A stretch of 64,000 bases of DNA from a virus. The notes under the pieces were generated by a model. That model was not told where the DNA came from and made no database searches. It worked only from the letters and a program-made list of their open reading frames with translations. Positions 1 through 64,000 of the stretch are shown here, piece after piece. The stretch spans positions 32,001 to 96,000 of IMG/VR virus record IMGVR_UViG_3300035670_000028. One strand, written 5' to 3'. The position numbers were made by a program, and so were the translations under genes. The stretch's first letter is position 1; every line of letters begins with the position of its first letter.

Positions 1-1
1 C

Positions 2-1207
2 ATGCGTGTATGCATTGATCGGACAGCGCTCGGGACACCTGCGTCCCTGATCATCAACGACGATGGCACCTTCGAGTGGGGAAACGGTGACTCGTGCGAG
101 GTGTGCCTCTTCGACAGGGACAGGTGCGACGCCCCGCTCGAGGATCTCGCCCGCATCGCGGGGCTAACCATACATGACCTGAGCGTCGCGCCAGCGCCCC
201 AGACAAAGGCTTTCGCTTCACTCGGCGTCGAAGCGTCATCTGTGCCGTGGTTCATGGCGATGAGCAAGGAGCAGTTCACGGATCGAATCCGTGTGATATC
301 CCAGACGATCCAGGATGTCTTTAGGGACACTCTCTTGGGCTCATATGTGAAAACATACGGACAGTGTCGGAAGTTCCTCAGAGGCCTCTCTAGGCCCACC
401 GTTGATGTCGCTCTACTGCGCCAGCACGTCGCAGAGTGTGACTCAGGCCTGTCAGTCATCAAGTCAATCAAGAGCTTCACGCCAGGGCCCGACGGCCTCG
501 CTCCGCGCGTGGTGTACGACCAGTTCAGCTCTGCCACAGGACGGCTCACAGTCGAGCAGGGTCCCTCCATTCTCACACTCCCAAAGTCGTGCAGGGACAT
601 GATCAAGTCCACGACCGGAGGCAGCATCTATGAGGTGGACTTTGTCTCACTGGAGCCCCGCTTCGTGCTGCACGTGATGGGAAAGAAGCCGCCGCGAGAC
701 ATCTACGAGAGAATTCGGCAGGATGTCTTTGGAGGTGATCTCACACGCAAGATTGTGAAGACTGCGACAATAAGCGCCCTCTACGGCTCCTCAGCAGGCC
801 TCATATCAGAGCTCACAGGCGCCTCGGTCTCTGCCAGGTCTGTTGTTCGTCGCGTGAAGGAGTACTTTGGCGCCGAGGAGCTTGGAGCGAGGCTCGCGTT
901 CGAGGTCGAACAAGGAGCTCTGCACAACCACTACGGCAGACCACTAATTGAGATGCGCCGAGGTGAGTCCGAGGCAAAGCTCATCAGCTACTTCGTTCAG
1001 TCCTCCTGTGTGGACACTGCTCTGTTGGGATTTTCCAAGCTGAGTGATTCATTCAAGTCTCTAGGCGCACGTCCTATTTACGTCATACACGATGCTGTGC
1101 TTGTTGATGTTCCTCCGGGTGCTGACAGTGAGTTTCTTGAATTATGTAGTGCAGGCTTGGACTTGAGTGTGGGTCACTTTGATCTCGGCGTCAACAAGGT
1201 CTCCTAG
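2..1207 (+). CDS. Family A DNA polymerase-like protein (palm/fingers only)
   Basis: SATGRLT, motif A DFVSLEPR, motif B RKIVKTATISALYG, YFVQSS, motif C HDAVLV; no exonuclease motifs seen; start at window edge. Confidence 0.75.
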   Translation: MRVCIDRTALGTPASLIINDDGTFEWGNGDSCEVCLFDRDRCDAPLEDLARIAGLTIHDLSVAPAPQTKAFASLGVEASSVPWFMAMSKEQFTDRIRVISQTIQDVFRDTLLGSYVKTYGQCRKFLRGLSRPTVDVALLRQHVAECDSGLSVIKSIKSFTPGPDGLAPRVVYDQFSSATGRLTVEQGPSILTLPKSCRDMIKSTTGGSIYEVDFVSLEPRFVLHVMGKKPPRDIYERIRQDVFGGDLTRKIVKTATISALYGSSAGLISELTGASVSARSVVRRVKEYFGAEELGARLAFEVEQGALHNHYGRPLIEMRRGESEAKLISYFVQSSCVDTALLGFSKLSDSFKSLGARPIYVIHDAVLVDVPPGADSEFLELCSAGLDLSVGHFDLGVNKVS

Positions 1208-1215
1208 GTGAAATC

Positions 1216-1749
1216 ATGGCAAATGAAGAGTTTATAAGACAGCAGATACGAAGAATACTTCTTGAAGCTAACGCTGAAAGTGATGACAGCGAGTCTCCTC
1301 CTGCGCCTAAATCAAAGGCAGAGCCAGCGCCTCAAAGAGGCCAGGTCCAGAAGGGAAAGGTTGGACGCGGGAGAGTTTCAGGTGGTGTAAAGGAAGCTGA
1401 GGCCCTCGCAAATAGCAATCCCGGTGAGCTCATGAGAAAGCTGAAAATATCAGCGGTGACAGGATCAGACGAGGAGAAAGTCGAAAAGATTATGAAACAG
1501 GCTGTGAGCACGCTTAAGTCCACCAAGGGCCTCGAGCAGGCCTACAGCGGAGTCTCACTCGTCAGAGAGCAAGACACGGGCAGTGTCTACGTCAAAATTA
1601 GCCCAAACAAGTTGTCAGCAAGAAATGCTCTCATCTACATGAAGCATGTTCTAGTTGGCGCTTTCAATGCGGGTGTGCTCTCACTTGACAATGATGTGAT
1701 TCCCACCTATGAGGACGACAAGGCACTTATAAAATTTGCCAGTTCATGA
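1216..1749 (+). CDS. Hypothetical protein with N-terminal IRxxIRxILLE tag
   Basis: EEFIRQQIRRILLE. Confidence 0.6.
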   Translation: MANEEFIRQQIRRILLEANAESDDSESPPAPKSKAEPAPQRGQVQKGKVGRGRVSGGVKEAEALANSNPGELMRKLKISAVTGSDEEKVEKIMKQAVSTLKSTKGLEQAYSGVSLVREQDTGSVYVKISPNKLSARNALIYMKHVLVGAFNAGVLSLDNDVIPTYEDDKALIKFASS

Positions 1750-1761
1750 TAGTATTGTTGC

Positions 1762-2319
1762 ATGGACGCAGAAACTATTGAGATCAACTGGAACAAGTAC
1801 GAGTCTCTCTGCAAGAGATTCAACGATGAAGGCATCAACTCGCTTCTTGAGGCGCTTGGTGAGAGGATGGCAGCATGCCCCTCTGCCATCAAGACAGAGT
1901 ACACTGGCTGCTACCCGGGTGGACTCATCGACACGACGCTGAAGATCACAGCCGCCATGAGGAAGATCAACGACACGCTCGATGACAAGCTGCCTACGTC
2001 CTCCGTTCTAAAAGTGGGCCTCTTGCACGACATCGGCAAGGTGGGTGATGAGAGCGCCGACCACTTCCTTGACCAGGACTCGGACTGGCACCGTGAGAAG
2101 CTGGGCCAGCTCTACAAGTATAATGACGAGCTTCCCAAGATGACGTACGCGCACAGGACGCTACACCTCCTTCAGCACTTTGGTGTGAAGCTCACCCGTG
2201 AGGAGTGGGAGGCAGTTGCCACCTCCGGAGGCTACCACCTCGAGGAGAATCGATTCTACGTGGGGACGAAGAACACCCTGGGTAAGGTTTTGTGCTCCGC
2301 CCGCCTTCTTGTGCTTTGA
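1762..2319 (+). CDS. HD-domain phosphohydrolase (possibly degenerate)
   Basis: YPGGL...LLHDIGKVG; first His replaced (GGLIDTTL). Confidence 0.7.
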   Translation: MDAETIEINWNKYESLCKRFNDEGINSLLEALGERMAACPSAIKTEYTGCYPGGLIDTTLKITAAMRKINDTLDDKLPTSSVLKVGLLHDIGKVGDESADHFLDQDSDWHREKLGQLYKYNDELPKMTYAHRTLHLLQHFGVKLTREEWEAVATSGGYHLEENRFYVGTKNTLGKVLCSARLLVL

Positions 2320-2338
2320 TCGCTCCATATTTACTAGC

Positions 2339-2638
2339 ATGAACGAGACGCAGCTTCGGGAAGCCATCAGAGCAATACTTGAGAGCGACGAGGACAAGAA
2401 AAAGTCAAAGAAGAAGAAAAATCTTCTTGTTGAGCCTGACAAGGTGGAGAAGTCCAAGAAGGACGCCGAGGCCAGCCATGAAGTTTCTGCAGGCGGAGTG
2501 CAAGGTGTTGCAGTTCCCCTCGGCGCAGGACCTCACTATCCCGCACCTGACTCTCCTGCTGTGAAGAGAATTAGAAAGCAGATCGACGTTGTCGGTCGTG
2601 CTTTTGGTGGCGCAAAACCCACCAAGAAGAAGAAGTAA
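2339..2638 (+). CDS. Small tagged late protein
   Basis: MNETQLREAIRAILE; ATATTTA at 2327-2333. Confidence 0.6.
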   Translation: MNETQLREAIRAILESDEDKKKSKKKKNLLVEPDKVEKSKKDAEASHEVSAGGVQGVAVPLGAGPHYPAPDSPAVKRIRKQIDVVGRAFGGAKPTKKKK

Positions 2639-2740
2639 CACATTTGAAGATTTGGCGTTTCTTGAACATTTGACAACCGAAGGCTAGTCTTTATTGGCTA
2701 ATGTCAAGAACATTTGATCATTAGAAATTGAGGTAATAAC

Positions 2741-3562
2741 ATGGCAATTAATTTTGATGCAATTCGTAAGAAGTTGAACAAGCTCTCCGGCCAGAACTCC
2801 AAGCGCGACATCATGTGGCGCCCGCAGGAGGGCGAGGAGGCAACAGTGAGGCTCGTTGCGTTCCCCGACAACGACGGCCAGCCCTTCAAGGAGCGCTGGT
2901 TCTACTACAACATCGGCAACAACCCAGGCCTTCTCGCGCCGTACCAGTTCAATCGACCCGATCCCATCCAGGAGCTCATCAACAAGCTCCGCGATGATGA
3001 GAACAAGGAGTCGTACGAGCTCGCCAAGAAGCTCTATCCGAAGATGCGCGCGTATGCCGCAGTCGTCGTGCGCGGTGAGGAGGACAAGGGAGTCCGACTC
3101 TGGGCGTTCGGCAAGCAGGTGTATCAGTCGCTTCTGAACATCATGCTCGATGAGGACTACGGCGACATCACCGATCCGAAGACTGGACGCGACGTGAAGG
3201 TAACCTGCTCGAAGGCGAACGGCAAGACCTACGCCTCAACAGACGTCATGCCTCGTGGCAAGTCCTCTCCTCTCTCAGAGAGTCCGGACAAGGCGAAGCA
3301 GTGGCTCTCCAGCATTCCCAGTCTCGATGATCTCTTCACTGAGAAGTCCTACGAGGAGCTCGAGAAGATCGTCAATGACTGGATCAACGGCGATATGTCG
3401 ACCTCGTCATCTGAGATGGGAACGTCCCGCGGCGCCCCCGCTGCGGCAGCTCCCGCTGCAGCCTCCTCTGACGAGGACGATGATGCTCCCAAGCAGAAGG
3501 CATCCGGAAAGGGAGGCAAGTTCAAGAGCCTCGAGGACGCCTTCGCCGATCTCGAGGACTGA
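2741..3562 (+). CDS. gp32-like single-stranded DNA-binding protein
   Basis: MWRP...VRLV, LWAFGKQVY, DITDPKTGRD, acidic tail AFADLED; directly upstream of recA. Confidence 0.8.
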   Translation: MAINFDAIRKKLNKLSGQNSKRDIMWRPQEGEEATVRLVAFPDNDGQPFKERWFYYNIGNNPGLLAPYQFNRPDPIQELINKLRDDENKESYELAKKLYPKMRAYAAVVVRGEEDKGVRLWAFGKQVYQSLLNIMLDEDYGDITDPKTGRDVKVTCSKANGKTYASTDVMPRGKSSPLSESPDKAKQWLSSIPSLDDLFTEKSYEELEKIVNDWINGDMSTSSSEMGTSRGAPAAAAPAAASSDEDDDAPKQKASGKGGKFKSLEDAFADLED

Positions 3563-3582
3563 ACTAACTAGAGTGTGAGCCA

Positions 3583-3616
3583 GCGAGCGCGCCCCGCCAG
3601 GGGTGCGTTTGCATTT
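3583..3616 (+). terminator. Hairpin between SSB and recA (terminator or processing site)
   Basis: GCGAGCGCGCCCC-GCCA-GGGGTGCGTTTGC followed by ATTT. Confidence 0.5.
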
Positions 3617-3628
3617 AACGAGGGCACC

Positions 3629-4810
3629 ATGGCAAAGAACACAGAGCAAGACAGCTTCACAGATGATCTGATCAAGTCACTCAATAAGTCGCACGGATCC
3701 CGTGTGGCCTATAACCTCGCATTCGATGAGTCACCCACACACGTCAAGCGGTGGATCAGCACGGGCTCCAAGCAGCTCGACTACATCATCTCTAACCGCC
3801 GCAACGGTGGCCTTCCTGAGGGACGGATCGTCGAGATCTTCGGCCCACCCTCTATCGGTAAGTCACACATCGCCATTCAGATCGCGCGCTCCACTCAGAA
3901 GATGGGTGGAATTGTGGTCTACATCGACACGGAGAATGCCACCTCAGTCGAGAACCTTGGACTCCTCGGGGTCGACGTCAAGAAGCGCTTCGTCTATGTT
4001 GACACCCACTGCACAGAGGAGGTCCTCTCGATCGCGGAGGAGACGATCCTCAAGGCGAAGGCGATGGACAAGGACGTGCCTGTCACCATCATCTGGGACT
4101 CAGTGGCTGCAACATCACCCAAGGCTGAGCTCACAGGTGACTACGACAAGGACTCGATCGGCCTGCAGGCCCGTGCAATCTCCAAGGGCATGCGCAAGAT
4201 CACAGGCGTCATCGCCAACCAGAACGTGCTTCTCGTCTGCCTGAACCAGATTCGCACGAAGGTGGGTGTCATGTACGGCGATCCCACCACAACACCTGGC
4301 GGTATGGCGATCCCCTTCCACGCATCAGTCCGAATCAAGCTCGGTGCAGGTCAACACATCCTCAACAAGGACAAGGAGGTCATTGGCATCAATGTCTCCG
4401 CAAAGACTGTCAAGAACAAGGTGACAGCGCCCTTCAGGACCGCTGACTTTGAGATTCACTTTGGCGTCGGAATCAAGGAGCACGAGCAGCTGTTCGACAT
4501 CCTTCGGCGCCACGGTCCTGAGACCGTTAACGGCCGCACGATCGAGATAGGTGGAACCGGCGCATGGAAGACACTGACGGTGCACAACGCATCGACAGGT
4601 GAGATCATTGTCGACAAGAAGTTCTACAAGGCTGAGTTCGACAAGATTCTCTCGGACCCTGAGTACGCTGACTACCTCGATGACCTCCTCGAGGCGGCGA
4701 TGTCCAAGAAGAAGGCGACTGAGGCTGCCGACGTGGATCCGGAGTCGTACGAGGAAGTGCGTGCCATTGCGATGGATGTAGATGTGTCAGACGTCTCTCC
4801 TGAGGACTGA
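3629..4810 (+). CDS. recA: RecA/UvsX recombinase
   Basis: WISTGS, GRIVEIFGPPSIGKS, YIDTE, IWDSVAA, LNQIR, TTPGG. Confidence 0.95.
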   Translation: MAKNTEQDSFTDDLIKSLNKSHGSRVAYNLAFDESPTHVKRWISTGSKQLDYIISNRRNGGLPEGRIVEIFGPPSIGKSHIAIQIARSTQKMGGIVVYIDTENATSVENLGLLGVDVKKRFVYVDTHCTEEVLSIAEETILKAKAMDKDVPVTIIWDSVAATSPKAELTGDYDKDSIGLQARAISKGMRKITGVIANQNVLLVCLNQIRTKVGVMYGDPTTTPGGMAIPFHASVRIKLGAGQHILNKDKEVIGINVSAKTVKNKVTAPFRTADFEIHFGVGIKEHEQLFDILRRHGPETVNGRTIEIGGTGAWKTLTVHNASTGEIIVDKKFYKAEFDKILSDPEYADYLDDLLEAAMSKKKATEAADVDPESYEEVRAIAMDVDVSDVSPED

Positions 4811-5769
4811 TGCGGCACCCGATCATCATAATTGACTCGCTGAACGTTTTCACTCGACATTTTATTGCAAATCCCACTATGAGCCGCCAGGGTCAGCAGA
4901 TCGGCGGATTTGTGGGTTTCCTCAAGGGCCTCAAGCTTCTAACGGAGAAGCTCAGGCCCAAGAGGGTGATAGTGGTGTGGGAGGGTGGTGGATCCGCTCG
5001 TCGAAGGGCAATCTTTCCTGACTACAAGCAGGGAAGCAGGCCACAGAAGCTTAACCGCTACTACGATGATGACATTCCCGACACGTACGAGAACAGGGAC
5101 TTTCAGATCAAGATGACGATTGAGGCACTGAAGCACGTTCCAGTGCAGCAGATCTACGTCTCGGACTGCGAGGCCGACGATGTGATAGGCTACATGTGCC
5201 GTCACCTCTTTCCAGAGGATCCGCTTGTTGTCGTGTCGTCTGACAAGGACCTGTACCAGCTCATCGATGACAGGGTCACGCAGTGGTCGCCTGGCCAGAA
5301 GAAGTTCATCACACCTGAGGAAGTGCACGAAAAGTTTGGTGTGTGGCCCGTGAACATGTGTGTCGTGCGAAGCTTCGTGGGAGATCCCTCTGACAGCATT
5401 CCAGGGGTCGCAGGAGCTGGCTTCAAGACAATGACCAAGAGATTCCCATTGTTGTCCGAGAAATCATCCCTGATGATCCAGGATGTCCTAGACGAGGCTT
5501 CCAGACTGTCAGCGACAAAGTCCGGCGCTAAAGTTCAGGTCCTTAAAAACATCCTTGAGGAGCAGGATATAGTGATGCGTAACTGGAAGCTCATGCACCT
5601 GGACATTTCGAACCTCTCAGGTGACCAGATTAAGAGAATAAACGACTCCGTGTCGAACTACTCGCCGAAGAAGAACAAGTTGGAGCTTATGCGCCTATTT
5701 GTAAGGCAGGGAATCCAGGACTTTGACGTGGACTCCTTCTTCATGTCTCTGAGCGCTTCAATAACTTGA
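4810..5769 (+). CDS. 5'-3' exonuclease / flap endonuclease (RNase H-like)
   Basis: IIDSLN, YKQG, EADDVIG, SSDKDLYQL, GDPSDSIPGV. Confidence 0.9.
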   Translation: MRHPIIIIDSLNVFTRHFIANPTMSRQGQQIGGFVGFLKGLKLLTEKLRPKRVIVVWEGGGSARRRAIFPDYKQGSRPQKLNRYYDDDIPDTYENRDFQIKMTIEALKHVPVQQIYVSDCEADDVIGYMCRHLFPEDPLVVVSSDKDLYQLIDDRVTQWSPGQKKFITPEEVHEKFGVWPVNMCVVRSFVGDPSDSIPGVAGAGFKTMTKRFPLLSEKSSLMIQDVLDEASRLSATKSGAKVQVLKNILEEQDIVMRNWKLMHLDISNLSGDQIKRINDSVSNYSPKKNKLELMRLFVRQGIQDFDVDSFFMSLSASIT

Positions 5770-5776
5770 GGAAATA

Positions 5777-7177
5777 ATGGAAGAAAAAGAGTCACAGATC
5801 GAGCTCGCGCTGAATGGTTCGTTCTCGAAGTACGGCAAGCAGTTTCAGGAGGGCATCTTTCACGGCCTGCTGACAGACCACCCATGGGCTGCTCAGATGA
5901 TGGAGGTCATGAAGCCCACCTTCTTCGACGTGAAGTACCTCGAGTTCCTGTGCGAGAAGTACTTCCTGTACCACAACAAGTACAAGTGCTTCCCATCCAT
6001 GGGCCTGCTCATTCCTCTCATCAAGGAGGACCTCGCCGAGTCGAACGACAAGATCCTCCTCGACCAGACGGTTGAGTACCTGCACAGGCTGAAGACCAAC
6101 CCCAACATGGGTGACCTCCAGTACATCAAGGACAAGTCCCTCGACTTCTGCAAGCGGCAGGTCTTCAGGGACGCGCTCGAGAAGGCTGTCGAGCTCATCT
6201 CCACGGACAAGTTCGAGTCTGTCGTCGGCCTCATGAAGGAGGCAGTCGGTGTCGGCCTTCCGAGCTCAGTTGGCCACGACTTCTTCGAGGACTTTGAGGC
6301 GAGATTCGTCAAGTCTCGGCGCCAGTGCTGCCCAACAGGCATTGCCCGCCTCGATGAGAAGGACATCCTGCAGGGTGGACTCGGTCGCGGCGAGATTGGA
6401 GTCATCACTGCGAACACTGGCGTAGGTAAGAGCCACTTCCTGGTTGCCCTTGGTGCCAATGCAATGCGTGTCGGCAAGAATGTCGTGCACTACACGTTCG
6501 AGCTCACAGAGACCGCTGTCGGCATTCGATACGACTCCAACCTCTGCGACGTCGCGTCAAATGAGGTGCCTGACAGCAAGGAGCTCATCAAGAAGCGCTA
6601 CAGCGACCTCGAGCTAGGCCGACTCATCATCAAGGAGTATCCAACAGGATCCGCATCCGTCATGACGATCAGGAACCACCTCGAGAAGCTGATGATGAAG
6701 AACTTCATTCCCAGCCTCGTTGTGATCGACTACGCGGACGTCATGAGGTCCACACGGCAGTATGACTCTCTCAGGCACGAGCTCAAGCTTATCTACGAGG
6801 AGCTTCGCAACCTGTCGATGGACATGAACATTCCAGTCTGGACAGCCTCACAGGCAAACAGGGCGTCCTCAACAGCAGAGGTTGTCGGCCTCGAGAACAT
6901 GTCAGAGGCCTACGGCAAGGCCATGGTCGCCGACGTCGTTTTGTCACTTTCTAGAAAGCCTTTGGAGAAGGATAAGGGCACCGGACGGATATTTATTGCA
7001 AAGAACCGAGCAGGTAGAGATGGAGTCGTTTTTCCTGTACACATTGACACAGCAAGGTCCAAGATTGACATCCTGGACCCCAATGAGCTCTCACTGAATG
7101 AGGCCGTGATGCAGGATGAGTCGACAATGAAGGACTTGCTTAAGCAAAAGTGGAAGGAAGTCAGCAACGCATCTTGA
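5777..7177 (+). CDS. DnaB/gp41-like replicative helicase
   Basis: ANTGVGKS, IKEYPT, VIDYAD, WTASQANR, KNRAG. Confidence 0.9.
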   Translation: MEEKESQIELALNGSFSKYGKQFQEGIFHGLLTDHPWAAQMMEVMKPTFFDVKYLEFLCEKYFLYHNKYKCFPSMGLLIPLIKEDLAESNDKILLDQTVEYLHRLKTNPNMGDLQYIKDKSLDFCKRQVFRDALEKAVELISTDKFESVVGLMKEAVGVGLPSSVGHDFFEDFEARFVKSRRQCCPTGIARLDEKDILQGGLGRGEIGVITANTGVGKSHFLVALGANAMRVGKNVVHYTFELTETAVGIRYDSNLCDVASNEVPDSKELIKKRYSDLELGRLIIKEYPTGSASVMTIRNHLEKLMMKNFIPSLVVIDYADVMRSTRQYDSLRHELKLIYEELRNLSMDMNIPVWTASQANRASSTAEVVGLENMSEAYGKAMVADVVLSLSRKPLEKDKGTGRIFIAKNRAGRDGVVFPVHIDTARSKIDILDPNELSLNEAVMQDESTMKDLLKQKWKEVSNAS

Positions 7178-7210
7178 TGCTGCGTCGGTGCTTTTGAAGC
7201 AGGAGAGTCT

Positions 7211-8176
7211 ATGGAGCCAATACTTCGTCCGAACCCAGAGAGATTTGTCATCTATCCAATCGTTCACTCTGACCTTTGGCAGGAATTTAAACGGCAGGAG
7301 GCCTCCTTCTGGACTGCCGAGGAGATCGACCTGACTGAGGATCGACGCGACTGGGAGAGGCTCAAGGAGGATGAGCGGCACTTCATCAAGCACGTGCTAG
7401 CATTCTTCGCCGCCTCAGACGGCATCGTCAATGAGAATCTCTGCTATCGATTCGCGAACGAGGTGCAGTACCCTGAGGCCCGGGCCGCATACACATTCCA
7501 GGCAGCCATGGAGACCATCCACAGTGAGACTTACTCGCTGCTCATCGACTCCTATGTGACCGATCCCGCTGAGAAGACACACCTCCTGCGCGCAATCGAG
7601 ACGATTCCCGCTGTCAAGAAGAAGGCTGAGTGGGCCCTCAAGTGGATGAGCAATGACTCACCTTTCGTCCAGCGGCTCCTAGCCTTCGCCTGCGTCGAGG
7701 GGATATTCTTCAGCGGCTCATTCTGCGCCATCTTCTGGCTCAAGCACCGCGGATTGGGAATGAAGGGTCTCACGTTCTCCAACGAGCTCATAAGCAGGGA
7801 CGAGAATGCACACACGGACTTCGCCTTGAAGATCCTCAAGAATCACATCGTCAACAAGCCTGACGTCAAGACTGTCCACAGCATTGTGTCAGATGCTGTC
7901 AGCATTGAGAAGGAATTTGTTTGCGACGCGCTTCCTGTTTCTCTCATTGGAATGAACGCGGATGCAATGTCTGCGTATATTGAGTTCGTGGCCGATCGAT
8001 TGCTCACAGACCTGGGATATCCGAAGCTCTACAACGCCAAGAACCCATTTCCCTGGATGGAGATGCTCGGCCTCGAGGGCAAGACCAACTTTTTTGAGCG
8101 TCGGGTGAGCGAGTACGCAAAGGCCGGCGTCAAGAGCGGTACAACACAGTCACTCACATGGGATGGAGACTTCTGA
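7211..8176 (+). CDS. nrdB: Class Ia ribonucleotide reductase beta subunit
   Basis: [46 protein letters not shown]. Confidence 0.95.
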
Positions 8177-10533
8177 TGCGTTCATTTGTAGTCAAGAGCA
8201 GCGGCAAGAGAGAAGAGATCAAGTTCGACAAGATCACACAGCGCATCAAGCGCCAGTGCAAGGGCTTAAACGAGGAGTATGTGAGTCCCATCGCTGTCAC
8301 TCGTGAGGTCGCGGAGTCCGTTGTCGACGGCATCACGACAGGTGAGATCGACGCGCTGATCGCCCAGGAGGCAGCTCGAATGGTGACGATTCACCCAGAC
8401 TACTCGCTCCTGGCCGCACGCATCCTTGTCACGAGGTGGCAGAAGTCAATCCCTGTCAACTTCTCAGAGAACGTTGGTAGGCTCTACGACAACGTCGATC
8501 CTGTCACTGGAAAGCACGCGCCCCTCGTCAGCAAGGAGCTCGTTGAGCTCATGTCCGACAAGAAGCACTCAGAGCTCGTCGACCGCGCGATCGTCCACGA
8601 GCGTGACAAGAACTTTGACTACTTTGGCCTGGCAACTCTACAGCACGGGTACCTAAAGTCCATCGACGGTCAGCCGGCTGAGACGCCCCAGTTCATGTGG
8701 ATGCGTGTGTCACTAGGCATCCACGGCGACGACATCGAGTCCTCCATCAGGTGCTACGAGGGCCTGAGCACAGGCAGGTACATCCACGCTACACCAACCC
8801 TGTTCAACGCAGGCACACCTCGCGCCCAGATGGCCAGCTGCTTCCTGCAGAGTCTCGCTGATGACTCCATCGATGGAATATTCAGCACCTATAAGCAGAC
8901 GGCTCACATCTCCAAGTGGGCAGGCGGCATCGGTCTACATGTCCACAACCTTCGGGCGAAGGGAAGCCTAATCGCTGGAACAGGTGGCCAGTCTGAGGGC
9001 ATCGTTCCGATGCTCAAGGTCCTCAATGAGATCGCACGATACGTGAACCAGGGCGGCAAGCGCAAGGGCGCTTTCGCGGTCTATCTCGAGCCCTGGCACT
9101 CCGACATTGAGGAGTTCCTTGAGATGAAGAAGAACCACGGCAAGGAGGAGCTTCGCGCTCGTGATCTCTTCTACGCACTGTGGGTGCCAGACCTCTTTAT
9201 GCGCCGCGTGAAGGAGGACGGTGTGTGGTCGCTCATGTGCCCACAGGCCTCACCGGGTCTCGCAGATGTACACGGAGATGACTTCGTCAAGCTCTATGAG
9301 AAGTATGAGGAGGCCGGAAAGTTCGTCCGCCAGGTGAAGGCACGAGACCTCTGGATCAAGGTGATCACTGCGCAGATCGAGACAGGAGTGCCGTACATCC
9401 TCTACAAGGATGCTGCCAACAATAAGTCAAACCAGAAGAACCTAGGCACAATTAAGTCATCAAATCTCTGCACAGAGATCATCGAGCACAGCACACCTGA
9501 GGAGACTGCAGTGTGCAACCTCGCGTCCATTGCACTAAGTCGATTTGTGCACGATGGAAAGTATGACTTTGAGGGCCTCCGACAGACTGCCGCAGAGGTC
9601 ACCTTTAACCTCAACCGTGTGATCGACCGAAACTACTACCCTGTGCCTGAGACTGAGGTCTCCAACATGAAGCACAGGCCCATCGGCATCGGTGTTCAGG
9701 GCCTCGCTGACACGTACGCGATGCTCAAGATGGACTTCACCTCTCCCGAGGCTGTTGAGCTGAACAAGCGGATCTTTGCGACCATATACTACGGGGCACT
9801 TGACGCGTCCTGTGAGCTCGCAAAGGAGGAGGGAACTTACTCATCCTACGAGGGTTCGCCGGCGTCGAAGGGGCAGCTGCAGTTCGACATGTGGGGTATT
9901 GAGCCACATCCCTCTCTGAACTGGAAGTCCCTGAAGGCGAGGATCGCAAAGCACGGTCTGAGGAATAGCTTGCTCCTCGCGCCCATGCCTACCGCTTCCA
10001 CGTCCCAGATCCTAGGCAACAACGAGTGTTTCGAGCCTTTCACGTCAAACATCTACGTGAGGAGAGTCCTCTCGGGTGAGTTCGTGATTGTCAACAAGCA
10101 CCTCGTCAATGACCTTATCGAGGTGGGTCTCTGGGGTGAGGATATGAAGAACGAGATCGTGCGCAATGCAGGATCCATTCAGGAGATCTCCAAGATTCCA
10201 GAGGAAATTCGCAGTAGATACAGGACAGTGTGGGAGATGTCGATGAGGCCGATCATCGATCAGGCAGCCGACAGAGGCGCCTATATCTGCCAGTCACAGT
10301 CGATGAACCTGTTTATCGCTAGCCCTAACATTGGCGCCGTCAACTCAATGCACTTCTACGCCTGGGAGAAGGGCCTGAAGACTGGCATGTACTACCTGCG
10401 CTCCAAGCCCGCGTCAACAGCGAAGGCGATCACCGTCGAGGAGAAGCAGGAGAAGCCAGACACAGAGATGGATGAGGCCGCTCTCGTGTGCTCCCTGGAG
10501 AACCCAGAGGCGTGCGAGATGTGCGGATCCTGA
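8176..10533 (+). CDS. nrdA: Class Ia ribonucleotide reductase alpha subunit with ATP cone
   Basis: ATP cone, ATPTLFNAG, ASCF, SNLCTEI, APMPTAST, KTGMYY, C-terminal CxxC. Confidence 0.95.
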   Translation: MRSFVVKSSGKREEIKFDKITQRIKRQCKGLNEEYVSPIAVTREVAESVVDGITTGEIDALIAQEAARMVTIHPDYSLLAARILVTRWQKSIPVNFSENVGRLYDNVDPVTGKHAPLVSKELVELMSDKKHSELVDRAIVHERDKNFDYFGLATLQHGYLKSIDGQPAETPQFMWMRVSLGIHGDDIESSIRCYEGLSTGRYIHATPTLFNAGTPRAQMASCFLQSLADDSIDGIFSTYKQTAHISKWAGGIGLHVHNLRAKGSLIAGTGGQSEGIVPMLKVLNEIARYVNQGGKRKGAFAVYLEPWHSDIEEFLEMKKNHGKEELRARDLFYALWVPDLFMRRVKEDGVWSLMCPQASPGLADVHGDDFVKLYEKYEEAGKFVRQVKARDLWIKVITAQIETGVPYILYKDAANNKSNQKNLGTIKSSNLCTEIIEHSTPEETAVCNLASIALSRFVHDGKYDFEGLRQTAAEVTFNLNRVIDRNYYPVPETEVSNMKHRPIGIGVQGLADTYAMLKMDFTSPEAVELNKRIFATIYYGALDASCELAKEEGTYSSYEGSPASKGQLQFDMWGIEPHPSLNWKSLKARIAKHGLRNSLLLAPMPTASTSQILGNNECFEPFTSNIYVRRVLSGEFVIVNKHLVNDLIEVGLWGEDMKNEIVRNAGSIQEISKIPEEIRSRYRTVWEMSMRPIIDQAADRGAYICQSQSMNLFIASPNIGAVNSMHFYAWEKGLKTGMYYLRSKPASTAKAITVEEKQEKPDTEMDEAALVCSLENPEACEMCGS

Positions 10534-10548
10534 CAAAACGGAGGAAAG

Positions 10549-11151
10549 ATGAAGTGGACAACAAAGGTATCGCCGCTGATCAAGGAAATTGAGCTCAGGA
10601 AGAGCCCAGTCATCATTCGAGTCAACAAGTTCGATGAGGAGTCTGCCCTCAAGTTCGATCAAGAGGTGGCACAGGCCCACAATACCGGTCAGAAGGTGAT
10701 TCCTGTGGTCATTGATTCATACGGAGGGCAGGTGTACTCCCTCATGTCGATGATCTCAGCCATCAAGCACGCTGAGCTTCCTGTGGCCACGATCGTCGAG
10801 GGTAAGGCGATGAGCTGCGGAGCTGTCCTGCTCACCTTCGGCGCAGACGGCATGAGGTTCGCTGATCCTAATTCCACGATAATGGTGCACGATGTCTCCT
10901 CCATGGAGCTCGGCAAGGTCGAGGAAGTGAAGGCAGGCGCAGCAGAGGCCGATCGACTGAATGAGAAGATCTACACCATGATGGCCAGGAACTGCGGTAA
11001 GCCAGACGATTACTTCCTCAAGATCGTCGATGGTAAGAAGCACGCTGACTGGTTCTTCGACGCCGAGGAGGCCCTCAAGCATGGGTTCGTCAATCACCTG
11101 AGGGTGCCAAAGCTGAACGTCGAGGTCGCTGTCACAATCGATTTCGAGTGA
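10549..11151 (+). CDS. ClpP-like serine protease
   Basis: DSYGGQVYS, AMSCGA, MVHD, ADWFFDAEEA. Confidence 0.85.
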   Translation: MKWTTKVSPLIKEIELRKSPVIIRVNKFDEESALKFDQEVAQAHNTGQKVIPVVIDSYGGQVYSLMSMISAIKHAELPVATIVEGKAMSCGAVLLTFGADGMRFADPNSTIMVHDVSSMELGKVEEVKAGAAEADRLNEKIYTMMARNCGKPDDYFLKIVDGKKHADWFFDAEEALKHGFVNHLRVPKLNVEVAVTIDFE

Positions 11152-11187
11152 GTCACATGGGTCCTAATCCTCCGCAGGCTGCGTGTT

Positions 11188-11194
11188 ATACTTA
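11188..11194 (+). promoter_or_regulatory. Putative late promoter ATA(C/T)TTA (representative copy)
   Basis: Same heptamer upstream of starts at 2327, 12915, 29077, 31051, 33330, 36627, 45439, 46870, 53584, 55830, 58410, 60946, 62478; variants at 14376, 16666, 26406, 48193, 52557 and 60966-60972 (minus). Confidence 0.7.
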
Positions 11195-11222
11195 GACCCA
11201 GAGATTTGACCCACCGTGAACT

Positions 11223-12863
11223 GTGACAGCGTATAGAGTAGTAGAGTCTTCAGGATCTAACGGCACTATTCAGTTTGCCGCTGATGGAGATTTCAGCTCC
11301 AGTGGCAATTTTGTATTCGTCACAGGCTCTGAGCGTGTAGGCATTGGCACTCCTGCACCTCTCGCAAAACTGCACGTCTCAGGAGGCACCCTCTTCGGTG
11401 CCTCAGAGACAGACCTACACCAGTTCACAGGCAGCGCGCAGTTCTACTCAGGACTATCCGGATCCCTCACGAGACTGCCCGATGGCCGCTCCTACCTCGT
11501 CGCCGGCGCGAATGTAACGATCACGTCCGAGTCCAACGGACAGGTGACAATATCGTCGACGGGAGGCGGCGGTGGGAGCGGAGACAGCTACTGGACCTCG
11601 ACCCAGCCCGGCAAGATCTTCACAACGGGCTCAGCTGAGGCGCAGGGCGGTCTCACGGGCTCTCTGCAGGAGGTCTCTGCCGGCGTCCCATATCTTGTTG
11701 CCGGTGCGAATGTCTCAATAAGCACTGGGACAAACGGGCAGATAACGATATCTTCTACAGGCGGTACACCTCCGGGGTGCGGAGTGTACTGGGAGTCTGT
11801 TGTCTCTGGCACAGTGCAGACAACTGGGTCTGTTGCCGTCGGCACGCAGGGAGATCCCTCACAGCTTTGGATCAATGACATCAACATCACACCAATTGCA
11901 AGCGGTGTGATAGTTCCAGGATCCACGCTCACAGACACAGTCCTACTAAATCTCTCGGGGGCGCTGTCTGGCAATCAGTACGGCAGCTTCAACATCGATG
12001 TGATTGGCACCACAAAAGGCATCACGTCCATAAGCAGTCTAGCCACTGCGAAGTGGAACCTCTCGGTGTCCATGCTGCAGTCAAGCGGCTCATTCCAGGT
12101 GGTGGGCGTAACCGAGGTTGACGCGCAGCGGTTCAAGGGACCCACATCTATAGACGCACCGGCGCTCTGGGACGTTAACTTCAACGCCTCAGGGTCTCTC
12201 TATGTCAACACTGCGGGCACACCCACGGACACATCCTGGGGTGCGATCGTCACGAACCAGACGATCATCGATGTTGAGTCAGGCCTCCTCTTCAGCGGCA
12301 AGACTCTCGTGTCCGGATCACTATCGTCTGCGTGCAGCTGCTGCCACGATCCCTACTGGATCTCGAACAGCCCAGACGTCATATTCACAACAGGCTCCGT
12401 CGTCATCGGCGCAGGAAGCACGGGCGACCTAATCGTCAACGGAATCAATCTCACACCGATCAGCGGATCCGCTGTCGTCCCAGGTGGAACCTCGACAAGC
12501 TACAACATCCTCAGCCTCTCTGGCACAATGAGCAACAATCAGTTTGCCACATTCAACATCGATGTGATCGGCAGCACAAAGGGCGTCACAAACATCTCGA
12601 ACGTCTCCACCGCCAAGCGGCTTCTCACTGTCTCCATGGTGAAGTCCGGAGGGCAGTTCGCTGTCGTGGGCATCACAGAGCTCGATGCACAGAACTACAC
12701 CGGACCCACGTCTTCCGACAACGCGTCCCTCTGGGACATTAACGTCGACGTCTCAGGCACCCTTTACGTCAATACAAACACCACACCGACTGATACGGCA
12801 TGGGGTGTTATCGTCACGAAACAGTCAGTGATGGATGTAAACTCAGGTGTACTAATTGGGTAA
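11223..12863 (+). CDS. Fibre/virion protein with GSL-YLxAG repeats and duplicated C-terminal domain
   Basis: Gly/Ser/Thr-rich; RVGIGT.P..KLHV fibre motif; two GL(S/T)GSL..YLVAGANV repeats; two ~170-aa domain copies. Confidence 0.65.
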   Translation: MTAYRVVESSGSNGTIQFAADGDFSSSGNFVFVTGSERVGIGTPAPLAKLHVSGGTLFGASETDLHQFTGSAQFYSGLSGSLTRLPDGRSYLVAGANVTITSESNGQVTISSTGGGGGSGDSYWTSTQPGKIFTTGSAEAQGGLTGSLQEVSAGVPYLVAGANVSISTGTNGQITISSTGGTPPGCGVYWESVVSGTVQTTGSVAVGTQGDPSQLWINDINITPIASGVIVPGSTLTDTVLLNLSGALSGNQYGSFNIDVIGTTKGITSISSLATAKWNLSVSMLQSSGSFQVVGVTEVDAQRFKGPTSIDAPALWDVNFNASGSLYVNTAGTPTDTSWGAIVTNQTIIDVESGLLFSGKTLVSGSLSSACSCCHDPYWISNSPDVIFTTGSVVIGAGSTGDLIVNGINLTPISGSAVVPGGTSTSYNILSLSGTMSNNQFATFNIDVIGSTKGVTNISNVSTAKRLLTVSMVKSGGQFAVVGITELDAQNYTGPTSSDNASLWDINVDVSGTLYVNTNTTPTDTAWGVIVTKQSVMDVNSGVLIG

Positions 12864-12972
12864 AAAATGTTTGTGATCGAGGTGACCTAAAGCTTATTTC
12901 ATTCTTCCATCGTGATATTTAGTGTTGGACTCGAACGAAGACTTGTAGACGCTTTAACGGGAGAACACTAAG

Positions 12973-14298
12973 ATGGCGATTTTGAAGAGATATACGCAGC
13001 TGAACAGGTCAGGATCTAATCACAGCATCCTTGACGCTGAGACCGGTTATATCACCGGATCTTTCGAGGTAGACGGAATTACGCGCCTCGACGGCGCAGT
13101 AACAGCCTCTGTAGGACTCGAGCTCACAGGCTCGTCGACGTTCGCAGCGGGCAGCACATTCACCTTCAACGGCAACGGCGTGTTCACGTCCGGCCTCTCT
13201 GGATCACTTCAGAGGACATCGAACGGCGATGCTTATTTGGTCGCCGGCCCGAATGTAACAATTACAACGAATTCGCTGGGTCAGGTCGAGATAAGCGGCT
13301 CTGATCCGAACACACTAATTCCAACATTCTGGTTCTCGACTCAGAACCTCGCAGTGTACACCACAGGATCTGTGCTCCTCCGCGGTCCTGCAGGCACAGC
13401 AGACTCCCCTGCTGACCTAGGCACTGACCTCTTCTTCTTCTCATCCGGATCGATAGGAAGCAAAGACACTGCAGTCACTGGAACAGCTGCATTCGGTGGT
13501 GATCTCGTCGTCTCCGGCGGCCTATACGTTGAGACAGGGCTTCAGGTGACAGGTGCAGCTTCCTTTGCGGGAAGCGTTACACTCGGTGACTCTGCTGCTG
13601 ACCTGATCGCAGTGTCTGGTTCGATGGACTTCCTCAATCCAGCCACATTCCAGGCCGGCCTCTCCGGCTCTCTCACACACCTCGAGGACGGCACCTCCTA
13701 CCTGATCGCAGGACCAGGCATCACTATCGTGACTGGAACGAACGGTGCGGTCACAATCTCCTCCACGGGCGAGATTGAGACACCCCCTGAGCTATACTAC
13801 GACGGTGTCGACACGGCGGCCACAAGCGGCTCGCTGGCAGTCACAGGATCGATCACACTGGCAACAGCAGGCACAGGACGCGGTCTCCTGGTGTTCGGTG
13901 GTCTAGACATCGGACCAATCACAGGCTCGATGCAGACCATTGGCGCAGGACCTGGAATAATGAGCGGAAGCCTCCTCTCAGCGTCACTAGGTGTCTGGGA
14001 TGGAACTAACGCAGCAGCACTCCGCCACGAGTTCCACGTCGTTGGAATTAGCACAGACGCCTCGGCGATGTTCGCAGGCTCCTACCTGGTCTCATCTTTC
14101 GTGAACGCAGCTGGAGCTCAGACCGCGACAGGCGCAACTGAAACCTCACGCGAGGTGACAGGCGTGGCCAGTGCATGGGACGTCAACATCAACTCCAACG
14201 TGGACATCACAGTGACAGGCTCCGCAGGCCTCACGGTGAACTGGTACGCCCAGCGCACGAAGGAGATGTCGATCAGCGCTGACGGTAACAGGACCTGA
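12973..14298 (+). CDS. Fibre/virion protein, paralogue of 11223 gene
   Basis: Two GLSGSL..YL(V/I)AG repeats; WDVN C-terminal domain. Confidence 0.65.
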   Translation: MAILKRYTQLNRSGSNHSILDAETGYITGSFEVDGITRLDGAVTASVGLELTGSSTFAAGSTFTFNGNGVFTSGLSGSLQRTSNGDAYLVAGPNVTITTNSLGQVEISGSDPNTLIPTFWFSTQNLAVYTTGSVLLRGPAGTADSPADLGTDLFFFSSGSIGSKDTAVTGTAAFGGDLVVSGGLYVETGLQVTGAASFAGSVTLGDSAADLIAVSGSMDFLNPATFQAGLSGSLTHLEDGTSYLIAGPGITIVTGTNGAVTISSTGEIETPPELYYDGVDTAATSGSLAVTGSITLATAGTGRGLLVFGGLDIGPITGSMQTIGAGPGIMSGSLLSASLGVWDGTNAAALRHEFHVVGISTDASAMFAGSYLVSSFVNAAGAQTATGATETSREVTGVASAWDVNINSNVDITVTGSAGLTVNWYAQRTKEMSISADGNRT

Positions 14299-14322
14299 TA
14301 GCTAATTCCTTAGCTTGAGTGA

Positions 14323-14355
14323 GGCGCCGGTCGAGAGGCCGGCGCTTTACTTTTT
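14323..14355 (+). terminator. Rho-independent terminator
   Basis: GGCGCCGGTC-GAGA-GGCCGGCGCT followed by TTACTTTTT. Confidence 0.8.
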
Positions 14356-14399
14356 ACCTGTCCCGACACAGCGTGATAATTACACGTGTAGGAGTGTGA

Positions 14400-15293
14400 A
14401 TGGCATTGAATGAGAAGAAGCCCCTTTTCGTGAGGATTGCGGGCGAGCGGCAGCCAAACCTGTTGCCTGTCACTGCATCGGCAGTAGGGTTCGATTTCAA
14501 TCGCGATCGCTTCGTGTTCTATCACACGGCATCAGACGATTGGGCCGACATCTCACCTGATGGAGTCGACTTCGTTGGTAGCATATACGCAGACAATTTC
14601 TTCTCCGCAGGAGTTGTGACCGCATCGCTGGGTCTCTCAGGCTCGCTCACACAGCTGGCTGACGGCACCTCATACCTGATCGCAGGAACGAACATAACGA
14701 TCACCTCTGAGTCCAACGGCGCTGTCACAATTTCATCAACAGGAGGTGGGAGTGGCACTCCAGGAGGCCTAAACACCTACGTCCAGTTTAATGATGGTGG
14801 CACATTCGGCGGTGATGCAGGACTAACTTACGATAAGAATGCTGACACTCTGCGAGGAACAGTAATAACTGCCTCTCTAGGATTTAGCGGCTCTCTCACC
14901 CGCTTGTCCGATGGCACATCATACCTGATCGCTGGAAACAACATCAACATCACATCACAGTCGAACGGTCCTGTCACGGTGACCGGCATACACGACTCTC
15001 TGAGGGATCTAATCCACTTCATCGATCAGGGTCCTGCGTGTGGATTTGGCGTAGGAGCCTACAAGGAACAAGGTCCCGCAGGCGCATTCCCCACGCAGTC
15101 TGTGTGGTATACTGATATCACGAAGGTGAATAAGATTGTTGAGCTAATCATGACGTGGTCAGGAGCCGTGCCATCATCCCAGACATGGAGATCATACGCA
15201 GCAGACGGTGTCACCGTGAACTGCACTGTGACTGACTCCTACACTTACGCCAACAGCATATTCGAGACATCTAGGAACAGAACTATTACATGA
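14400..15293 (+). CDS. Fibre/virion protein
   Basis: Two GSL..DGTSYLIAG repeats; VQFNDGGTFGG motif. Confidence 0.65.
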   Translation: MALNEKKPLFVRIAGERQPNLLPVTASAVGFDFNRDRFVFYHTASDDWADISPDGVDFVGSIYADNFFSAGVVTASLGLSGSLTQLADGTSYLIAGTNITITSESNGAVTISSTGGGSGTPGGLNTYVQFNDGGTFGGDAGLTYDKNADTLRGTVITASLGFSGSLTRLSDGTSYLIAGNNINITSQSNGPVTVTGIHDSLRDLIHFIDQGPACGFGVGAYKEQGPAGAFPTQSVWYTDITKVNKIVELIMTWSGAVPSSQTWRSYAADGVTVNCTVTDSYTYANSIFETSRNRTIT

Positions 15294-15712
15294 GCATTCA
15301 GCTAGTAAAGAATGTGAACTTTGGCCGCTCGAAGAGGGGCCTGGCCACCGTGGGGTACACGCTGATCAACTCTGCCGGCGGTGTGGCGCAGGTCCGGACC
15401 ACTGCGGGTGTGTACGAGGTGGGAACCCTAACAGGCATCTACGCTGCGCTGATCACATTCGCGACGGGATTCAAGGGAAGCATCCTCTGGGATACAGGTG
15501 AGGTTGTTCCTGTGCACGCCACAGAGGACTACAGCCCGATCGATGAGCAGACGCAGTTCAACTACGACATCTCAGGCGGCCGATGGAAGATCGTGGGCAA
15601 CCAGATGATCTTCTACCAGGAAGACAACGTTACCGAGATCAGACGCTTCAACCTGTTCGACGACCTGGGCAGCCCATCGATGGACTCCGTCTTTGAGCGT
15701 GTCAAGGTCTGA
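15290..15712 (+). CDS. Probable virion protein
   Basis: Coupled ORF in fibre operon; beta-rich. Confidence 0.5.
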   Translation: MSIQLVKNVNFGRSKRGLATVGYTLINSAGGVAQVRTTAGVYEVGTLTGIYAALITFATGFKGSILWDTGEVVPVHATEDYSPIDEQTQFNYDISGGRWKIVGNQMIFYQEDNVTEIRRFNLFDDLGSPSMDSVFERVKV

Positions 15713-16089
15713 TGCCGCCCGTCAATAAGCTCGTCACCCGTGGAATGGGACCCTCACGGGGTGTGCCAGGCCGCGCAGGAATGGTGACGCAGGGATACGG
15801 TGGAATATTCAGGGCAGTTGTTGAAGCGGTCTCTGCGGTCATCCAGGGTGGCTCCAAGGCCTTGCGGCGCCTGCCCGAGATCCTCTGGACAGTCTACGCG
15901 CGGCTTGCTGCTGTCAACGATCGGGAGCTGCTCGAGGATGTGTCAGGCGTCGACAAGAAGGTGGTCGATCCGAACCTCGAAGAGCCTGAGATTAAGGCAG
16001 ATCTTGGATCCGCAAAGATAAGTAAACGTGATACAGGCATAGTTATTAGGGCCGAGAGAGTGCGCTCGGGCAAGAAGGAAGGCGACTAA
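15712..16089 (+). CDS. Hypothetical protein
   Basis: TGATG coupling. Confidence 0.5.
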   Translation: MPPVNKLVTRGMGPSRGVPGRAGMVTQGYGGIFRAVVEAVSAVIQGGSKALRRLPEILWTVYARLAAVNDRELLEDVSGVDKKVVDPNLEEPEIKADLGSAKISKRDTGIVIRAERVRSGKKEGD

Positions 16090-16090
16090 A

Positions 16091-16639
16091 GTGAGCGATT
16101 TCGACATTTTTCTAGACACAGACAATGAGCTGGCCTTCACAGTCGCGATCGAAGGCGCCAATGAGGCAGCAGTGAGAAGCCAGTTTATCCTTGAGGGGCC
16201 ACGTGGAATCAGCCTGTGCTTCGAGGGCCGGGCATCTGGCGCTGAGATCACAGTTGGAGTTCCGACGCTCAAGGGAATCATACGAGAGGGCCTGTACAAC
16301 ACGCGGCTAGAAGTGATCGTTGACGACCGCGTCTTTACACCGCTCCAGATGCAGGCAAACGTGAAGCCGGCGATCAAGGTCGAGGCTGTTGTTAGGACTG
16401 CAGCAAAGGTGGGAGGACCGGTCGTCACAGCTGCTGTTGTCAATAGGACGAAGCCGCTTGTTGAGACCGCCGTCGAGAAGCCAGCAGCTCCTCCGCCGGC
16501 TCCAATACCAAGAGCAGCCACTGTGCCAGTGACGCAGGTAAAGCCGCCTGTCGCACCTGTTCGACCAGTTGCGAAAGACCCTCCGATGAGACCCACATCT
16601 GAACTTGACAGCTTATTGGATAGTTTAGAGAGTGAATGA
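16091..16639 (+). CDS. Hypothetical protein, Pro/Ala-rich C-terminus
   Basis: ORF with RBS. Confidence 0.5.
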   Translation: MSDFDIFLDTDNELAFTVAIEGANEAAVRSQFILEGPRGISLCFEGRASGAEITVGVPTLKGIIREGLYNTRLEVIVDDRVFTPLQMQANVKPAIKVEAVVRTAAKVGGPVVTAAVVNRTKPLVETAVEKPAAPPPAPIPRAATVPVTQVKPPVAPVRPVAKDPPMRPTSELDSLLDSLESE

Positions 16640-16685
16640 CACTTTACTCGGCTAGGATCCTGCCTATATTAAGACACGAGAATAA

Positions 16686-19235
16686 ATGATCAAGTCGCCC
16701 GCATCGATACTGTTCGACATCAACGGCATTGCGACAGCAGTGTCCGCCTCGGACCAGCCAACGTCAGGCGCCCTGGGGCATGTGATGGCAGGCTTCGACG
16801 AGACGAAGTCGGTCAGGTACGCCTCATTCATCGGTGATGCCCTCAAGGTCGATGGCCTCGTGAATATCGCCTCGAGCGATTCGTTCTCGAGCGCAATCGT
16901 GGGCAGCAGGTACAACCAGCTGGAGATCGCCTACGATTCCACCGATCCTGACAGCATCGATAAGATAACTGTCACGAAATCGAACGGCGGCGATGCCATC
17001 AACTCAGGTGGCCAGGCTGTTTTCAGTACCTCAGTGGCCACGAACGGCGGGATCAAGGCAGTAACTGATGCCACCGTATCCTACCGCCCGCACGCTGAGG
17101 TGTACGCTGCCTTCACCTGCATATTCACGGCAGGGGTTGCTGATAGCTACCAGCGGATCGGCATCTACGATAGCAACAACGGATTCTTCATCGGATACGA
17201 GGGCACCTCGTTCGGAGTAACGATCCGCAAGGCAGGCTCCGATACAACCACCGCCCGCGCCTCCTTCAACCTGGATACTCTCACCGGCGCCTCGGACTCG
17301 AAGTACACCCGCGCTGGAGTTCCTGAAACCCTGGATCCCACGAAGGATAACCTCTACCGGATCAGGTACGGGTGGCTGGGCGCAGCACCGATCGTATTCG
17401 AGGTGCTATCACCGGATGGCGGCTGGGTGCCATTCCACATCATCAGGCACCCGAACACCAACGCTGCAACCACGATCAACGATCCTGACCTCCCGATCAC
17501 CCTGGATGCGCAGAAAACTGCAGGCGCCACCAACATCACAATGTCGACCGCCTGCTGGGCTGCTGGCACCACGAGCGATCTTGACCGAGTAACTGCCACG
17601 ATATCTGATGATACTCTGGCGAAGCTGACCAGATCTGTTATAGCCGGCCAAACAACCGGCGGCGGTGGCGGATACGTGAACGTGAAGGTTACGCCGAGCG
17701 GTGCCCTCACGGTAGAGATCGATGATGGCGGCGGCAGCATCACCGTGGATGGCGTGATCACTGGATCAGGTGATGTTGGCATCCTCAGGCAGGCGGCCAC
17801 CCGCGATCTCTTCATCACCGGCTCAGTGGGTATCACGGAGGCACACGGGGTATTCAGCGGCACCCTCCCATCCACCGGAATGCCGGCAGGGTTCTCCGAT
17901 GGCACCCTCATGCAGGCTGCACGGGTGTACGATCTGAACACCTCCACGGGATCGGCGAACGAGGAGCACGTGCTCGGTGTGAGCCTGCGCTCGAGCAGCG
18001 TTTCAGGATCCCAGGAGCTGGGCACGATCTCGAACCCGCTCATCACCTCACCCGGCCCATACGGGAAAACGGTTTTCGGTGAGGAGAGGGTTGCCCTCCC
18101 ATTCGCCCTCGCTGATCTTATCAACAAGTACGAGATCACTCCCACCGAGTACTCCACGCTAACGAGCTCGGTTGGCACTCCCACGATCCTGCACGTTCCG
18201 GATGAATCTGCCATCCGGCTAACTGTGGATGGCACATCCGGGAGCTTCGGCAGGCTCCGCACGAACACCTTCTACCGGTACCAATCCGGCAAGGGGCAGA
18301 ACATCAAGATGACCCTGTACCACGGTGATACAGGCGAATCTGATCAGGTGAGGCGGTGGGGCTACTTCGATGAGGGTGATGGCCTCTTCTTCCAGCTATC
18401 GGGCTCGAACCTGGGCGTAGTGGAGAGGAAATCCACCACTGGATCCCCCACCGAGCTGTTCTACTCCCAATCTGCCTGGAACGTGGATCCCCTAGATGGC
18501 ACCGGCCCGAGCGGGATCACCCTCGATATCACGAAGAGCCAGATATACGAGATCAGGTTCCAGTGGCTGGGCGTAGGATTCGTTGATTATTACATCAACG
18601 GATATCGGATCCACAATATCCAGCACGCGAACCTCGTTTCCGGCCCCTACATGAAAACAGGCCAGCTTCCACTATCCTGGGAGGTGGAGAACAACCTCTC
18701 ATCATCAGCAGGGAGCATGACAACAGTGTGCTCATCCGTTCTTTCTGAGAACGGAGAGCCACCCCCAGAGTTCAGCTTCGCCGCCTTCAACTCCACCCCT
18801 GTGAGCGTAACCACAACCGAGGTTCCGGTCCTGAGCATCCGCCCGAAGGCAACCTACAATGGGATAACGAACAGGATCATCACCCTCCCGAAGAAATCCG
18901 TGGTTTCCACTGAGGGCTCGCGCATATCCTACCGGATCCTGTACAATGCAACCCTCACCGGCGCCTCATGGGCATCCGTGGCATCCACATCCGGAACCGA
19001 GTTCGATGTATCTGCCTCTGCATTCACGGGCGGCGAAACACTGTTCTACGGGTTCCTTCCCAACAGCAATGATGCCGAGGGCGCTGAGCTGGAGAAGTAC
19101 TTCAGCATCCTGGCCAGGAAGCTGCGCCAGAACGCATTCGCCACAGGTGTTGATACCCTCACGATCGTGGCGAGGAACGAGGCTGCAGGTTCAACCTCAG
19201 TGCGCGCAGCACTGGTATTCACAGAGGTGCGGTGA
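16686..19235 (+). CDS. Large virion/receptor-binding-like protein with two beta-sandwich repeats
   Basis: Repeated YRIRYGWLG / YEIRFQWLG and RIGIYD / RWGYFD segments. Confidence 0.55.
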   Translation: MIKSPASILFDINGIATAVSASDQPTSGALGHVMAGFDETKSVRYASFIGDALKVDGLVNIASSDSFSSAIVGSRYNQLEIAYDSTDPDSIDKITVTKSNGGDAINSGGQAVFSTSVATNGGIKAVTDATVSYRPHAEVYAAFTCIFTAGVADSYQRIGIYDSNNGFFIGYEGTSFGVTIRKAGSDTTTARASFNLDTLTGASDSKYTRAGVPETLDPTKDNLYRIRYGWLGAAPIVFEVLSPDGGWVPFHIIRHPNTNAATTINDPDLPITLDAQKTAGATNITMSTACWAAGTTSDLDRVTATISDDTLAKLTRSVIAGQTTGGGGGYVNVKVTPSGALTVEIDDGGGSITVDGVITGSGDVGILRQAATRDLFITGSVGITEAHGVFSGTLPSTGMPAGFSDGTLMQAARVYDLNTSTGSANEEHVLGVSLRSSSVSGSQELGTISNPLITSPGPYGKTVFGEERVALPFALADLINKYEITPTEYSTLTSSVGTPTILHVPDESAIRLTVDGTSGSFGRLRTNTFYRYQSGKGQNIKMTLYHGDTGESDQVRRWGYFDEGDGLFFQLSGSNLGVVERKSTTGSPTELFYSQSAWNVDPLDGTGPSGITLDITKSQIYEIRFQWLGVGFVDYYINGYRIHNIQHANLVSGPYMKTGQLPLSWEVENNLSSSAGSMTTVCSSVLSENGEPPPEFSFAAFNSTPVSVTTTEVPVLSIRPKATYNGITNRIITLPKKSVVSTEGSRISYRILYNATLTGASWASVASTSGTEFDVSASAFTGGETLFYGFLPNSNDAEGAELEKYFSILARKLRQNAFATGVDTLTIVARNEAAGSTSVRAALVFTEVR

Positions 19236-19648
19236 TGGCCACATTCGATACAGATAGGATAACCACAACCCGCCTCGATTCCTGGGCCGAGATCAGGAAG
19301 TACCTCGATGGCACGATCGCCTCACTCGCCTTCCAGTTCGATGATCGCGGGGATTTCTACACGATCATCACCGAGCCGTACGCAGGGATCACCCTGCAGT
19401 ACTCGATCAAGAAGGATGATGGGCCCGAGCAGAGCGATTTCGAGAACAACTACAAGGATCTGGCACCCCGCCGAACTGGAACCTTCGATGGGAACAGTAA
19501 TGCAACTCTGGTTACCAGCAATGGGCAGAGCGTGCAGATCGTTAACTCGCTCCGCCTCGAGCAGCTCCTATCCCAGGTGCTGCAGGAGCTGAAGAGGATG
19601 AATTCTCAGCTGCAGATAATTACAGATGAGGAAAACGATCTACTATAG
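19235..19648 (+). CDS. Hypothetical virion protein
   Basis: Coupled ORF; C-terminal coiled coil. Confidence 0.5.
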   Translation: MATFDTDRITTTRLDSWAEIRKYLDGTIASLAFQFDDRGDFYTIITEPYAGITLQYSIKKDDGPEQSDFENNYKDLAPRRTGTFDGNSNATLVTSNGQSVQIVNSLRLEQLLSQVLQELKRMNSQLQIITDEENDLL

Positions 19649-19666
19649 AGCACTGGAGATGAACCG

Positions 19667-20242
19667 ATGAACTACATTCAGGATGGAACCGGCAAGGGCT
19701 ATCTCGCCGAGGTAACAGAGCACAATCAGCTTTCGATCGCAGGAATCGCAGATACGAGCTATGATGCTGCCTCCCAAACGGGGGAGAGCTTCAACGTGAA
19801 CACGGAGTTCGTTTCGATCACAGTTGGCACAGAAACCCCCCTGTTCTACTTCAAGAACAATGAATCGAATCCAGCAGTGATCGTGGGTTGGTTCATCGGA
19901 ATTGGGCTAGCCGGCGGCGCTGCCACCGAGAACGCGATCCTTCGAACGTATGCGAATCCCACTTCAGTTTCCGGTGGAGTTAGCCTAACAACCGTGAACA
20001 GAACGATCGGATCAGGCAGAACCTTCTCCTTCGATGCGAAGAAGCAGGATAGCGGAACTCCACTCACCGGCACACTGCCATCAACTCCGGTCCTGTACCA
20101 AACGCAAACGGCATCATCCCGCGTGTTCGGAAACGTGTACCTCACCGTTCCAAAGGGCAACTCGCTGATCGTTACGTGCCAGCTGAACGGTGCACAAACA
20201 GCGAACATTTACACAGGCTTCACCGGCTTCGTGGCAGGATGA
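19667..20242 (+). CDS. Virion protein with IxDGxGxG N-terminal module
   Basis: YIQDGTGKGYLAEV..NQL. Confidence 0.5.
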   Translation: MNYIQDGTGKGYLAEVTEHNQLSIAGIADTSYDAASQTGESFNVNTEFVSITVGTETPLFYFKNNESNPAVIVGWFIGIGLAGGAATENAILRTYANPTSVSGGVSLTTVNRTIGSGRTFSFDAKKQDSGTPLTGTLPSTPVLYQTQTASSRVFGNVYLTVPKGNSLIVTCQLNGAQTANIYTGFTGFVAG

Positions 20243-20258
20243 GGAGAAGGAGCACACC

Positions 20259-20846
20259 ATGGCAAGAATAGAGGATGGCAGGGGCAAGGGATTCCAGGTA
20301 GCTGTTGATTCCACCAACCGGTTGGAGGTTCACGCTGCCACTGTTGATGAGGAGAGAGTTGCAACCATCGATGGTGAGGCATGGCAGTTTGGCAGTGCCA
20401 CGGTTGCCTTCACGGCAGCAACAGCATCCGCGATCCTGTTCGTGAAGAACACCGATACAAGAGATATGGTTATCGATCGCCTCCGCCTGCACCTAGGCAC
20501 GGTCACGGGAGGCACCGGAGATTGGACACTGGGAATCGTTAGGAATCCCACCGCGGGAACCCTAGTTTCTGCCGGCACTGTGATCACGCCCACGAACATC
20601 AACCACGGATCATCGAAGGAGCCAACCGGCACGTTCCTCCGCGGAGTGCAGGGCTCAACCCTCACTGATGGCACCACCTCATCATTCCCGATCAAGTCAT
20701 CGGGAGATGGAATCATCATCTTCCCGTTCGGCAGGATCCTGCCAACAGGTGCCTCGATCGGGATCAGCGTGACCCCACCAACAGGCACCACCGCAGCGAA
20801 CGCGGTGGCAGTTCTGAGGGGCTACTACCCAGCTGCAGATGTGTGA
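20259..20846 (+). CDS. Virion protein, paralogue of 19667 gene
   Basis: RIEDGRGKGFQVAV..NRL; LFVKN vs FYFKN. Confidence 0.5.
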   Translation: MARIEDGRGKGFQVAVDSTNRLEVHAATVDEERVATIDGEAWQFGSATVAFTAATASAILFVKNTDTRDMVIDRLRLHLGTVTGGTGDWTLGIVRNPTAGTLVSAGTVITPTNINHGSSKEPTGTFLRGVQGSTLTDGTTSSFPIKSSGDGIIIFPFGRILPTGASIGISVTPPTGTTAANAVAVLRGYYPAADV

Positions 20847-20860
20847 GGGCGTGAGGGCAG

Positions 20861-21490
20861 ATGATTAAGAACCTCATAGTAGATGGAGAGGGCTCCGGGA
20901 GGATCGCCGCTGTAACCCCCCAGAATGCCCTCAAGGTCCTGCCCCTGCCCACCACATCCCGCGGATTCACGGCGCGCGAGCTCGCCAGCCTGCGCATATA
21001 CCGAGAGTTCCTCAGCAACACAGCCGGCTCCACCGAGATGGCAGTGGATGGCTCGGTCACGAACGTGGAGTTCAGAATTGTTGCTGCCAGCACCCAAACG
21101 AAGTGGATCAAGCAGCTCAGGTTCACCCTCGAGGATGCGAACATGGAGCTCACCACATCAGATTTCCGTAGGTTCGGAGCAGCAACTGCAACGAACACGC
21201 CCCTCACCAATGGGATCCAGATCGAGGCAGTGCAGGGAGGAATACTCACCAATATTGCTGCCGAGCCGATCACCGTTCTCGGAGACTTCCTCAACTACGC
21301 GGATGCCTACCTCAACTTCTCGAACGCGATCTCCACGAACGAGGATTTCGTGCTCTTCGACTTCGACTTCATGACTCCAGTTGTGCTCGTGCCAGGAAGC
21401 AACGATTACATAGCAGTTCGCATAAGGGACAACCTCACCGCAGTGAACACGTTCAGGTGCCTCGGAAGGGGGATCGCGGAGATTCTATGA
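20861..21490 (+). CDS. Virion protein with IxDGxGxG N-terminal module
   Basis: LIVDGEGSGRIAAV..NAL. Confidence 0.5.
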   Translation: MIKNLIVDGEGSGRIAAVTPQNALKVLPLPTTSRGFTARELASLRIYREFLSNTAGSTEMAVDGSVTNVEFRIVAASTQTKWIKQLRFTLEDANMELTTSDFRRFGAATATNTPLTNGIQIEAVQGGILTNIAAEPITVLGDFLNYADAYLNFSNAISTNEDFVLFDFDFMTPVVLVPGSNDYIAVRIRDNLTAVNTFRCLGRGIAEIL

Positions 21491-21930
21491 TAACAGGAAC
21501 GATCGTAAGCGGCCCCAGGGCAGCAGATGGCTCACAGGTGGTCACCACCACACCCTACGCGTACTCCAACGAGAGGACGAAGTTCTCCGGGCACTTCTAC
21601 ACCTGCCCACCTGGAACATCACAGCACTCAACAGCCACACCGGGAGTGATCCGGCTCCAGGGAGGAACCTACTGGGCCCGGGGCGCCACAGCGGGAGACA
21701 GGGTTACATTCGAGGTGGTGGATGCCGACAATGTCCTGGGCGGAGGGGCGGGAGCTGTTGTCAGCCAGTACGTGAGCGAGCTTCCTGTTGCCCCCTGGGA
21801 CCACCACATCGAGGTGTCATCGCCGAACGCCGGCACGGTTCCCGCTGGCCTCTACCTGCGGATCACGTACGTGAACACCGGCGCGAGTGACGTCCAGTTC
21901 GGTGTGACTTATCGCTGGTATCAGCAGTGA
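21487..21930 (+). CDS. Probable virion protein
   Basis: ATGA coupling; beta-rich. Confidence 0.45.
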   Translation: MITGTIVSGPRAADGSQVVTTTPYAYSNERTKFSGHFYTCPPGTSQHSTATPGVIRLQGGTYWARGATAGDRVTFEVVDADNVLGGGAGAVVSQYVSELPVAPWDHHIEVSSPNAGTVPAGLYLRITYVNTGASDVQFGVTYRWYQQ

Positions 21931-21972
21931 GGCCTGCTTGAACATTCACTGCCCCGCGTCTATACATGGGGC

Positions 21973-22434
21973 ATGGACCAACCCAGCAGTTGGACTCCGC
22001 CTCGCTCACCGCACGGCCTCCTCCAGGAGGACCTGTGGCCCAATGAGTGGCGGATCCTCGTTGCATGCCTCATGCTCAACCTCACCACCCGCAAGCAGGT
22101 CGACGGTGTGATCCACGAGTTCTTTCGGCGGTGGCCCGATCCGGGATCCCTGGCGGCCGCAGATTTGAACGAGCTCGAGGGGCTGATCAAACCCCTAGGG
22201 ATGTGGCGAAAGCGGTCACAGACGCTGCTCAGATTCAACCGGGAGTATATGGCAGGAGGCTGGTCGACCGCCCGGGACCTCCACGGCTGCGGAAAGTACG
22301 CCGATGACTGCTGGCGGATATTCTGCCGCGGTGACTGGCGCGCCGTGCAGCCCCAGGACCACATGCTCAACAAGTACCACGATCACCTCGCCAGGACCCT
22401 TGGCGAGACCAATAACAACGCAACAATGGAGTAG
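21973..22434 (+). CDS. MBD4-like HhH-GPD mismatch DNA glycosylase
   Basis: LLQEDLWPNEWRILVACLMLN, PLGM, LHGCGKYADDCWRIF, PQDHMLNKYHD match the MBD4 glycosylase domain. Confidence 0.85.
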   Translation: MDQPSSWTPPRSPHGLLQEDLWPNEWRILVACLMLNLTTRKQVDGVIHEFFRRWPDPGSLAAADLNELEGLIKPLGMWRKRSQTLLRFNREYMAGGWSTARDLHGCGKYADDCWRIFCRGDWRAVQPQDHMLNKYHDHLARTLGETNNNATME

Positions 22435-22438
22435 ACGA

Positions 22439-22909
22439 ATGATTGCATTTCTCAAGTGGCTCAACAAGTACGAGATGCCTGTTCACTTTCTTGTGATGAT
22501 CTCTGTTTTCTATGGCATCTCTCTAGGCATCACAGCTGCAACAGCTCCCTCAGCCGTGGAGGCGCTCGTTGTCTCCTTCACTGCAGGAATGCTGCTTGTC
22601 GTGATCGGCGCTCTGTCGTTTAAGGTCGCGACCCTTTTCACCGACGCGATCAAGAATGCCGTCGCCCGAGCCACGCTGGAGCAGATGAGGGAGAGCCTTC
22701 CTCCGGCGGAGCTGCTCACAAAGGAGAAGATTGTGGACTACACAAGCAGCAATGTGATGATTGTCAAGAACGTGCCCGACGAGCTGAAGGAGGCTGTGGC
22801 AAACCTCAACGCGGCAGCCTCTGCTGATGCAACCGAGGTCGCACCGATCCCGCCCGTTGAGAAGAAGAAGCGCGCGCCCCGTTCCAAGTCCATCAAGAAG
22901 GAGGGCTGA
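22439..22909 (+). CDS. Two-TM membrane protein
   Basis: Two hydrophobic helices, basic tail. Confidence 0.55.
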   Translation: MIAFLKWLNKYEMPVHFLVMISVFYGISLGITAATAPSAVEALVVSFTAGMLLVVIGALSFKVATLFTDAIKNAVARATLEQMRESLPPAELLTKEKIVDYTSSNVMIVKNVPDELKEAVANLNAAASADATEVAPIPPVEKKKRAPRSKSIKKEG

Positions 22910-22910
22910 G

Positions 22911-23717
22911 GTGCCCGAAGGCAGCGAAGTCAAGCTGTTCGGAGAGTCCCTCGCGAAGGTTGTGTCTGGAAAGGACATTACTTCTGTTGATGTGATCTCC
23001 GGGCGGTACGCGAAGAGCGATGTTGAGGGTCTGGACCTGCTTAAGGCTCGACTTCCGACGAAGGTGGTGGGAATTGGAGTGCACGGCAAGTTCCTGTACT
23101 GGATTGTCACCAACGACGTCTTCATCTACAACACGCTGGGCATGACTGGCAGCTGGTCGACCCAGGAGACGAAGCACTCGCGCGTGGTGTTCCAGCTGAG
23201 TGACGGCGTGAGCGTCTACTTCAACGATCAGAGGAACTTTGGCACGCTCAAGATGGTTCCAGGACGAGACGAGCTCGTGAAGAAGCTGAAGTCGCTGGGC
23301 CCTGATATGCTCTCTGAGGCCGTTTCGGACGCGAGGTTCACAGAGAGCCTCATGAAGCGCCCAGAGTGGACGCTGGCAGAGGCAGTGATGGACCAGAGCC
23401 TGATCTCCGGCGTGGGCAACTACGTCAAGGCGGAGTCCCTCTACAGAGCACAGCTCTCTCCGCACAGGCAGGTGCAGTCGCTCTCGCCCACTGACATGTC
23501 CCGACTGCGCCAGAGCATTCAGCTCGTCCTCAACGAGGCGTACAGGAGGGGAGGTGCCTCGATTCAGACCTACCGTGACTTCGAGGGCAATGAGGGCGAA
23601 TACACCCAGAGGTTCCTCGTCTATAATAGGGACCAAGATCCAAACGGCAATAGTGTCGTGCGTGAGAAGACAGCAGACGGCAGGACCACGCACTGGGTTC
23701 CTGCAGTTCAAAAGTGA
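22911..23717 (+). CDS. Fpg/Nei DNA glycosylase (zincless finger)
   Basis: N-terminal PEG.E, HGKF, LGMTG, DQRNFG, LGPD, GVGNY..ESL, GRTTHW; no Cys finger. Confidence 0.9.
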   Translation: MPEGSEVKLFGESLAKVVSGKDITSVDVISGRYAKSDVEGLDLLKARLPTKVVGIGVHGKFLYWIVTNDVFIYNTLGMTGSWSTQETKHSRVVFQLSDGVSVYFNDQRNFGTLKMVPGRDELVKKLKSLGPDMLSEAVSDARFTESLMKRPEWTLAEAVMDQSLISGVGNYVKAESLYRAQLSPHRQVQSLSPTDMSRLRQSIQLVLNEAYRRGGASIQTYRDFEGNEGEYTQRFLVYNRDQDPNGNSVVREKTADGRTTHWVPAVQK

Positions 23718-23723
23718 GGCAAT

Positions 23724-23987
23724 ATGGAAAACGAGACCACATACACATTCTCCCCCGAGCTGCTCGCCACTGTGGCACAGCTCCTTCAGCTGGCGATCCT
23801 CACAGGCACTGACCTGTATGATCACCTCCAGACCCTACAGATGGTTGTCCAGGACGGAAAGCTGCACGTGAGCGCGGAGTTCAAGCAGAAGCTGGCCGAA
23901 GAGATCACTCGTCTCACGTCCCAGGCTGAGTCCTTGGCAACGCAGCAGCTCTCCTTTGGCTTCAAGCTCGACCAGAGCGGCAACTGA
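23724..23987 (+). CDS. Hypothetical protein
   Basis: ORF with RBS. Confidence 0.55.
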   Translation: MENETTYTFSPELLATVAQLLQLAILTGTDLYDHLQTLQMVVQDGKLHVSAEFKQKLAEEITRLTSQAESLATQQLSFGFKLDQSGN

Positions 23988-23995
23988 GGCGACAA

Positions 23996-24376
23996 ATGGA
24001 GTCGGATGATAAGCTTCGACACATGTTTGAGCTGCGTGAGCAGTTCATGCGTGCACTAAAGTCTCAGAAGTCGAGCATCTACCCAAAGTGGCCTGTCGAC
24101 CTCGCCGACAAGAAGTCACAGCAGGCCATTCGGGACACCGCGCTGAAGGGCGTCGAGGAGGTGTTCGAGGCGATGCAGCACTGCAAGAACTGGAAGCCCC
24201 ACCGGGTGACCGAGGATCGATCATTCGATCGTGAGAAGTTCCTCGAGGAGATGGTGGACGCCTTCAACTACTTCTTCTCCGTGCTCGTTCTCACTGGAGT
24301 GACCGCAGATGAGCTCCACGAGGCCTACGTCGAGAAGGATAGGATCATCCACGAGCGCCTGAAGTCGGGGTACTGA
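23996..24376 (+). CDS. All-alpha NTP pyrophosphatase (dimeric dUTPase/dCTPase/MazG-like)
   Basis: EEVFEA..NWKPH, EEMVDAFNYF. Confidence 0.75.
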   Translation: MESDDKLRHMFELREQFMRALKSQKSSIYPKWPVDLADKKSQQAIRDTALKGVEEVFEAMQHCKNWKPHRVTEDRSFDREKFLEEMVDAFNYFFSVLVLTGVTADELHEAYVEKDRIIHERLKSGY

Positions 24377-25329
24377 TGTCGTTCGAGACAATCTCAGGTG
24401 CCCTCACGCGCCAGAGGGCCTACTCTGACAAATTCTTCGAGCCCGGAGGCCTCTCTGTCAAGGAGAAGGAGGAGATCACAAAGACCTTCGCCCTCTCCTT
24501 GCACACCGAGGTCTCCGAGATCGCATCCGCGGTCAATTTTAAGGACCACCGGCGCGTCCAGGAGCCTGTCGACCACAATAAACTGCTGTACAAGTCTGTG
24601 GACGCCTTCAGGTACGTGCTCGCCCTGCTCAACCTGTGGGAAATTGACTCCCAGACCTTCATTCAGGCCTGCGAGGACAAGGACCTGTACCTCAACCGAC
24701 GCCACCTTGAGTCGGAGAGGACCCGCGGCGACCGTCCTGTTGTCATTTTTGACGCCGACGACGTGATCGCTGAGTTCCGGGCAGCATTTTTCGAGTGGCT
24801 GGACCAAAAGTGGGGCATTAAGGCTGACATTAACGACAAGCAGTACTACAGCGCAGCTGAGATGCAGAAGGGCGGAGTCGACTCTGAGACCGCGTTCAGC
24901 ACTTTCATCGCAGACGGGGGCTTTAGGACGCTCGGAGTCAATGGCCACGCCTTCGAGGCGATGCGAATGTGTCAGGAGGCGGGATTTTGGGTCCAGATTC
25001 TCACCGCGAGGCCCTCTGGGAACCTGAAGTGCTTCTACGACACTCACCGATGGCTCCACGAGGCCAAAATTCCCTACGACAGCGTCGCTTTCTCACCAGA
25101 GAAGTACTTGTGGCTCGTCGGACAGGACTTTTACTCAAAAAAGCAGCTCGTCTGCGTCGTGGATGACTCCTCCAAGCACGCGTCTGAGTTCGCCAAGCAC
25201 GGAGTGCCCGTAATTGTGCCCGTTAAGTCCTACAATGAGGACACGCAGGGCATTAAGGGCATCACTCGAGTGGACTTCTCACACGTCGGTGGCCGCGGGC
25301 TGTTCGACCTGATCAGAAGTCACGCCTGA
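24376..25329 (+). CDS. Degenerate NTP-pyrophosphatase domain fused to HAD 5'-nucleotidase-like domain
   Basis: TEVSE..NFKDH..SVDAFRY; FDADDVI, ILTARP, VVDDS. Confidence 0.7.
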   Translation: MSFETISGALTRQRAYSDKFFEPGGLSVKEKEEITKTFALSLHTEVSEIASAVNFKDHRRVQEPVDHNKLLYKSVDAFRYVLALLNLWEIDSQTFIQACEDKDLYLNRRHLESERTRGDRPVVIFDADDVIAEFRAAFFEWLDQKWGIKADINDKQYYSAAEMQKGGVDSETAFSTFIADGGFRTLGVNGHAFEAMRMCQEAGFWVQILTARPSGNLKCFYDTHRWLHEAKIPYDSVAFSPEKYLWLVGQDFYSKKQLVCVVDDSSKHASEFAKHGVPVIVPVKSYNEDTQGIKGITRVDFSHVGGRGLFDLIRSHA

Positions 25330-25400
25330 GTCCCGTTTCACTGTACATTGTCGCCTAGATTGTTAGATTTGACTGCCTCTCACGAAGGAAGGAATGTAGA

Positions 25401-26381
25401 ATGCCGCTGAATAAGGATTTGGAGCCCATTGAGCTTCCGATGGAGCTCAAGTTTGGTAGACCTGTCAAGACTGAGTACCTCAATGCCCTCGACGCGCTCA
25501 AGGTCGAGCTCGTGGACCACCCCACACGTCAACAGGCGTGGAATGTCGCGTGGCACTACGTCAAGGCGACGTGGGCCGATCGCCCGGACATCGATCCGTC
25601 TCGTGCGACAGAGCACGAGCTCTCCAAGAACCTCGAGGACGTGTTCGGCGGCAGGACCCTGCCCGCTCCGATGGAGTGCCTAGGCTTCACGTTCCGCCTC
25701 AGTGGCCTCTCCTTCCAGGATGTGACCCACATCATTCGCCACCGAGCTGGAACGTTCGCCGCGCAGTGCACAGGTGATCGCGACCTCCGCGACGATGCAG
25801 CAGTCATTCCTGAGCCCGTCCAGAACTCCCCCGAGTTCCTCGAGCGCTGGAAGCAGATCGTGGACGACGCGAAGGAGCTCTACGCCGACATGACCGACTC
25901 CAAGGTCGTCTCGATGATGGACGCTCGCCTCATCCTGCCGAAGTGCATGACCTCGTTCTACTACATGCGCCTGCCCCTCAAGGACCTCGTCGGGTTCATC
26001 TATCAGCGTAAAGATGTTGCAATCCAAACCGCCAGTGACAATATTCTTGCCGTTAAAATGGCTGTTGAAGTTGCAAAGGTCATTCCTGAGTTCACTTCTA
26101 TGATTGATTTTGATAAGCCTGACATGCATTTTGTAAAGACATTTAGAGTCAAGGACGGTGATAAGTGGGTTTCTAGAGGAACAAACTTGTATTGGCCTGC
26201 ACAGAAGAACGATATTTTCGAATATCACCCGAATGACACGATTTATCAGTCGACCAGAGAAGATCTCAATGGCACTGATGGTGTGGGTCCACAGAAGAAG
26301 TTCACAGAGCATTGGAACGCAGGCCTCGCTGAGTTCAATCAGATCAAGTCTGATTATAATGCCTGGCGTTCTCAAAAGTGA
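25401..26381 (+). CDS. Divergent ThyX-like flavin-dependent thymidylate synthase
   Basis: FTFRLSG, HIIRHRAGTFAAQCTGDR, DARLILP. Confidence 0.75.
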   Translation: MPLNKDLEPIELPMELKFGRPVKTEYLNALDALKVELVDHPTRQQAWNVAWHYVKATWADRPDIDPSRATEHELSKNLEDVFGGRTLPAPMECLGFTFRLSGLSFQDVTHIIRHRAGTFAAQCTGDRDLRDDAAVIPEPVQNSPEFLERWKQIVDDAKELYADMTDSKVVSMMDARLILPKCMTSFYYMRLPLKDLVGFIYQRKDVAIQTASDNILAVKMAVEVAKVIPEFTSMIDFDKPDMHFVKTFRVKDGDKWVSRGTNLYWPAQKNDIFEYHPNDTIYQSTREDLNGTDGVGPQKKFTEHWNAGLAEFNQIKSDYNAWRSQK

Positions 26382-26417
26382 TTAGTACTTTCTAGTACTA
26401 GAAGCATAGTTATCCTC

Positions 26418-26600
26418 ATGAAGCAAGAAAAGATCTCAATTGATATGGACACACATCGTCTTCTCAAAGTCTACTGTGCTGAGAGAGATTTAAAGATGGG
26501 TGCCTTTGTCGCGAGACTGATTCGAGAGAGGATTAGCGATGAACGAGAAAATTTGCGCCCAGTGCAAGACAAGATTTTTGCCAAAGAATCGATTAAGTAA
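26418..26600 (+). CDS. Ribbon-helix-helix DNA-binding protein
   Basis: KISIDMDTHRLLKVYCAERDLKMGAFVARLI. Confidence 0.65.
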   Translation: MKQEKISIDMDTHRLLKVYCAERDLKMGAFVARLIRERISDERENLRPVQDKIFAKESIK

Positions 26601-27435
26601 TAAGTCTGGTTTCTTCTTCTGTTCAAAAGAGTGCATTTATCTTGCACAAAAGAAGAACGGTGTCACGTATGAGCTTCGTCGAAAGAGATCGTTAGAAAAG
26701 TACGGTAAAGACTTTCCAATCTCTTGTGATGAGATCAAAGAAAAGCGCAAGAAGAATAATATTGAAAAGTATGGTGTTGCTAATACGTTTGAGCTTGATG
26801 CTGTTAAAGAGAAGACAAAGAAGACCACACGTGAGCGATATGGTGTCGATGTCTACTCACAAACCATAGAATTCAAGTCTAAAATTGAGGAAACAAATCT
26901 AAAGAGATTTGGGTACAAGTCTCCAATAGAAAATCCTGATATTCTCGCACAGCGCCGTCAAACAATGACAGACCGATATGGTGGACCATCAACTTTAGAG
27001 TCGCCTATTCTACGTGAAAAAATGGAAGCGACTTGTCGTGATTTGTTTGGAACATCGAATATAGTCATGTCACCGCAGTTTATTTCATCATCTATGGATA
27101 AGAAATTGCTAAAGACACACGGCAAGACATGGCAGCAGTACATAGATGATCTACCAGCTCTTCAGGATTATCGTCGTAAAGTTGAACACATTACACGGCA
27201 GCAAGCAGTTGAAACTTTGCCCTACTATGATAAATGGGGTGAATATCATCTTGATCACAAATTTTCTATTGCTGAAGGATTTAGGCAAGGGTTATCACCA
27301 GAAATCATTGGAAATATTGCAAATTTGGAATTTATTCCTGCCCACGAAAATATGAGTAAGCAGGATGATTGTTCAATTGACAAGCATAGTCTACTATTAG
27401 AAATTGAGAGGATGAAAGGTCATAACAATGAGTGA
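26539..27435 (+). mobile_element. Free-standing HNH homing endonuclease
   Basis: CxxC Zn finger, repeated (K/R)YG units, YHLDHKF..NL..HENMSK; AT-rich. Confidence 0.75.
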
Positions 27436-27901
27436 AAATAAGTTTGGACGTACTTTGAAGATGTATCTTGCCGCAGGCTGGTTCAATCCCGTTCAGGATG
27501 CTGAACTCACTAGACTTGAACAGATCATGGAGGCACGTAAGGACTGGATTGAGATGGCGTCTCCTCGTCGTATCTTCATCTGTCCGCCAAATGCTTCGCG
27601 CGAGGTTCAAGATGCGACATATCAGGGCAATCTGAAGCACATTCGAGAAGCAGATTTTCTTGTAGTCAATACGCGCGACAAGGATCTAGGGACTATTATG
27701 GAGTGTGGATATGCCACTGCTTTCGACAAGCACATCATCTACTTCTGTGCTGGACTTCCTGCCGGCGCAAAGTTCAACCTGATGTTGAGCAGGTCAGGTG
27801 CGCGTGTGTGCACGACCTTCGAGCAGCTTGAGGACTACCTGGATCGCTGCAAGGCGGCAGGCGAGATGCTGTACGAGCCCTACGACAAGGAAATTGAGTG
27901 A
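27428..27901 (+). CDS. Nucleoside 2-deoxyribosyltransferase / (d)NMP N-glycosidase family
   Basis: MYLAAGWF, ADFLVV, DLGTIMECGYA, NLML. Confidence 0.8.
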   Translation: MSENKFGRTLKMYLAAGWFNPVQDAELTRLEQIMEARKDWIEMASPRRIFICPPNASREVQDATYQGNLKHIREADFLVVNTRDKDLGTIMECGYATAFDKHIIYFCAGLPAGAKFNLMLSRSGARVCTTFEQLEDYLDRCKAAGEMLYEPYDKEIE

Positions 27902-28062
27902 GAAGGCTCCTGCTCGAGGATGTCCTCCTGATTGCTGCTCTCCAATCCTCTAGACCGAGTGACTGGCGGCACGCACTTCAGGAGGTGCCTCGGGAGGATG
28001 CCCTTTTGATTGCCAGGAAGAATGTCCTGGACTGGGTACCAAGCAAGGAGGAGGCGTCGTGA
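27898..28062 (+). CDS. Small hypothetical protein (54 aa)
   Basis: GTGA overlaps at both ends. Confidence 0.45.
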   Translation: MRRLLLEDVLLIAALQSSRPSDWRHALQEVPREDALLIARKNVLDWVPSKEEAS

Positions 28063-29036
28063 GAGTTCTAGTGACAGGCCACGCGGGTTTCATCGCCCGA
28101 AATCTGGTTGGAGCGTTCGGTCGACTGGGCCACACTGTGGTCGACGTCGCCTCCCGGACACTTGTTCGAAATAACAAGGGTGAGCCCTGCGTCCACAGGA
28201 ACAGCGAGTTCGCCTGGTGGTCGTACCTCGTCGACGAGCGGATCGACCTGGTGGTGCACAACGCTGCTGTGGTTGGCACCGATGTCGTTGCGCTCAGTCC
28301 TGAGGAGTCCACGCTGAGCAACGTGATGGGCACACACACTATTTGCCGTGCAGCGCGCAAGGCAAAGATCCCAGTGTGCTACATGGGCACGTCAGTCATC
28401 TACAACACGCCCAAGTATCAGCGTGAGCCGATCACCGAGCGCAGCGAGCAGCTTCCGGGCACCTTCTATGGCGCGCAGAAGCTCGCGTCGGAGCACATCG
28501 TCATGTCGACTGTTCCCGAGTGGCTCATCATGCGGCCGCTCTTCGCCTACGGTGGTGTCGGTGACATGAACTCCCTCGTCGCAAAGGGATTCTACGCCCT
28601 GCACAACGACCGAACAGGTGTGGACATGTTCCTCGATCCCCGCAAGAGCAAGGACTACATGCATGTGGAGGACTTCTGCGACGCCGTCGCTCTCGCCTGC
28701 GACAGGGGCCTGTGGTGCCAGGACTTCAACGTGTCCGCAGAGGAGCCGCTGGAGACAGGTCACATCGTGGACCTCATGTCGGAGGTCGCCGGCGATGACA
28801 TCGGACGGAGGCTCGTGTGGCGCCCGGAGACAGACTACCTCGGAAATCACCTCCTGTCATCCCAGAAGTTCCGAGATGCGACCGGGTGGAAACCTAGGTT
28901 GCCGTTCAGGGAGGGTCTCCGTCAGTCTTGGAGAAGCATCTGCAGTGGCTCTGGGGGCTATGATCCCCTCCAGCACCTGGACTCCGCCCGTGCTCGTGGT
29001 ACCGATCTCGTGGACTACTTCCCAAAGGCGAAGTGA
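28059..29036 (+). CDS. NAD-dependent epimerase/dehydratase (extended SDR)
   Basis: VTGHAGFIA, HNAA, TSVIY, YGAQK, DYMHVED. Confidence 0.9.
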   Translation: MRVLVTGHAGFIARNLVGAFGRLGHTVVDVASRTLVRNNKGEPCVHRNSEFAWWSYLVDERIDLVVHNAAVVGTDVVALSPEESTLSNVMGTHTICRAARKAKIPVCYMGTSVIYNTPKYQREPITERSEQLPGTFYGAQKLASEHIVMSTVPEWLIMRPLFAYGGVGDMNSLVAKGFYALHNDRTGVDMFLDPRKSKDYMHVEDFCDAVALACDRGLWCQDFNVSAEEPLETGHIVDLMSEVAGDDIGRRLVWRPETDYLGNHLLSSQKFRDATGWKPRLPFREGLRQSWRSICSGSGGYDPLQHLDSARARGTDLVDYFPKAK

Positions 29037-29140
29037 GTTTTTTTTATGCCCAGCACGCTCTTTTGAACGAAAGCTAATACTTATAAGCATCTCCAGCGCG
29101 AGAAGTCAAACTAAACCGCTAATTTTGTAAGGAGCAAGCT

Positions 29141-29503
29141 ATGAGGATCACAGAGGGACAGCTTCGTAGGATTATTCGACAGGAAGTGAAACGGCTTCAC
29201 GAAATGCCAGCTCGCCGCGGCGGTTCAACGTTGCGCGGCTTTAACAAAGTTTTTCTTGACGGCGACCCAGAATTTGCTGATTTTACAATGTCAGTTGCAA
29301 AAATGCTTGGTAAGCCTGTAACAGCGGTCAAGATGGTTTCTACTGAGGACGACAGCGACTATTATGATATGTACATTGAACAAATACAGGGTGAAACGCC
29401 TATAAGCGTGCCAGGATTTCCGGGTCAAGCTTCACAAGGGACACTTCAAGGAATGCCTGTAGTATTAACAAATGACATGGGTGCTGGCTTCATTTTCATG
29501 TGA
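29141..29503 (+). CDS. Tagged late protein
   Basis: MRITEGQLRRIIRQEV..LHE; ATACTTA at 29077. Confidence 0.65.
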   Translation: MRITEGQLRRIIRQEVKRLHEMPARRGGSTLRGFNKVFLDGDPEFADFTMSVAKMLGKPVTAVKMVSTEDDSDYYDMYIEQIQGETPISVPGFPGQASQGTLQGMPVVLTNDMGAGFIFM

Positions 29504-29532
29504 TTCTCTAGTCTCCACAAGTAAAATTGCAG

Positions 29533-29561
29533 TGTAAATCTGACCGCACGCAGCCTATAAT
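29533..29561 (+). promoter_or_regulatory. Sigma70-like promoter TGTAAA-N17-TATAAT (representative copy)
   Basis: Related copies at 2663, 25342, 31330, 31925, 33989, 37177, 43675, 47724, 63423, 63852. Confidence 0.75.
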
Positions 29562-29567
29562 GGTTGT

Positions 29568-29870
29568 ATGCGGTCAGACTGTTTAACAGACTTACCGAAG
29601 ACAGGTGACCTCGTTCGCGGCACTCGAGAGTTTGGGTCCTGCATCGAGGCCCAATTGTGGAACGAGAACTTTGTGATGTCGTACCCAGACGAGCCTTGGG
29701 ACACTGCGACTATTGCAGTGTATATTGAGCCGGTCTCCCGAGAGGAGCTTGGTGAGATTAGTCCAAGGGTTCCTCACAGTGGCCTTGGTCCGTTCCACCG
29801 GATCTTCTACAAGAATCGGGTGTGGCTTGTGTACGGCGATGATTCACTGGAAGCTGTGAAAGGAGAGTGA
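29568..29870 (+). CDS. KOW/SH3-like microprotein
   Basis: PKTGDLVR. Confidence 0.55.
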   Translation: MRSDCLTDLPKTGDLVRGTREFGSCIEAQLWNENFVMSYPDEPWDTATIAVYIEPVSREELGEISPRVPHSGLGPFHRIFYKNRVWLVYGDDSLEAVKGE

Positions 29871-30217
29871 GCGAGATGAGCGAGATTGAGAGTGCTGAGG
29901 CACCGGTGGAGAAGAGAATTACACAGGCCCTGATCGATAATGCCTTCAGCTGCCTCGATGGCCACGGGCGGCTAACCTATGCTAGGGATGAGTGCTGCAC
30001 GATCCAGCAGGTTCTGCGGGAGGCCCACGGTGTGCACCTCTCCCTGAACGAGTGCCGGCGCTTCTGGGAGTGGAGATCGGGGCTGTGGGATGCTTCCTTC
30101 CTCACGCTGGGAGGGGCGGATGAACCGGGCACCCGGAAGGAGATCCTCGAGTTCTTCACCGAGTGGCTGGATGAGCTGGATATCTGGGAGTGGAACACTG
30201 CGGAAGAGGAGGATTGA
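29867..30217 (+). CDS. Hypothetical protein
   Basis: GTGA coupling. Confidence 0.5.
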   Translation: MSEMSEIESAEAPVEKRITQALIDNAFSCLDGHGRLTYARDECCTIQQVLREAHGVHLSLNECRRFWEWRSGLWDASFLTLGGADEPGTRKEILEFFTEWLDELDIWEWNTAEEED

Positions 30218-30218
30218 G

Positions 30219-30677
30219 ATGATCAAGAAGAGGAAGGGCTGGTTCAGGCACATTAAGCCGAGCTCCCCGGTGTGCCCGAGGAAGCCGGAGAGGATGCTGA
30301 AGCGCGAGAGGCTAACGATCCTGTATGAACACTGCGGGAGCAGGATGAACCTATCAGAGATTCCCCTCCCCGAGGGGAAGGGCCTGGCTGATATCCAGCT
30401 GAGCGCTAGCGGGGATGAGGATGGTGATATCACCCTCGAGTTCTACACCCGGGAGGAGTACGAGGAGGAGAACCCCCACTACGAGCGCGAGATGAAGCAC
30501 TACAAGGCAGTGTACGCCAAGTACGAGCAGCTGAGGGATGAGTTCAAGGCCGAGCTAGCTGAGTGGAAGGCGTGGAATGCCGAGCAGGATGCTGCTGATG
30601 TGAAGGAGCGCCTCGAGGCTGCAGAGAGGCTGCTCCGCCAGCACGGCCGGCTCCCTGGAGGCCCGAGTGTGGGCTGA
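30219..30677 (+). CDS. Hypothetical protein, coiled-coil C-terminus
   Basis: RBS GAGGAGG. Confidence 0.5.
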   Translation: MIKKRKGWFRHIKPSSPVCPRKPERMLKRERLTILYEHCGSRMNLSEIPLPEGKGLADIQLSASGDEDGDITLEFYTREEYEEENPHYEREMKHYKAVYAKYEQLRDEFKAELAEWKAWNAEQDAADVKERLEAAERLLRQHGRLPGGPSVG

Positions 30678-30969
30678 TCCTGATCGGGCCATCCTAACCT
30701 ACCCACTCTTTGCGGGAGGCACCCTGGAGTTCGGGTGGGCCCGCTCCGGTGGCGGCATGAGCGTGGGCACGAATCCCCTCATGGCCCGCGTGCTAGTGCC
30801 ACCCTCTGGCGGCGAGTATCCCTCCGGCTGGTTCGTGGTGCAGGGCAAGCGCTCGCTCATCAAGGTGAAGGCCGAGTTCGATACCTACGGTGGTTTCATC
30901 CCAGATTGGCTCCGCGCAGATATGTTCGAGCACCACTACAACCTCCTCAGGATAGGCACCAGTGCGTGA
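30667..30969 (+). CDS. Hypothetical protein
   Basis: Overlapping ORF in array. Confidence 0.45.
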   Translation: MWADPDRAILTYPLFAGGTLEFGWARSGGGMSVGTNPLMARVLVPPSGGEYPSGWFVVQGKRSLIKVKAEFDTYGGFIPDWLRADMFEHHYNLLRIGTSA

Positions 30970-31051
30970 TCTGGCTCGCGAGCTGAGGAGGGGAGATCTC
31001 GTGCGGATCACGCGGTGCATGGTTAAGTTGCAGCGTGGGGATTCAACCTAA
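30962..31051 (+). pseudogene. Truncated GDLV microgene (29 aa)
   Basis: MRDLARELRRGDLVRITR.. closely matches the start of the 31422 gene; stop overlaps the late promoter. Confidence 0.55.
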
Positions 31052-31062
31052 TACTTATCACC

Positions 31063-31332
31063 ATGCGAATCACACTCAACGAGCTCCGCCTGATCATCAG
31101 GGAGGCGCTGGCTCAGCCCATGGAGTTCAAGCAGGCCGAGGAGCTCTACTCTGAACTGATCATGGGTGCCATGAGGGATAACCGCGGGAATGTTTCCGCC
31201 ATGCAGGCCGCCATGCGTGCCATCCCCGATCAGGTGCTCAAGCTCACCGGGTGGAGTGTGGAGGAGATCCAGGCAGGAACCGAGCGGGAAACCCGCGAGA
31301 GGATCGCGGCCATGAAGCAGGGCCGGCCCTGA
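31063..31332 (+). CDS. Tagged late protein
   Basis: MRITLNELRLIIREAL; ATACTTA at 31051. Confidence 0.65.
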   Translation: MRITLNELRLIIREALAQPMEFKQAEELYSELIMGAMRDNRGNVSAMQAAMRAIPDQVLKLTGWSVEEIQAGTERETRERIAAMKQGRP

Positions 31333-31421
31333 ACATTCCCGCCCACCCGGCTACAATTAGGCCAGGATGAGCAAGATTATAATTCCAGAGGATTACTCGG
31401 CCCCAACCCGGATGAGCACCA

Positions 31422-31712
31422 GTGCGTGATCTGCAGGCAGGAGATCTCGTGCGGATCACCCGGCAGCCAACTGATGATCCCCGCGCTGGGTGCTCCCACT
31501 TCTGGTGCGAGGAGGCTGGGCTATCCCTCCCCATCCCCTGGGGCACCGGCTGCCTGGTGGTTGATGTTGATGGCAGGAGCTCGCTGGGTAACGAGCTCAT
31601 TCACTTCATACATGAGGAGCGCGTGTTCGCGATCACCAAGTACCAGGTTGACTACTCGCACCCAGCGGGCCGAGTGGTGAGGCACCTGTGGTGCGAGCTG
31701 GTGGGAGGCTGA
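31422..31712 (+). CDS. KOW/SH3-like microprotein
   Basis: LQAGDLVRIT. Confidence 0.6.
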   Translation: MRDLQAGDLVRITRQPTDDPRAGCSHFWCEEAGLSLPIPWGTGCLVVDVDGRSSLGNELIHFIHEERVFAITKYQVDYSHPAGRVVRHLWCELVGG

Positions 31713-31715
31713 GAG

Positions 31716-31952
31716 GTGAAAGAATTCAGCAGCACCATCAGGCCCGGCGATCTCGTTCGCCCGAACCACTCGCGCGAGCACAATAAGAACAATGTGGGGA
31801 TCGTTCTCGAGATCTGCCAGCATCCACTTGCTGAGAGCGAGTTCATGGCACTCGTAATGTGGCCAGCGAATCCACCGGTGGAGCCAGCCTGGTTCCGGGC
31901 AGGTGGGCTGGAGAGGGTATCCCGTGCAAATGGGATGGGAGATGGGGTATAG
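31716..31952 (+). CDS. KOW/SH3-like microprotein
   Basis: IRPGDLVR..VGIVLE..LERV. Confidence 0.6.
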   Translation: MKEFSSTIRPGDLVRPNHSREHNKNNVGIVLEICQHPLAESEFMALVMWPANPPVEPAWFRAGGLERVSRANGMGDGV

Positions 31953-31959
31953 TGGTACC

Positions 31960-32172
31960 ATGGAGGAAGTGATGGCTGAGCCCAAGTGGAAGAAGTGCAG
32001 GAACCCGGATGATTGGTTCTGTGATGAGTGCCGGCACTGCACGGATCCCGAGTGCAAGAACTGCGGCCTGGATGGGCGCAGGAAGTGGATGAAGCACCTG
32101 GGTGATGATACTGCCCTGTGCGATCAGTGCTGGCCGGCCCACCACATGAAGTACGAGGGAGCCCCGCAGTGA
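31960..32172 (+). CDS. Cys-rich Zn-binding microprotein
   Basis: CDEC, CKNC, CDQC; own promoter 31925-31953. Confidence 0.55.
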   Translation: MEEVMAEPKWKKCRNPDDWFCDECRHCTDPECKNCGLDGRRKWMKHLGDDTALCDQCWPAHHMKYEGAPQ

Positions 32173-32393
32173 GGGTGCGCCCGATTCACGCTAATATTCA
32201 TCCCGGGTGCCTGTTCACACTGGGAGATTTTCCTCAGCCCTACCTGGCTGTGGATGTAGAGATATTGAATCCCGGTTCTACACTCGGGCCCACACACAGG
32301 ATTATTGCTGCTGAGTGCGGAAATAACGGAAAGCCGCGCCAGGTTACTCTGTACTACAGCGATCAGGTGGAGGTGATCGGTGAAGGTGGGTGA
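32169..32393 (+). CDS. KOW/SH3-like microprotein
   Basis: IHPGCLF..VEVI. Confidence 0.5.
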   Translation: MRVRPIHANIHPGCLFTLGDFPQPYLAVDVEILNPGSTLGPTHRIIAAECGNNGKPRQVTLYYSDQVEVIGEGG

Positions 32394-32574
32394 TCTCGTG
32401 GCCTACGTGCTCGATCCGGATCAAATCTACTTGATCGTAGATGGCGAGAGAATGCCTGATGAGAAGGGCGATCCAGATGGATACGCCACTATCTTTCGCC
32501 CAGGAGAAATGTTCAGGAGGATGAGGTACACTATTCTCGAAGCCAACTACAGGGTGGTAAGTGAAGGTGGGTGA
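32380..32574 (+). CDS. KOW/SH3-like microprotein
   Basis: MKVGDLVAY. Confidence 0.6.
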   Translation: MKVGDLVAYVLDPDQIYLIVDGERMPDEKGDPDGYATIFRPGEMFRRMRYTILEANYRVVSEGG

Positions 32575-32755
32575 TCTCGTGGTTTGGAATGGCCCGGCAT
32601 CCGGCAGTGCCTTCACCTACCTCCTGCTCGAGAGGCTGAGTGATATCCAGGATACCTCCATGGGCCTCATGCGCAGGTGGCGGGCACTATCCTGCATGGG
32701 CAGGTTCGAGGTGGTGTTCGAGGAGCACATGAGGGTGTACAGTGAAGGCAGGTGA
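32561..32755 (+). CDS. KOW/SH3-like microprotein
   Basis: MKVGDLVVW. Confidence 0.6.
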   Translation: MKVGDLVVWNGPASGSAFTYLLLERLSDIQDTSMGLMRRWRALSCMGRFEVVFEEHMRVYSEGR

Positions 32756-32930
32756 TCTCGTGCGGTGGAAGAACACCCAGATCGGCAAGGAATCCACCTA
32801 CCTGGTGCTCCGCCCAGATCCTGCGCGCTCGGAGAGCTACCAATCCGAGTGCTGGCAGGCCCTCTCGTGCAGGGGTGCCCTGGTGATCGTGCACGCGGAT
32901 GCAATGGAGGTGATCAGTGAAGCCGGGTGA
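32742..32930 (+). CDS. KOW/SH3-like microprotein
   Basis: MKAGDLVRW. Confidence 0.6.
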   Translation: MKAGDLVRWKNTQIGKESTYLVLRPDPARSESYQSECWQALSCRGALVIVHADAMEVISEAG

Positions 32931-33084
32931 ATTGGCCCGCGTGAGGATCCGCAACTCGATCTTCTACGGCAAGATCGCGCTGGTGGTGGGTGAGCCTAAT
33001 CGGGCCGGTGAAACCGATTACGTGCAGGTGATCTGTGATGGGATCAGGATGATGCCGCTACACTGGCTGGAGCCCGTGGAGTGA
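32917..33084 (+). CDS. KOW/SH3-like microprotein (55 aa, not in ORF track)
   Basis: MKPGELARVRIRNSIFYGKIALVVG..WLEPVE. Confidence 0.6.
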   Translation: MKPGELARVRIRNSIFYGKIALVVGEPNRAGETDYVQVICDGIRMMPLHWLEPVE

Positions 33085-33302
33085 GCCCACGTGCCGGAGA
33101 GCTCTGGGAGGTAACCGAAACCCAGCGGGTGGCTGTGGGCCAGAAGATCGCCACCTTCCTGATCTCCGGCCCTGCCCTCGTGCTGGAGGTGCACAGGAAC
33201 CATGATGGTGCGGGTGATTACTACACGATCCTGTGGGGCGGGCAGGTGAGGGAGATCATCGATTCTGCGCCCTGGAGGAGTTTCGGCGAGAGGATCTCGT
33301 GA
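33081..33302 (+). CDS. KOW/SH3-like microprotein
   Basis: PRAGELWEV..ALVLEV..YTILW. Confidence 0.55.
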   Translation: MSPRAGELWEVTETQRVAVGQKIATFLISGPALVLEVHRNHDGAGDYYTILWGGQVREIIDSAPWRSFGERIS

Positions 33303-33361
33303 TCTGCAGAACAGTTTGAGAAGCGCAGCATATTTATACCAAGATTTGAGGAGAGAAACGT

Positions 33362-33667
33362 ATGAGAATCACGCAAGCGCAGCTCAGGAAGATCATCAAG
33401 GAAGAGGCAGCCCGGGCGAAGGGAAAGCGCCTAAACGAGGAGCTCGGGATGGGTGCCGGATCAGCTGAGCTGCAAACTGCTCTGGATGTGATCTGTGATG
33501 GCTGGAAGGCGCAGTTCGATCCAGGCGATCCTAGCATGGATGCTGCTGGCGGCCGGCCCGCTTGGGATGCCCAGTGTGAGGCAGCCTGCGAGGAGCTCGG
33601 CGCAAAGATCGAGGAGCTCGTAATGCAGATCGAGGATGATCTCTACAATGGTGATTACGGGTATTGA
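33362..33667 (+). CDS. Tagged late protein
   Basis: MRITQAQLRKIIKEE..RLNEE; ATATTTA at 33330. Confidence 0.65.
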   Translation: MRITQAQLRKIIKEEAARAKGKRLNEELGMGAGSAELQTALDVICDGWKAQFDPGDPSMDAAGGRPAWDAQCEAACEELGAKIEELVMQIEDDLYNGDYGY

Positions 33668-33669
33668 AC

Positions 33670-33951
33670 ATGCGAATCACTAAATCACAGCTCAGGAAGA
33701 TCATTCGCGAAGAGGTGGAGAAGGTATCCCGCCCAGGTTCTTTTGCCTTCGGTGAATCACCTGATCCTCAGACTATTCATGATGCATTCTTGAGATTGAG
33801 GGATTTTCGCGGTGAGGTTCCAATTCAAAAACTTGCGAATGAACTTGGAGTTCATGTGAACCGAATTGATTTCAACGGTACCGGTTTAAGAGTAGAGAAC
33901 ACTATTGTTACCGAACTTCTCGGTGATACTCCGTATCGAACAGGTAGGTAG
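33670..33951 (+). CDS. Tagged late protein, possible HTH
   Basis: MRITKSQLRKIIREEV; IQKLANELGV. Confidence 0.6.
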   Translation: MRITKSQLRKIIREEVEKVSRPGSFAFGESPDPQTIHDAFLRLRDFRGEVPIQKLANELGVHVNRIDFNGTGLRVENTIVTELLGDTPYRTGR

Positions 33952-34023
33952 TGTTCCCCCACAAAAGGGAACCCTGAGTTCCCCTCCGTGTAAATCACCC
34001 AGGCTCTGTGTTATGGTTAGGCC

Positions 34024-34236
34024 ATGGGCAATCTGAAGCCGGGCGATCTGGTGTGCAGGGTGAGGCTGGGATCTCGTGATAAGCGCGTGGGAAAGCCCCG
34101 CCTGCTCGGGATCCTGCTCGAGGAGCCCAAGTTCCCGCAGTGGGGAAACTACCCGAAGAGCTACACAGTTCTCACACCTGCGGGGATCCAGATTCTCCGC
34201 GATCAGCCCAGAACCCTGATCGAGGGGGTGCCGTGA
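34024..34236 (+). CDS. KOW/SH3-like microprotein
   Basis: LKPGDLVCR. Confidence 0.6.
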   Translation: MGNLKPGDLVCRVRLGSRDKRVGKPRLLGILLEEPKFPQWGNYPKSYTVLTPAGIQILRDQPRTLIEGVP

Positions 34237-34451
34237 GAGAGTTTAAGCCGGGCGATCTCGTGCACGTGAAGAACTACTTCCGGAATGCTGTTCCGGTTGC
34301 AGGTGGCATTCACGCCATTGTGGTGCATGTTGAGAAGCGCCTCACGGGTTCTTTTTATATGCAGAAGAACCCGCTTGTTGAGGTTCTCACCGGGGATGGA
34401 TTCTTCAACTACTACACCGCCAGCAACCTGAAGCTACTGGAGCGCTCATGA
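34233..34451 (+). CDS. KOW/SH3-like microprotein
   Basis: FKPGDLVHV. Confidence 0.6.
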   Translation: MREFKPGDLVHVKNYFRNAVPVAGGIHAIVVHVEKRLTGSFYMQKNPLVEVLTGDGFFNYYTASNLKLLERS

Positions 34452-34636
34452 TCCCCGGAGCCCTAATCAGGTACAGGGTGGAGTACAGGGAAATGCTGCC
34501 ACACCGAGAGAGCGAGATCTACCTTGTGCTCGATCAGATGAGGCTGGGGGGCGAGCAGTACCTGCAGGTTCTCGGCCGCGGTGAGCTCCTGCACTTCAGG
34601 TTCAACTCCCTGTTCATGTACGAGGAGGTGGAGTGA
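34448..34636 (+). CDS. KOW/SH3-like microprotein
   Basis: MIPGALIRY. Confidence 0.55.
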   Translation: MIPGALIRYRVEYREMLPHRESEIYLVLDQMRLGGEQYLQVLGRGELLHFRFNSLFMYEEVE

Positions 34637-34878
34637 TGGGCAAGCACTGGTGGGAGGAGCACGTGCAGCCCGGAATGCTATTCGTGAGCAAGGTGCACCT
34701 GTACGCTGGATCCGCCAAGAACCCCGGAGCACCTGGATCGCTCGTGGAGCCCGGTGCCACTGCATTCGTGGTGGAGGTTGAGCCAATAGCAGGAAATGTA
34801 ACCTATGCGATCTGTGAGGAGCTGGGGAGGATTGATGCCACCTCATTCCTCTCGGTGTTCTCGCGTGTGGAGGAGTGA
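34636..34878 (+). CDS. KOW/SH3-like microprotein
   Basis: VQPGMLF. Confidence 0.5.
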   Translation: MGKHWWEEHVQPGMLFVSKVHLYAGSAKNPGAPGSLVEPGATAFVVEVEPIAGNVTYAICEELGRIDATSFLSVFSRVEE

Positions 34879-35078
34879 TGGGAACCAGATCTGAAACACT
34901 GCACATGGGCTGGATCCAGTGCACCCAGTGTGGGTGGGGATCCGAGGTTAGCCGCTCCGAGGTGGAGGCAGGTGATTACACCGATCGCCAGGCCTGCGAT
35001 CACTGCGGGATCGGGCCCTGCAGGATCGATTGGGATTGGCCGGATGGCCCGGGGTGGAGATATGAGGAGAAGAGATGA
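34878..35078 (+). CDS. Zn-ribbon microprotein
   Basis: CTQC..CDHC. Confidence 0.55.
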   Translation: MGTRSETLHMGWIQCTQCGWGSEVSRSEVEAGDYTDRQACDHCGIGPCRIDWDWPDGPGWRYEEKR

Positions 35079-35248
35079 GTGATCAAATCTTTATTCCGGA
35101 TTTCATTATCACATCCGGATCAAGTATCGATATTATGAGAGAGCGTGATGATCTCATCTCATTTCTGCTCGCTGAAGCACAGGCAGAATTCGATCGTGAT
35201 ATTATCGAGGCACTAACAAACTCACACACAGCAGAGGAGAAGAGATGA
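35075..35248 (+). CDS. 57-aa microprotein (not in ORF track)
   Basis: ATGA coupling at both ends; DDLISFLLAEAQAEFDRDIIEAL. Confidence 0.5.
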   Translation: MSDQIFIPDFIITSGSSIDIMRERDDLISFLLAEAQAEFDRDIIEALTNSHTAEEKR

Positions 35249-35442
35249 GAGTATCTAGAGAACAGTTCGATATGATCCGTGAAGTGCTAGCACTCCTGCG
35301 AGAGAAGCTACCAGGAGATACTGAGTACAAGTTGGCGCTCAGCCCAATCTGGGCCATCGAGAGGCCACCTCCTGAGCCCCACGAGTTTTCCAGACATATT
35401 TCTATCAATGGCTGTGTGCTGGAGGTGGAGGAGAAGAAATGA
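35245..35442 (+). CDS. Hypothetical microprotein
   Basis: ATGA coupling. Confidence 0.5.
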   Translation: MRVSREQFDMIREVLALLREKLPGDTEYKLALSPIWAIERPPPEPHEFSRHISINGCVLEVEEKK

Positions 35443-35726
35443 ACGCTGATCAGATCGCTGGCATGCTCGTGCTTGGAGTTCCCTTCCTGCTCACACTCAT
35501 CTTCCTCATCTGGCTCTACGGGGAGAAGCGCAGGGATAGGCTCCGCGCGCAGAGGAGCGAGGAGCTCAGGCGGGAGGTGCAGGCACTCCACAATAGCGCC
35601 CTCGATCTCAAGGATTACCTCACCAGCAAGCGGGTTTTCTTCATCGATCTAGACAGATGGGATCCTGAGGCAGCGGAGCAGATCATCGAGATCGCGCGCG
35701 AGATACAGAGGAGTGATAAGAAGTGA
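35439..35726 (+). CDS. Single-TM protein
   Basis: N-terminal hydrophobic helix. Confidence 0.55.
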   Translation: MNADQIAGMLVLGVPFLLTLIFLIWLYGEKRRDRLRAQRSEELRREVQALHNSALDLKDYLTSKRVFFIDLDRWDPEAAEQIIEIAREIQRSDKK

Positions 35727-35929
35727 GAGTGTATGCTACTACAGATGAGGGCAGGAGGTTCCTGCACTCGATTCGCTGTGATGGGCCCGGGTGCGAATCC
35801 GAGATCAAGCCCAATCCTAACATCTCCCAATCCGGTTGGGTGTGGTATGGGCAGGATCACGGCCCAGGCACCACGAGATTAGAATGGGATCACTGCCCAG
35901 ATTGCGATCGGAGAAGAAGTGCCCATTGA
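35723..35929 (+). CDS. Zn-binding microprotein
   Basis: CDGPGC..HCPDC. Confidence 0.55.
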   Translation: MRVYATTDEGRRFLHSIRCDGPGCESEIKPNPNISQSGWVWYGQDHGPGTTRLEWDHCPDCDRRRSAH

Positions 35930-36182
35930 GGTGTTAGGCCGCGATCACGAGGGAAGGGTTAGCTCCCAGCCCCCCATCAAGAGTGGCCCGAACCGCGGGC
36001 GGAGGAGGAGCGAGCCCAGGGGTGTTTGGGTGCCGGCAAGTGGCTACGCTTACGAGGAGCGGCAGGATGCCAAGTGTGCCCACTCTGGCTGGATCAAGGC
36101 AGTGCAGGAGCTAGGCCACCGGGTGGGATCCTGGGATTGCGATGGAGTGCGAAACTACTACGTGTTCAGGGAGGCGAGATGA
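35919..36182 (+). CDS. Hypothetical microprotein
   Basis: Overlapping ORF in array. Confidence 0.45.
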   Translation: MPIEVLGRDHEGRVSSQPPIKSGPNRGRRRSEPRGVWVPASGYAYEERQDAKCAHSGWIKAVQELGHRVGSWDCDGVRNYYVFREAR

Positions 36183-36397
36183 GGGAGAGCTGGAAGCAGA
36201 AGTATGATGAGCTATTCCGTATGTTGGAGAGCTACATCAAGCGGCTTCATACCGCCGAAGAAGAGAATAAGAGGCTCAAGGAGGCGCTGCATAAGATTGC
36301 AGATTGTAATTGCCCTCTTGTAGAAAATGAATATGGATACACCTCAGAACTTTCAGAGTGCCGCATGATCGCGAAGGCTGCGCTGAAGAGTGCATGA
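36179..36397 (+). CDS. Coiled-coil microprotein
   Basis: ENKRLKEALHKIA..IAKAAL. Confidence 0.5.
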   Translation: MRESWKQKYDELFRMLESYIKRLHTAEEENKRLKEALHKIADCNCPLVENEYGYTSELSECRMIAKAALKSA

Positions 36398-36621
36398 GCC
36401 GGTCCAGCGAGAGGTACGCTGAGATCTGCGAGGGAGATCTAATCGCCCTGCACCCGGTGGAGTGGCACTCAGGAACACCGCCCACCACCATGCTCGTGAT
36501 CTCAGCCCAGCCCTACGAAACACCGGTGCGCCCTCGGCCCACAGATCTCGTGGTGCTCACCTCCCGGGGAGAGATCATGCCCCTGCGCCTGGGTGCATTC
36601 CATCCGTACGTGAGGGTGTGA
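36394..36621 (+). CDS. KOW/SH3-like microprotein
   Basis: ICEGDLIAL. Confidence 0.55.
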   Translation: MSRSSERYAEICEGDLIALHPVEWHSGTPPTTMLVISAQPYETPVRPRPTDLVVLTSRGEIMPLRLGAFHPYVRV

Positions 36622-36671
36622 GCTGAATACTTATTGGCAGCGCTATTAGAATCCGCGCGTAGGAGTTAAAA

Positions 36672-36944
36672 ATGAAAGTACCCCTTCTAAAGCAATCCGA
36701 TGGGCGGCCCTCCGCCTCCTTCACCATGATGATCATAGCGTTCACCGTGGTTACCCTGTGGCTCACTGTATCGATCGTTGAGCAGGCATGGGGTTTCCAC
36801 ATCCGCGAGTTCTCGGGAGCGGAGGCCATGAGCTACTTCACCCCGATCGCCACCCTCTACTTCTCGAGGCGCTGGACCGATTCGAAGGCGCCGGCAGCCG
36901 GTGGCAGCACTCCCAGCACGCCCCCGCCCTCTCCCGAGGAGTGA
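36672..36944 (+). CDS. Two-TM holin-like protein
   Basis: Two hydrophobic segments; late motif ATACTTA at 36627. Confidence 0.45.
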   Translation: MKVPLLKQSDGRPSASFTMMIIAFTVVTLWLTVSIVEQAWGFHIREFSGAEAMSYFTPIATLYFSRRWTDSKAPAAGGSTPSTPPPSPEE

Positions 36945-36957
36945 GCCGCTGATCAGC

Positions 36958-37152
36958 ATGCAGGTGGGTGATCTCGTCAGGTTCACATCCCGGCACCTCG
37001 CCTACGATTACGAAGAGCTGGCAGGCACTGTTGGCGTGCTGGTCAGGCCTATTGAGCTACCGCATGCTGATGGTGTGCTGTACCTGTACTGGGAGGCCCT
37101 GTGGCAGGGCAAGTTCATCGTGCTGCACGAGACTGATCTGGAGTGTGTGTGA
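36958..37152 (+). CDS. KOW/SH3-like microprotein
   Basis: MQVGDLVRF..VGVLV..DLECV. Confidence 0.6.
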   Translation: MQVGDLVRFTSRHLAYDYEELAGTVGVLVRPIELPHADGVLYLYWEALWQGKFIVLHETDLECV

Positions 37153-37211
37153 TGAGCCTCCTGTGATCTTCGTCCGTGTAAATGATGCTCTGGTCAGAGT
37201 ATAATTGGATC

Positions 37212-40200
37212 ATGAGCATCATTGATGTTAGGCCTCCCACTCGATTCACTGGTTTACATGCCCACTCAAGTTTCTCAAATTTTGACGGACTTGCATATCC
37301 AAAGTCACACATTGATTTTATCACCTCCGATGCCCAGGGCGGTGACTCCTGGGCGCTGACTGATCACGGCAACGGATCCGGACTCGCCCACGCTCGTTCA
37401 GCCGCTGTCAAGGTGCAGAAGTCAGGAAAGAAGTACCGCCAGCTGTACGGCGTCGAGTTCTACTTCGTTCCCTCCCTCGAGGAGTGGCAGCAGTCCATGG
37501 ACCGCCACCAGCAGTCCATCAAGGACGCAAAGTCCGCCAAGGAGATGCAGGAGATCGCCGAGGAGCCCACAGTCGTCAAGCCTCCCGACGAGGAGGACGA
37601 GCAGGGTGGCCACGTCGTCGAGAACGAGGAGGAGACGAAGGAGTCCAAGCCCGGCAAGCCCGAGTGGAAGAAGTACTACCACCTCGTCGTCGTGGCCAAG
37701 AATCGGGTCGGCCTCGGAAACCTGTTCACCCTCGTCAAGAAGTCGTTCAAGCACGGCTTCTACCGGTTCCCACGCATCGACTTCAAGATGCTCAAGGAGC
37801 ACGGCGAGGGACTCGTGGTGTCGACAGCGTGCGTCGGTGGCCTTGCATCCGGCCTCATCTACAGCGAGTTTCCCGACAGGAAGTTCTCTGAGCTGAGCCC
37901 ATCGCTGTTCACCGGTGAGGCAGCGGAGGCAGCGGTTCGGTCCATTCGAGGCAGGCTCGACAACATGGTGGACCGCTTCGTCGATGCCGTCGGCCGCGAC
38001 AACTTCTTCCTCGAGCTCCAGTTTAACGACCTCCCCGCTCAGCACCTCACGAACAGGTGCCTGATCGACGCGTCCGTCAGGAACGGCATTCCCCTCGTGG
38101 CGACGGCTGACTCCCACTTCCCCTCGCCTGACAAGTGGCAGGCGCGCGAGCTCTACAAGAAGCTCGGGTGGATTGGTGCCAAGCTCGACAAGACCATGCT
38201 CCCCAAGCTGGAGGACATGAAGACGATGCTGTATCCCAAGAACGCCACCCAGATGTGGGACGAGTTCAAGAAGGGCTACGAGCAGCACGACTTCTACCAC
38301 GGTCACGAGGAGCTCGTCCGCGACGCGATCGAGCGGACCCACGACATCGCCTGGGAGAAGTGCGAGGACACGTGGATCGACGTCTCAGGCAAGCTGCCCA
38401 AGTTCGGCACTCCCGAGAAGACGGCATTCTCAATGCTGTCAGACCTCGTGAAGGAGGGCCTCGTTCGCGAGGGTCTCGCTGACAAGCCTGAGTACGTCGC
38501 CCGCGCGAAGGAGGAGCTGTCTGACATCAAGTACCTCGGACACGAGGCATACTTCCTCGCGATGCAGAAGATCTTTCATCGTGCTGAGACACAGACACTG
38601 CTAGGGCCCGGTCGTGGATCGGGTGCAGGTTCACTGGTAAACTTCCTGCTAGGCATTACTCAGATTGACCCTATTCCGTATGGATTGCTGTGGAGCCGAT
38701 TCTTGGGAAGACATCGCTGTCTTCAAAAGGATACACTTGTTCTATCAGAGTCGGGCACAAAACCTATTAGTCGGCTGAATGTGGGTGAAAAAGTCCTCAC
38801 ATCAGGTGGAACATATGAGCGTGTTATTGACAAAGAAGATGATGTAAAGCACGATATTAACGCTCTCATCAAGACGTCCAAAGACAGTTTTTCATGTTCA
38901 CCGAATCATAGATGGCTTGTTAGACGCGATGGCGAAGTGCAAGAAGTGCTAACAACAGACCTCAGAAAAGGTGACAAGCTGCTGTTCATCAAGCAAAAGT
39001 CTCCGTGTGAGTTCGAAGAGGTCGAAATCGATGAAGTGGTCTTTAGTGATAGGCTCGAAGAGTATGTCGATATTGAGGTTGAGAATGACCACACGTTCTT
39101 TGTTTCGACCGCCGGTGACAACTTTGCGCTGACACACAACACTTCTTGGCCTGACATTGACACTGACGCGGGTGATCGCGACGTCCTCATCGACGCAGCC
39201 CGCGACCTATTCGGCGACGATGCCGTCATTCCGGTGTCCAACTTCAACACGCTCAAGCTCAAGTCCCTCATCAAGGACATCGCCAAGTTCTACGACGTTC
39301 CATTCGACGAGGTCAATGCCATGACTGGTCCACTGCAGGACGAGGTGATGGCCTTCGCCAAGGATGAGAACCAGGAGAAGTCCGTCTTCGTCCTCAAGCA
39401 CGAGGACTGCATGAAGTACTCCGAGGGGTACCGCAACTTCATGGAGAAGTATCCTGATGTTGCGGCGCATGTTGAGACCCTCTTCATGGAGAACCGCTCC
39501 ATCGGTCGACACGCCGGCGGCGTCATTATCGCTCCCGCCGAGGACCTCGAGCGGACAATGCCCATCATCAGTGTCCGCGGTGAGCTGCAGACCCCGTGGA
39601 CCGAGGGCATGAACTTCAGAAACCTTGAGGACAACGGCTTCCTAAAGTTCGACTTCCTCGGCCTCACGCTGCTCAAGGACGTCGAGAACTGCATCGCCCG
39701 AATCCTCAAGCGGCAGGGCAACCCGCGGCCCACGTTCGCGGACGTGAAGGCGTTCTTCGACAAGCACCTTAACTGCAGGTACGTCCTGCAGGACGACCCA
39801 AAGGTCTGGGAGCACGTCTATCACAATGCCCGATTTACAGGCGTATTCCAGTTCACTGCCGCGGGAGCCCGAAAGTTCTGCCTCGACGCGAAGCCGAGCT
39901 CAATCGAGGAGCTGGCGGCACTCACTGCGATCTACCGACCTGGTCCCCTCAAGGCGAACGTCCACAGGAAGTATGTCGAGGCGAAGAATAACGCCTCGCT
40001 CATCAAGTACGAGCACCCCGTGATCGAGAAGGTGCTCGGGCCTTCCTACAACTTCGTCGTTTTCCAGGAGCAGTTCATGACCCTGGCAGTCGAGCTAGCT
40101 GGATTCTCCCCCGGTGAGTCCGATCAGCTTCGAAAGACCCTGGTCAAGAAGTCCCTTGACACGATCGGCAAGAAGGGCGACGAGCGGGAGGCGGCCCGAC

Positions 40201-41279
40201 AGAAGTTCATCAAGGGCGCCAAGGAGCTCCACGGCGTCCCGGAGGACATCACTTCCGCCCTGTGGTCGACGATCGAAGCATTCTCGGTCTACGGCTTCAA
40301 CAAGTCACACGCTGTCGCCTACGCGATTGACTCCTACTACGCGGCGTGGCTTCACACCCACTACGAGACTGACTGGCTGGCCACGATCCTGCAGTCCGAG
40401 AACGGCAACCCCGACGGCCTCAAGAAGGCTATCACTGAGATCAAGGCGTACGGCTACCGGTTCCAGGAGGCAGACATTAACTACTCAGGCGATGTATGGA
40501 ACTACTCCGAGGAGCTGGAGGCCTTCGTGCCGCCCCTCTCCTCCATCAAGGGTGTTGGTGACACTGCCATGCAGGAGATCATGCACAATCGTCCGTACAA
40601 GTCGCTGGACGACCTGCTCTACGATCCCGACGGCGAGTGGCGGCACTCCAAGGTGAACAAGACAGCCCTTCGTGCCCTGTGCATGATCGAGGCACTGGGG
40701 TCACTGCAGGAGCTCAAGGACGGCACGATCCGAAACCACAGGCAGCTGCTGGCAATCCTCAGCGACGACAAGAACTACGAGACCCTGCGCAAGGGCAAGT
40801 GGGGCATGACCAAGTCCCAGGTTAAGAAGGCGCTGAAGGACGGCGGCGATCTCGCCACAATCACGACCCGCCTGATCGAGCAGTACCACGGCCTGCCCGA
40901 CTGGACGCGGACTGAGAAGATCATGAACCACGTGGAGATGACCTCGGACGCACCGCAGGACCTCGTGTTCCCGGCGGGCTTCGTCAAGCGTGTGACCGAG
41001 AAGGACGTGCCCTCAGTCTTCACGATCCCTGGTGGAGGCAAGGGTGTGGGCTGGTTCTGCGCCGCAGAGTCCATCCAGAAGACGACCAAGAAGGGCAAGG
41101 CGTTCCTGCGAATCCGCGCGATCGACAGCGACAACAACTCAGGGTGGATCCGCGTGTGGGGCAAGTTCGAGCAGCTTCCTGAGCCTTATACGCTGTGGAT
41201 CGGTGAGGTGGATAATGATGCGAACTGGGGCATGGCAACCACCTCGTGGAAGCTCAAGCAGATCAAGGCTTTCGAGTGA
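37212..41279 (+). CDS. dnaE: DNA polymerase III alpha subunit, intein-containing
   Basis: PHP motifs HAHS/TDHG/DSH, GRGSGAGS, PDIDTD, HAGG, KFDFLGL, YGFNKSHAVAY; start inferred from promoter 37177-37205. Confidence 0.95.
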   Translation: MSIIDVRPPTRFTGLHAHSSFSNFDGLAYPKSHIDFITSDAQGGDSWALTDHGNGSGLAHARSAAVKVQKSGKKYRQLYGVEFYFVPSLEEWQQSMDRHQQSIKDAKSAKEMQEIAEEPTVVKPPDEEDEQGGHVVENEEETKESKPGKPEWKKYYHLVVVAKNRVGLGNLFTLVKKSFKHGFYRFPRIDFKMLKEHGEGLVVSTACVGGLASGLIYSEFPDRKFSELSPSLFTGEAAEAAVRSIRGRLDNMVDRFVDAVGRDNFFLELQFNDLPAQHLTNRCLIDASVRNGIPLVATADSHFPSPDKWQARELYKKLGWIGAKLDKTMLPKLEDMKTMLYPKNATQMWDEFKKGYEQHDFYHGHEELVRDAIERTHDIAWEKCEDTWIDVSGKLPKFGTPEKTAFSMLSDLVKEGLVREGLADKPEYVARAKEELSDIKYLGHEAYFLAMQKIFHRAETQTLLGPGRGSGAGSLVNFLLGITQIDPIPYGLLWSRFLGRHRCLQKDTLVLSESGTKPISRLNVGEKVLTSGGTYERVIDKEDDVKHDINALIKTSKDSFSCSPNHRWLVRRDGEVQEVLTTDLRKGDKLLFIKQKSPCEFEEVEIDEVVFSDRLEEYVDIEVENDHTFFVSTAGDNFALTHNTSWPDIDTDAGDRDVLIDAARDLFGDDAVIPVSNFNTLKLKSLIKDIAKFYDVPFDEVNAMTGPLQDEVMAFAKDENQEKSVFVLKHEDCMKYSEGYRNFMEKYPDVAAHVETLFMENRSIGRHAGGVIIAPAEDLERTMPIISVRGELQTPWTEGMNFRNLEDNGFLKFDFLGLTLLKDVENCIARILKRQGNPRPTFADVKAFFDKHLNCRYVLQDDPKVWEHVYHNARFTGVFQFTAAGARKFCLDAKPSSIEELAALTAIYRPGPLKANVHRKYVEAKNNASLIKYEHPVIEKVLGPSYNFVVFQEQFMTLAVELAGFSPGESDQLRKTLVKKSLDTIGKKGDEREAARQKFIKGAKELHGVPEDITSALWSTIEAFSVYGFNKSHAVAYAIDSYYAAWLHTHYETDWLATILQSENGNPDGLKKAITEIKAYGYRFQEADINYSGDVWNYSEELEAFVPPLSSIKGVGDTAMQEIMHNRPYKSLDDLLYDPDGEWRHSKVNKTALRALCMIEALGSLQELKDGTIRNHRQLLAILSDDKNYETLRKGKWGMTKSQVKKALKDGGDLATITTRLIEQYHGLPDWTRTEKIMNHVEMTSDAPQDLVFPAGFVKRVTEKDVPSVFTIPGGGKGVGWFCAAESIQKTTKKGKAFLRIRAIDSDNNSGWIRVWGKFEQLPEPYTLWIGEVDNDANWGMATTSWKLKQIKAFE
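38718..39140 (+). mobile_element. Mini-intein (141 aa) in DnaE
   Basis: CLQKDTLV start, SPNHRW block B, YVDIEV..HTFF block F, THN end then T; AT-rich; no LAGLIDADG. Confidence 0.9.
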
Positions 41280-41294
41280 TGATAAAGAGTTTCT

Positions 41295-41546
41295 ATGAAG
41301 TGCTATATCACCAAGTATGATGTGTCCGCTAAGCACATGTGCAAGAATCCCTACGACATATGGGTGCCCCGGCTTGTACAACACGAGTTGGCACCTGTAG
41401 GAATGGGATCTGCTGTGTACACCCCTCTCCCTGTGGGCACTATAGCGCTGCTGATCGATACGAAGAACATGCCAGGCAAGTGCATATACCTCTCAGGCGG
41501 TTTCACCGTGGAGCTGCATGATTCAGATTTGGAGCCCCTATCATGA
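41295..41546 (+). CDS. SH3-like microprotein
   Basis: LPVGTIALL..DLEPL. Confidence 0.5.
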   Translation: MKCYITKYDVSAKHMCKNPYDIWVPRLVQHELAPVGMGSAVYTPLPVGTIALLIDTKNMPGKCIYLSGGFTVELHDSDLEPLS

Positions 41547-41872
41547 GAAAGAAGGATCCTGTGGATCTGTGCGCAGGTGATCTCGCCTGGATCTGGTCCG
41601 CAACCGGCCCCCTCGCTGCCCTGGTTGTTGATATCGATCCCAGCAAGGAGGCACAAACATACTACCTCCTCTCCTGCCCGGACCGAGAGCCTGAGTGGCT
41701 CCCTGAATCGATGGTGTTCTCCTCACCGGAGGCCGTAACCCACCCCTGGCAGGCCCGGCAGGTATACCCATCCCTGATCGCCAATGAGATCGTATCCGTG
41801 CAGCCAATGCCCCAGGGCTGCCTCCCATTCTACCTCGATGAGGTCGAGCGCAGGGTTAAGGAAGATGAGTGA
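41543..41872 (+). CDS. KOW/SH3-like microprotein with gp23 (Gol)-like C-terminal peptide
   Basis: LCAGDLAWI; RQVYPSLIANEIVSVQPM. Confidence 0.6.
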   Translation: MRKKDPVDLCAGDLAWIWSATGPLAALVVDIDPSKEAQTYYLLSCPDREPEWLPESMVFSSPEAVTHPWQARQVYPSLIANEIVSVQPMPQGCLPFYLDEVERRVKEDE

Positions 41873-42177
41873 TGCTTAAAGTAGGTAAGCTCTATTCTTG
41901 CTCTAGATACTTTCTCCTGATCTATCCAGATAAGAAAACTGCCGCCTCCGCCGCTCTCCGATCCCGAGCCGCCGCCCCAGCCTCAGTCGTCGCAGGTTCC
42001 GCCTCTTATTGGAGTAAGCAGTTTGATAAGCCTGTAAGCTATTGCGAACCGGAAACTCCTCTTCTTGTTCTTGCAGTAGAGGAAAAATATGTTGAGGTTC
42101 TGGCAGGAGATCAAAAAGGTTGGATTATCAATAAGGACCGGTTGAATATTAAGGAGATTACCGATGATGCCGCTTGA
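41869..42177 (+). CDS. SH3-like microprotein with Ala-rich insert (tandem copy 1)
   Basis: LKVGKLYSCS. Confidence 0.6.
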   Translation: MMLKVGKLYSCSRYFLLIYPDKKTAASAALRSRAAAPASVVAGSASYWSKQFDKPVSYCEPETPLLVLAVEEKYVEVLAGDQKGWIINKDRLNIKEITDDAA

Positions 42178-42466
42178 AGTAGGTAAACTCTATTCTTGCT
42201 CTAAATACTTCCTTATGCTTTATCCAGATAGGGAAACCGCCACCCACGCCGCCGCCGCCCACGCCGCCGCCCACGACGCCGAGCGCCATGCCGCTTATTG
42301 GACAAAGAAACTCCAAAAGCCTGTAAGTTTTTGCAATCCCGAAACTCCTCTCCTTGTTCTTGCAGTAGAGGAAAAATATGTTGAGGTTCTTGCGGGAGAT
42401 AAAGTTGGCTGGGCTATTTGTCAGGATTGGTTAGAACTTAAGGAGATTGTTCATGAAGCGGCTTAA
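42164..42466 (+). CDS. SH3-like microprotein with Ala-rich insert (tandem copy 2)
   Basis: LEVGKLYSCS; near-identical flanks to copy 1. Confidence 0.6.
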   Translation: MMPLEVGKLYSCSKYFLMLYPDRETATHAAAAHAAAHDAERHAAYWTKKLQKPVSFCNPETPLLVLAVEEKYVEVLAGDKVGWAICQDWLELKEIVHEAA

Positions 42467-42635
42467 TCTATTTGGCTTCACCCTGTTCCGCGAGGAGCGG
42501 GGCGTGATCAGCCCAGGCCCGTGTTGGGTTTGCTTCTACGATTGCTACAGCTACATGCACGCGGATGAGAGCCTGCCCGGGCTCATTTGGAGCCTGATCG
42601 CGGAGTTCAGGGATGACCGGCACCTGGTTGGATGA
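42453..42635 (+). CDS. Hypothetical microprotein
   Basis: RBS AAGGAG. Confidence 0.45.
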   Translation: MKRLNLFGFTLFREERGVISPGPCWVCFYDCYSYMHADESLPGLIWSLIAEFRDDRHLVG

Positions 42636-42636
42636 T

Positions 42637-42915
42637 ATGTGGCTGAACGATCCAGATCAGCTGCGCCCGGGCCGGCTCTACGAGTGGCAGAAGAGAACCG
42701 TTCAGTGCTGGGTGCCTTGGTTCGATGAGATCGATAGGGGGAAGAACACCCACACCCAGAATGCAGTTGATGGGCCCCCGAATGGATCCGCACTAGTGTA
42801 CATAGGTAAGGGCCGCGAGGGCAGGCAGATAACTGGCTACTCGTTCCTCGTTCCAAACCGAGGCGTGCTAACTGTGTTCAACAGTGATGTTGTTTATGGG
42901 CTGAGAGAAATTTAA
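42637..42915 (+). CDS. SH3-like microprotein
   Basis: LRPGRLY. Confidence 0.5.
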   Translation: MWLNDPDQLRPGRLYEWQKRTVQCWVPWFDEIDRGKNTHTQNAVDGPPNGSALVYIGKGREGRQITGYSFLVPNRGVLTVFNSDVVYGLREI

Positions 42916-42922
42916 TAAGGAG

Positions 42923-43375
42923 ATGAAAATGACACCTGAACAGTTCGTGTATTGGCTCCAGGGTTTCCTGGAGGTGAGCGGGGCGAGTGAGATGAATGAG
43001 CAGCAGTTGAGGATCGTGCGCGATCACCTCGAGCTCGTGCTGAGCAAGAGAACTCCGGCATATGTGCAGCACGCCCAACCTGCCCCTATTGCCAAGTGGG
43101 AAACGGTTTCCGGCTTTCAGGGCACATATCCCACCGGCCCCAAGTGCGGAACGTGCGGTGTGGTGTGCTCGGATGAGGGTGGCACCTGCAGGAAGTGCCG
43201 CTCGGCTTCGAAGAGCCGCCTGGTGCACTGTGATGCCTGCGGGGAGCAGCGCCTCGAGGGGGAGCTCACAGGTATCAGCACTGAGAACCTGGCCGGTGTG
43301 GTGATCTGCAGCGTGTGTAAGAGTAAGTCGAAGAAGCTGCCCATCCTCGATGTTCCTCTGCACCTGACCTGCTGA
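42923..43375 (+). CDS. MTPEQFxYWLQG-type phage protein with Zn ribbons
   Basis: MTPEQFVYWLQGFLE; four CxxC. Confidence 0.6.
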   Translation: MKMTPEQFVYWLQGFLEVSGASEMNEQQLRIVRDHLELVLSKRTPAYVQHAQPAPIAKWETVSGFQGTYPTGPKCGTCGVVCSDEGGTCRKCRSASKSRLVHCDACGEQRLEGELTGISTENLAGVVICSVCKSKSKKLPILDVPLHLTC

Positions 43376-43382
43376 GGCGCAT

Positions 43383-43679
43383 GTGAACCCCGTAATCTCT
43401 GTCTCTGGGAATCAGCTCGGTACGAGGACGAGCAAGACGAGTGAACAGGATCTCTCGCCAGGCACCCTCGTTCAGACCCATGTGTCTGACAAGTGGATGT
43501 CGAAGCAGTACTGGGATGCCACAGAGAGCGAGTGGGTGGAACTTAATGTGGGCACTGTTGCCATGATCATTGACGTGAACGAGATGAACATCAAGTTTCT
43601 CGCCAAAGATCGAGTGTTCAGCATTCACAATTGCTATGCCTCCGAGACAGGAGTGCCCTTGTGGTGCAAGGCGCTGTAA
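43383..43679 (+). CDS. SH3-like microprotein
   Basis: LSPGTLV..VGTVAMII. Confidence 0.5.
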   Translation: MNPVISVSGNQLGTRTSKTSEQDLSPGTLVQTHVSDKWMSKQYWDATESEWVELNVGTVAMIIDVNEMNIKFLAKDRVFSIHNCYASETGVPLWCKAL

Positions 43680-43727
43680 ATTCTATGACCATTGAGCTAT
43701 TATTACGACAGAACGCATCGGAGACAT

Positions 43728-44663
43728 ATGCTTCAAATCAGGAACGTAACGCTAGAGGGTCCGGACTGCAGTGGTAAGTCGACCCTCTATAACAACATTC
43801 ACAAGGCGAGCAAGTTCAGGTGGAACATCCAGGACCGATCGCAGCTCAGCATGCTGTGCTACGCCCGACAGTTCGGTCGCGGTGACAGTGAGGTGGAGCG
43901 GTGGCGGCGCGAGCTCAGGTCCTTCCTCCTCGACCTGAACAACCGCCTCATTGTGCTGCTTCCGGACTTCCAGGTGATCGCGCAGCGGCTTTCCGAGCGT
44001 GGGGATGATGTTCAGGACATTCAGAGCCTGAAGACGCTGCACAGCATCTTCGAGGAGGAGGTGACCCGCCTAGGAAATCCTCCCAACCTCCTCGTGTTTC
44101 GAGAGGCGCTTCCGGTGGAGCAGCTCAGAGACGCGTGCGTCAAGTGGCTTAGCATGGCCGAGCTCCTCCAGCCGCTCGGTGCAGCACGCGAGGTGCTCGC
44201 CCTCGCGGAGTCCATGCCCAACCGCGAGGCAGTGGGGTGCAGGTTTCGCCTGACACTCGACCCAACGTCGCTGTCTGTGCCCGATGCCTCCATTCTCAGA
44301 CACCCACCCGAGGAGGTCTACTACGCGAAGATCCTATCAGGTGTCCTGCAGAATATTGATGATGAGCTCAAGGGCAAGAATGAGTACGGAGTGAAGCAGA
44401 ACCAGTATTACACTCGTCGCTTCATCTTCACGCAGGACTCTTGCATCTCTCTCGTTCACACAATTCTCAGGGGCGACAACCTAAACATGCGAGTGTATTG
44501 TCGCTCCTCCAACGCGAAGGACGTGTTCAGCTACGATGTGCAGTTCATCTGCTACCTGTTTAGCAGGATCTACGCTCGACTCGCCTCGCACAGCGGCTGG
44601 TCCTATCCTCCTCGCGGAAACTTCACCGTCGACGTGGAGCTCGGCTCCGCCCACGTGCTCTGA
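43728..44663 (+). CDS. dNMP kinase fused to thymidylate-synthase-fold domain
   Basis: LEGPDCSGKST, QDRS, RGDD; C-terminal DSCISLVH..VYCRSSN..FSYD..GSAH. Confidence 0.75.
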   Translation: MLQIRNVTLEGPDCSGKSTLYNNIHKASKFRWNIQDRSQLSMLCYARQFGRGDSEVERWRRELRSFLLDLNNRLIVLLPDFQVIAQRLSERGDDVQDIQSLKTLHSIFEEEVTRLGNPPNLLVFREALPVEQLRDACVKWLSMAELLQPLGAAREVLALAESMPNREAVGCRFRLTLDPTSLSVPDASILRHPPEEVYYAKILSGVLQNIDDELKGKNEYGVKQNQYYTRRFIFTQDSCISLVHTILRGDNLNMRVYCRSSNAKDVFSYDVQFICYLFSRIYARLASHSGWSYPPRGNFTVDVELGSAHVL

Positions 44664-44668
44664 GGACT

Positions 44669-45460
44669 ATGACTATCAACCTAGAGAATCGCGACTGCCT
44701 CGAGTATCTGGCCTCGCTGCCTGATGAGTCCATTGACATCGCACTACTTGATCCGCCCTACTTCATTGGCCACGACTCATGGGACAAGCAGTGGCCCACT
44801 GAGGAGAAGTACATGAAGTGGTGCGAGGCGTGGACTCGAGAGTCCGTTCGAGTCCTGCGCAGGAATCGCCCCATCTGCGTCTGGGGCACGATGAAGACTG
44901 ACACCTTCCTGCGGTACAAGCTCAACGTGCTCAACAAGGTCCCAGGCATCTACCCGCAGAATGAGATCGTGTGGTCCTACAACTGGGGCGGCAGGTCCAA
45001 GGGCAACTTCGCCCGAAAGCACGAGTACATGTGGGTGTACAGCAAGGGAGAGCTTCACTTCAACGCCGACGATGTCCGCATCGAGAGGAAGCAGAAGGTG
45101 AACATCAGGACGGGTCAGCCGTTTGCCCAGGGCACAATTCCCACCTGCGTGTGGGAGAAGAACAACCACACGACCTCTAAGGAGTACTGCGCGTGGCACA
45201 CGGCGCAGAAGCCCATCTCCCTGCTCGAGCGCATCATCAGGGCGTACACCAATCCGGGTGAGACAGTGATGGACTGCTTCAGTGGCGCGGGCTCCACAAT
45301 GATCGCCGCCCACAATGTGGGCCGCAACTTCACAGGCACCGAGCTGTACAGGGACTACTACGAGCAGTCGAAGGATCGATTTAAGACTCTCACAGGCTCA
45401 TCCGTGCTTGACTCAAAGGACTCAGCGCCCGGGGCGCAATATTTAACGGAGGAGACATGA
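44669..45460 (+). CDS. N6-A/N4-C DNA methyltransferase (beta class)
   Basis: DPPY, HTAQKP, DCFSGAGST. Confidence 0.9.
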   Translation: MTINLENRDCLEYLASLPDESIDIALLDPPYFIGHDSWDKQWPTEEKYMKWCEAWTRESVRVLRRNRPICVWGTMKTDTFLRYKLNVLNKVPGIYPQNEIVWSYNWGGRSKGNFARKHEYMWVYSKGELHFNADDVRIERKQKVNIRTGQPFAQGTIPTCVWEKNNHTTSKEYCAWHTAQKPISLLERIIRAYTNPGETVMDCFSGAGSTMIAAHNVGRNFTGTELYRDYYEQSKDRFKTLTGSSVLDSKDSAPGAQYLTEET

Positions 45461-46026
45461 GCAAGATGACGCAGCGGGATCCGGAGTTCATAATGTTCGT
45501 CGGGCCCATGTTCGGCTCGAAGACTTCAAGACTTCTTGCCACAGTCGAGCGCTATCGCTACCAGAGCAGGGGCATCCTCGTGTTCAAGCCGAGGATGGAC
45601 AATCGGTATGAGAGCGAGAAGATCGTCACCCACACGGGACTCAGCGTCAGTGCCCAGTGTGTGGGATACGGTCGTGAGATCATCGAGCAGGTCCTCGCGG
45701 CTCCCGACTGTGAGGTAGTTGCCGTGGACGAGGCGTTCATGATCGAGGGATCGGCCGAGGCTTGCCTGTCTCTGTTCAGGCGTGGCAAGACGATCGTGGT
45801 GTCGTCCATTCAGCTCTCAGCCTCAGGACTTCCATTCGACGAGGTGAAGGACATGATGCCCTACGCCACGCGGATCGAGGTGTGCTCGGCGGTCTGCCCA
45901 ATCACGGGCAGGGACGCCTACTACACAGAGAGAAAGAGGAGCGACCTTGGCGAGATTGCAGTGGGCGGCAAGGAGATGTACTCACCCGTCTGCTGGGAGC
46001 ACGCCAAGTTTATGCGAGGAGTGTGA
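45457..46026 (+). CDS. tdk: Thymidine kinase
   Basis: GPMFGSKT, KPRMDNRY, VDEA, VGGKEMY..VC. Confidence 0.9.
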   Translation: MSKMTQRDPEFIMFVGPMFGSKTSRLLATVERYRYQSRGILVFKPRMDNRYESEKIVTHTGLSVSAQCVGYGREIIEQVLAAPDCEVVAVDEAFMIEGSAEACLSLFRRGKTIVVSSIQLSASGLPFDEVKDMMPYATRIEVCSAVCPITGRDAYYTERKRSDLGEIAVGGKEMYSPVCWEHAKFMRGV

Positions 46027-46027
46027 T

Positions 46028-46864
46028 ATGGGAATGGATCCTTCGTCGGTCAACTGTGTCATCTACCACGGAGGGTGCACGGACGGGTTCGGTGCAGCAT
46101 TCTCCGCCTGGAAGTGCCTAGGAAACAGGGCCGAGTACTACGCCTGCAAGCACGGTGAGTCCCCTCCTGATGTTCGAGGAAAGAACGTCGTGATCCTGGA
46201 CTTTTCCTACGACAATGCGACGACGAAGAGGCTGATCTCTGAGGCCGCATCACTGCTCGTGATCGACCACCACAAGTCCGCGATGGTCGAGCTCCACGAT
46301 GTGAGCAACACGCACTTCGATATGAACCACTCGGGCGCCCGGCTCTCGTGGGACTTCTTCCACCCAGGGCACCCACCTCCCAAGCTCATCAACTACATCG
46401 AGGACCGTGACCTGTGGAAGTGGGAGCTGCCCTACTCGAAGGAGTTCAGTGCTGCCTTCGACATGGTGCCCTTCGAGTTTGAGGAGTTCGAGAAGTACGA
46501 GGACGACTCGGTCTTCGACGACGCTGTGAAGCGGGGATCCTACATCCTCGCCTACTCCAAGACCGTGATCAAGAAGGTGTGCGAGAAGGCGGCACTGAGG
46601 CGCTACCAGGGCATGGAGGTGATGGTGGTCAACTCCTCACACTGGATGTCCGAGATCGGAAATAGGCTCTCGCACGACTGTGACTTTGCGGTGATATGGT
46701 ACTACGACCACGAGGACCGCAAGAACAAGGTGAGCCTCCGCGCCTTCCACGACAACGTCGACGTCTCAGAGATCGCGAAGCGGTTCGGCGGCGGCGGCCA
46801 CAAGAAGGCTGCGGGATTTGCTCTGCCTGACGGAAAGCACATCGAGGAGATCTTCGACGTCTGA
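46028..46864 (+). CDS. DHH/DHHA1 phosphoesterase
   Basis: YHGGCTDG, DHHKS, DRDLW, GGGGHKKAAG. Confidence 0.9.
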   Translation: MGMDPSSVNCVIYHGGCTDGFGAAFSAWKCLGNRAEYYACKHGESPPDVRGKNVVILDFSYDNATTKRLISEAASLLVIDHHKSAMVELHDVSNTHFDMNHSGARLSWDFFHPGHPPPKLINYIEDRDLWKWELPYSKEFSAAFDMVPFEFEEFEKYEDDSVFDDAVKRGSYILAYSKTVIKKVCEKAALRRYQGMEVMVVNSSHWMSEIGNRLSHDCDFAVIWYYDHEDRKNKVSLRAFHDNVDVSEIAKRFGGGGHKKAAGFALPDGKHIEEIFDV

Positions 46865-46882
46865 GCTTCATATTTACCAGAC

Positions 46883-47728
46883 ATGAGACCCAGAGTGCTT
46901 GAGGAGTGCATTGTCGTAGGTGGTGCCCTTAAGGGCGACAACTTCCTAGCCAAGTCCAGGGACCGCAACTACACGCCCCATGTGACGATATACCGTGAGC
47001 TGCTCGACAGCGGCATCGAGATCGTCTACATGCACGACGAGGACACCGACTACATGGAGGGCATGAACTCCGAGGGCATCGGCATCGTCAATGCGGCGCT
47101 GCTTGTCGGAGATGATGAGAAAGCGGTCAAGGGCAAGATCAAGTCCACCGACGGCAAGATCATGCGCGCTGCCCTAGAGTGCACAGACCTCAGGACCTGC
47201 ATTCAGACGCTCATCTCCACCGGCGGCGGCATCAAGGGCCACACGCTGGTCGGAAACAGTGACACCCTCTACACGATTGAGATGACGTCCAAGCACAATC
47301 CCGTCATCAACAAGGTGAAGGACACCTCGAAGACCCAGGTGAGGACCAACCACGGCCTCAAGCACGCCGGCGCCGGCTACACGGTTGATCGAAAGCCAGA
47401 CGACTACCTGAGCTCAAAGATCAGGCAGGCGACCGCCGAGGTCCAGGTCGCAGGCGCGGAGGACATCGGTGAGATCGCGCCGTCGCTCGCCCGCCAGACA
47501 TTCGATCCTGAGTCCAACTACAACATGAACCGCAAGACGGACAACATGTCTACCACCTCTCAGTGCGCGATGAACCTCTCCAAGCGCCACTTCAACTTCT
47601 ACTTCTTCCCCACACACTGCGAGTTCAACGGTGTGGTGGACAAGACCCCTGAGGACTACGACCCCCGAGTGAAGATCAACGTCTACAGGTACAAGACTCC
47701 GGGCAGAAAAGGCCTGAGCCTAAAGTAA
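46883..47728 (+). CDS. Ntn-hydrolase (C45/choloylglycine hydrolase-like)
   Basis: C-IVV..AKSRDR, EGMNSEGIGIVN, RTNHG. Confidence 0.75.
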   Translation: MRPRVLEECIVVGGALKGDNFLAKSRDRNYTPHVTIYRELLDSGIEIVYMHDEDTDYMEGMNSEGIGIVNAALLVGDDEKAVKGKIKSTDGKIMRAALECTDLRTCIQTLISTGGGIKGHTLVGNSDTLYTIEMTSKHNPVINKVKDTSKTQVRTNHGLKHAGAGYTVDRKPDDYLSSKIRQATAEVQVAGAEDIGEIAPSLARQTFDPESNYNMNRKTDNMSTTSQCAMNLSKRHFNFYFFPTHCEFNGVVDKTPEDYDPRVKINVYRYKTPGRKGLSLK

Positions 47729-47758
47729 AAACTGCAGCTCCCAGGCTATAATGCCTCC

Positions 47759-48187
47759 ATGAGCGAGCGACCCACGTGGGACAGCGTCTGGATGGACACT
47801 GCCCGAACAATCTCACGCCGATCCTACGACCCACGACACCAGGTGGGGGCCATCGTGGTGACATCAGACAATACCCAGGTGCTCTCCGTTGGCTACAACG
47901 GTAATTACACAGGGGGCCCAAATGAGGTTGAATCTGCGAACCCTGGGGAGTCCGGAATGATACACAGCGAGATCAACGCGCTGCTGAAGATGGACTACAA
48001 CAACCCGAAGCGCAAGGTGATGTACGTCACATTGAGCCCTTGCCGTATGTGCGCGAAGGCGATCGTCAACGCCGGGATCAGCGAGGTCGTGTACGGCGAG
48101 GAGTACAGGGACGCCTCCGGCCTGGATATACTGCGGTCCGCAGGAGTGACAGTGAGGCCTATCAACGAGCCTTCAACTGGGTCGTGA
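47759..48187 (+). CDS. dCMP deaminase
   Basis: VGYNG, HSEINA, LSPCRMCAK. Confidence 0.9.
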   Translation: MSERPTWDSVWMDTARTISRRSYDPRHQVGAIVVTSDNTQVLSVGYNGNYTGGPNEVESANPGESGMIHSEINALLKMDYNNPKRKVMYVTLSPCRMCAKAIVNAGISEVVYGEEYRDASGLDILRSAGVTVRPINEPSTGS

Positions 48188-48231
48188 GCGAGATACCTAT
48201 AGATAGCATTGCGCCTATTGCAGAGAACGAC

Positions 48232-49821
48232 ATGACACAACGTCACAAACACGAAAAGCTGATCCTCAAGCTCCTATCAGAGGATGATAGGATAGAATAT
48301 TGTCTCAATGAAGGAAGGCTAGATATTCTCTCAGAGGCACAGAAAATATCTGAGGAAGACATTCAAAATGTCGCGAAATCCGTTGAGAAGACTGAAAAGG
48401 AGCTTGCGATAATTGCCGCAGCCTCCAAAGACGCAGGTTTCGAAGCGTACTCTGTGTATTTTGATGCGATGCTCAAGCAGATGAAGACTGTCAAGAAGTA
48501 CATTGCGCAGGTGGGAATTGGTGGTATCAAGGATAATATGAGCATAGCACTGACTCTATTATCGCAAGCCATCGCAATGGAAGATTCAGCGACAAAGGCT
48601 GCAAACGGCCTTGAAAAGTCAATAACACTCTTTGCAAAAGAGTTGGCGCCTCTAATCGAAGATGATAAGAAAGACACACCACTAGAAGATCTAGCAACAG
48701 ATGAGAGCAATGGCCTACCATCAGTAGATGAGCTCACAAAAGGTCTGCAAAAGGCTTTCGAAGGAGCTGGTCTAACAAAGAAAGAAGAGCAAGGCGGTTT
48801 GTTTAGTAAGCTGATGTCCTTCGGTAAGAAGATGTACAAGAAGCTTACAGGATCTGATGCAGAGAAAGAAGAGATCAAGAAGGCTGAAAAAGTTGCTGCA
48901 GCTGTAAAGAAATTGCAAAATGACGCGAGACCAATGCCTGATCCAGGTGATGCCATTTCTGCAATCCTAAAAATGTCGTTAAATCAGCTTGAGAAATTTG
49001 TAGGCGGTCTGAAAAAAGCGAAAGCCAAGCCTCCCCCAAAGGGTGCTCTAAAAACACTAGCAGCAAAGGTTGAAGCCACACCACCCACAGGCGGTTCAGA
49101 AGAAGGTGGTAAGGACAAAAAAGCAGGAAGTGAGAAGACAGCAGCAGTCGCGTCAAAACTATCAGTCAAAGACCTTGAAGGTGAGTTGACCAAGGTTGTG
49201 GGCGATAATGAAGAGACAAAAAAGCTAATTCCTGGTGCAATTGCAGCAATTCGAGGTATTGATTCTCTCAAAGACATTATTGCAGACGCTAAAATTGCAT
49301 TGCACAAACAAAGCTTATCATATCTTCTTTTTGAAGCTGAGAGTGATCCTGCTCCTGAAGATAAGAAGACAGAAGATAAAGAGGCAAAAAAAGTTGAGTT
49401 TGAAACTGTGCTAAAAGCAGTTTCAGGTGCTGTCAAAAATGAAGAAGTTGCGAAGCAGCTAACAGCCGCGGCTTTTAAGTTCATGAAGGAAAAAGGAATC
49501 AGCGTAGGCGATTTGCCTGCTGATGTTACTGCTCAGCCTGACAGCAAACCAGATGACAAGTCTGGTGGTGGAATTGTTCCAGATGAAAAATTCAACGATG
49601 TCTTCAATAATAGTAAGCTATGGATTCAGACTCCCAAGAAAAGAAAGTCTATTCTGAATCCTACAAATCCCGCTAATAAACAAGCACGCCAAAACTGGAA
49701 AGATGAATTCAACAAATCAGCAGGAAAAAAAGTCTTTGAAAGAAAGCACATCGAAGACACATCAATCAGTGAAGGCGTTGACAGAATTCTTAAGCTCGCT
49801 GGCATAAAGGACGAGGAGTGA
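48232..49821 (+). CDS. Large helical Lys/Glu-rich late protein (probable internal head protein)
   Basis: Multiple LxE sites (LLSE, LNE, LLFE); AT-rich; ATACCTA upstream. Confidence 0.5.
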   Translation: MTQRHKHEKLILKLLSEDDRIEYCLNEGRLDILSEAQKISEEDIQNVAKSVEKTEKELAIIAAASKDAGFEAYSVYFDAMLKQMKTVKKYIAQVGIGGIKDNMSIALTLLSQAIAMEDSATKAANGLEKSITLFAKELAPLIEDDKKDTPLEDLATDESNGLPSVDELTKGLQKAFEGAGLTKKEEQGGLFSKLMSFGKKMYKKLTGSDAEKEEIKKAEKVAAAVKKLQNDARPMPDPGDAISAILKMSLNQLEKFVGGLKKAKAKPPPKGALKTLAAKVEATPPTGGSEEGGKDKKAGSEKTAAVASKLSVKDLEGELTKVVGDNEETKKLIPGAIAAIRGIDSLKDIIADAKIALHKQSLSYLLFEAESDPAPEDKKTEDKEAKKVEFETVLKAVSGAVKNEEVAKQLTAAAFKFMKEKGISVGDLPADVTAQPDSKPDDKSGGGIVPDEKFNDVFNNSKLWIQTPKKRKSILNPTNPANKQARQNWKDEFNKSAGKKVFERKHIEDTSISEGVDRILKLAGIKDEE

Positions 49822-49822
49822 C

Positions 49823-50242
49823 ATGGCAAAGCTGAATGAGTCAAAGATCGTTGAGGCCATGCGCCTCGCCTATCTCCGGAGGCTCCACGAGGTGATCGGT
49901 GAGACCGACGTGAAGGACAAGAGGGGTAATGTGGTGATCTCTCCCGGTCTCAAGGTCCGTCACAAGAAGTCACAGTTCGAGTACACTGTGTCATCTGTGA
50001 AGGAGGATCCGAAGTCAGGCGACGTGGTGATCACTCTCAAGAGCCCTGAGATGCCGCGTTTCACGCCTTCCGGTGGGCAGGAGTTCGTGGGCGAGGAGAC
50101 ACCTCTACTGACAGGCGCCGCTCCTACCTCGGGTCACGATGAGGAGCTCGCAGCAATGGCTCAGCCGGACGCTGTCGAGGGCGAGGAGACCGTCTTCATG
50201 GTGGATGAGAAGGAGTTCAAGAAGGACTACGAGGTGAAGTGA
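49823..50242 (+). CDS. Hypothetical late protein
   Basis: KLNE..RRLHE. Confidence 0.55.
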   Translation: MAKLNESKIVEAMRLAYLRRLHEVIGETDVKDKRGNVVISPGLKVRHKKSQFEYTVSSVKEDPKSGDVVITLKSPEMPRFTPSGGQEFVGEETPLLTGAAPTSGHDEELAAMAQPDAVEGEETVFMVDEKEFKKDYEVK

Positions 50243-50937
50243 TGCACATCGACGACGACATCAAGAAGGAGATCCGCCGCTCCCTAGGCCTTCCGGAGCG
50301 GAGGGCAGAGTCAAAGATCAATGAGGCGTACGTTGTTGAGCCCAAGTCCTACACGCTCAAGACCGACTTCCTGAGCGACAAGGCGAAGAAGGCCCGCATC
50401 GACGACTTCAGCGCGAACGCCAAGTCACTAAACGCTGTGAGCGCGAAGCTGGACACCGCCTCAAGGGACGATGCGGACGACCGCTCCTCGGAGTTCAGGT
50501 CGCTCAAGGTCGACGAGGCGCACTGCCTCAATGAGGCCTTCCTCAGGGCGCGCCACTTCGACAACATCGACGATCCCAGGAGCCAGATCTCCATGGACAC
50601 ACTTTCCTTCATGCGCCTCGAGCGGGACTTCGGCGGATTCGACGCGTGGCAGAAGGACTTCATAGCCTGCGGCATGTCGGCACGCAGTGGTTACGTTGTG
50701 ACCGCCTACAACATCCTGCTCGGCAGGTACATGAACCTCGTGGTCGACGCGGGAGGCTGCAACATACCGATCGGATGCATGCCCATCGTTGTTCTCGACG
50801 TCTCAGAGGGCGCGTACTACCGGGACTACATCGGTGATCGCAAGACCTACATCATCGCAATGATGAAGGAGCTCAACTGGGACGTCATCGAGGAGCGCGT
50901 CAAGAAGGCTGAGAGGATCGCGAAGGTGATGGCATGA
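50242..50937 (+). CDS. Fe/Mn superoxide dismutase-like protein, metal ligands degenerate
   Basis: ERDFGGFDAWQKDF..SGY..PIVVLDVSEGAYYRDY..LNW. Confidence 0.7.
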   Translation: MHIDDDIKKEIRRSLGLPERRAESKINEAYVVEPKSYTLKTDFLSDKAKKARIDDFSANAKSLNAVSAKLDTASRDDADDRSSEFRSLKVDEAHCLNEAFLRARHFDNIDDPRSQISMDTLSFMRLERDFGGFDAWQKDFIACGMSARSGYVVTAYNILLGRYMNLVVDAGGCNIPIGCMPIVVLDVSEGAYYRDYIGDRKTYIIAMMKELNWDVIEERVKKAERIAKVMA

Positions 50938-51875
50938 GACCCACATCAAAGACAGGACCGGTTCAGGCGACACAGCACGATCCCATGCATGGGCCAACAC
51001 CCACCTGGGTTCACGGAAAGGGTCGCCGCCCAGGCACGCTTCTCATCGGATCAAAGTCAGGCGCAGACACACGTGAAGTGCCTGCAAACAGCGTCAAGTT
51101 TAAGTTCGGCCCGGACACTGAGATGTTTGGGATTCCCTACACAGACCCATATGCGCAGAATGAGTCTGCCGGCTTCAAGCTCACTAGGGCACAGCTTCGT
51201 GCCATGATCCTCGAGGTTCTCACTGAGGGTGAGGACGAGGGCGGTGATGAAGGCGGCGATGATCTCTTTGGTGACGCCGAGGGCGGCGAAGACGAAGAGG
51301 GCGGAGATGAGGGCGGTGAGGAAGCGGGCGGCGAAGAGAGTGGAGATAAAGAGGGAGGAGATGAGGGTGGCGGCGAGGAAGGGGGTGACGAGGAAGAAGC
51401 TGCCGACGACAGCGAAAAGGACGAGGAAAAGGAGCCTGAGCCCACAGGCCCGGTTGGAGACGAGGTCGATATCGCCCTGAAGGACGTTATGGCTGACTTT
51501 GAGAAGCGCGCCCTGGACGCTGCAAAGGCGAAGGGAGAGCTCAAGCCTGTCGATGCGGTCAAGAAGGAGGGACGTGTGTCCCTTGCACGTCTACTGTTCG
51601 AGGAGGAGGAGACACCGCTCATGGACATGGGCACGTTCGCTGCAGATGTTGCTAGGCTCATCAGCAACTACGACTCCCTCATCGACATGGAGGCAGTGAT
51701 CTACACAAAGGCGAAGGATTTCCTGGAGAAGAAGTACGGCAAGGAGTACTCCGACCAGCTGGAGGATATACTCGCTCGTGAGTACAACATAGAATTCGAC
51801 CACGAGTATGACCCAGAGAAAGCAGAGCAGCCGATCTTCGCAGTCGGCGCCACAGCGGCGGCCGCAGGCGCCTGA
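50934..51875 (+). CDS. Acidic tagged late protein
   Basis: KLTRAQLRAMILEVLTE, Gly/Glu tract, SLARLLFE. Confidence 0.6.
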   Translation: MRPTSKTGPVQATQHDPMHGPTPTWVHGKGRRPGTLLIGSKSGADTREVPANSVKFKFGPDTEMFGIPYTDPYAQNESAGFKLTRAQLRAMILEVLTEGEDEGGDEGGDDLFGDAEGGEDEEGGDEGGEEAGGEESGDKEGGDEGGGEEGGDEEEAADDSEKDEEKEPEPTGPVGDEVDIALKDVMADFEKRALDAAKAKGELKPVDAVKKEGRVSLARLLFEEEETPLMDMGTFAADVARLISNYDSLIDMEAVIYTKAKDFLEKKYGKEYSDQLEDILAREYNIEFDHEYDPEKAEQPIFAVGATAAAAGA

Positions 51876-52197
51876 TCTCAATCGTCGCCTGATCGACTAT
51901 CAGACTCGTAAGTCGATCCATATCACTCTCACAAAGTCCACGCACGCAGATCTCAGGACCCTGCTCTTCAAGCGCGGCCTGTCCATGCAGGAGGTATTCA
52001 ATCGGCTTGCGTCTCTCATCTGTGAGCAGAACCCACACCTTTCAAGGCTCCTCGACGGCATTGAGCTCGAGAAGAAGGAGCGGCAAATCAAGCAGGTTAC
52101 ACGCACAGACGCCGAGTCTATATTTGAGCTTATAGAGACAGCAAATCCCTTTGAGACTGAAGAGGACATAGAAGAGGAAGATGAGCACATCGATTAA
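51808..52197 (+). CDS. RHH-like DNA-binding protein (start uncertain)
   Basis: RKSIHITLTKSTHADLR..GLSMQEVF. Confidence 0.5.
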   Translation: MTQRKQSSRSSQSAPQRRPQAPDLNRRLIDYQTRKSIHITLTKSTHADLRTLLFKRGLSMQEVFNRLASLICEQNPHLSRLLDGIELEKKERQIKQVTRTDAESIFELIETANPFETEEDIEEEDEHID

Positions 52198-52552
52198 GAA
52201 AATAGTACTGGACATCATTGCGGGAGCAATTCAGCCTGTCTCAGGCTCGTCGCTGAGAATCGATGAGATGCAGAAGAAGATAGAGGACCTCAGCGAGGAG
52301 AACACTAAGCTCAAGCGTCTCTATCTGAAGACCACTGTTGACATGAACAGCATGCAGGAGATTGTGAAGGTCATGGCAATGAATCAGGCACAGCTGGCGT
52401 CTGATCTCCACACGATATACACAGCTGTCAGGGACGCGGGCATCATCGAGGAGCTTGATGAGGAGGCACCCATGGAGACTGCTTCTGAGGCAACCTCAAT
52501 GTGGGTCACGAGGTCAGGATCATTGGGCGGCACTGGCGGAATGCTAAACTGA
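52181..52552 (+). CDS. Coiled-coil protein
   Basis: Heptad pattern. Confidence 0.5.
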   Translation: MSTSIKKIVLDIIAGAIQPVSGSSLRIDEMQKKIEDLSEENTKLKRLYLKTTVDMNSMQEIVKVMAMNQAQLASDLHTIYTAVRDAGIIEELDEEAPMETASEATSMWVTRSGSLGGTGGMLN

Positions 52553-52571
52553 TCGCATACCTAATCTTGAG

Positions 52572-52982
52572 GTGCTCATGACAGAGATCAATCTGACAGG
52601 CCTCACGACTGCTACTAAGGGCACGTGGGCCTGGGTAAAAGAAAACTGGCTCACCCTGGTTCTTGCTGTTGCGCTCATTGGCTGTGCCTACGTAATGCTT
52701 TCTCAGAAGTCGGCAATGAATGCTGTGCTCGAGCAGTACAGGGCACAAATAACTGAGTCGCACAACGACATCACGCAGTTAGAGAGTGTCGTTGAGAGTG
52801 AGAGAACAGCCAGAGAGACAATGCAGCGTGAGTTCAATGAGAGGATCAATGAGATCGACGAGCGCTACACGAAGGCGATAAACGACATACGCAGGGATCG
52901 TGCACGACGGATCAGAGAGCTCATGGAAAACACTCCAGAGCTCGACAATCGATTCGGCGAAAGGTTTGGGATACCTGAATGA
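52572..52982 (+). CDS. i-spanin-like protein
   Basis: N-terminal TM then long coiled coil. Confidence 0.55.
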   Translation: MLMTEINLTGLTTATKGTWAWVKENWLTLVLAVALIGCAYVMLSQKSAMNAVLEQYRAQITESHNDITQLESVVESERTARETMQREFNERINEIDERYTKAINDIRRDRARRIRELMENTPELDNRFGERFGIPE

Positions 52983-53563
52983 TGTTAGCAAAAAGAATAG
53001 TGTCGCTGCTGTGTGCCTGCACGCTCCTGGTGGGCTGCAATAGAACGCCACCCGTGAGTCCAGAGGCTAACTCAACATCTGGCGGTGAGGAGTCACTCCT
53101 CGCTCCCTTGGTCGAGGAAGCGCTCACAGAGCTGCCCCTCGTTGAGGCGCCCACCGTGGAGAGAAACACGTCAACCACAGCGAGGAGGTACCGTGTCACA
53201 CTCGGCATGCCTGCTCCCGCGTCAGGACTTCTGCTGAACGATGAGGCGGAGGCGTACGTGTTCGCTGAGTCAGAGGCGTTTGAGGCAAGGTGTAGAGCAG
53301 CAATAACGTCCCAACGAGATAGGGACGCTGTTCGCCTCAGCCTGGAAGTCGGTGAGCTGCGTCTCCAGATGAACTCAGATCGAGAGCGCTTTCGGATTAT
53401 TCTGGACGGCAGAGATAGGGAGATACAGCGTCTCATGAGCCTAAATGAGACCCTCTCCGGCAGCGCCGACGAGTTCCCCTTGGAGGAAGTGCTGCTTGGC
53501 ATTGGTGCCCTCGCCGTTGGCCTTGTGGGTGGCTTTGCTGTAGGTTTCCTCTACAATCCCTGA
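52979..53563 (+). CDS. Spanin-like lipoprotein with C-terminal TM
   Basis: Signal with lipobox LLVG-C; C-terminal VLLGIGALAVGLVGGFAVGFLY. Confidence 0.55.
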   Translation: MMLAKRIVSLLCACTLLVGCNRTPPVSPEANSTSGGEESLLAPLVEEALTELPLVEAPTVERNTSTTARRYRVTLGMPAPASGLLLNDEAEAYVFAESEAFEARCRAAITSQRDRDAVRLSLEVGELRLQMNSDRERFRIILDGRDREIQRLMSLNETLSGSADEFPLEEVLLGIGALAVGLVGGFAVGFLYNP

Positions 53564-53621
53564 TCCTCCTGTAAATCATACGCATATTTAGTAGAGTCCA
53601 CAGAACGGACTGGAGATCACC

Positions 53622-54971
53622 GTGAAACTGAAGCACAGCACGCTCGAGAAGGCGATACGCGCCGCACTCTTTGAGGACATCACATACCACATGCCTGACG
53701 TGGCCTACGGCATTCACGATAGGCCTGGCCCTAAAGAGGACACAGATCCTGACTTTAAGCCAACTGTTCCACCCCAGGTTCCACTTAAACCCACTGAGAT
53801 GATGTCGACCCAGCTAGCGGACGAGAAGCCGCCTGTTGAGGATGAGAACTACGCGCCCACCTCCGTGTCAGATCTCAGGCAGGCAGCCTCTGCTCTCGCT
53901 TCAATGGTTCCACCTGATAAGGTTGAGCAGTTCTACAGGCAGATGCACAAGATGCTGGATGACGCGAAGACAGCAGACGCGGACGGAAAGACAGTTCGCT
54001 CCAAGCAGGTCCAGTCCGAGATTGAGGGTGAGGATGAGGAGGAAGGCATGATTTTGCGCAAGGAATCAAGGAAGAGGAACCGTAAGGTTGACATGCGGCG
54101 TGTTGCCGAGTCTATCCGAAAGCTCGCCAAGGTGATCAAGGAGGGACGCTGGGGCGACGAGCCGCTGGGCGCAGGTGATGAGAGATCGAGGCTCCGGAGC
54201 CCATACGATCCCGAATACGCCAAGAGCAGGTACTACGATGAGCCTGAGTACCAGGACTTCAGCGACGTCGAGGAGGAGACAGCTCAGGAGGAGGTCGTTG
54301 AGGACGCTGATGAGTCGATCCTGAAGCAGCTCGCCCTTGAGTACGGCTTCGGCAAGGACGCCAACTCCATGAGGCAGGCGCTCCACAGGCTGTTCAAGCT
54401 GATGAACTACATGATCACAAAGATCGGCGCGAAGAACATCGACATCATGATGGGAACTGTTGTGCCAGAGTTCGTGAACACTGCAGTTGAGGCAGGTATA
54501 TTTGAGCCCGAGGACGCGACTGATCTAATGACCAATCCTGTTCACGTCAAGAAACTCGACTCGTTCAGGTTCTACTTCAATGAGCTCTATCGGCCCGTCT
54601 ACCAGAAGCTTCGAGCTGGTGCTGAGAAGTCTGCACGTGATAAGATCGCGTCCCTCGGCATTCCAAAGGCCATTCAGGACACTGTTTTCAATCAGGCCAC
54701 TGGTGGCGCTGAGAGGAAGATGTCGACCATCGTCAAGCGCCTCGAGAAGGCGGGGGTCTCAGCAGCTGATAAGCAGAAGGCGCTTGAGACAGTGCGTCAA
54801 AACTTCACAGCAATTCAGAAGGAGCTGAGCAACATTCCTGCAACCCTCTTGGACAGCGTGCACGATGAGGTCGACCGAATGGGAGACAAGAAGAAGCAAG
54901 AGATGATTCTCAAGGCATTTGGTCTCACCAAGGAGTGGCAGGAGGAAGAAGCAGCACGTGCCAAGAGGTAA
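53622..54971 (+). CDS. Tagged late protein
   Basis: LEKAIRAALFE; IRKLAKVIKE; ATATTTA at 53584. Confidence 0.6.
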   Translation: MKLKHSTLEKAIRAALFEDITYHMPDVAYGIHDRPGPKEDTDPDFKPTVPPQVPLKPTEMMSTQLADEKPPVEDENYAPTSVSDLRQAASALASMVPPDKVEQFYRQMHKMLDDAKTADADGKTVRSKQVQSEIEGEDEEEGMILRKESRKRNRKVDMRRVAESIRKLAKVIKEGRWGDEPLGAGDERSRLRSPYDPEYAKSRYYDEPEYQDFSDVEEETAQEEVVEDADESILKQLALEYGFGKDANSMRQALHRLFKLMNYMITKIGAKNIDIMMGTVVPEFVNTAVEAGIFEPEDATDLMTNPVHVKKLDSFRFYFNELYRPVYQKLRAGAEKSARDKIASLGIPKAIQDTVFNQATGGAERKMSTIVKRLEKAGVSAADKQKALETVRQNFTAIQKELSNIPATLLDSVHDEVDRMGDKKKQEMILKAFGLTKEWQEEEAARAKR

Positions 54972-54973
54972 CA

Positions 54974-55393
54974 ATGCGTCGATTGCTCAAAGAGATGATG
55001 GAGAACTACCTGGACGATCTCGAGAGCCACACGCCTCAGATTCCTGAAGTTCCAATGCTCAGTAGGATGCCTGGCTCTCAGCAGCTCCCTGTCAAGCCAC
55101 GCGCGACGACTTGGGTGGTCGACAAGAGCAAGAATTGCCTGCAGCGAACATTTGAGTTCGACTCTCACACTCGCATGTGCGACTTCGTTAGGGAGCTGCT
55201 CGACTATGAGATGTCGACGCAGCACTACGGCAGGATCCTGTGCGAGTTTCCAAGCGTGTCGATTGAGGTCCGGACCCACGATCTGGACGCAGTGACAGAG
55301 CTCGACAAGGAGTACGCTAGACACTGCGACATGATTTTTGACGATGTGATTCACTTCCGACAGAATGAGAACTTTATAGATGACGTCTACTAA
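54974..55393 (+). CDS. Pterin-4a-carbinolamine dehydratase-like protein
   Basis: LQRTFEF..F..QHY..V.I..THDLDAVTELD. Confidence 0.65.
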   Translation: MRRLLKEMMENYLDDLESHTPQIPEVPMLSRMPGSQQLPVKPRATTWVVDKSKNCLQRTFEFDSHTRMCDFVRELLDYEMSTQHYGRILCEFPSVSIEVRTHDLDAVTELDKEYARHCDMIFDDVIHFRQNENFIDDVY

Positions 55394-55829
55394 AAAACAG
55401 AAGATCGATGACGAGTGGTCAAGAGTGTCGCAGAATCCTGACAACATGATTGTGAGCGATGTCATTAAGGAGAGCATAGACAAGCTGCTCAGTGTCAAGG
55501 ACACAGCGGTTTCATCAGTGCCACCAGTTGTCTCACTCTCTGGAGAGGGTATTGAGCTTAGCATGGAGATGAGCAGGATTGACATGGCACCCAATGGGTG
55601 GTCTGTGTCCTGCATTGCTGGGATGAGTGACGGATACTCTCTGATTGGCACAGATAGGAAGAAGTGGAAGAGGATAGCAGTCTGCGCTGAGCCAGGAGCA
55701 GCTCCTCTCTGGCAGGCAGACATAAGGGCTGATGTGATTCGCGTGGAGGTTGAATTCCCCGCAGCCACAGGTCTCAGCATTGTGAATCTGTCTTGCTCCA
55801 ACGAGCGTGAACAAACACGCGTACTGTGA
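55380..55829 (+). CDS. Hypothetical protein
   Basis: Overlapping ORF. Confidence 0.45.
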   Translation: MTSTKKQKIDDEWSRVSQNPDNMIVSDVIKESIDKLLSVKDTAVSSVPPVVSLSGEGIELSMEMSRIDMAPNGWSVSCIAGMSDGYSLIGTDRKKWKRIAVCAEPGAAPLWQADIRADVIRVEVEFPAATGLSIVNLSCSNEREQTRVL

Positions 55830-55852
55830 ATATTTAAGGGCTGGAGACCAAG

Positions 55853-56068
55853 ATGTCACACCCAGAAGATGATTATCAGGACGACCTAAATGAGTCAGAG
55901 ATGGCTCGAACCTTTCAGTTCGACAAGTTTGTCGAGGACCTCGAGCGTCGAGAGAGGCTCCGCCGAGAGATGTATGAGAACGTTCCGACAGACCACAACC
56001 AGCTGAACAGGCAGCGTGACGCTCAGAATCGAGAGCAGCTTCACAACAGAATTCGGTGGTCTCGATGA
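55853..56068 (+). CDS. Small late protein
   Basis: ATATTTA at 55830; DLNE. Confidence 0.55.
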   Translation: MSHPEDDYQDDLNESEMARTFQFDKFVEDLERRERLRREMYENVPTDHNQLNRQRDAQNREQLHNRIRWSR

Positions 56069-56832
56069 GCACCAAGGACATTAAGTCCCTCGACATCCTT
56101 GTTAAGACTCTCGCCTCTCGAGTGATCAAGGAGACCCTATCACCGCTCCAGGGCAAGGAGACCGAGGAGGACCGCCAGCACGTGATGGCCAAGGAGCTCC
56201 AGTCAATCCGCAAGGCGCCCAGGTCTAAGTCATCAAAGGACGAGGACCTCGAGGAGGCTGAGGACGAGGAGAAGAAGGAAGAGCCCTCAGATGATGAGGG
56301 TGAAGCTGAGTCTGCCCCTGAGGAGAAAAAGTCCTCTGAGTTCGTCTCCAAGAAGATTGCCACGGGCAAGGAGGAGCCAAAGAAGCCGAAGGCCGTGATT
56401 CCTGACCCCACAGAGATCAAGGACGTCACGTTCAATCAGGTCGTCAATATGATGAACATGATGCGATCAGGCAAGTCTGCGAAGGATCCTGACACCAAGA
56501 AGAAGCTTGACTCCTACTTCAAGAACCTGAATCCCGGAGAGAAGCAGGCGCTCTTCGTGCTGTTAAGCGGTCTGACCCAGATTCTTGCAGGTGGTGTCGA
56601 GGGAGATGAGGCGCCTGATCCTGGCAAGGTTGGAATCAAGATACGGCCCAAGCCCTCTGACAAGGACCGACCTGCAAAGACGCCTGAGAAGGTCATGAAG
56701 ACGCCCGGGTCACCTGCCTCCGTCACAAAGCCGACTCCTGCTGCCGATGAGAATCTTCCCATCATCGTGGGTGAGGCTGCTGATCGGTCAAATGTGCTGA
56801 ACAGGGTTAGAAAACTTATGGTGAGGTCATGA
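56065..56832 (+). CDS. Late protein
   Basis: ATGA coupling; SRVIKE. Confidence 0.55.
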   Translation: MSTKDIKSLDILVKTLASRVIKETLSPLQGKETEEDRQHVMAKELQSIRKAPRSKSSKDEDLEEAEDEEKKEEPSDDEGEAESAPEEKKSSEFVSKKIATGKEEPKKPKAVIPDPTEIKDVTFNQVVNMMNMMRSGKSAKDPDTKKKLDSYFKNLNPGEKQALFVLLSGLTQILAGGVEGDEAPDPGKVGIKIRPKPSDKDRPAKTPEKVMKTPGSPASVTKPTPAADENLPIIVGEAADRSNVLNRVRKLMVRS

Positions 56833-57152
56833 AGATCACTAAGAAGCAGCTTAGGATGCTCATAGAGCAGGCGGTCGTTGAGAGTGTGACCGGCGAGAGA
56901 ATGCACCGGTGCTTCCACGGTAATTTAGTCCCATGGGGCACGCAGGAGTGTGTTGACGATATCTCAGCGCGCATGGACGACGCGCGGGCAGTTCGAGACG
57001 AGTGCGACAACCGCACTGACAAGCGTGATTACTACAACGGCGTGCTCAAGGTGCTCCGGCGCGAGCTCCGTGACGCTCAGAAGGTGCTAGGTCTCAACGT
57101 CGAGTCCGATCAGCCCGAGGACGACAACATCCTGCTGGACGACGAGGTCTGA
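56829..57152 (+). CDS. Tagged late protein
   Basis: MKITKKQLRMLIEQAVVE. Confidence 0.6.
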   Translation: MKITKKQLRMLIEQAVVESVTGERMHRCFHGNLVPWGTQECVDDISARMDDARAVRDECDNRTDKRDYYNGVLKVLRRELRDAQKVLGLNVESDQPEDDNILLDDEV

Positions 57153-57153
57153 C

Positions 57154-58437
57154 ATGGGCGGCGTAGCAGGACACCTCTCGCACCTCCATGAGTCAATGGA
57201 CCTCACGTTCGGTGAGATCAAGAGCATCCTTCAGGATGTTGCCACGGCGAACATCAGCGCGCTCGAGAAGGTGGACGGACAGAACATCTTCTTTGGCTGG
57301 GACGCGAAGACAGGCCAGGTCCGCACTGCTAGAAACTCCGGAGACATCGCGAAGGGCGGCATGACCCCCAAGGAGTACGCGGACAAGTGGAAGGGTCACC
57401 CAGCTGAGTCTGCGTTCATGAGCGGTTTCTCAGCGATTGAGCAGGCCATCAAGAGCATGAGCAAGAAGGACCTGACCGCGATCTTCGGCAAGAACAATGA
57501 CAGGTACGTCAACGCTGAGATCATGTACAGCGGCAATCCCAACATGATCCAGTACGATGGAAACTACATCGTGGTGCACAACCTACAGTCATTCGCCGGC
57601 GGTGAGCAGGGAGTCGTCGACACGGGAGAGTTCGACCAGCTTGTCGCCGCAATTGAGGGCTTCGATGCGAAGGTGTCTCGGCAGAAGTGGAAGGTGCACG
57701 GACCACAGCTCGTGGCGCTTAGGGACATCAGCGAGGGAAAGCACTACGACAGCCTAGTGGCAGCCCTTGATAGGGCATCAGGTGGAATGTCCGACAGCGC
57801 GACAATCGGCGACTTTGTGGCTGAGAAGCTTCGTGCAGGCGCTGTGGGAAAACTGAAGATGCCCGAGGAGCGCAAGGAGCGGCTCATCGCACGCATCATC
57901 GGCCTCACGCGCGGCGATGATCCAAAGTCCCTACCTGACCTCCGTGAGCTCAAGCAGGGACTGGACAAGGCGACGCAGGTCAAGATCTCTGAGATGGCCT
58001 CCACATCCTCTGCCCGAGGCACAGCATCGGTGGTCGTTGCGCCCATTGAGCGTGCAATCAGTGACTTCGCCATTGAGGTGCTCAGGGGAATGCAGTCGTT
58101 CTTCGTCTCCGACCACGACACCGAGGTGCAGAGGCTGCGCGCTGAGCTCGAGGACGCAGTCAAGAAGCTGCAGTCCGCGAAGGGCGCCGACGCGAAGACA
58201 ATAGGCGACATGCTTGTGAGGCATCTCGAGAAGCTGGGACACGTCGAGAACGTCGCGCAGTCCATCGAGGGTGTTGTCTTCGAGTATCCTCCTGGCAGCA
58301 AGCAGCTCTACAAGCTTACAGGATCGTTCGCCATGGTCAATCAGATCATAGGACGTGCTCGACGGATGAGTGAGGGCGACGCACCTGTAACCGAGTCACG
58401 TAGTCGCGGATACTTAGCTGCATTCCTCCTAGGATGA
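57154..58437 (+). CDS. Ligase-fold (KxDG) protein, DUF6267-like
   Basis: GHLSHLHE, EKVDGQN, EGVVF..YKLTG. Confidence 0.6.
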   Translation: MGGVAGHLSHLHESMDLTFGEIKSILQDVATANISALEKVDGQNIFFGWDAKTGQVRTARNSGDIAKGGMTPKEYADKWKGHPAESAFMSGFSAIEQAIKSMSKKDLTAIFGKNNDRYVNAEIMYSGNPNMIQYDGNYIVVHNLQSFAGGEQGVVDTGEFDQLVAAIEGFDAKVSRQKWKVHGPQLVALRDISEGKHYDSLVAALDRASGGMSDSATIGDFVAEKLRAGAVGKLKMPEERKERLIARIIGLTRGDDPKSLPDLRELKQGLDKATQVKISEMASTSSARGTASVVVAPIERAISDFAIEVLRGMQSFFVSDHDTEVQRLRAELEDAVKKLQSAKGADAKTIGDMLVRHLEKLGHVENVAQSIEGVVFEYPPGSKQLYKLTGSFAMVNQIIGRARRMSEGDAPVTESRSRGYLAAFLLG

Positions 58438-58440
58438 CTC

Positions 58441-59640
58441 ATGCCCTACACAATCAAGAAAGAGAAGTGCAAGAAGTCAGACGGAGGCAGCGGCAGTCAC
58501 AGGCTTCGATACACGGATAAGAGCGGAAAGAAGCACAGCTCCTGTCACTCATCCAAGAAGAGCGCGCAGGGATCAATTGCAGCGATAGAGATGCGTCGAG
58601 AGGAAGACGAGATGAGTGTTAGGGAGGAAGTAATGTCTGAGATCTTATTGAGAGAGTCTATTCGTGTAATTTTAAGTGAAGCAGGCAATCTGTCAGCACG
58701 AGAAATGCAGAATAGAGCAAAGCGTTGGGATATCTTTCTACAAAAGATGAAAGAGAAGTCTCCGTTTTTTGATCTTGAAGACAATCAGTTTGTAATACCT
58801 GTCGCAGGAAATAAAGCACTTGTTTCAGCTCTCAAAACACAGGATCCTGATGCATACAATGCTGCATTTCAAAGTGGAATTACAACGATTCCTCCTGGAT
58901 CGATTTCGACTCCTTCTAATCTTAAGAAAACACCAGAGTTTGGAGGGCTGGCATCGGGTGCTAGACTAGCAAAAGAGCAAGGACAAATCGATCAAATACA
59001 GGCAGCACTTGACTTAGTTTCTCCTGTCAATGTGTTTGTTGGAAACAAGAAGGCAAAAAATGTTGTTGCAGTTCAAAAAGTAGAAGGTACTCCAAAAGCA
59101 GATGCAGTTTTAGTCGATGAAGCAGGTAAAAAGGTTGCAGCTATATCTCTAAAAGATGCAGATACTCCTACACAGATGCAGCAGTGGGGAGGAATCGATA
59201 ACTACGCTGATCATCCTGAAGTTATTGATTTCGTAAATGATCTTAAGGCAGTGCATGCAAATTCGCCCACAGGCAGAATTGAAACTGCATATTTTCGAAA
59301 GCTGAATGATCCTGAATTAGCTAGAAAAATATGTTATGGAAATGGCACAAGCTTTGAAAACAATTGTGACATGATTATTGCGTCCCAGGCACCAATTCAG
59401 ATTAGTAGTTCAGGAAAAATAACAGCAACGAATATATTCTATGCGCCAGAAATACCGTCTGGTGAATGGGCACCTACTTTTTGGGCAACTTGGCGCACTG
59501 GCCGTGGTAAAAATCTGGGTCTAACAGATATTCGAGTTGGAGTTTATCCTCTTGCCTGGGGAAGCACAAGAGCAAACGAGCCGCTCCCATCATCTAAAAA
59601 ATCTGCACGTACGACTAGATCAAGTAAAACCTCTAGATAA
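58441..59640 (+). CDS. Tagged protein with PD-(D/E)xK nuclease domain
   Basis: LLRESIRVILSE; KE..Q, TPKADAVLVD..ISLKD, QQWGG. Confidence 0.6.
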   Translation: MPYTIKKEKCKKSDGGSGSHRLRYTDKSGKKHSSCHSSKKSAQGSIAAIEMRREEDEMSVREEVMSEILLRESIRVILSEAGNLSAREMQNRAKRWDIFLQKMKEKSPFFDLEDNQFVIPVAGNKALVSALKTQDPDAYNAAFQSGITTIPPGSISTPSNLKKTPEFGGLASGARLAKEQGQIDQIQAALDLVSPVNVFVGNKKAKNVVAVQKVEGTPKADAVLVDEAGKKVAAISLKDADTPTQMQQWGGIDNYADHPEVIDFVNDLKAVHANSPTGRIETAYFRKLNDPELARKICYGNGTSFENNCDMIIASQAPIQISSSGKITATNIFYAPEIPSGEWAPTFWATWRTGRGKNLGLTDIRVGVYPLAWGSTRANEPLPSSKKSARTTRSSKTSR

Positions 59641-59659
59641 ACACAGCGAGTAGCTACAA

Positions 59660-59929
59660 ATGAAAAATTCATTAAGAACATCGATAAGAACAATTCTCAA
59701 GGAAGAGATCACCTCTGCCGACAAGAAGGAGATCGAGAAGATCGCCCGAAAGCAGGCAGAACTTACTCTCAGCCGCGAGCTTGGCCCGGACGTCATGAAG
59801 ACCATTCGCGCTGAGGTCGAGAAGGTGACTGAGAAGACGCTCGGCGGCAAGGAGTCCCAGGCTCAGATCGAGGAGCTCGTGGTGGCAGTTGTCAAGCGCC
59901 TCTACAAGGACATCACGGTCGGCAGGTGA
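59660..59929 (+). CDS. Small tagged protein
   Basis: LRTSIRTILKEE. Confidence 0.6.
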   Translation: MKNSLRTSIRTILKEEITSADKKEIEKIARKQAELTLSRELGPDVMKTIRAEVEKVTEKTLGGKESQAQIEELVVAVVKRLYKDITVGR

Positions 59930-60012
59930 CCAAGGAAGACCTCAAGTGGCCGCTAGGCCTCGTGCTCATGCTGTATATGCTGGGCTTCGCCCTGTACAGC
60001 AAGTTGTGCTGA
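59926..60012 (+). CDS. 28-aa single-TM peptide
   Basis: GTGA coupling; MTKEDLKWPLGLVLMLYMLGFALYSKLC. Confidence 0.4.
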   Translation: MTKEDLKWPLGLVLMLYMLGFALYSKLC

Positions 60013-60014
60013 TG

Positions 60015-60095
60015 CCAGAGGTCCTATAGGACATCCGATTGCCGACCATGGTTATACCCATTCGTCGGATTCGAATCAATCTGTGATCATTCTGG
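60015..60095. other. Long imperfect hairpin between convergent genes
   Basis: Nested pairs CCAGA/TCTGG, ACA/TGT, GATTG/CAATC, CCGAC/GTCGG, ATGG/CCAT. Confidence 0.5.
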
Positions 60096-60098
60096 GGG

Positions 60099-60929
60099 TT
60101 ACAGAATCGATCTGATGAGGGCTCGAAGCAGGGCCTCCGACTGCACCTTTGCTCCGCGCCGCTCGAGTGGGCAGCCGGCTGCGATCGATTGTGAGAGGAT
60201 CGTGCCGATCTCCCGCTTGGCAGCGTCGGACATTGGTGGGAGAAGAGCTGAGAATCCCTTGATGTCGCCCTTGCACAGCATGTCTCTCATCTTGGTGCCG
60301 CTGATCTCCACGGTTGCAGTCCTGGGTATACCAACTCCTTGGATGCAGGGTGCCTCGCAGTCAGCTCCCACGCCAGCCCACAGGTCACCGAACTGCGCCC
60401 TCATCGCCTCGTCCGGATAGTTGCCCACGATGTCCACACTGTCGGAGTAGATGCTGATCACAGTCTCGTCGACCCGTGCCGTCACATTGAGGTAGGGCAC
60501 TCTAAATGACTCACTTCCTGCGTCATATGCAGCCTTGAATGCCTCACACACCTCGAACACGTTCCTCACCGGTGCTGGGCCCACGCCGTCGTCTGGAGTG
60601 AGCAGCCTCACGCTGCTGGGAAGGTCGAGATTCGGTTTGAGAATGTTGGTCCAGATGTACTTCATGTCCGCCCCGAACACAGGGGTCTCACCGGGAGCGG
60701 GCACCTCAATCTTGCGGCCACCCTTTGTGAGAGGCCTCTTATCTGATGGGTCCTTGACCGACTTTGTGCCGCGACCAGAGTAGGAGATGAACACACCCAC
60801 CACGTCGTTCTCAGGAAGGGCTAGCTCCTTCGCAGCCTCTGTGACCCTTAGCCCTGCTGAGATCTGCACCAGCATGTGGTGCCCCGCGTGGTAGGGCTTC
60901 GCGCTCATAGGTACCAGACCAATTTTCAT
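60099..60929 (-). CDS. HIGH-motif nucleotidyltransferase (cytidyltransferase-like)
   Basis: KPYHAGH, ISGTKMR; C-terminal SEALLRALIRSIL. Confidence 0.75.
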   Translation of the reverse strand: MKIGLVPMSAKPYHAGHHMLVQISAGLRVTEAAKELALPENDVVGVFISYSGRGTKSVKDPSDKRPLTKGGRKIEVPAPGETPVFGADMKYIWTNILKPNLDLPSSVRLLTPDDGVGPAPVRNVFEVCEAFKAAYDAGSESFRVPYLNVTARVDETVISIYSDSVDIVGNYPDEAMRAQFGDLWAGVGADCEAPCIQGVGIPRTATVEISGTKMRDMLCKGDIKGFSALLPPMSDAAKREIGTILSQSIAAGCPLERRGAKVQSEALLRALIRSIL

Positions 60930-60998
60930 GTGTTCTCTCCGGAGTATACTTAGCTGTGACAGCCATAACTATACTCCTGACCTGTCAAGAGATAACAG

Positions 60999-62279
60999 AT
61001 GAACGAGAGGCAGCTAAGAGGTGTGATACGACAGATTCTGCATGAGCAGAAAAGTCGAAGGACTCTTCTAGAGTACGGAGACGATGGCGATGGCGATGGC
61101 GGTGCACTCTATAAAGCATTTGTATCTCCATTTGTTGATGTCCTTCAGGCAACTAAACTCGCGAGTCAAGGCATTCTCAACTCGATCAAGCTTGTTTTTA
61201 AGACACTAATCACGCTAAGTCCAAAGAAGCTTGTTGAGGCTCGAAATGACTACACAAAAGTCAAAGACACTCTAGACAAGGAATGGGGGCCTCTCATGAA
61301 GAAGGCCAGAGACTCTGTCGAGAACAGCGACTTTGGTCTTGTCACATTTGCAGTTGCTCCGAATCTATTTTTCGGGTATCAGCTTGCAAAGTTTGGAGCT
61401 GACGCGCCAGGAACCGTTGTTGATTATTTTGAGGGTGCTGGGTGGGACGTTCCTCTGGGTGAGTGGATAAGAAAGACACCCGATGAGAGAGACTCAAGTG
61501 GTAGAGGCGGAGGAGGACGTGACGATGATGAAAGTGAGGGTGGCATAATGAAGTCCCTCCGAACGTTCTTCTTTGGTGAGGGTGTTAGTAGCAAGATTGG
61601 ACCTGACGGAAGACTGCTAAGCGAGGCAGAAGAGGATGAGAAAAAGCAAGACAAATCAGGCCTCTCTAAGTCCAACATCAATGAGAAGATTAACGAATAC
61701 TTTGCAGAGACGGGCTTCGATAAGACGCTCGATGATCTAGCCGATCAGTTTGTGAAAGCAAAGCAAAATCACGCTGATAAGCTTGTTGCAGCCTCTAAGC
61801 AGCAGACAGACACTCTCAAGGCATTCGCAGCTGCGAAGGACATCCCTGAGTTCGAGAAGGTTATTGAGTCCTCAAAGAAGCTCGGCGCTGATGTCTCAGA
61901 AATACAGAAGAAAATTGATGAGCTCAAGAGAGACATCACAAAGAAGTCTGAGGATCTGCTCGAAGATCCAAAGTTCAAGGAAGACATCAAGAAGAAAGCA
62001 AAGGGAAAAGAGCTTTCAGATGCCGACATGAAAAAGGCTACAGAAAATGCAGCAGCTAAGGCTGCTGAAGAGGCCATTGGTGAGCTCAAGAAAAGCGTGA
62101 GTGATGCCCTTAAAGAGTCATTCGACCAGATAAAAAAGCAGATACGAGATGAGCTGACAGATGACATGCCAGATCAAAAGAGCCCATTCTACAAGGCATT
62201 TGCCGCATCACCTCGCGGTAAAGAGATTCTTGCAATAGTCGATAAAGCAGTCAACTCTGTGGGTCCCACCGGTGGATGA
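60999..62279 (+). CDS. Tagged helical late protein
   Basis: MNERQLRGVIRQILHE..LLE. Confidence 0.6.
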   Translation: MNERQLRGVIRQILHEQKSRRTLLEYGDDGDGDGGALYKAFVSPFVDVLQATKLASQGILNSIKLVFKTLITLSPKKLVEARNDYTKVKDTLDKEWGPLMKKARDSVENSDFGLVTFAVAPNLFFGYQLAKFGADAPGTVVDYFEGAGWDVPLGEWIRKTPDERDSSGRGGGGRDDDESEGGIMKSLRTFFFGEGVSSKIGPDGRLLSEAEEDEKKQDKSGLSKSNINEKINEYFAETGFDKTLDDLADQFVKAKQNHADKLVAASKQQTDTLKAFAAAKDIPEFEKVIESSKKLGADVSEIQKKIDELKRDITKKSEDLLEDPKFKEDIKKKAKGKELSDADMKKATENAAAKAAEEAIGELKKSVSDALKESFDQIKKQIRDELTDDMPDQKSPFYKAFAASPRGKEILAIVDKAVNSVGPTGG

Positions 62280-62472
62280 TCTCCGCCTAATCATTCGTGA
62301 GATTCTGCTCGAGGAGTTCATCGGCAACAAGGGCGGAGTGAACTACTACCAGATGGGTGGCTCTATCGGAAAACCTGAGCTCTACAATCTAGACTCCAAG
62401 GGAAGGCCCACAAGAGATCCGGGCGTCCCAGGACTCAAAAAGCGTAAGAGAAACAGAAAACGCAAAGAGTGA
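62272..62472 (+). CDS. Small tagged basic protein
   Basis: DDLRLIIREILLEE. Confidence 0.55.
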   Translation: MDDLRLIIREILLEEFIGNKGGVNYYQMGGSIGKPELYNLDSKGRPTRDPGVPGLKKRKRNRKRKE

Positions 62473-62495
62473 CTCAAATATTTAGGAAAGACGCC

Positions 62496-63422
62496 ATGAA
62501 TAGAAGAGAAGAGCAGGTAATCCGCGATTACGTTCGAATGCAGTTGATAGAGCAGCGTCTACACGAGGCGTCGCAGGGAATGCTAACAAAAGCACTCGAG
62601 ACTGTCACTGATAAGATTGAGTCCGTTCTGAGCAATCTCAGGCAGCTAGGCGGCGATCGCAAAGAGCTACTAGACACGCTCAAGAAGAACGATGGAACTG
62701 AAGCCCTGTCTGCTATTCAGAAACAGGGTGGTGATCTCACAAAACTTGTGAGTGTCCTAAAGACTGCTACACCTGAGCTCAAGGAGGGCACGAGAGCCCA
62801 CCGACGTCACCTCCTCGCAGAGGCTAGAATGCGAGTAACAGACAGGAGGGTGCTCATCAATGAGTCACTGACACTTTTTGCTGCAACAGGGCTAGTGTTT
62901 GCAATCATTGGTGGAATTCCACTTGTGCTTAAAGCACTGGGATGGATTGTTGGTAAGACAAAGTTTAAGTCAGCAGCAGAGAAGATAAACAAGGCAGCTG
63001 AGTTCTTCCATCACCTCGAAGAGGCGTGGATGAGTCTCATTCCAAATAAGCCGCTCTACGCTGTCTACATAATGCTCGAGAGTAAAAATGAACCGGAGCG
63101 TGTTGCGAATCTCAAGATATATGAAGAGGATCCAGAGAATCCTGTTAAGGGCGGCGTTGGATCCAGATCAATGACATTTGAGGAATTTGAAAAGTCAAAG
63201 CTGAAAGTTAAGTACGAGAAGTACGCTTACGCAATCATTATGCTGCCGTGGCTCATAAGCGGTCTCACACAGCTCCATCATGCACTGCATGGGTGGCTTG
63301 GTGCGGTGGAAGCCGCTGCCACCGCTGAGAAGACGTTGTTTGTGGGCACTGCCACTGCCGATGTTGTGACAAAGGGTGCTGCAGAGCTATCTGCTGCTGC
63401 TAAAGCGCTGTCTTCTGTCTGA
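62496..63422 (+). CDS. Tagged late protein with hydrophobic helices
   Basis: VIRDYVRMQLIE..LHE; ATATTTA at 62478. Confidence 0.55.
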   Translation: MNRREEQVIRDYVRMQLIEQRLHEASQGMLTKALETVTDKIESVLSNLRQLGGDRKELLDTLKKNDGTEALSAIQKQGGDLTKLVSVLKTATPELKEGTRAHRRHLLAEARMRVTDRRVLINESLTLFAATGLVFAIIGGIPLVLKALGWIVGKTKFKSAAEKINKAAEFFHHLEEAWMSLIPNKPLYAVYIMLESKNEPERVANLKIYEEDPENPVKGGVGSRSMTFEEFEKSKLKVKYEKYAYAIIMLPWLISGLTQLHHALHGWLGAVEAAATAEKTLFVGTATADVVTKGAAELSAAAKALSSV

Positions 63423-63479
63423 TTTACAGATCTTCTGCGCACATTACTATTCTCTGAGATTTCTATCCTGGAGAGCGTA

Positions 63480-63845
63480 ATGTCGAAGACTGGCAAATCA
63501 AAGAAGTGGGTCCCACAAATTGAGTATGAGGAGGCAGAGAACGGCCTCACGTCCAACATACCATTTATCACTGTTCCAGACGGTGAGGAGATGCCTAGGA
63601 TGCTCTTCGTCTTTGAGTCAAGGGACACGGGCGAGATCGAGCCAGGTCCGGAGGGTGAGGATGTGCCTGTGGTCGAGCTCAACCTGCATCAGTACGTGAA
63701 CATGGTAAACCTGAAGATGGGTCTCACACCTGCTGAGTACGATAGAGTGCGGTTTGTTCTCGGCCTCGATCCCCTGAAGAAGGCTGAAGAGGCGGGCAAG
63801 AAGATAACAGATGCGGTTCGAAAGAAGGTTGAAGGATCTAACTGA
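63480..63845 (+). CDS. Hypothetical protein
   Basis: RBS GGAG and upstream sigma70-like promoter. Confidence 0.55.
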   Translation: MSKTGKSKKWVPQIEYEEAENGLTSNIPFITVPDGEEMPRMLFVFESRDTGEIEPGPEGEDVPVVELNLHQYVNMVNLKMGLTPAEYDRVRFVLGLDPLKKAEEAGKKITDAVRKKVEGSN

Positions 63846-63906
63846 CTTCAATGTAAACGATGCGAACTTCACATATAATTCCTTGCGGCTCTAGCAAGGA
63901 ATACTA

Positions 63907-64000
63907 GTGGCATCAATTACAAGAGATATTGCAGTAAAGTCAATTCAGAGAATGACGCAGTTTCACAAAGAGACGAATGATCTCTTTGAGAAGTATGGCA
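63907..64000 (+). CDS. Partial ORF running off the window
   Basis: RBS AAGGA, GTG start, promoter 63852-63879. Confidence 0.4.
   Translation, partial: MASITRDIAVKSIQRMTQFHKETNDLFEKYG

Follow-up and report, generated by a model that had tools for sequence, protein, structure and literature searches.

The window analysed here, a stretch of 64,000 nucleotides, belongs to a 147-kb contig, 44% complete, from an uncultured T4-like jumbo phage. The contig holds 17–18 genes whose products begin with a common peptide, referred to here as the tag, and ten of these are securely placed in the window, where they are the entries given as tagged genes in Table 1. In its long form the tag reads M-(R/K)-I-T-x-x-Q-L-R-x-I-I-(R/K)-E and describes an amphipathic helix; the short core is L-R-x-x-I-R-x-x-L. 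All of the strong copies lie on the plus strand and within eight residues of the start codon. In leave-one-out profile scoring the tags gave 6.3–23.6 bits, compared with a maximum of about 7 for reversed or shuffled six-frame ORFs, and 15 of the 16 seeds exceeded every control; a copy at contig position 16901, which was not a seed, scored 13.3 bits. The weakest of the solid set is gene 1216 (24.5 bits in-sample, 6.3 leave-one-out). The true start of gene 2339 is the ATG at that position and not the GTG upstream at 2198. We conclude that the shared N-terminal tag is real.

Table 1. Tagged genes, tag-like genes and ATAYTTA sites in the window
Feature	Position	Strand	Remarks
Tagged gene, 177 aa	1216..1749	+	Tag core at residues 6-18, then acidic, Pro-rich linker
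Tagged gene, 99 aa	2339..2638	+	ATATTTA at 2327-2333, 6 nt before ATG
Tagged gene, 120 aa	29141..29503	+	Canonical M-R-I-T; ATACTTA at 29077-29083
Tagged gene, 89 aa	31063..31332	+	Canonical; ATACTTA at 31051-31057, 6 nt before ATG
Tagged gene, 101 aa	33362..33667	+	ATATTTA at 33330-33336
Tagged gene, 93 aa	33670..33951	+	Operon mate of 33362
Tagged gene, 107 aa	56829..57152	+	M-K-I-T form
Tagged gene, 89 aa	59660..59929	+	Short-core form
Tagged gene, 426 aa	60999..62279	+	Short core, then Gly/Asp linker; ATACTTA at 60946-60952
Tagged gene, 66 aa, GTG start	62272..62472	+	Overlaps 3' end of 60999-62279
phrog_13937-family protein	58441..59640	+	Tag at residues 65-80; ATACTTA at 58410-58416
Weak tag-like N-terminus	53622..54971	+	12.6 bits, grey zone; ATATTTA at 53584-53590
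Claimed internal copy, residue 83	50934..51875	+	Indistinguishable from chance
Nucleotidyltransferase-like gene	60099..60929	-	Tag-like C-terminal helix, unproven
ATACTTA site	11188..11194	+	Upstream of 546-aa gene
Other ATAYTTA sites	6989, 12915, 36627, 45439, 46870, 55830, 62478	+	

An earlier note on this DNA had counted at least 14 tagged proteins in the window; ten of these are solid and an eleventh, encoded at 58441, is probable, while the remainder found no support. The 58441 copy had been described as internal and, at 11.3 bits, falls in a grey zone, shuffled sequences giving 14–26 matches of at least 8 bits. An ATG at 58633 has a strong GGGAGG ribosome site 7 nt upstream and the tag just after it, and the homologues begin past the tag; the tag is therefore probably N-terminal on a product begun at this internal codon. 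The other internal copy that had been proposed, in 50934, scores below 8 bits, and the C-terminal copy in 60099–60929 could not be distinguished from chance matches. Pfam and PHROGs named no family for the tagged proteins of the window except that of 58441, whose phrog_13937 carries no functional name, and a related-loci search with the 58441 protein found no relatives.

The proteins behind the tag are unrelated to one another. With their 22 N-terminal residues removed, 17 contig proteins showed no significant pairwise similarity (best E 0.024), and the 25 tagged proteins of a complete relative make up 22 unrelated groups. Moreover, S-CAM9 and phiM12 encode tagless homologues of the 58441 body, and an ADP-ribosyltransferase-like body, described below, carries a different N-terminal helix in 13 of its 15 homologues. 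The proposal of a portable tag is thus borne out. The accompanying description of the cargo as often AT-rich is true of some genes (GC 0.42–0.62, against 0.543 for the contig), and the idea of AT-rich, recently acquired cargo does not hold as a general rule.

Among the tag copies there is free variation in the Arg, Leu and Ile codons, and selection therefore acts on the peptide. The same observation bears on a reading in which conservation lies at the nucleic-acid level, the sequence either enhancing translation initiation or acting as a box at which genes recombine and are shuffled. Shuffling through boxes of this kind has been attributed to the T-even internal-protein loci, and the copies at contig positions 16901 and 61141 agree at 93% of 44 nt; but with synonymous codons changing under constant residues, and the tag retained in phages of GC 34–60%, we give this explanation hardly any credence.

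The tag is followed by a linker and then a domain. In the family of the 33670 protein (n = 63), the tag is invariant and is separated from a conserved small domain by a variable linker of 0–70 residues; an AlphaFold model of one member has a helix at residues 5–19, a disordered segment and the domain. Disorder-promoting residues are slightly enriched in the linkers (0.63 versus 0.58–0.60). In the canonical form the tag occupies the extreme N-terminus and residues 2–4 are conserved, as might be expected of a degron or anti-degron, a stability or timing signal recognised by some protease or adaptor of host or phage. The short-core form, however, dispenses with the conserved first four residues and keeps the helix, nothing links the tag to a Clp or Lon adaptor, and the copies in the head module discussed below would be left unexplained, so that such a signal is distinctly improbable.

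A closer structural parallel is found in the encapsulation peptides of PduP, PduD, EutC and CcmN, amphipathic helices of 15–20 residues whose linker to the cargo varies in length and is little conserved (PMC4594438). The tag has in common with them the amphipathic helix and variable linker, the portability and the conserved hydrophobic face; it differs in being virus-specific, in its association with HK97-type T4-like heads, and in the acidic residue after the helix, which gives a protease-site pattern. It may also resemble the N-termini of PduP and PduD. A tag that fits encapsulation peptides as they have been defined (PMC4594438) could in principle mimic one and route proteins of the phage to a microcompartment of the host, for instance the carboxysome. 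We regard this as very improbable: the contig has no detectable BMC shell gene (PF00936), the tag spans phages of GC 34–60% from many settings, including one Flavobacterium phage, and a genome has 17–35 cargo proteins, with copies inside the head module.

A survey of sequence collections recovered the tag from 42 IMG/VR stretches, compared with three occurrences in 596 Gb of prokaryote genomes. Among cultured phages, the only clear copy found is that in gene immuto35A_190 of Flavobacterium phage immuto; megablast of a core gene against cultured phages gave no match, and neither did tblastn with a 22-residue tag, the latter probably owing to low-complexity filtering. A full-text literature search, using peptide strings and capsid targeting in T4-like phages, returned no description of the tag, nor did a proteome paper on the immuto phages come to light.

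Expression of the tagged genes can be approached through the heptamer ATAYTTA, which occurs 15 times in the window, always on the plus strand, where 2.1 sites are expected, and 34 times on the plus and three times on the minus strand of the contig. To judge from this distribution, it is a genuine strand-specific promoter-like motif. As the earlier note had remarked, many tagged genes follow it: 9 of 17 tagged genes have the motif no more than 110 nt upstream, compared with only 18 of the 155 other plus-strand ORFs (Fisher p = 1.7e-4). In the window these are genes 2339, 29141, 31063, 33362 and 60999, and 33670 and 62272 are operon mates of tagged genes so preceded. In other contigs ATAYTTA stands before 10 of 36 tagged genes, and before none in the reverse orientation. 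The motif is also upstream of the sheath, tube and tape-measure-like genes of this contig and, in relatives, before the scaffold gene in four of five cases and the portal gene in three of five. Since tagged genes have the motif in common with scaffold, portal, sheath and tube genes, they are probably expressed late, and the suggested link to late expression stands.

The T4 late promoter is TATAAATA. Both elements are short, AT-rich and strand-specific, have no obvious -35 box and lie upstream of structural genes, at 12–110 nt for ATAYTTA. The two differ in sequence, and TATAAATA was not found on the plus strand of the contig. Whatever the function of the tag, ATAYTTA is a candidate late promoter for this phage group.

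The tag appears to be confined to phages with a T4-type prohead protease: PF03420 (Peptidase_S77) is present in all six of the tag-bearing records that are at least 69% complete. Neither this protease nor a capsid gene was found on the present contig, and the link to the head therefore rests on relatives. With the neck proteins of the relatives G001 and G007, those of the contig share 65% and 52% identity as well as their order, so that the 5' end of the contig appears to adjoin the missing head module, just downstream of the capsid gene. In seven distinct relatives the tag, or a close variant of it, occurs on genes between the protease and the scaffold or capsid genes. A reduced-alphabet matrix trained on metagenome tags only was applied to 761 N-termini. 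The canonical tags took ranks 1–35, and ranks 36–42 were exactly the head-module genes A and B, two small genes between protease and scaffold. Gene A was recognised in five of five genomes, at 10.1–16.3 bits, and gene B in two of three; the maximum in 15,220 shuffles was 10.3. Both were detected by this matrix only, ordinary profile HMMs placing them no higher than background, and tblastn with protein A gave no match. In G006, a complete but more distant genome, the protease is flanked by five genes with tag-like N-termini, of which one is canonical (33 bits). Proteins of the core and scaffold module that begin with this kind of N-terminus are thus A and B in the relatives and these five in G006; the N-terminus of the capsid protein itself was matched neither by profile HMMs nor by the matrix.

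These observations bear on a more general function, in which the tag would serve docking or self-association at some hub that is not the prohead, be it a factory for replication or assembly, a chaperonin, a site on the membrane or a condensate of the helices themselves. Helix, variable linker and domain make up a generic docking design, that of encapsulation peptides (PMC4594438), which are described as driving aggregation too (PMC4594438, PMC12339742); in other phages some of the bodies lie near replication genes, and this phage encodes GroEL. A general docking module is a serious contender but an unlikely one, because the tag sits on head-module genes beside the prohead protease in seven distinct relatives, tagged genes have their promoter motif in common with scaffold and portal genes, and no gene for an alternative hub was found. 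An enzyme other than the head protease might instead read the tag as a RiPP-like leader, one enzyme serving many substrates, which would suit its near-invariance within families. This is quite improbable, as radical-SAM PF04055 is absent from this contig, G001 (92% complete), G005 and G006 (100% complete), and the tagged bodies are folded domains of 60–400 residues, not short peptides.

Processing by the head protease would be compatible with the sequence L/I-x-E, present within or just after the tag in 40 of 40 cases as against 30% of other N-termini and matching the specificity of the T4 protease gp21 (PMC9026906). Because the site is part of the helix, it is not independent evidence.

One tagged protein offers an indication of what the cargo may be. 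It is encoded at contig positions 702–1910, outside the window, and comprises 402 residues. Across 15 homologues of its body, Y113-R114-G115, S163-S164-W165, S-T-S 166–168 and E226-x-E228 are invariant or nearly so, an order of Arg, Ser-Thr-Ser and Glu-x-Glu that is the R-S-E signature of ADP-ribosyltransferases. The AlphaFold model consists of a helix at residues 5–21, 35 disordered residues and a domain. In a VIA structure comparison, Vis (4xzj) ranked first, with Z 6.7 and rmsd 3.6 over 141 aligned residues, and ADP-ribosyltransferases make up about 20 of the best 50 matches; Foldseek of the model returned nothing at E ≤0.001, and Pfam nothing for the protein. A weak match to allophycocyanin-beta (E 0.017) was dropped in favour of the ADP-ribosyltransferase signature. 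The protein is a probable ADP-ribosylating enzyme, and in its signature it recalls T4 Alt, a packaged ADP-ribosyltransferase bearing a capsid-targeting sequence (CTS) (PMC9026906).

In T4 the CTS is present on the internal proteins IPI–III and on Alt, and is removed by the prohead protease gp21 (PMC9026906, PMC3012670). The tag resembles it as a short N-terminal peptide common to unrelated proteins with L/I-x-E at its end, and the systems further agree in the T4-type protease of tag-bearing relatives, the ADP-ribosyltransferase-like cargo and, as the common promoter motif implies, co-expression with head genes. Unlike the 10-residue CTS, to which it has no sequence likeness, the tag extends over some 15 residues, is clearly helical and is followed by a variable linker; and there are 17–35 tagged genes per genome against about five, a scale beyond anything known for T4. 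Since its consensus differs from the T4 CTS (PMC9026906) and from the N-termini of gp22, gp67 and gp68, the tag would be an analogue and not a member of the CTS by descent. In the phiKZ-like giant phages SPN3US and 201phi2-1, ejection or inner-body proteins bear propeptides (PMC9026906, PMC7411985). There, as we propose here, a gp21-like protease cleaves many proteins of the head interior after Glu; by contrast, no single shared tag has been described, the cleavage motif is S/A-x-E, and the lineage is chimallivirus-like where tag-bearing phages are T4-like.

Standing as it does on about a dozen unrelated late proteins and on head-assembly proteins of relatives, the tag is, of the functions considered, most likely a signal for loading cargo into the capsid. 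This reading, of a signal for capsid targeting and processing that parallels the T4 CTS without common descent and has the architecture of a microcompartment encapsulation peptide, seems to us quite possible, if short of probable. An address helix of about 15 residues, flexibly linked to its cargo, would dock unrelated late proteins to the prohead scaffolding core; the T4-type protease would cut at L/I-x-E, at or just past the helix end, leaving the cargo free inside the head for delivery along with the DNA. Such cargo would include the probable ADP-ribosyltransferase described above and a Zeta-toxin-like kinase of a relative. More tentatively still, helix and linker might be a single code, similar in build to the microcompartment peptides but directed at the prohead core, by which a large clade of uncultured aquatic T4-like jumbo phages packs about one-tenth of its proteome into the capsid and injects it, enzymes of the ADP-ribosyltransferase and Zeta-kinase kinds among it; in that case injected effectors would become predictable from sequence alone. 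We hold this broader picture to be doubtful.

If capsid loading is correct, phage engineering would gain a second packaging tag, longer and helical. A portable capsid address in the style of T4 would have arisen anew, with another peptide and on a much larger scale, and the tag would single out, in hundreds of uncultured phages, dozens of gene products per genome as first-strike proteins carried in the virion, a class nearly invisible to annotation.

The tag is an N-terminal amphipathic helix, either canonical (M-(R/K)-I-T-x-x-Q-L-R-x-I-I-(R/K)-E) or with the short core L-R-x-x-I-R-x-x-L. The ten N-terminal examples listed in the earlier note, which had proposed a capsid-cargo addressing system, all translate as given there, and the true start of one of them, gene 2339, is the ATG directly ahead of the tag. 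In a leave-one-out analysis, the profile of 16 copies gives scores of 6.3–23.6 bits, compared with a best value of about 7 among 217,442 residues of six-frame ORFs that had been reversed or shuffled, and an untrained copy elsewhere on the contig scores 13.3 bits. The strong copies all lie on the coding strand, starting no more than 8 residues from the start codon. Synonymous codons differ freely among the copies and it is therefore the peptide that is conserved; a role at the level of the nucleic acid is contradicted by the same variation. With their first 22 residues removed, the 17 tagged proteins have nothing in common.

Copies away from the N-terminus had also been claimed. With a plain weight matrix, scores of 8–16 bits constitute a grey zone, in which shuffled sequence gives 14–26 matches. 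The internal copy in gene 50934 falls below this zone and is not upheld, and the C-terminal copy in gene 60099 is unproven. In gene 58441, of the phrog_13937 family, a tag-like sequence is present at 11.3 bits, inside the grey zone. We read it not as internal but as N-terminal on a product that would start within the gene, because an ATG with GGGAGG ahead of it stands immediately before the tag and because the homologues in S-CAM9, phiM12 and DLP_6, all without the tag, align only from residue 83. This gene forms a trio with a 427-aa gene and a nucleotidyltransferase-like gene, syntenic with the hypothetical–hypothetical–cytidylyltransferase genes of Synechococcus phage S-CAM9, where they lie among replication genes; in the trio here, two genes have acquired tag-like helices.

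Members of the gene 33670 family (63 in all) consist of an invariant tag, a linker of 0–70 residues and a conserved small domain; in the AlphaFold model a helix at residues 5–19 is followed by disorder and then the domain. A tagged 402-aa protein, whose gene stands ahead of the neck genes and, presumably, after the capsid gene, is modelled with a helix at the N-terminus, then 35 disordered residues, then a domain whose best structural neighbour is the ADP-ribosyltransferase Vis (Z 6.7), with many more such enzymes in the list. Y-R-G, S-S-W-S-T-S and E-x-E are invariant in its homologues and constitute an R-S-E ADP-ribosyltransferase signature. The N-terminal helix differs in 13 of 15 homologues, which indicates tag exchange on a common body; the phages of these 13 carry the canonical tag on neighbouring small genes. 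On another viral contig, the short-core tag heads a P-loop protein matching Zeta toxin (PF06414, E 3.3e-08), a putative Zeta-toxin-like kinase.

Searches with a degenerate DNA pattern located the canonical tag in 42 stretches in IMG/VR, on contigs of 34–60% GC, each heading an ORF with a different body; across 596 Gb of prokaryote genomes it turned up in three stretches only. Two contigs in a Bdellovibrionota MAG (L087, JBBAUR010000035.1; L089, JBBAUR010000009.1) bear several canonical tags on proteins of 100–400 aa and are probably misbinned phage contigs. The core pattern occurs in 2–35 copies per relative, on one strand nearly throughout. The complete 284-kb relative G002 has some 30 copies grouped in two or three clusters, and its 25 tagged proteins represent 22 unrelated groups. 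A 201-kb relative has about 30 small tagged genes in a row, spaced at 250–400 bp.

The motif ATAYTTA, which the earlier note had coupled to the tag as its promoter, occurs at 15 sites in the window against 2.1 expected, every one of them on the + strand, and in the whole contig at 34 sites on the + and 3 on the − strand, nearly always 12–110 nt upstream of a gene start, including those of the sheath, tube and tape-measure-like genes. It precedes 9 of 17 tagged genes versus 18 of 155 other ORFs (p = 1.7e-4), and 10 of 36 tagged genes in other tag-bearing contigs, where it was found in no reverse orientation and in no control stretch inside genes. Five relatives were compared at the head module: four have the motif ahead of the scaffold gene and three ahead of the portal gene. 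Since it lies upstream of structural, scaffold, portal and tagged genes, ATAYTTA is likely to serve this phage group as its late, morphogenetic promoter. The T4 late-promoter octamer is absent from the contig + strand.

A T4-type prohead protease is encoded in all six tag-bearing records that are at least 69% complete. In relatives G001–G005 the head module runs terminase, portal, a 280-aa gene, protease, five small genes that we name X, A, B, C and D, scaffold and capsid protein. When 761 N-termini were scored with a reduced-alphabet matrix trained on metagenome tags alone, canonical tags took ranks 1–35 and the head-module proteins A (5 of 5) and B (2 of 3) ranks 36–42; the maximum in 15,220 shuffles was 10.3 bits. 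Ordinary HMMs miss A and B, so that their likeness to the tag is one of physicochemical character and not a close one. In the complete, more distant G006, five tag-like genes, one fully canonical, flank the protease gene.

The contig, an IMG/VR record of 147,186 bp estimated to be 44% complete, lacks both the protease and the capsid gene. Its neck proteins share 65% and 52% identity with their G001/G007 counterparts, whose order they also keep, and this apparently puts the contig start directly downstream of the capsid gene, at a point where two tagged genes are inserted. The contig is that of a T4-like jumbo myovirus. Nearly all its genes lie on the + strand. The window has genes for UvsX, a DnaB-type helicase, ribonucleotide reductase and a DnaE-type polymerase; upstream of it come genes of the neck, sheath, tube and baseplate hub, and tape-measure-like ones. 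No close cultured relative was found; in capsid protein, the cultured phages that come nearest are Microcystis phage Mel-JY01, the Flavobacterium immuto phages, RM378 and XacN1. The contig also encodes two tail-sheath-like paralogues side by side, each of about 1,030 aa, and small paralogues sharing a second repeated N-terminus, G-K-L-Y-S-C-S-(R/K)-Y-F-L, unrelated to the tag. Two islands are of low GC against about 0.55, and the second spans a 593-aa ORF that matches no family. A 131-aa gene that by eye resembles X has ATACTTA upstream and adjoins a DNA ligase gene, not a head module.

Positions of the features discussed, on the window, the contig and other records
Feature	Window	Contig	Other record
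Window		32001–96000	
402-aa tagged protein	−31298 to −30090	702–1910	L004:702–1910
Tail-sheath-like pair	outside	7330–10440; 10484–13543	
Untrained tag copy		16901	
Low-GC islands	26001–28000 (0.43); 48001–50000 (0.455)		
Gene 33670	33670–33951		
Second repeated N-terminus	41869–42466	146083–146373	
Trio	57154–60929		
Gene 58441; its internal ATG	58441–59640; 58633		
Gene 60099	60099–60929		
131-aa X-like gene	73105–73500	105105–105500	
Zeta-toxin-like protein			L031:4658–5620
Row of tagged genes			G004:C1:146900–161000
immuto35A_190			MW353176.1 113144–113902 (L100:5145–5903)

In T4, internal proteins and Alt enter the scaffolding core by means of a 10-residue N-terminal capsid targeting sequence (CTS), which gp21 cuts off after L/I-x-E; Alt undergoes processing at the N- as well as the C-terminus (PMC9026906, PMC3012670). 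The tag system has this logic in common with T4, but not the sequence. We tentatively regard the tag as a capsid targeting signal, a plausible assignment that falls somewhat short of probable. Its main rival, that the tag docks proteins to some hub other than the capsid, seems to us unlikely. The helix-plus-linker build agrees with the definition published for microcompartment encapsulation peptides (PMC4594438); that the tag mimics a host microcompartment signal has this resemblance and nothing beyond it in its favour, the contig has no BMC shell gene, and we consider the idea very improbable. A radical-SAM leader role is excluded, radical-SAM genes being absent from the contig, G001, G005 and G006.

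Full-text searches of the literature found no description of this tag. As a capsid-targeting propeptide system it would be unusual in its scale and its encapsulation-peptide-like build. Among cultured relatives, tag counts are at the control level with the exception of one clear N-terminal copy, in Flavobacterium phage vB_FspM_immuto_3-5A, whose hypothetical protein immuto35A_190 begins with the tag core; this cultured phage may offer an experimental handle on the tag.

Follow-up and report, generated by a model that had tools for sequence, protein, structure and literature searches.

A conserved gene module around a divergent ThyX paralogue in a large freshwater phage, with a proposed role in remodelling the pyrimidine deoxynucleotide pool

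The locus belongs to a large uncultured freshwater phage, of which a record of 147 kb was examined; positions are those of the window, the 64,000-nucleotide stretch of this record that was analysed, in which the module occupies the plus strand from 22911 to 29036. All six genes of the original prediction (g1-g6) are real and lie on that strand where they had been placed. The module starts 5' of the boundary drawn there, with an Fpg/Nei-like gene and a conserved gene for an 87-aa protein coming first. The genes of the module and those discussed downstream of it are:

22911..23717, plus strand: Fpg/Nei-like DNA glycosylase/lyase, 268 aa (Pfam Fapy_DNA_glyco, H2TH and Fapy_DNA_glyco_C)
23724..23987, plus strand: conserved small protein, 87 aa, family c5, always directly 5' of the MazG-like gene
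23996..24376, plus strand: g1, all-alpha dNTP pyrophosphatase of the MazG/dimeric dUTPase type, 126 aa (dUTPase_2, E 2.4e-5)
24376..25329, plus strand: g2, MazG-like N-terminal domain (1-115) fused to a HAD domain of the 5'(3')-deoxyribonucleotidase type (120-291)
25401..26381, plus strand: g3 (ThyXl), ThyX-fold flavoprotein paralogue, 326 aa (Thy1, E 2.7e-14)
26539..27435, plus strand: g4, HNH-type homing endonuclease (DUF7487, E 1.2e-24; PHROG 3339, homing endonuclease)
27428..27901, plus strand: g5, NDT of the nucleoside 2-deoxyribosyltransferase type, 157 aa (Nuc_deoxyrib_tr, E 2.7e-13)
28059..29036, plus strand: g6, extended SDR resembling NDP-sugar epimerases/dehydratases, 325 aa (Epimerase, E 1.9e-26; RmlD_sub_bind; GDP_Man_Dehyd)
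37182..41279, plus strand: DnaE-type DNA polymerase III alpha (PHP, DNA_pol3_alpha, finger and HHH_6 domains)
43728..44663, plus strand: kinase/mini-ThyA fusion, family c22 (P-loop domain, about 1-147, and ThyA-superfamily domain)
45457..46026, plus strand: thymidine kinase, TK1 type (Pfam TK, E 2.7e-32), syntenic and 3' of the c22 fusion
47759..48187, plus strand: dCMP/cytidine deaminase-family protein (dCMP_cyt_deam_1, E 5.9e-22)

The arrangement is no chance juxtaposition, as the gene order MazG-HAD-ThyXl-NDT-(SDR) is kept across 80 viral loci. Of the more than 110 viral contigs with a ThyXl gene, 80 were retained as related loci for the neighbourhood counts, and ThyXl identity falls to 54% among them. 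By tblastn, the NDT gene lies directly 3' of ThyXl in 77 of these loci, the MazG and HAD genes are found in the same order in 70 and 68, respectively, and the SDR gene follows NDT in 63. Family c5, to which tblastn ties the window copy, stands immediately 5' of MazG in 51; the 87-aa protein has no Pfam or PHROG match, and its Atlas matches are viral hypothetical clusters only. The Fpg/Nei-like gene is present in 45 of the 80, either 5' of MazG or 3' of NDT, and its product scores 168.8 bits against TIGR00577 (fpg), under the cut-off of 203. Its true start is probably the GTG at 22911, which is preceded by the ribosome-binding site AAGGAGG and gives the N-terminus Met-Pro-Glu, the longer ORF from 22827 being unused. 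This glycosylase and the SDR are lineage-specific accessories of the module. The HNH gene was correctly recognized as an insertion interrupting the cluster: g4 is a low-GC mobile element (38% GC, against 50-61% in the adjoining genes) that occupies the ThyXl/NDT junction in the window and in three related loci, only four of the 81 copies that were examined.

The product of g1 matches the nucleotide pyrophosphohydrolase family PHROG 12184 (E 2e-17), and the residues of its ExxE...EExxD metal motifs (E55, E58, E84, E85 and D88) are invariant across 19 relatives. Its stop codon overlaps the start of g2 (TGATG). The pairing of a pyrophosphatase with a pyrophosphatase-HAD fusion is confirmed with one correction: the N-terminal domain of g2 is a paralogue of g1 (hhalign of the two families, 97.7%) that has lost most of its metal ligands, only E45 and D76 of the motif remaining invariant. 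The HAD domain has its DxDDVL, T, K and DD elements intact (D126, D128, D129, T210, K243, D263 and D264 invariant). PDB matches of g2 include a putative 5'(3')-deoxyribonucleotidase (3bwv, E 1.4e-4) and the Campylobacter jejuni dUTPase (1w2y, E 8e-4), and the HAD domain also matches the 5'(3')-deoxyribonucleotidase mdN.

ThyXl scores 30.8 bits against the thyX equivalog TIGR02170, for which the cut-off is 87.9. The Foldseek matches of its AF2 model (pLDDT 95.7) are ThyX and PolB structures only, and hhalign aligns it with the canonical ThyX of these phages at 97%. It shares with ThyX and the UMP/dUMP methylase PolB the fold (target-normalised TM-score up to 0.79) and the RHR motif with two downstream arginines, R113, R176 and R203 being invariant, but differs from both in extensions of about 60 residues at the N-terminus and 90 at the C-terminus and in not keeping the position of His53 or the dUMP-binding Ser-x-Arg-Tyr loop. 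In place of the loop stands QC[TS]GD[RK]D, a motif specific to the ThyXl family and kept throughout it at identities down to 22%. A canonical ThyX (E 5e-50) coexists with ThyXl in the same record; of 13 large relatives, 10 have both, among them one that is 100% complete, and the three without the canonical gene are fragments about 50% complete. In many relatives it lies only a few genes from the module. The gene predicted as a divergent ThyX is indeed a true paralogue beside a canonical one, and these features support the view of ThyXl as a neofunctionalised, rewired enzyme of the thymidylate synthase (TS) type. Since it keeps the arginines that contact the uracil carbonyls and the phosphate in ThyX, ThyXl could still make dTMP.

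The closest relatives have the genes arranged as NDT-SDR-PolIIIalpha-kinase/TS fusion, the module being wrapped around the polymerase gene. The c22 fusion occurs in 11 of 14 related records and is missing only where the contig stops beside ThyXl. Its kinase domain has the TMPK/dNK fold, residues 1-150 of the AF2 model (pLDDT 91.7) giving a VIA Z of 14.5 to YorR and of 13-14 to dAK and TMK. The best Foldseek match of the fusion is the dCMP hydroxylase AfhB of phage HY126 (9iqu, E 1.9e-6), followed by T4 dCH, TS and MilA. The C-terminal domain, from which about the first third of ThyA is missing and which Pfam Thymidylat_synt (PF00303) does not pick up, finds T4 dCMP hydroxymethylase as the best PDB match of its profile (E 1.2e-3), with Cys148, R168-S169, D179 and H216 aligned; the Cys nucleophile, the Arg-Ser pair, the cytosine-type Asp and the His are invariant in the family. 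The position of ThyA Asp169 is Asn in five members and Asp in nine, and therefore does not point to one particular chemistry; the domain might be a mere nucleotide binder. Judged by conserved residues and modelled fold, this fusion, which lies outside the cluster as originally delimited, is the strongest candidate for a base-modifying synthase. A 188-aa family, c45, occupies the place after c22 in relatives and is assigned as TK by position and size alone; in several relatives a second SDR gene follows the fusion. Genes for RNR, TK, dCMP deaminase and the canonical ThyX are all nearby.

The same functions recur independently in unrelated phages. The core set is also present in the cultured Geobacillus phage GR1: a ThyXl of 47% identity whose stop is overlapped by a mini-TS-domain gene, together with NDT, an HD-type YfbR-like 5'-deoxynucleotidase, a TMPK-like P-loop protein, a nitroreductase, PolIII alpha (PHP) and a MazG-type dUTPase. 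The replacement of a HAD by a non-homologous HD nucleotidase argues for selection on the pathway. A further gene in the GR1 module is annotated as a glycosyltransferase, an annotation backed by no Pfam family match, and no SDR is annotated in the examined stretches of the GR1 and L101 versions. A PolB phage encodes an NDT, a TMPK-like kinase and a ThyXl to whose N-terminal side a region weakly resembling GT2 is fused (PF00535, just under cut-off).

One of the closest known systems is the pre-replicative cytosine replacement of the T-even and RB69/DLP3/HY126-type phages, which employ the gp56 dCTPase, the ThyA-fold gp42 dCMP hydroxymethylase or a dCMP 5-hydroxylase, the gp1 dNMP kinase, the cd dCMP deaminase and td, and in which ThyA homologues have been shown to act as flavin-dependent dCMP 5-hydroxylases (PMC13326640). 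The present phage likewise has an all-alpha dNTP pyrophosphatase, a domain of the ThyA superfamily that bears the Cys nucleophile and the cytosine-type Asp (nearest structures AfhB and T4 dCH), a kinase dedicated to nucleotides, a dCMP deaminase and, apart from these, a genuine thymidylate synthase. The TS-like domain of the module is, however, far shorter, escapes PF00303 and forms one protein with the kinase; ThyX rather than ThyA is the genuine synthase; T-even phages have no counterpart of the added ThyX paralogue, 5'-nucleotidase and NDT; and no glycosyltransferase was found in this 147-kb record. In hmU phages of the SPO1, phi-e and PBS2 type, a dTTPase/dUTPase and a dTMP 5'-nucleotidase act in sequence to take pyrimidine dNTPs to nucleosides. 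The same two activities are predicted here, fused into one protein in g2, whose pyrophosphatase domain nevertheless has a degenerate metal motif; those phages are without a thymidylate synthase, whereas this clade retains a canonical ThyX. Bacillus phage SP-15 also has two Thy1-family proteins in one large genome, gp9 (proposed TS) and gp130 (proposed hmdUMP synthase) (PMC5977210), a canonical and a divergent paralogue as here; tblastn with ThyXl did not return this phage, even with E values up to 1 allowed, which indicates that the divergent copies are not close relatives. In Z-genome (PurZ0) phages, a dNTPase and an NDT-family enzyme (DutZ and DmtZ) remove dATP (PMC12884076), and a dNTP pyrophosphatase is likewise coupled genetically to an NDT-family enzyme within a base-replacement pathway. 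The catalytic-triad Asp is replaced by Asn in both DmtZ and g5, but DmtZ acts on dAMP and is without the 5'-OH-binding Asp and Asn, both of which g5 has; tblastn detects no similarity between g5 and the Ghobes and Wayne proteins.

A pathway can be proposed from family membership and conserved residues. At first, g1 would cut a pyrimidine dNTP to the dNMP, like T4 gp56. ThyXl, with its FAD/phosphate arginines kept and its substrate loop new, may then act on pyrimidine nucleotides, as may the mini-ThyA domain (catalytic Cys and cytosine-selecting Asp) as a second rewired TS-type enzyme, whose substrate or product would be phosphorylated by the fused TMPK/dNK-type kinase. In parallel, the HAD 5'(3')-deoxyribonucleotidase of g2 would convert dNMP to deoxynucleoside, the transferase-type NDT would shift the deoxyribose onto another base, and TK or the fused kinase would re-phosphorylate the product, a route that would reuse the deoxyribose from the unwanted nucleotide. 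Synthesis of dTMP presumably stays with the canonical ThyX, encoded at another place in the genome. The modified base would most likely be a cytosine derivative (of the 5-hydroxy-, 5-hydroxymethyl- or 5-methyl-type), and/or thymine may be partly replaced through ThyXl.

The gene list also fits ordinary salvage or pool balancing with canonical virion DNA, because enzymes of every kind represented (dUTPase, nucleotidase, NDT, TK, dCMP deaminase, TMPK, ThyX) also have housekeeping roles. Host dNTPs and dNMPs would be taken to deoxynucleosides, have their bases swapped by NDT and be re-phosphorylated by the TK/TMPK-like enzymes, with ThyXl a second divergent thymidylate synthase (using, for example, another reductant or tolerating O2 better) and the mini-TS a regulatory nucleotide-binding domain. 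The nucleoside-transferase pocket of g5 is typical of salvage enzymes, ThyXl retains RHR and two base/phosphate arginines, and in GR1 and Streptococcus phage GXN1, where no other ThyX or ThyA was found, the ThyX-like protein may act as the sole TS. Were ThyXl a redundant synthase, however, loss of the Ser-x-Arg-Tyr loop and of the His53 position, and fixation of a new invariant motif across a deep family, would be surprising, and a canonical ThyX is often a few genes away; the mini-TS domain keeps its catalytic Cys beyond the binding residues, one phage has a GT-A-like domain joined to ThyXl, and in GR1 the gene annotated as a glycosyltransferase is close by. We consider salvage unlikely. That the product stays out of DNA, one dNTP being destroyed and a free modified nucleoside, nucleotide or base being made against host nucleotide-depletion or -sensing defences or to starve the host, seems very improbable. 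MilA with MilB releases a free modified base, and the ThyXl-NDT pairing is formally similar; MilA is among the structural matches of the c22 fusion, and three consecutive catabolic activities (pyrophosphatase, nucleotidase, glycosyl transfer) lie in the module. Against this stand the tight linkage to a replicative polymerase and to kinases that would return a product to the triphosphate level, and we know of no phage precedent for a pool-manipulating product that is not incorporated.

The original prediction had likened the NDT to DNPH1 and MilB, N-glycosidases acting on (hydroxymethyl)pyrimidine dNMPs, and had envisaged a pyrimidine linked to a sugar supplied as an NDP-sugar by the SDR. Such a role for g5 is not supported. 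Hydrolases and DmtZ have small uncharged residues at the 5'-OH-binding Asp/Asn positions (PMC12884076), whereas g5 retains the Asp and Asn with which transferases bind the 5'-OH (Y13, P46, N68, D86, E92 and N117 are invariant); its family profile finds nucleoside transferases in the PDB (6evs, E 2.2e-13; PDT 1s2d, 4.6e-7), with DNPH1 absent from the matches, and the adjoining 5'-nucleotidase would yield nucleosides, not dNMPs. The product of g6 conserves YxxxK and the N-terminal Gly motif and matches GalE-like 3ehe best (E 1.9e-12), yet is a generic relative of NDP-sugar epimerases/dehydratases with no diagnostic subfamily signal. A search of the 147-kb record for the missing transferase returned no GT1 or GT2 glycosyltransferase; GT1/GT2 clusters occur in three related large genomes, but about 100 kb away from the module. 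Phages that pair an NDT-family hydrolase with a dNTPase do exist, as DmtZ with DutZ, the triad Asn of g5 is as in DmtZ, the SDR is frequent and sometimes accompanied by a second one after the c22 fusion, and RB69-type 5hoC is arabinosylated by means of phage UDP-sugar enzymes; a sugar-linked product nonetheless appears quite improbable.

What stands of the predicted modified-pyrimidine pathway is a conserved module in which a neofunctionalised TS-type enzyme is paired with canonical-dNTP-destroying enzymes, while the DNPH1/MilB role and the sugar link find no support. This pairing follows the base-replacement logic of T4. On balance, and with modest confidence, we favour the reading that the module remodels the pyrimidine deoxynucleotide pool before replication, likely providing a non-canonical 5-substituted pyrimidine dNTP for the phage's own DnaE-type polymerase and eliminating or recycling the canonical nucleotide that competes with it.

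The window spans positions 32,001-96,000 of a 147-kb IMG/VR phage record. The original prediction placed a base-modification cluster in this part of the window, and its gene calls were right: the genes are all found on the + strand, closely spaced. The module and the further features that bear on it are as follows.

22911-23717, + strand: Fpg/Nei-like glycosylase, with a GTG start, an AAGGAGG site ahead of it and the N-terminus Met-Pro-Glu
23724-23987, + strand: conserved, family-less 87-aa protein
23996-24376, + strand: g1, MazG / dimeric-dUTPase type
24376-25329, + strand: g2, MazG-like and HAD fusion, the start overlapping the stop of g1
25401-26381, + strand: g3, divergent ThyX paralogue (ThyXl)
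26539-27435, + strand: g4, homing endonuclease
27428-27901, + strand: g5, NDT family
28059-29036, + strand: g6, extended SDR
29141-37150: block of small genes, about 8 kb, between the SDR gene and dnaE, which adjoin in the closest relatives
43728-44663: c22 family member, a kinase and mini-ThyA (mini-TS) fusion
44669-45460, + strand: N6/N4 DNA methyltransferase (PF01555, E = 6e-43), between the kinase/mini-TS fusion and the thymidine kinase (TK) gene
45947-46864, + strand: DHH/DHHA1 phosphoesterase, conserved downstream of TK

ThyXl used as a query against viral contigs found 110 relatives, 80 of which were retained for neighbourhood counts. By tblastn, the window proteins recur in these 80 loci with high frequency for NDT (77), MazG (70), the HAD fusion (68) and SDR (63), and in 45 for Fpg; the gene order MazG-HAD-ThyXl-NDT-...-SDR is maintained down to 54% ThyXl identity. 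The cluster is conserved rather than accidental. An ancestral layout was derived by clustering all ORFs of the related loci and annotating the recurrent families. It runs from RNR, ClpP, canonical ThyX and a small protein through MazG, HAD, ThyXl, NDT and SDR to a DnaE-type Pol III alpha, c22 (303-327 aa), an occasional second SDR, and a 188-aa followed by a 302-aa family, the last two agreeing in position and size with the TK and DHH genes of the window. The window departs from this layout at three points, namely the endonuclease, the small-gene block of about 8 kb between SDR and dnaE, and the DNA methylase after c22, whose slot in the closest relatives holds the second SDR or is empty. GAC and GTC together occur at 43 per kb in the module against 32 per kb in the whole window, so the module itself is not depleted. 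A megablast search of 50,697 phage records returned no near-identical region, and the 87-aa protein falls in the Atlas into viral hypothetical clusters only. A family-less protein of 218 aa (c14, for example L058:2124-2780) separates MazG from the HAD fusion in more than 20 of the marine relatives; it matches argininosuccinate synthase only very weakly and is absent from the window. Further downstream, a protein with a Fe/Mn superoxide-dismutase C-domain is encoded at 50239-50937 (+ strand) of the window.

ThyXl is a rewired paralogue of ThyX. Its AF2 model (pLDDT 95.7) has the ThyX fold plus N- and C-terminal extensions, and Foldseek with this model returned only ThyX and the UMP methylase PolB (E about 1e-10, target-normalised TM-score up to 0.79). 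It belongs to ThyX at the family level only, since it scores above the cut-off of the Pfam Thy1 domain (PF02511; 53.9 vs 24.8) and below that of the TIGR02170 thyX equivalog (30.8 bits vs 87.9). Across 61 sequences R113 of the RHR motif is invariant and H114 and R115 nearly so; the downstream arginines R176 and R203, which can be aligned to canonical ThyX, are invariant as well. These arginines match R78/R80, R147 and R174 of the Thermotoga maritima enzyme. The ThyX motif RHR-x7-S followed by x-R-Y, which forms the dUMP phosphate/sugar loop, is not kept in ThyXl. The loop reads QC[TS]GD[RK]D instead, a motif conserved across a family that reaches down to 22% identity; a Cys stands at the Ser position, or four residues beyond it, in 49 of the 61 sequences, with no Arg-Tyr pair following, and the His53 position is lost too.

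The same phage encodes a canonical ThyX outside the window (G000:C1:128810-129574; E = 5e-50), with the motif RHR-x7-S-x-R-Y, at a distance of about 70 kb from the module; many marine relatives have the canonical gene much closer, three or four genes ahead of MazG. Both copies are present in 10 of 13 large related records, a complete 284-kb genome among them, and the three records with ThyXl alone are half-genome fragments. When 1.84 billion representative proteins were searched exhaustively without a profile, 298 ThyXl relatives came up at E up to 1e-3 and no more, and in the Atlas the protein falls just into viral hypothetical or "FAD-dependent thymidylate synthase family" clusters. Among cultured phages, tblastn found a single full-length relative, in Geobacillus phage GR1. 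Phages SP-15, YerA41 and Carin-5 were considered as sources of relatives and are not close to ThyXl, since none of them appears among the tblastn matches when E is relaxed to 1. Literature searches for a ThyX paralogue characterised in phage DNA modification turned up only the SP-15 hypothesis, in which an hmU-type product is proposed for gp130 (PMC5977210).

The c22 fusion, which lies outside the region originally singled out (23996-29036), is a better candidate for the modifying synthase. Its N-domain carries TMPK signatures and has a TMPK/dNK fold (Z 14.5 to YorR and 13-14 to deoxyadenosine and thymidylate kinases). The best PDB match of the C-domain profile is T4 dCMP hydroxymethylase (dCH; E = 1.2e-3), with invariant C239, R259-S260 and D270 aligned to C148, R168-S169 and D179 of the T4 enzyme and a further invariant residue at the His216 position. 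PF00303 has no match anywhere in the record, the mini-TS domain being seen only by profile and fold comparison. The AF2 model (pLDDT 91.7) is matched best in Foldseek by AfhB, the dCMP hydroxylase of phage HY126 (E = 1.9e-6); next come T4 dCH, thymidylate synthases and MilA. The alignments to AfhB and T4 dCH extend over about 200 columns, the C-domain comprising only about 165-185 residues, and the TS fold with its N-terminal folate/cofactor-binding part may be incomplete. Asp at the ThyA Asn177 position (N177 in Escherichia coli, D179 in T4) is an established cytosine-selecting switch, and D169N is a signature of proven 5-hydroxy-dCMP synthases (PMC13326640). At the Asp169 position of c22, the window copy and four relatives carry Asn and nine others carry Asp, a split that fits more than one chemistry. 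The fusion is present 7-17 kb from ThyXl in 11 of 14 related records and is missing only where the contig stops beside ThyXl. A tblastn search of phages with the mini-TS domain gave no match.

Pyrophosphatase and nucleotidase functions are predicted for g1 and g2. The metal ligands ExxE...E(E)xxD of the all-alpha NTP pyrophosphatases are kept in g1, with E55, E58, E84, E85 and D88 invariant. The N-domain of g2 is a paralogue of g1 (hhalign 97.7%) in which this motif is largely lost, E45 and D76 alone being invariant; with one Glu and one Asp left of the metal motifs, it may have a binding role in place of a catalytic one. The C-domain of g2 has all four HAD motifs (DxDx[TV], T/S, K and DD), with D126, D128, V130, T210, K243, D263 and D264 invariant or nearly so and motif I reading DxDDVL. 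Its best sequence-based structural relatives are 5'(3')-deoxyribonucleotidases (3bwv, E = 1.4e-4); this match required the family profile, a PDB search with the single g2 sequence giving noise only, and Pfam NT5C scores 19.7 bits, under its cut-off of 24.8.

Residue conservation identifies g5 as an NDT-family protein of the transferase type, by sequence criteria. Its family profile matches nucleoside and purine deoxyribosyltransferases in the PDB (6evs, E = 2.2e-13; 1s2d, E = 4.6e-7); at E up to 1 the search returned NDT and PDT chains and no DNPH1 chain. The invariant Glu of G-T-I-x-E-x-G-Y aligns to the nucleophile Glu98 of 1f8x (Lactobacillus leichmannii), Y13 is invariant, and the water-excluding Pro (P46) is invariant too. 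The Asp of the catalytic triad (D72) is not kept; the invariant Asn N68 stands there, a feature that g5 has in common with TbPDT and with DmtZ, the NDT-family enzyme of Z-genome phages. The 5'-OH-binding pair is retained, invariant D86 (K-D-x-G) and N117 (F-N-L-M) aligning to D92 and N123 of 1f8x, whereas in DNPH1, MilB and BlsM small uncharged residues form the phosphate pocket; the dNMP hydrolases and DmtZ are without this Asp and Asn (PMC12884076). The retained pair and the lack of DNPH1 from the profile search speak against the earlier assignment of g5 as a DNPH1/MilB-like glycosidase of hydroxymethyl-pyrimidine NMPs. A nucleoside-level transferase beside a 5'-deoxynucleotidase, with a thymidine kinase downstream, makes biochemical sense.

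The SDR and Fpg/Nei-like genes are less specific. The g6 product is a generic extended SDR (Epimerase, E = 1.9e-26) without a diagnostic subfamily, in which the motifs TG-x-GFI, GT-x-VIY and Y-x-x-x-K are conserved across 52 sequences. A sugar link made through this enzyme, as once suggested, fares poorly: the 147-kb record, with a CheckV completeness of 44%, holds no GT1 or GT2 enzyme by PF00534 and PF00535 and no homologue of the gene annotated as a glycosyltransferase in GR1; T4-type glucosylated or RB69-type arabinosylated DNA would call for a phage-encoded DNA glycosyltransferase. Related large phages have clusters of several GT1 and GT2 genes (G001:C1:124-150 kb, G002:C1:203-213 kb and G003:C1:154-172 kb); these lie some 100 kb away from the module and may act on other glycans. 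The Fpg/Nei-like protein has three Pfam domains and all of the expected features (N-terminal Pro-Glu, H2TH and C-terminal zinc finger), and it scores 168.8 bits with the fpg equivalog, under the cut-off of 203. Its gene is noteworthy because Fpg, Nei and Nth excise 5-hydroxypyrimidines; we speculate that it might police such bases in the phage DNA.

The endonuclease gene g4 is a recent mobile insertion, as originally claimed, because its GC content is 38% against 50-61% in the neighbouring genes and an endonuclease occupies the site between ThyXl and NDT in only three of the 80 related loci. A 60-aa ORF at 26418-26600 (+ strand; ISIDMDTHRLLKVYCAERD...), upstream of and overlapping the endonuclease start, has a ribbon-helix-helix-like look; it lies in the low-GC insert and is therefore probably part of the mobile element. 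A 515-aa relative of ThyXl (P0020) bears an HNH / His-Me endonuclease domain at its C-terminus, which suggests repeated homing-endonuclease traffic at the ThyXl locus.

The functions of the module are met again in unrelated phages. GR1 (79 kb) has a ThyXl 47% identical to that of the window and an NDT 40% identical to g5, and no other ThyX or ThyA. Around its ThyXl lie genes for an HD YfbR-like 5'-deoxynucleotidase, a TMPK-like P-loop protein, a nitroreductase-family flavoprotein, PHP/Pol III alpha and a MazG-type dUTPase, together with the annotated glycosyltransferase gene, which has no Pfam match. The stop codon of ThyXl in GR1 lies within the overlap with a small gene that is homologous to the c22 C-domain. 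Streptococcus phage GXN1 has, like GR1, the pair of NDT and HD, adjoining a weak Thy1 relative, and a PolB-encoding phage contig carries NDT, a TMPK-like kinase and a ThyXl fused behind a weakly GT2-like N-terminal region (PF00535 just under the cut-off). The N-terminus of the protein P0027 was tried as a mini-TS domain, which would have joined the two synthases in one protein, and rejected (hhalign probability 0.3%); this region has a DxD motif and a weak likeness to GT2. The 5'-nucleotidase is supplied by non-homologous enzymes, HAD in the window module and HD in GR1 and GXN1. This pattern is the mark of a pathway under selection, not of gene-block inheritance.

As in T4 (td with gp42, gp56, gp1 and cd), a genuine thymidylate synthase is kept in this clade and is accompanied by rewired synthase-type enzymes, a dNTP pyrophosphatase, a dedicated kinase and a dCMP deaminase. 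On the strength of this T4-like enzyme set, we lean towards pre-replicative synthesis of a non-canonical pyrimidine dNTP as the best explanation of the module. The main rival, salvage without modification, finds support in the nucleotide-binding arginines still present in ThyXl; we consider it rather unlikely. For pre-replicative synthesis, the single most likely product would come from the mini-ThyA domain and be a cytosine derivative. ThyXl, whose sequence fits either uracil or cytosine as the substrate base, may yield another modified pyrimidine, for example an hmU-type base that partly replaces thymine, or cooperate with the mini-TS domain. Through nucleotidase, NDT and TK, deoxyribose from the displaced nucleotide would be reused. 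A base-replacement-type pathway was a reasonable general idea, and conservation now gives it much better support; the NDT glycosidase and the SDR sugar link were the parts that found no support.

A bolder proposal, which we offer tentatively and regard as somewhat doubtful, is that ThyXl is the first non-methylating enzyme of the ThyX fold and uses flavin to hydroxymethylate or hydroxylate pyrimidines at C5. Its partner would be the kinase-fused mini-ThyA dCMP enzyme, and the two might form a physical pair, given the overlap of the mini-TS gene with the stop codon of ThyXl in GR1. Their joint product would be an undescribed DNA pyrimidine that many aquatic jumbo phages share and that a dedicated DnaE-type polymerase copies.

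The logic of the pathway is already known; its parts are new. To our knowledge, characterised routes of pyrimidine modification all begin with ThyA-fold enzymes, neither the ThyXl family nor the kinase/mini-TS family has a characterised member, and nucleoside-level recycling by a nucleotidase and NDT is absent from every described modification pathway. Two new enzyme types are on offer, the rewired ThyX and the kinase/mini-ThyA fusion. The module is spread over well over a hundred uncultured phages, aquatic, thermophile-associated and other, and its core set is found in a cultured phage, GR1. Replacing DNA bases is a major means by which phages counter defences, and it supplies biotechnology with enzymes. 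Should this abundant clade indeed have modified DNA, there would be consequences for the metagenomic recovery of its phages, for sequencing bias and for the inference of their host range.

Follow-up and report, generated by a model that had tools for sequence, protein, structure and literature searches.

As a rule, phages avoid DNA motifs only weakly and across the whole genome, and the motifs concerned are restriction sites of 4 to 8 bp. The viral DNA analyzed here (the window, a stretch of 64,000 nucleotides from a 147-kb contig) departs from this pattern, as a 3-bp word is almost abolished, and only in sharply bounded tracts that move between genomes. The question raised by this locus is what keeps GAC and GTC out of some 7 kb of small genes while the DNA on either side is normal.

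Extent and specificity of the depletion

In the tract originally predicted to be nearly free of GAC and GTC (29870-37150), 9 sites were counted versus 232 expected from dinucleotide (Markov) frequencies (observed/expected ratio [O/E], 0.039), and all eight positions listed beforehand (31650, 33771, 35393, 35652, 36402, 36875, 36976, and 37042) are real sites. The core of this tract, island B (Table 1), holds 5 sites versus ~226 to 266 expected (Markov-corrected O/E, 0.022), with none between 29788 and 31650. The comparison with the backbone bears out the prediction as well, with O/E values of 1.03 in the left flank, 1.00 in dnaE, and 0.94 in the entire backbone. At the backbone density of 37.5 sites/kb, the Poisson probability of finding five or fewer sites in the island B core has a log10 of approximately -105.

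The earlier claim of long-term pressure against a 3-nt word holds, but the proposed GWC motif reduces to a single asymmetric word, GTC, that may stand on either of the strands, GAC being its reverse complement. All 8 of the 8 4-mers containing the word are depleted in island B, which points to the bare trinucleotide and argues against the suggestion that many restriction enzymes sharing a GAC/GTC core were responsible; none of the remaining trinucleotides is depleted more than 1.7-fold. Site densities in frames 1, 2, and 3 are 0.30, 0.15, and 0.46/kb in island B versus 21.1, 4.9, and 11.9/kb in backbone genes, and the 787 bases of non-ORF DNA in island B contain no GAC/GTC. As every frame and the noncoding DNA are affected, the depletion is not ordinary codon bias, as had been argued.

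Gene content of island B and distribution of GTC-poor tracts

Island B comprises ~28 ORFs of 55 to 150 aa, all on the plus strand and many translationally coupled. Five of them were searched and gave no Pfam or PHROG match, and island B gave no Rfam match and no tRNA. A run of five paralogous "GDLV" microgenes is predicted by AlphaFold to encode a small all-beta barrel (pLDDT, 74), with weak KOW/SH3-like matches (TM, 0.65; E, 0.08). Members of one gene family, and orthologues, occur in both GTC-free and GTC-normal versions; a leader gene outside island B has normal GTC content, and so has a GDLV-type microgene just beyond its left limit, so the purge is independent of gene family. An ATAYTTA motif lies 10 to 75 nt 5' of many genes of the contig, including one tail sheath gene, and such late-type promoter-like motifs are present both within and outside the islands.

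Island B is one of five GTC-poor islands, which together make up 11% of the contig; depleted DNA is confined to these tracts rather than extending over the whole exposed genome. Islands A and D span conserved, probably essential genes and end inside genes: island A begins 290 nt into an ORF with a very GTC-rich 5' end, and the 3' limit of island D lies 150 nt into the next gene. This pattern is more readily explained by replacement with DNA of a GTC-free relative than by selection acting on selfish cassettes.

Table 1. Coordinates of features, numbered from the first letter of the window
Feature	Coordinates	Strand	Remarks
Virion structural protein gene, 849 aa	16686-19235		phrog_1645; domain map made
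Island A, GTC-poor tract	16972..21050	+	Starts within the gene for the 849-aa structural protein; takes in the three genes that follow and the beginning of a fourth
Leader gene outside island B	29141-29503		GTC content normal
GDLV-type microgene just outside island B	29568..29870	+	GTC density normal (43/kb)
Island B, GTC/GAC-free core	29789..36874	+	~28 small head-to-tail ORFs
Left recombination junction with L127 copy	30219..30221	+	Junction sequences compared; blastn block start at 30220
Small gene with N-terminal leader MRIT..LR.IIRE	31063..31332	+	3' of ATACTTA motif
Five paralogous GDLV microgenes in a run	32380..33302	+	55-73 aa; GTG starts; translations, alignment
Genes similar to the MRIT..LR.IIRE leader gene	33362-33667; 33670-33951		
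Right recombination junction with L127 copy	36620..36650	+	Homology stops inside conserved promoter-like element GAATACTTATTGG..GCGCTATT
Small hydrophobic-protein gene	36672-36944		
Leaky right edge of island B	36875..37181	+	~10 sites/kb; end of small hydrophobic-protein gene plus GDLV microgene
dnaE (Pol III alpha, 1365 aa)	37182..41279	+	Backbone gene between islands B and C; GTC normal, 48/kb
Island C, leaky GTC-poor microgene block	41356..43326	+	3' of dnaE; ~6 sites/kb
Beta-class N6-adenine DNA methyltransferase, RsrI/MboIIA/CcrM-like	44669..45460	+	
Fourth island	106398-107927		
Fifth island	113245-115186		Reaches contig end

Occurrence in relatives and transfer

The phages compared are a group of related large phages, apparently from freshwater metagenomes. 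Islands B and C are missing from two close relatives (L104 and L105), in which the epimerase gene, dnaE, and a 323-aa gene adjoin one another. The L075 type has both islands, with island B at the same place as in the window. In L127, positions 6246-11388 match 30220-36647 of the window at 91 to 98% identity, while the L127 backbone and genome 108-119 kb share only 65 to 77%. The L127 copy also lies at a different locus, upstream of the region homologous to 108-119 kb, whereas the window copy adjoins dnaE. On the left, homology starts exactly at the start codon of the gene for MIKKRKGW..., which overlaps the stop codon of the gene before it. Island GC is 58.5% versus 62 to 64% in the L127 flanks, and it differs from the flanks in three genomes. 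Island B thus combines an identity excess at a nonhomologous locus, deviant composition, and presence or absence among close relatives, all expected of a horizontally acquired island. With a distinct k-mer and codon signature (k-mer correlation is lower between island and backbone than between islands), these data uphold the proposal that island and backbone DNA have separate histories, and the alignments indicate that the cassette recently moved between diverged phage backbones. We regard island B as an accessory cassette of tiny, fast-evolving genes, many of which encode small GDLV proteins of the beta-barrel type, from a pool exchanged horizontally among related phages.

The GTC-free donor genome that the original prediction called for did not emerge from these comparisons. 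The cassette occurs in at least four backbones (window, L075 type, L127, and L132), all GTC normal, and no GTC-free dnaE occurs among the ~105 loci of relatives, five of which are 86 to 89% identical at the protein level. Other deserts in the group include one in L133 that resembles island E and those of a relative with 39.5% GC, which lie in its own GDLV array and have 46% GC. In a survey of 208 loci for 32 trinucleotide classes, the sole deserts that were not A/T-rich compositional patches were those of GAC/GTC in this phage group.

Maintenance of avoidance between copies

Between the window and the L075 island (1.2 kb, 80% identity), 1 to 2 GTC sites were seen versus ~22 expected from random placement of the same substitutions, and between the window and L127 (271 differences), 0 and 2 were seen versus ~30 expected; creation of GTC is suppressed more than 10-fold across copies differing by 7 to 20%. 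In dnaE at equal divergence, ~20 private GTC sites/kb were found and turnover was normal. Judging from these alignments, avoidance has held through 7 to 20% divergence while adjacent backbone genes gained and lost GTC freely. As the cassette copies show 84 nonsynonymous versus 65 synonymous codon changes alongside so few GTC gains in the L127 comparison, GTC is excluded more strictly than the proteins are conserved. When 36673-37181 was aligned with L075 (91% identity), 4 of the 5 leaky-edge sites were common to both. So was the island/dnaE junction, which lies within a single unbroken alignment of 88% and must therefore be old.

Codon and k-mer evidence for selection

Asp is encoded by GAT in 98% of cases in island B (96 to 100% across the islands) versus 39% in the backbone, although His, Tyr, and Phe favor C-ending codons more in the islands than in the backbone. 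Val GTC in island B is replaced mostly by GTG, and GTT is not raised. Of the 32 residual sites over all islands, 7 fall at ATG or TGG followed by ACN/TCN, and those of island A are enriched at ATG-ACN and TGG-ACN; Met/Trp-Thr/Ser junctions permit no one-step synonymous fix. The use of GAT against the local bias, the choice of GTG, and the location of leftovers at unfixable junctions argue for selection and not mutation, and we conclude that it was selection acting directly on the DNA sequence that cleared GTC from the two strands. The pattern does not match the footprint of an APOBEC-like deaminase, as replacement is synonymous in all frames and Val GTC mainly became GTG.

All five islands also share a 3-fold rise in CCGG, a rise in CCC/CCG, and a stronger use of C-ending codons, a signature that minimal GTC removal did not produce in a recoding comparison. 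The preference of Lys, Glu, and Gln for G-ending codons is common to islands and backbone. The shared signature could be that of a donor genome, which would count against selection on cassettes.

Comparison with known systems

As in the avoidance of short palindromic restriction sites by phages, a short word lies far below Markov expectation here and has been lost by synonymous change, which implies a DNA-reading enzyme as the selector. The present case differs in that the word is 3 bp and asymmetric, O/E reaches 0.02, and the affected multi-kb tracts are sharply bounded in an otherwise normal genome. We know of no enzyme cognate to the GTC word. The chlorella virus nickases Nt.CviPII (CCD) and Nt.CviQII (RAG) cut DNA at 3-nt words and have cognate methyltransferases, providing a precedent for virus-encoded cutters of this kind combined with self-protective modification. 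However, methylation protects the entire chlorella virus genome, whereas here avoidance is regional and no such enzyme was found.

Arrays of small genes between core genes that are exchanged at conserved regulatory sequences have been described for the hyperplastic regions of T4-type phages and as PeSL shuffling (PMC2839356, PMC4122927). Island B is similar in that its small genes, which have no assigned function, are flanked by core genes and are present in some close relatives but not in others. Its right junction falls in an ATACTTA promoter-like motif and its left junction at a start/stop overlap; however, this phage is not T4 type by any test made. To our knowledge, a trinucleotide purge has not been described for T4-type hyperplastic regions.

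Possible explanations for GTC-free tracts

We tentatively propose, with a probability of roughly 40%, that a GTC-reading DNA enzyme keeps GTC out of the DNA that phages of this group exchange and that this enzyme is probably a nuclease or nickase with transferred DNA as its target. Such a candidate would have very short specificity, would act on DNA passing between co-infecting phages, and would have a bearer that shields its own DNA by base modification. Only GTC-free segments would survive to be recombined in, so that GTC-free cassette lineages would keep spreading; vertically inherited core genes would never meet this filter, the existence of which we purely infer. This analysis identified no nuclease, nickase, or modification specific for GTC.

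It is more doubtful that such an enzyme, shared by the whole phage group, splits each genome into a vertical, GTC-tolerant core and a GTC-free "exchange compartment," the sole DNA passing between co-infecting phages. If this were true, gene flow between phages would be governed by a three-letter rule that is kept more strictly than the sequences of the encoded proteins. The depletion is a sign of an undescribed activity, in these phages or their hosts, that reads DNA or RNA with very short specificity, and it suggests a possible mechanism deciding which DNA phages share. In metagenomic contigs of this group, the mobile gene pool can be recognized by its GTC-free tracts, which also offer a clean test bed for recoding. 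Selection for transferability is a second-order effect, a point that weighs against the cassette-selection model.

We consider it rather unlikely that, as originally suggested, the islands are recent recombination imports into GTC-tolerant genomes from a GTC-free lineage that faces, itself or through its host, a GTC-directed defense that modification cannot block. Tracts ending within conserved genes (island A at 16971; island D), gene families and orthologues in both forms, the shared signature beyond GTC removal, and the partly ameliorated appearance of the leaky islands A and C would all fit such imports. However, no GTC-free backbone gene was found (105 of 105 dnaE loci are GTC normal), and GTC-normal backbones are the only ones in which the cassette was found. 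Deserts occur in genomes of 39.5 to 62% GC with a different island GC each time, so that several GTC-free donors would be needed, and the old island/dnaE junction has acquired few new sites.

Avoidance at the RNA level appears improbable. In this model, a MazF/MqsR-type toxin of the host or a RegB-like endoribonuclease of the phage would cut mRNA at GAC/GUC and leave GWC-free transcripts as survivors. Transcripts lacking ACA resist the MazF mRNA interferase, and as here a 3-nt word is then missing from whole coding sequences in all frames; moreover, mRNA interferases typically recognize 3 nt with one degenerate position. Every island gene is on one strand, the GWC set is self-reverse-complementary, making sense-strand and duplex rules look alike, and an RNA rule would benefit each ORF locally. 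However, an RNA rule follows transcripts, whereas here the depleted zone does not correspond to whole transcripts or ORFs: tract ends cut genes, as at the start of island A, and GTC content varies among family members that are driven by one promoter-like motif. In L127, this motif sits in GTC-free DNA, and the leader gene immediately downstream of it, just beyond the junction, is GTC normal. Same-family members just outside island B are GTC normal, promoter-like motifs occur on both sides of the island limits, and the probably highly expressed tail sheath genes are GTC normal.

The recognition trinucleotide of the T7 gp4 primase is 5'-GTC-3' (PMC12839067), exactly the word depleted here. If GTC were the template word of the phage primase, GTC-free tracts would lack Okazaki starts, stay single-stranded longer, and recombine and spread more. 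A template-strand reader would account for depletion on both strands, and the DNA exchanged most recently is that of the GTC-free tracts. We nevertheless view this explanation as a long shot: searches of the 44%-complete contig and of 4 to 5 partial relatives revealed no zinc-ribbon (DnaG-type), Toprim/Toprim_2, or Prim-Pol primase, nothing links these phages to a T7-type primase, and the advantage per site would be very small. One subthreshold match (E, 0.01) to a T7-type ribbon was located in a microgene.

Erasure of GAC/GTC by C-to-T change in exposed tracts, through a context-specific cytosine deaminase or similar activity as also suggested at the outset, would agree with the ~1.5-fold rise of GAT/ATC in the islands but is largely refuted by the codon replacement pattern, as minimal synonymous recoding alone reproduces this rise, Val GTC in island B mainly became GTG rather than GTT, frame 2 and 3 sites are gone with reading frames still open, leftovers lie at Met/Trp-Thr/Ser junctions, and avoidance persists despite continuing ordinary substitutions.

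Methyltransferase and residual sites of island C

The methyltransferase gene downstream of island C is present in L105 and L040 and was not found in the fetched portions of L075 and L104; it is an accessory gene, and its occurrence does not track the islands. The original suggestion that this enzyme might let the backbone tolerate GTC is accordingly a weak one. In island C, 6 of the 11 residual sites (41986-42420) lie within 41874-42454, a stretch without alignment to L075.

Depletion of GTC in island B and across the contig

As GAC and GTC are reverse complements of each other, their joint scarcity means that one asymmetric word, GTC, is missing from both strands. The core of island B, the GTC-poor tract under study, contains 5 sites (GAC or GTC), while a dinucleotide-based Markov model predicts 226 (observed/expected ratio [O/E], 0.022). 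The interval 29870-37150, delimited in the original prediction, contains 9 sites versus 232 expected (O/E, 0.039). These values are far below the corresponding ratios for the left flank (1.03), dnaE (1.00), and the whole backbone (0.94), and chance can be dismissed as the cause (log10 P of about −105). Between 30001 and 37000, successive 1-kb bins contain 0, 1, 0, 1, 0, 2, and 3 sites, compared to approximately 35 to 50 per kb on both sides. All positions named in the original prediction are true sites, and none lies between 29788 and 31650. All eight tetranucleotides containing the word are depleted in island B, while no other trinucleotide is reduced more than 1.7-fold.

The loss was also correctly predicted to extend beyond in-frame Asp and Val codons. 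Site densities in codon frames 1, 2, and 3 were 0.30, 0.15, and 0.46 per kb in the island versus 21.1, 4.9, and 11.9 per kb in backbone genes, and the 787 bases of non-ORF DNA in island B contain no site. Because all three frames and the non-ORF bases are purged, the depletion is not codon bias. Moreover, Asp is encoded by GAT in 96 to 100% of cases in the islands (39% in the backbone), which opposes a C-ending preference that for His, Tyr, Phe, Ile, and Thr is stronger in the islands than in the backbone.

The window represents bases 32001 to 96000 of a virus record that is 147 kb long and has an estimated completeness of 44%. Five GTC-poor tracts on this contig (islands A to E; see the table) total 16.6 kb and contain 32 sites, compared to 623 expected at backbone frequency. 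Islands B, C, and E are plus-strand arrays of tiny ORFs. The gene for an 849-aa virion structural protein contains the start of island A, 290 nt in, and the tract spans the next conserved genes; island D comprises three genes and the opening 150 nt of another.

Genes of island B and the ATAYTTA motif

Island B encodes approximately 28 head-to-tail ORFs of 55 to 150 aa; in many of them, the start codon is a GTG that overlaps the preceding stop. Five of these ORFs were searched against Pfam and PHROG, with no matches, and no Rfam families or tRNAs were found in the region. Many of the ORFs are paralogues sharing an N-terminal K-x-G-D-L-V motif (the GDLV family). A structure model built from eight of them (pLDDT, 74) shows a small all-beta barrel that gives weak matches to KOW/SH3-like folds. 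Three further island B genes carry an MRIT..LR.IIRE leader, each behind an ATAYTTA motif.

This heptamer occurs 34 times on the contig, mostly 10 to 75 nt upstream of gene starts, including that of a tail sheath gene, and is 12-fold enriched in upstream regions. It is probably a late-type promoter element of the phage; a scan for sigma-70 promoters and terminators gave matches below shuffled expectation. GTC content is normal in the tail sheath genes, and as the late-type motif occurs both inside and outside the islands, an expression class behind the purge is unsupported. Likewise, the purge is not a property of the gene families, since GDLV and MRIT-leader genes, as well as orthologues in loci L132 and L133, also occur in GTC-normal form.

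Exchange of the cassette among relatives

The cassette has a history separate from that of the backbone. Two relatives (dnaE nucleotide identity, 83 to 88%) lack islands B and C, and their epimerase gene, dnaE, and a 323-aa gene adjoin. In L075 and the near-identical L129 to L131, homologous GTC-free arrays flank dnaE on both sides at 80 to 94% identity. In the 55-kb contig L127, a 5-kb block at a different locus matches island B at 91 to 98% identity, while the L127 backbone is only 65 to 77% identical to genome positions 108 to 119 kb. The aligned parts of this block contain no sites, and its GC content is 58.5% versus 62 to 64% in the flanks. On the left, homology begins exactly at a start codon overlapping the stop of a GTC-rich microgene; on the right, it stops within an ATACTTA promoter-like element, followed by a GTC-normal leader gene. 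L132 and L133 contain other mixtures, including the GTC-normal orthologues and an intragenic switch. Taken together, these alignments show island B to be a horizontally exchanged accessory cassette drawn from a pool of GTC-free DNA.

The import from a GWC-avoiding lineage that had been proposed did not find its donor. dnaE had normal GTC content in all 105 relatives' loci, no GTC-free genome was found via relatives of dnaE or of the island A or island D proteins, and scanning viral contigs for 17-mers yielded chance matches only. No cultured phage had a DNA match to the island.

The more distant G003 (GC, 39.5%; DnaE protein identity, 67%) has two deserts of 46% GC within and beside its own GDLV array, in a backbone of approximately 40% GC. 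Across 208 loci and 32 trinucleotide classes, the sole strong deserts other than A/T-rich compositional patches were those of GAC/GTC in this phage group, and G001 (GC, 57%) has none. Deserts are therefore not a general trait of small-gene arrays in phages, nor one that any trinucleotide may show.

A 3.2-kb, 66% GC contig (L120) encodes a protein homologous to the island A structural protein (76% identity). Its GTC density is 19 per kb, about one-third of the approximately 60 per kb in a 64% GC contig of the same sample, which looks like partial depletion. Assemblies break within GTC-free microgene arrays at the end of the present contig (island E) and at the starts of L075, L129, L130, L131, L133, and G003, suggesting strain-level hypervariability or paralogue repeats. 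The window dnaE is a single intact gene (1,365 aa), unlike that of L129 (3702-8540) and L131 (4310-9148), where it is called as 904 plus 446 aa with an ORF of 135 or 249 aa between, probably a mobile insertion or intein-like element.

Maintenance of the avoidance

Substitutions observed between two copies were placed randomly on one copy, and the created sites were counted. For the window versus L075 (1.2 kb, 80% identity), approximately 22 sites were expected (minimum, 10 in 500 trials) and 1 to 2 were seen; for the window versus L127 (3,868 nt, 271 differences), approximately 30 were expected (minimum, 16) and 0 and 2 were seen. In dnaE at 79% identity, by comparison, approximately 57% of sites are common to both copies, and each copy has approximately 20 private sites per kb. 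The window and L075 align without a break at 88% identity across the island/dnaE junction, and four of the five leaky-edge sites are shared; the junction is thus old, yet new sites are few. Relative to L127, the island proteins differ by 84 nonsynonymous and 65 synonymous codon changes, and the DNA rule is kept more tightly than the protein sequences. Population copies (L075 and L129 to L131) were identical or 11 SNPs apart, too few differences for power. The avoidance is shown to reflect selection that has acted on the nucleic acid sequence over a long time.

Codon replacement and the shared signature

GTC accounts for 35% of Val codons in the backbone and is replaced in island B mainly by GTG, while GTT is not raised, which argues against C-to-T decay. 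The C-to-T loss considered in the original prediction is further contradicted by a control in which backbone genes were minimally and synonymously recoded to remove GTC: this alone reproduced the rise in GAT/ATC and part of that in GATC. Of the 32 sites that remain, seven fall where ATG or TGG precedes ACN or TCN, a context in which one-step synonymous removal is impossible. The recoding did not yield the threefold CCGG excess, the CCC/CCG excess, or the AATT/AAAG scarcity common to all five islands; the islands thus share a signature that goes further than the loss of GTC. GATC occurs at 10.7 to 19.6 per kb in islands A to E (random expectation, approximately 4; backbone, 7.3), and islands D and E contain no ACGT; GTC removal accounts for only part of the GATC, CCGG, and ACGT skews. 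The islands keep the backbone's distinctive preference for G-ending Lys, Glu, and Gln codons.

Possible explanations

The effect is extreme, bounded, linked to mobility, and testable. Literature searches turned up no account of phage genome tracts that lack a trinucleotide. Among the nearest known phenomena are restriction-site avoidance and the 3-nt nickases of chlorella viruses. Another is seen in the hyperplastic regions of T4-type phages, where small-gene cassettes undergo modular shuffling (PMC2839356, PMC4122927).

As the backbone keeps approximately 4,900 sites, a simple whole-genome defense does not explain a regional purge, and the benefit must be local or act at transfer. The contig encodes a beta-class N6-adenine methyltransferase, but the suggestion that a methyltransferase lets the backbone tolerate the word gains no support, as its presence is polymorphic and uncorrelated with the islands. 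We tentatively prefer a transfer filter (probability, roughly 0.4), a step that we infer. A hypothetical GTC-reading nuclease or nickase, whose bearer would shield its own DNA by modification, would destroy the incoming DNA of a co-infecting phage. Segments free of GTC would alone survive, recombining at gene boundaries or at shared promoters, and cassette lineages remaining GTC-free would persist through spread.

It is possible, if rather doubtful, that a GTC-free relative supplied the islands. Such a donor would account for tract ends inside conserved genes and for the common signature, but no GTC-free backbone was found in the relatives searched, and the deserts span GC contents of 39.5 to 62%. 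An RNase reading GAC/GUC is improbable: strand symmetry is compatible with an RNA-level rule, whereas the island A boundary is intragenic and GTC-normal family members stand behind the same promoter-like motif. There is also little to recommend avoidance of primase sites; GTC is the recognition word of T7 primase (PMC12839067), but a search of the 44%-complete contig and partial relatives found no primase. Deaminase decay is very improbable, being largely refuted by the codon replacement and the recoding control.

Other features of the contig

Contig proteins include gp32-like, RecA, FEN, DnaB-like, NrdAB, Fpg, ThyX-like, and SDR epimerase proteins. Two tail sheath paralogues (1,036 and 1,019 aa) lie side by side; the gene after them, on the opposite strand, encodes a 570-aa HNH homing endonuclease. 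One gene, for a 232-aa protein with an Fe/Mn superoxide dismutase C-terminal domain, is an auxiliary gene of a kind unusual in phages. Patches of 40 to 48% GC in the 54 to 58% GC genome, one covering a DUF7487 gene, may represent independent foreign insertions that are normal in GTC content.

Coordinates of GTC-poor tracts and other features (window positions unless stated)
Feature	Coordinates	Description	GAC+GTC sites
Island A	~16972-21050	Conserved genes	
Island B	29789-36874	Microgene array	
Island C	41356-43326	Microgene array	
Island D	~106398-107927	Conserved genes	
Island E	~113245-115186 (contig end)	Microgene array	
G003 desert	L218:1-1617	GDLV-type microgenes on other strand	4 vs ~55 expected
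G003 desert	L218:2921-3763	GDLV-type microgenes on other strand	1 vs ~29 expected
L127 block	L127:6246-11388	Matches window 30220-36647	
L120 homologue	L120:1-3232	Island A structural protein	
ATAYTTA examples	11188, 29077, 31051, 33330, 36627, 53584, 60946	Promoter-like heptamer	
Tail sheath/HNH genes	Genome 7330-15334 (L009)		
Superoxide dismutase domain	50239-50937		
Low-GC patches	26001-27500, 48001-49800, 59000-59600, 61000-64000
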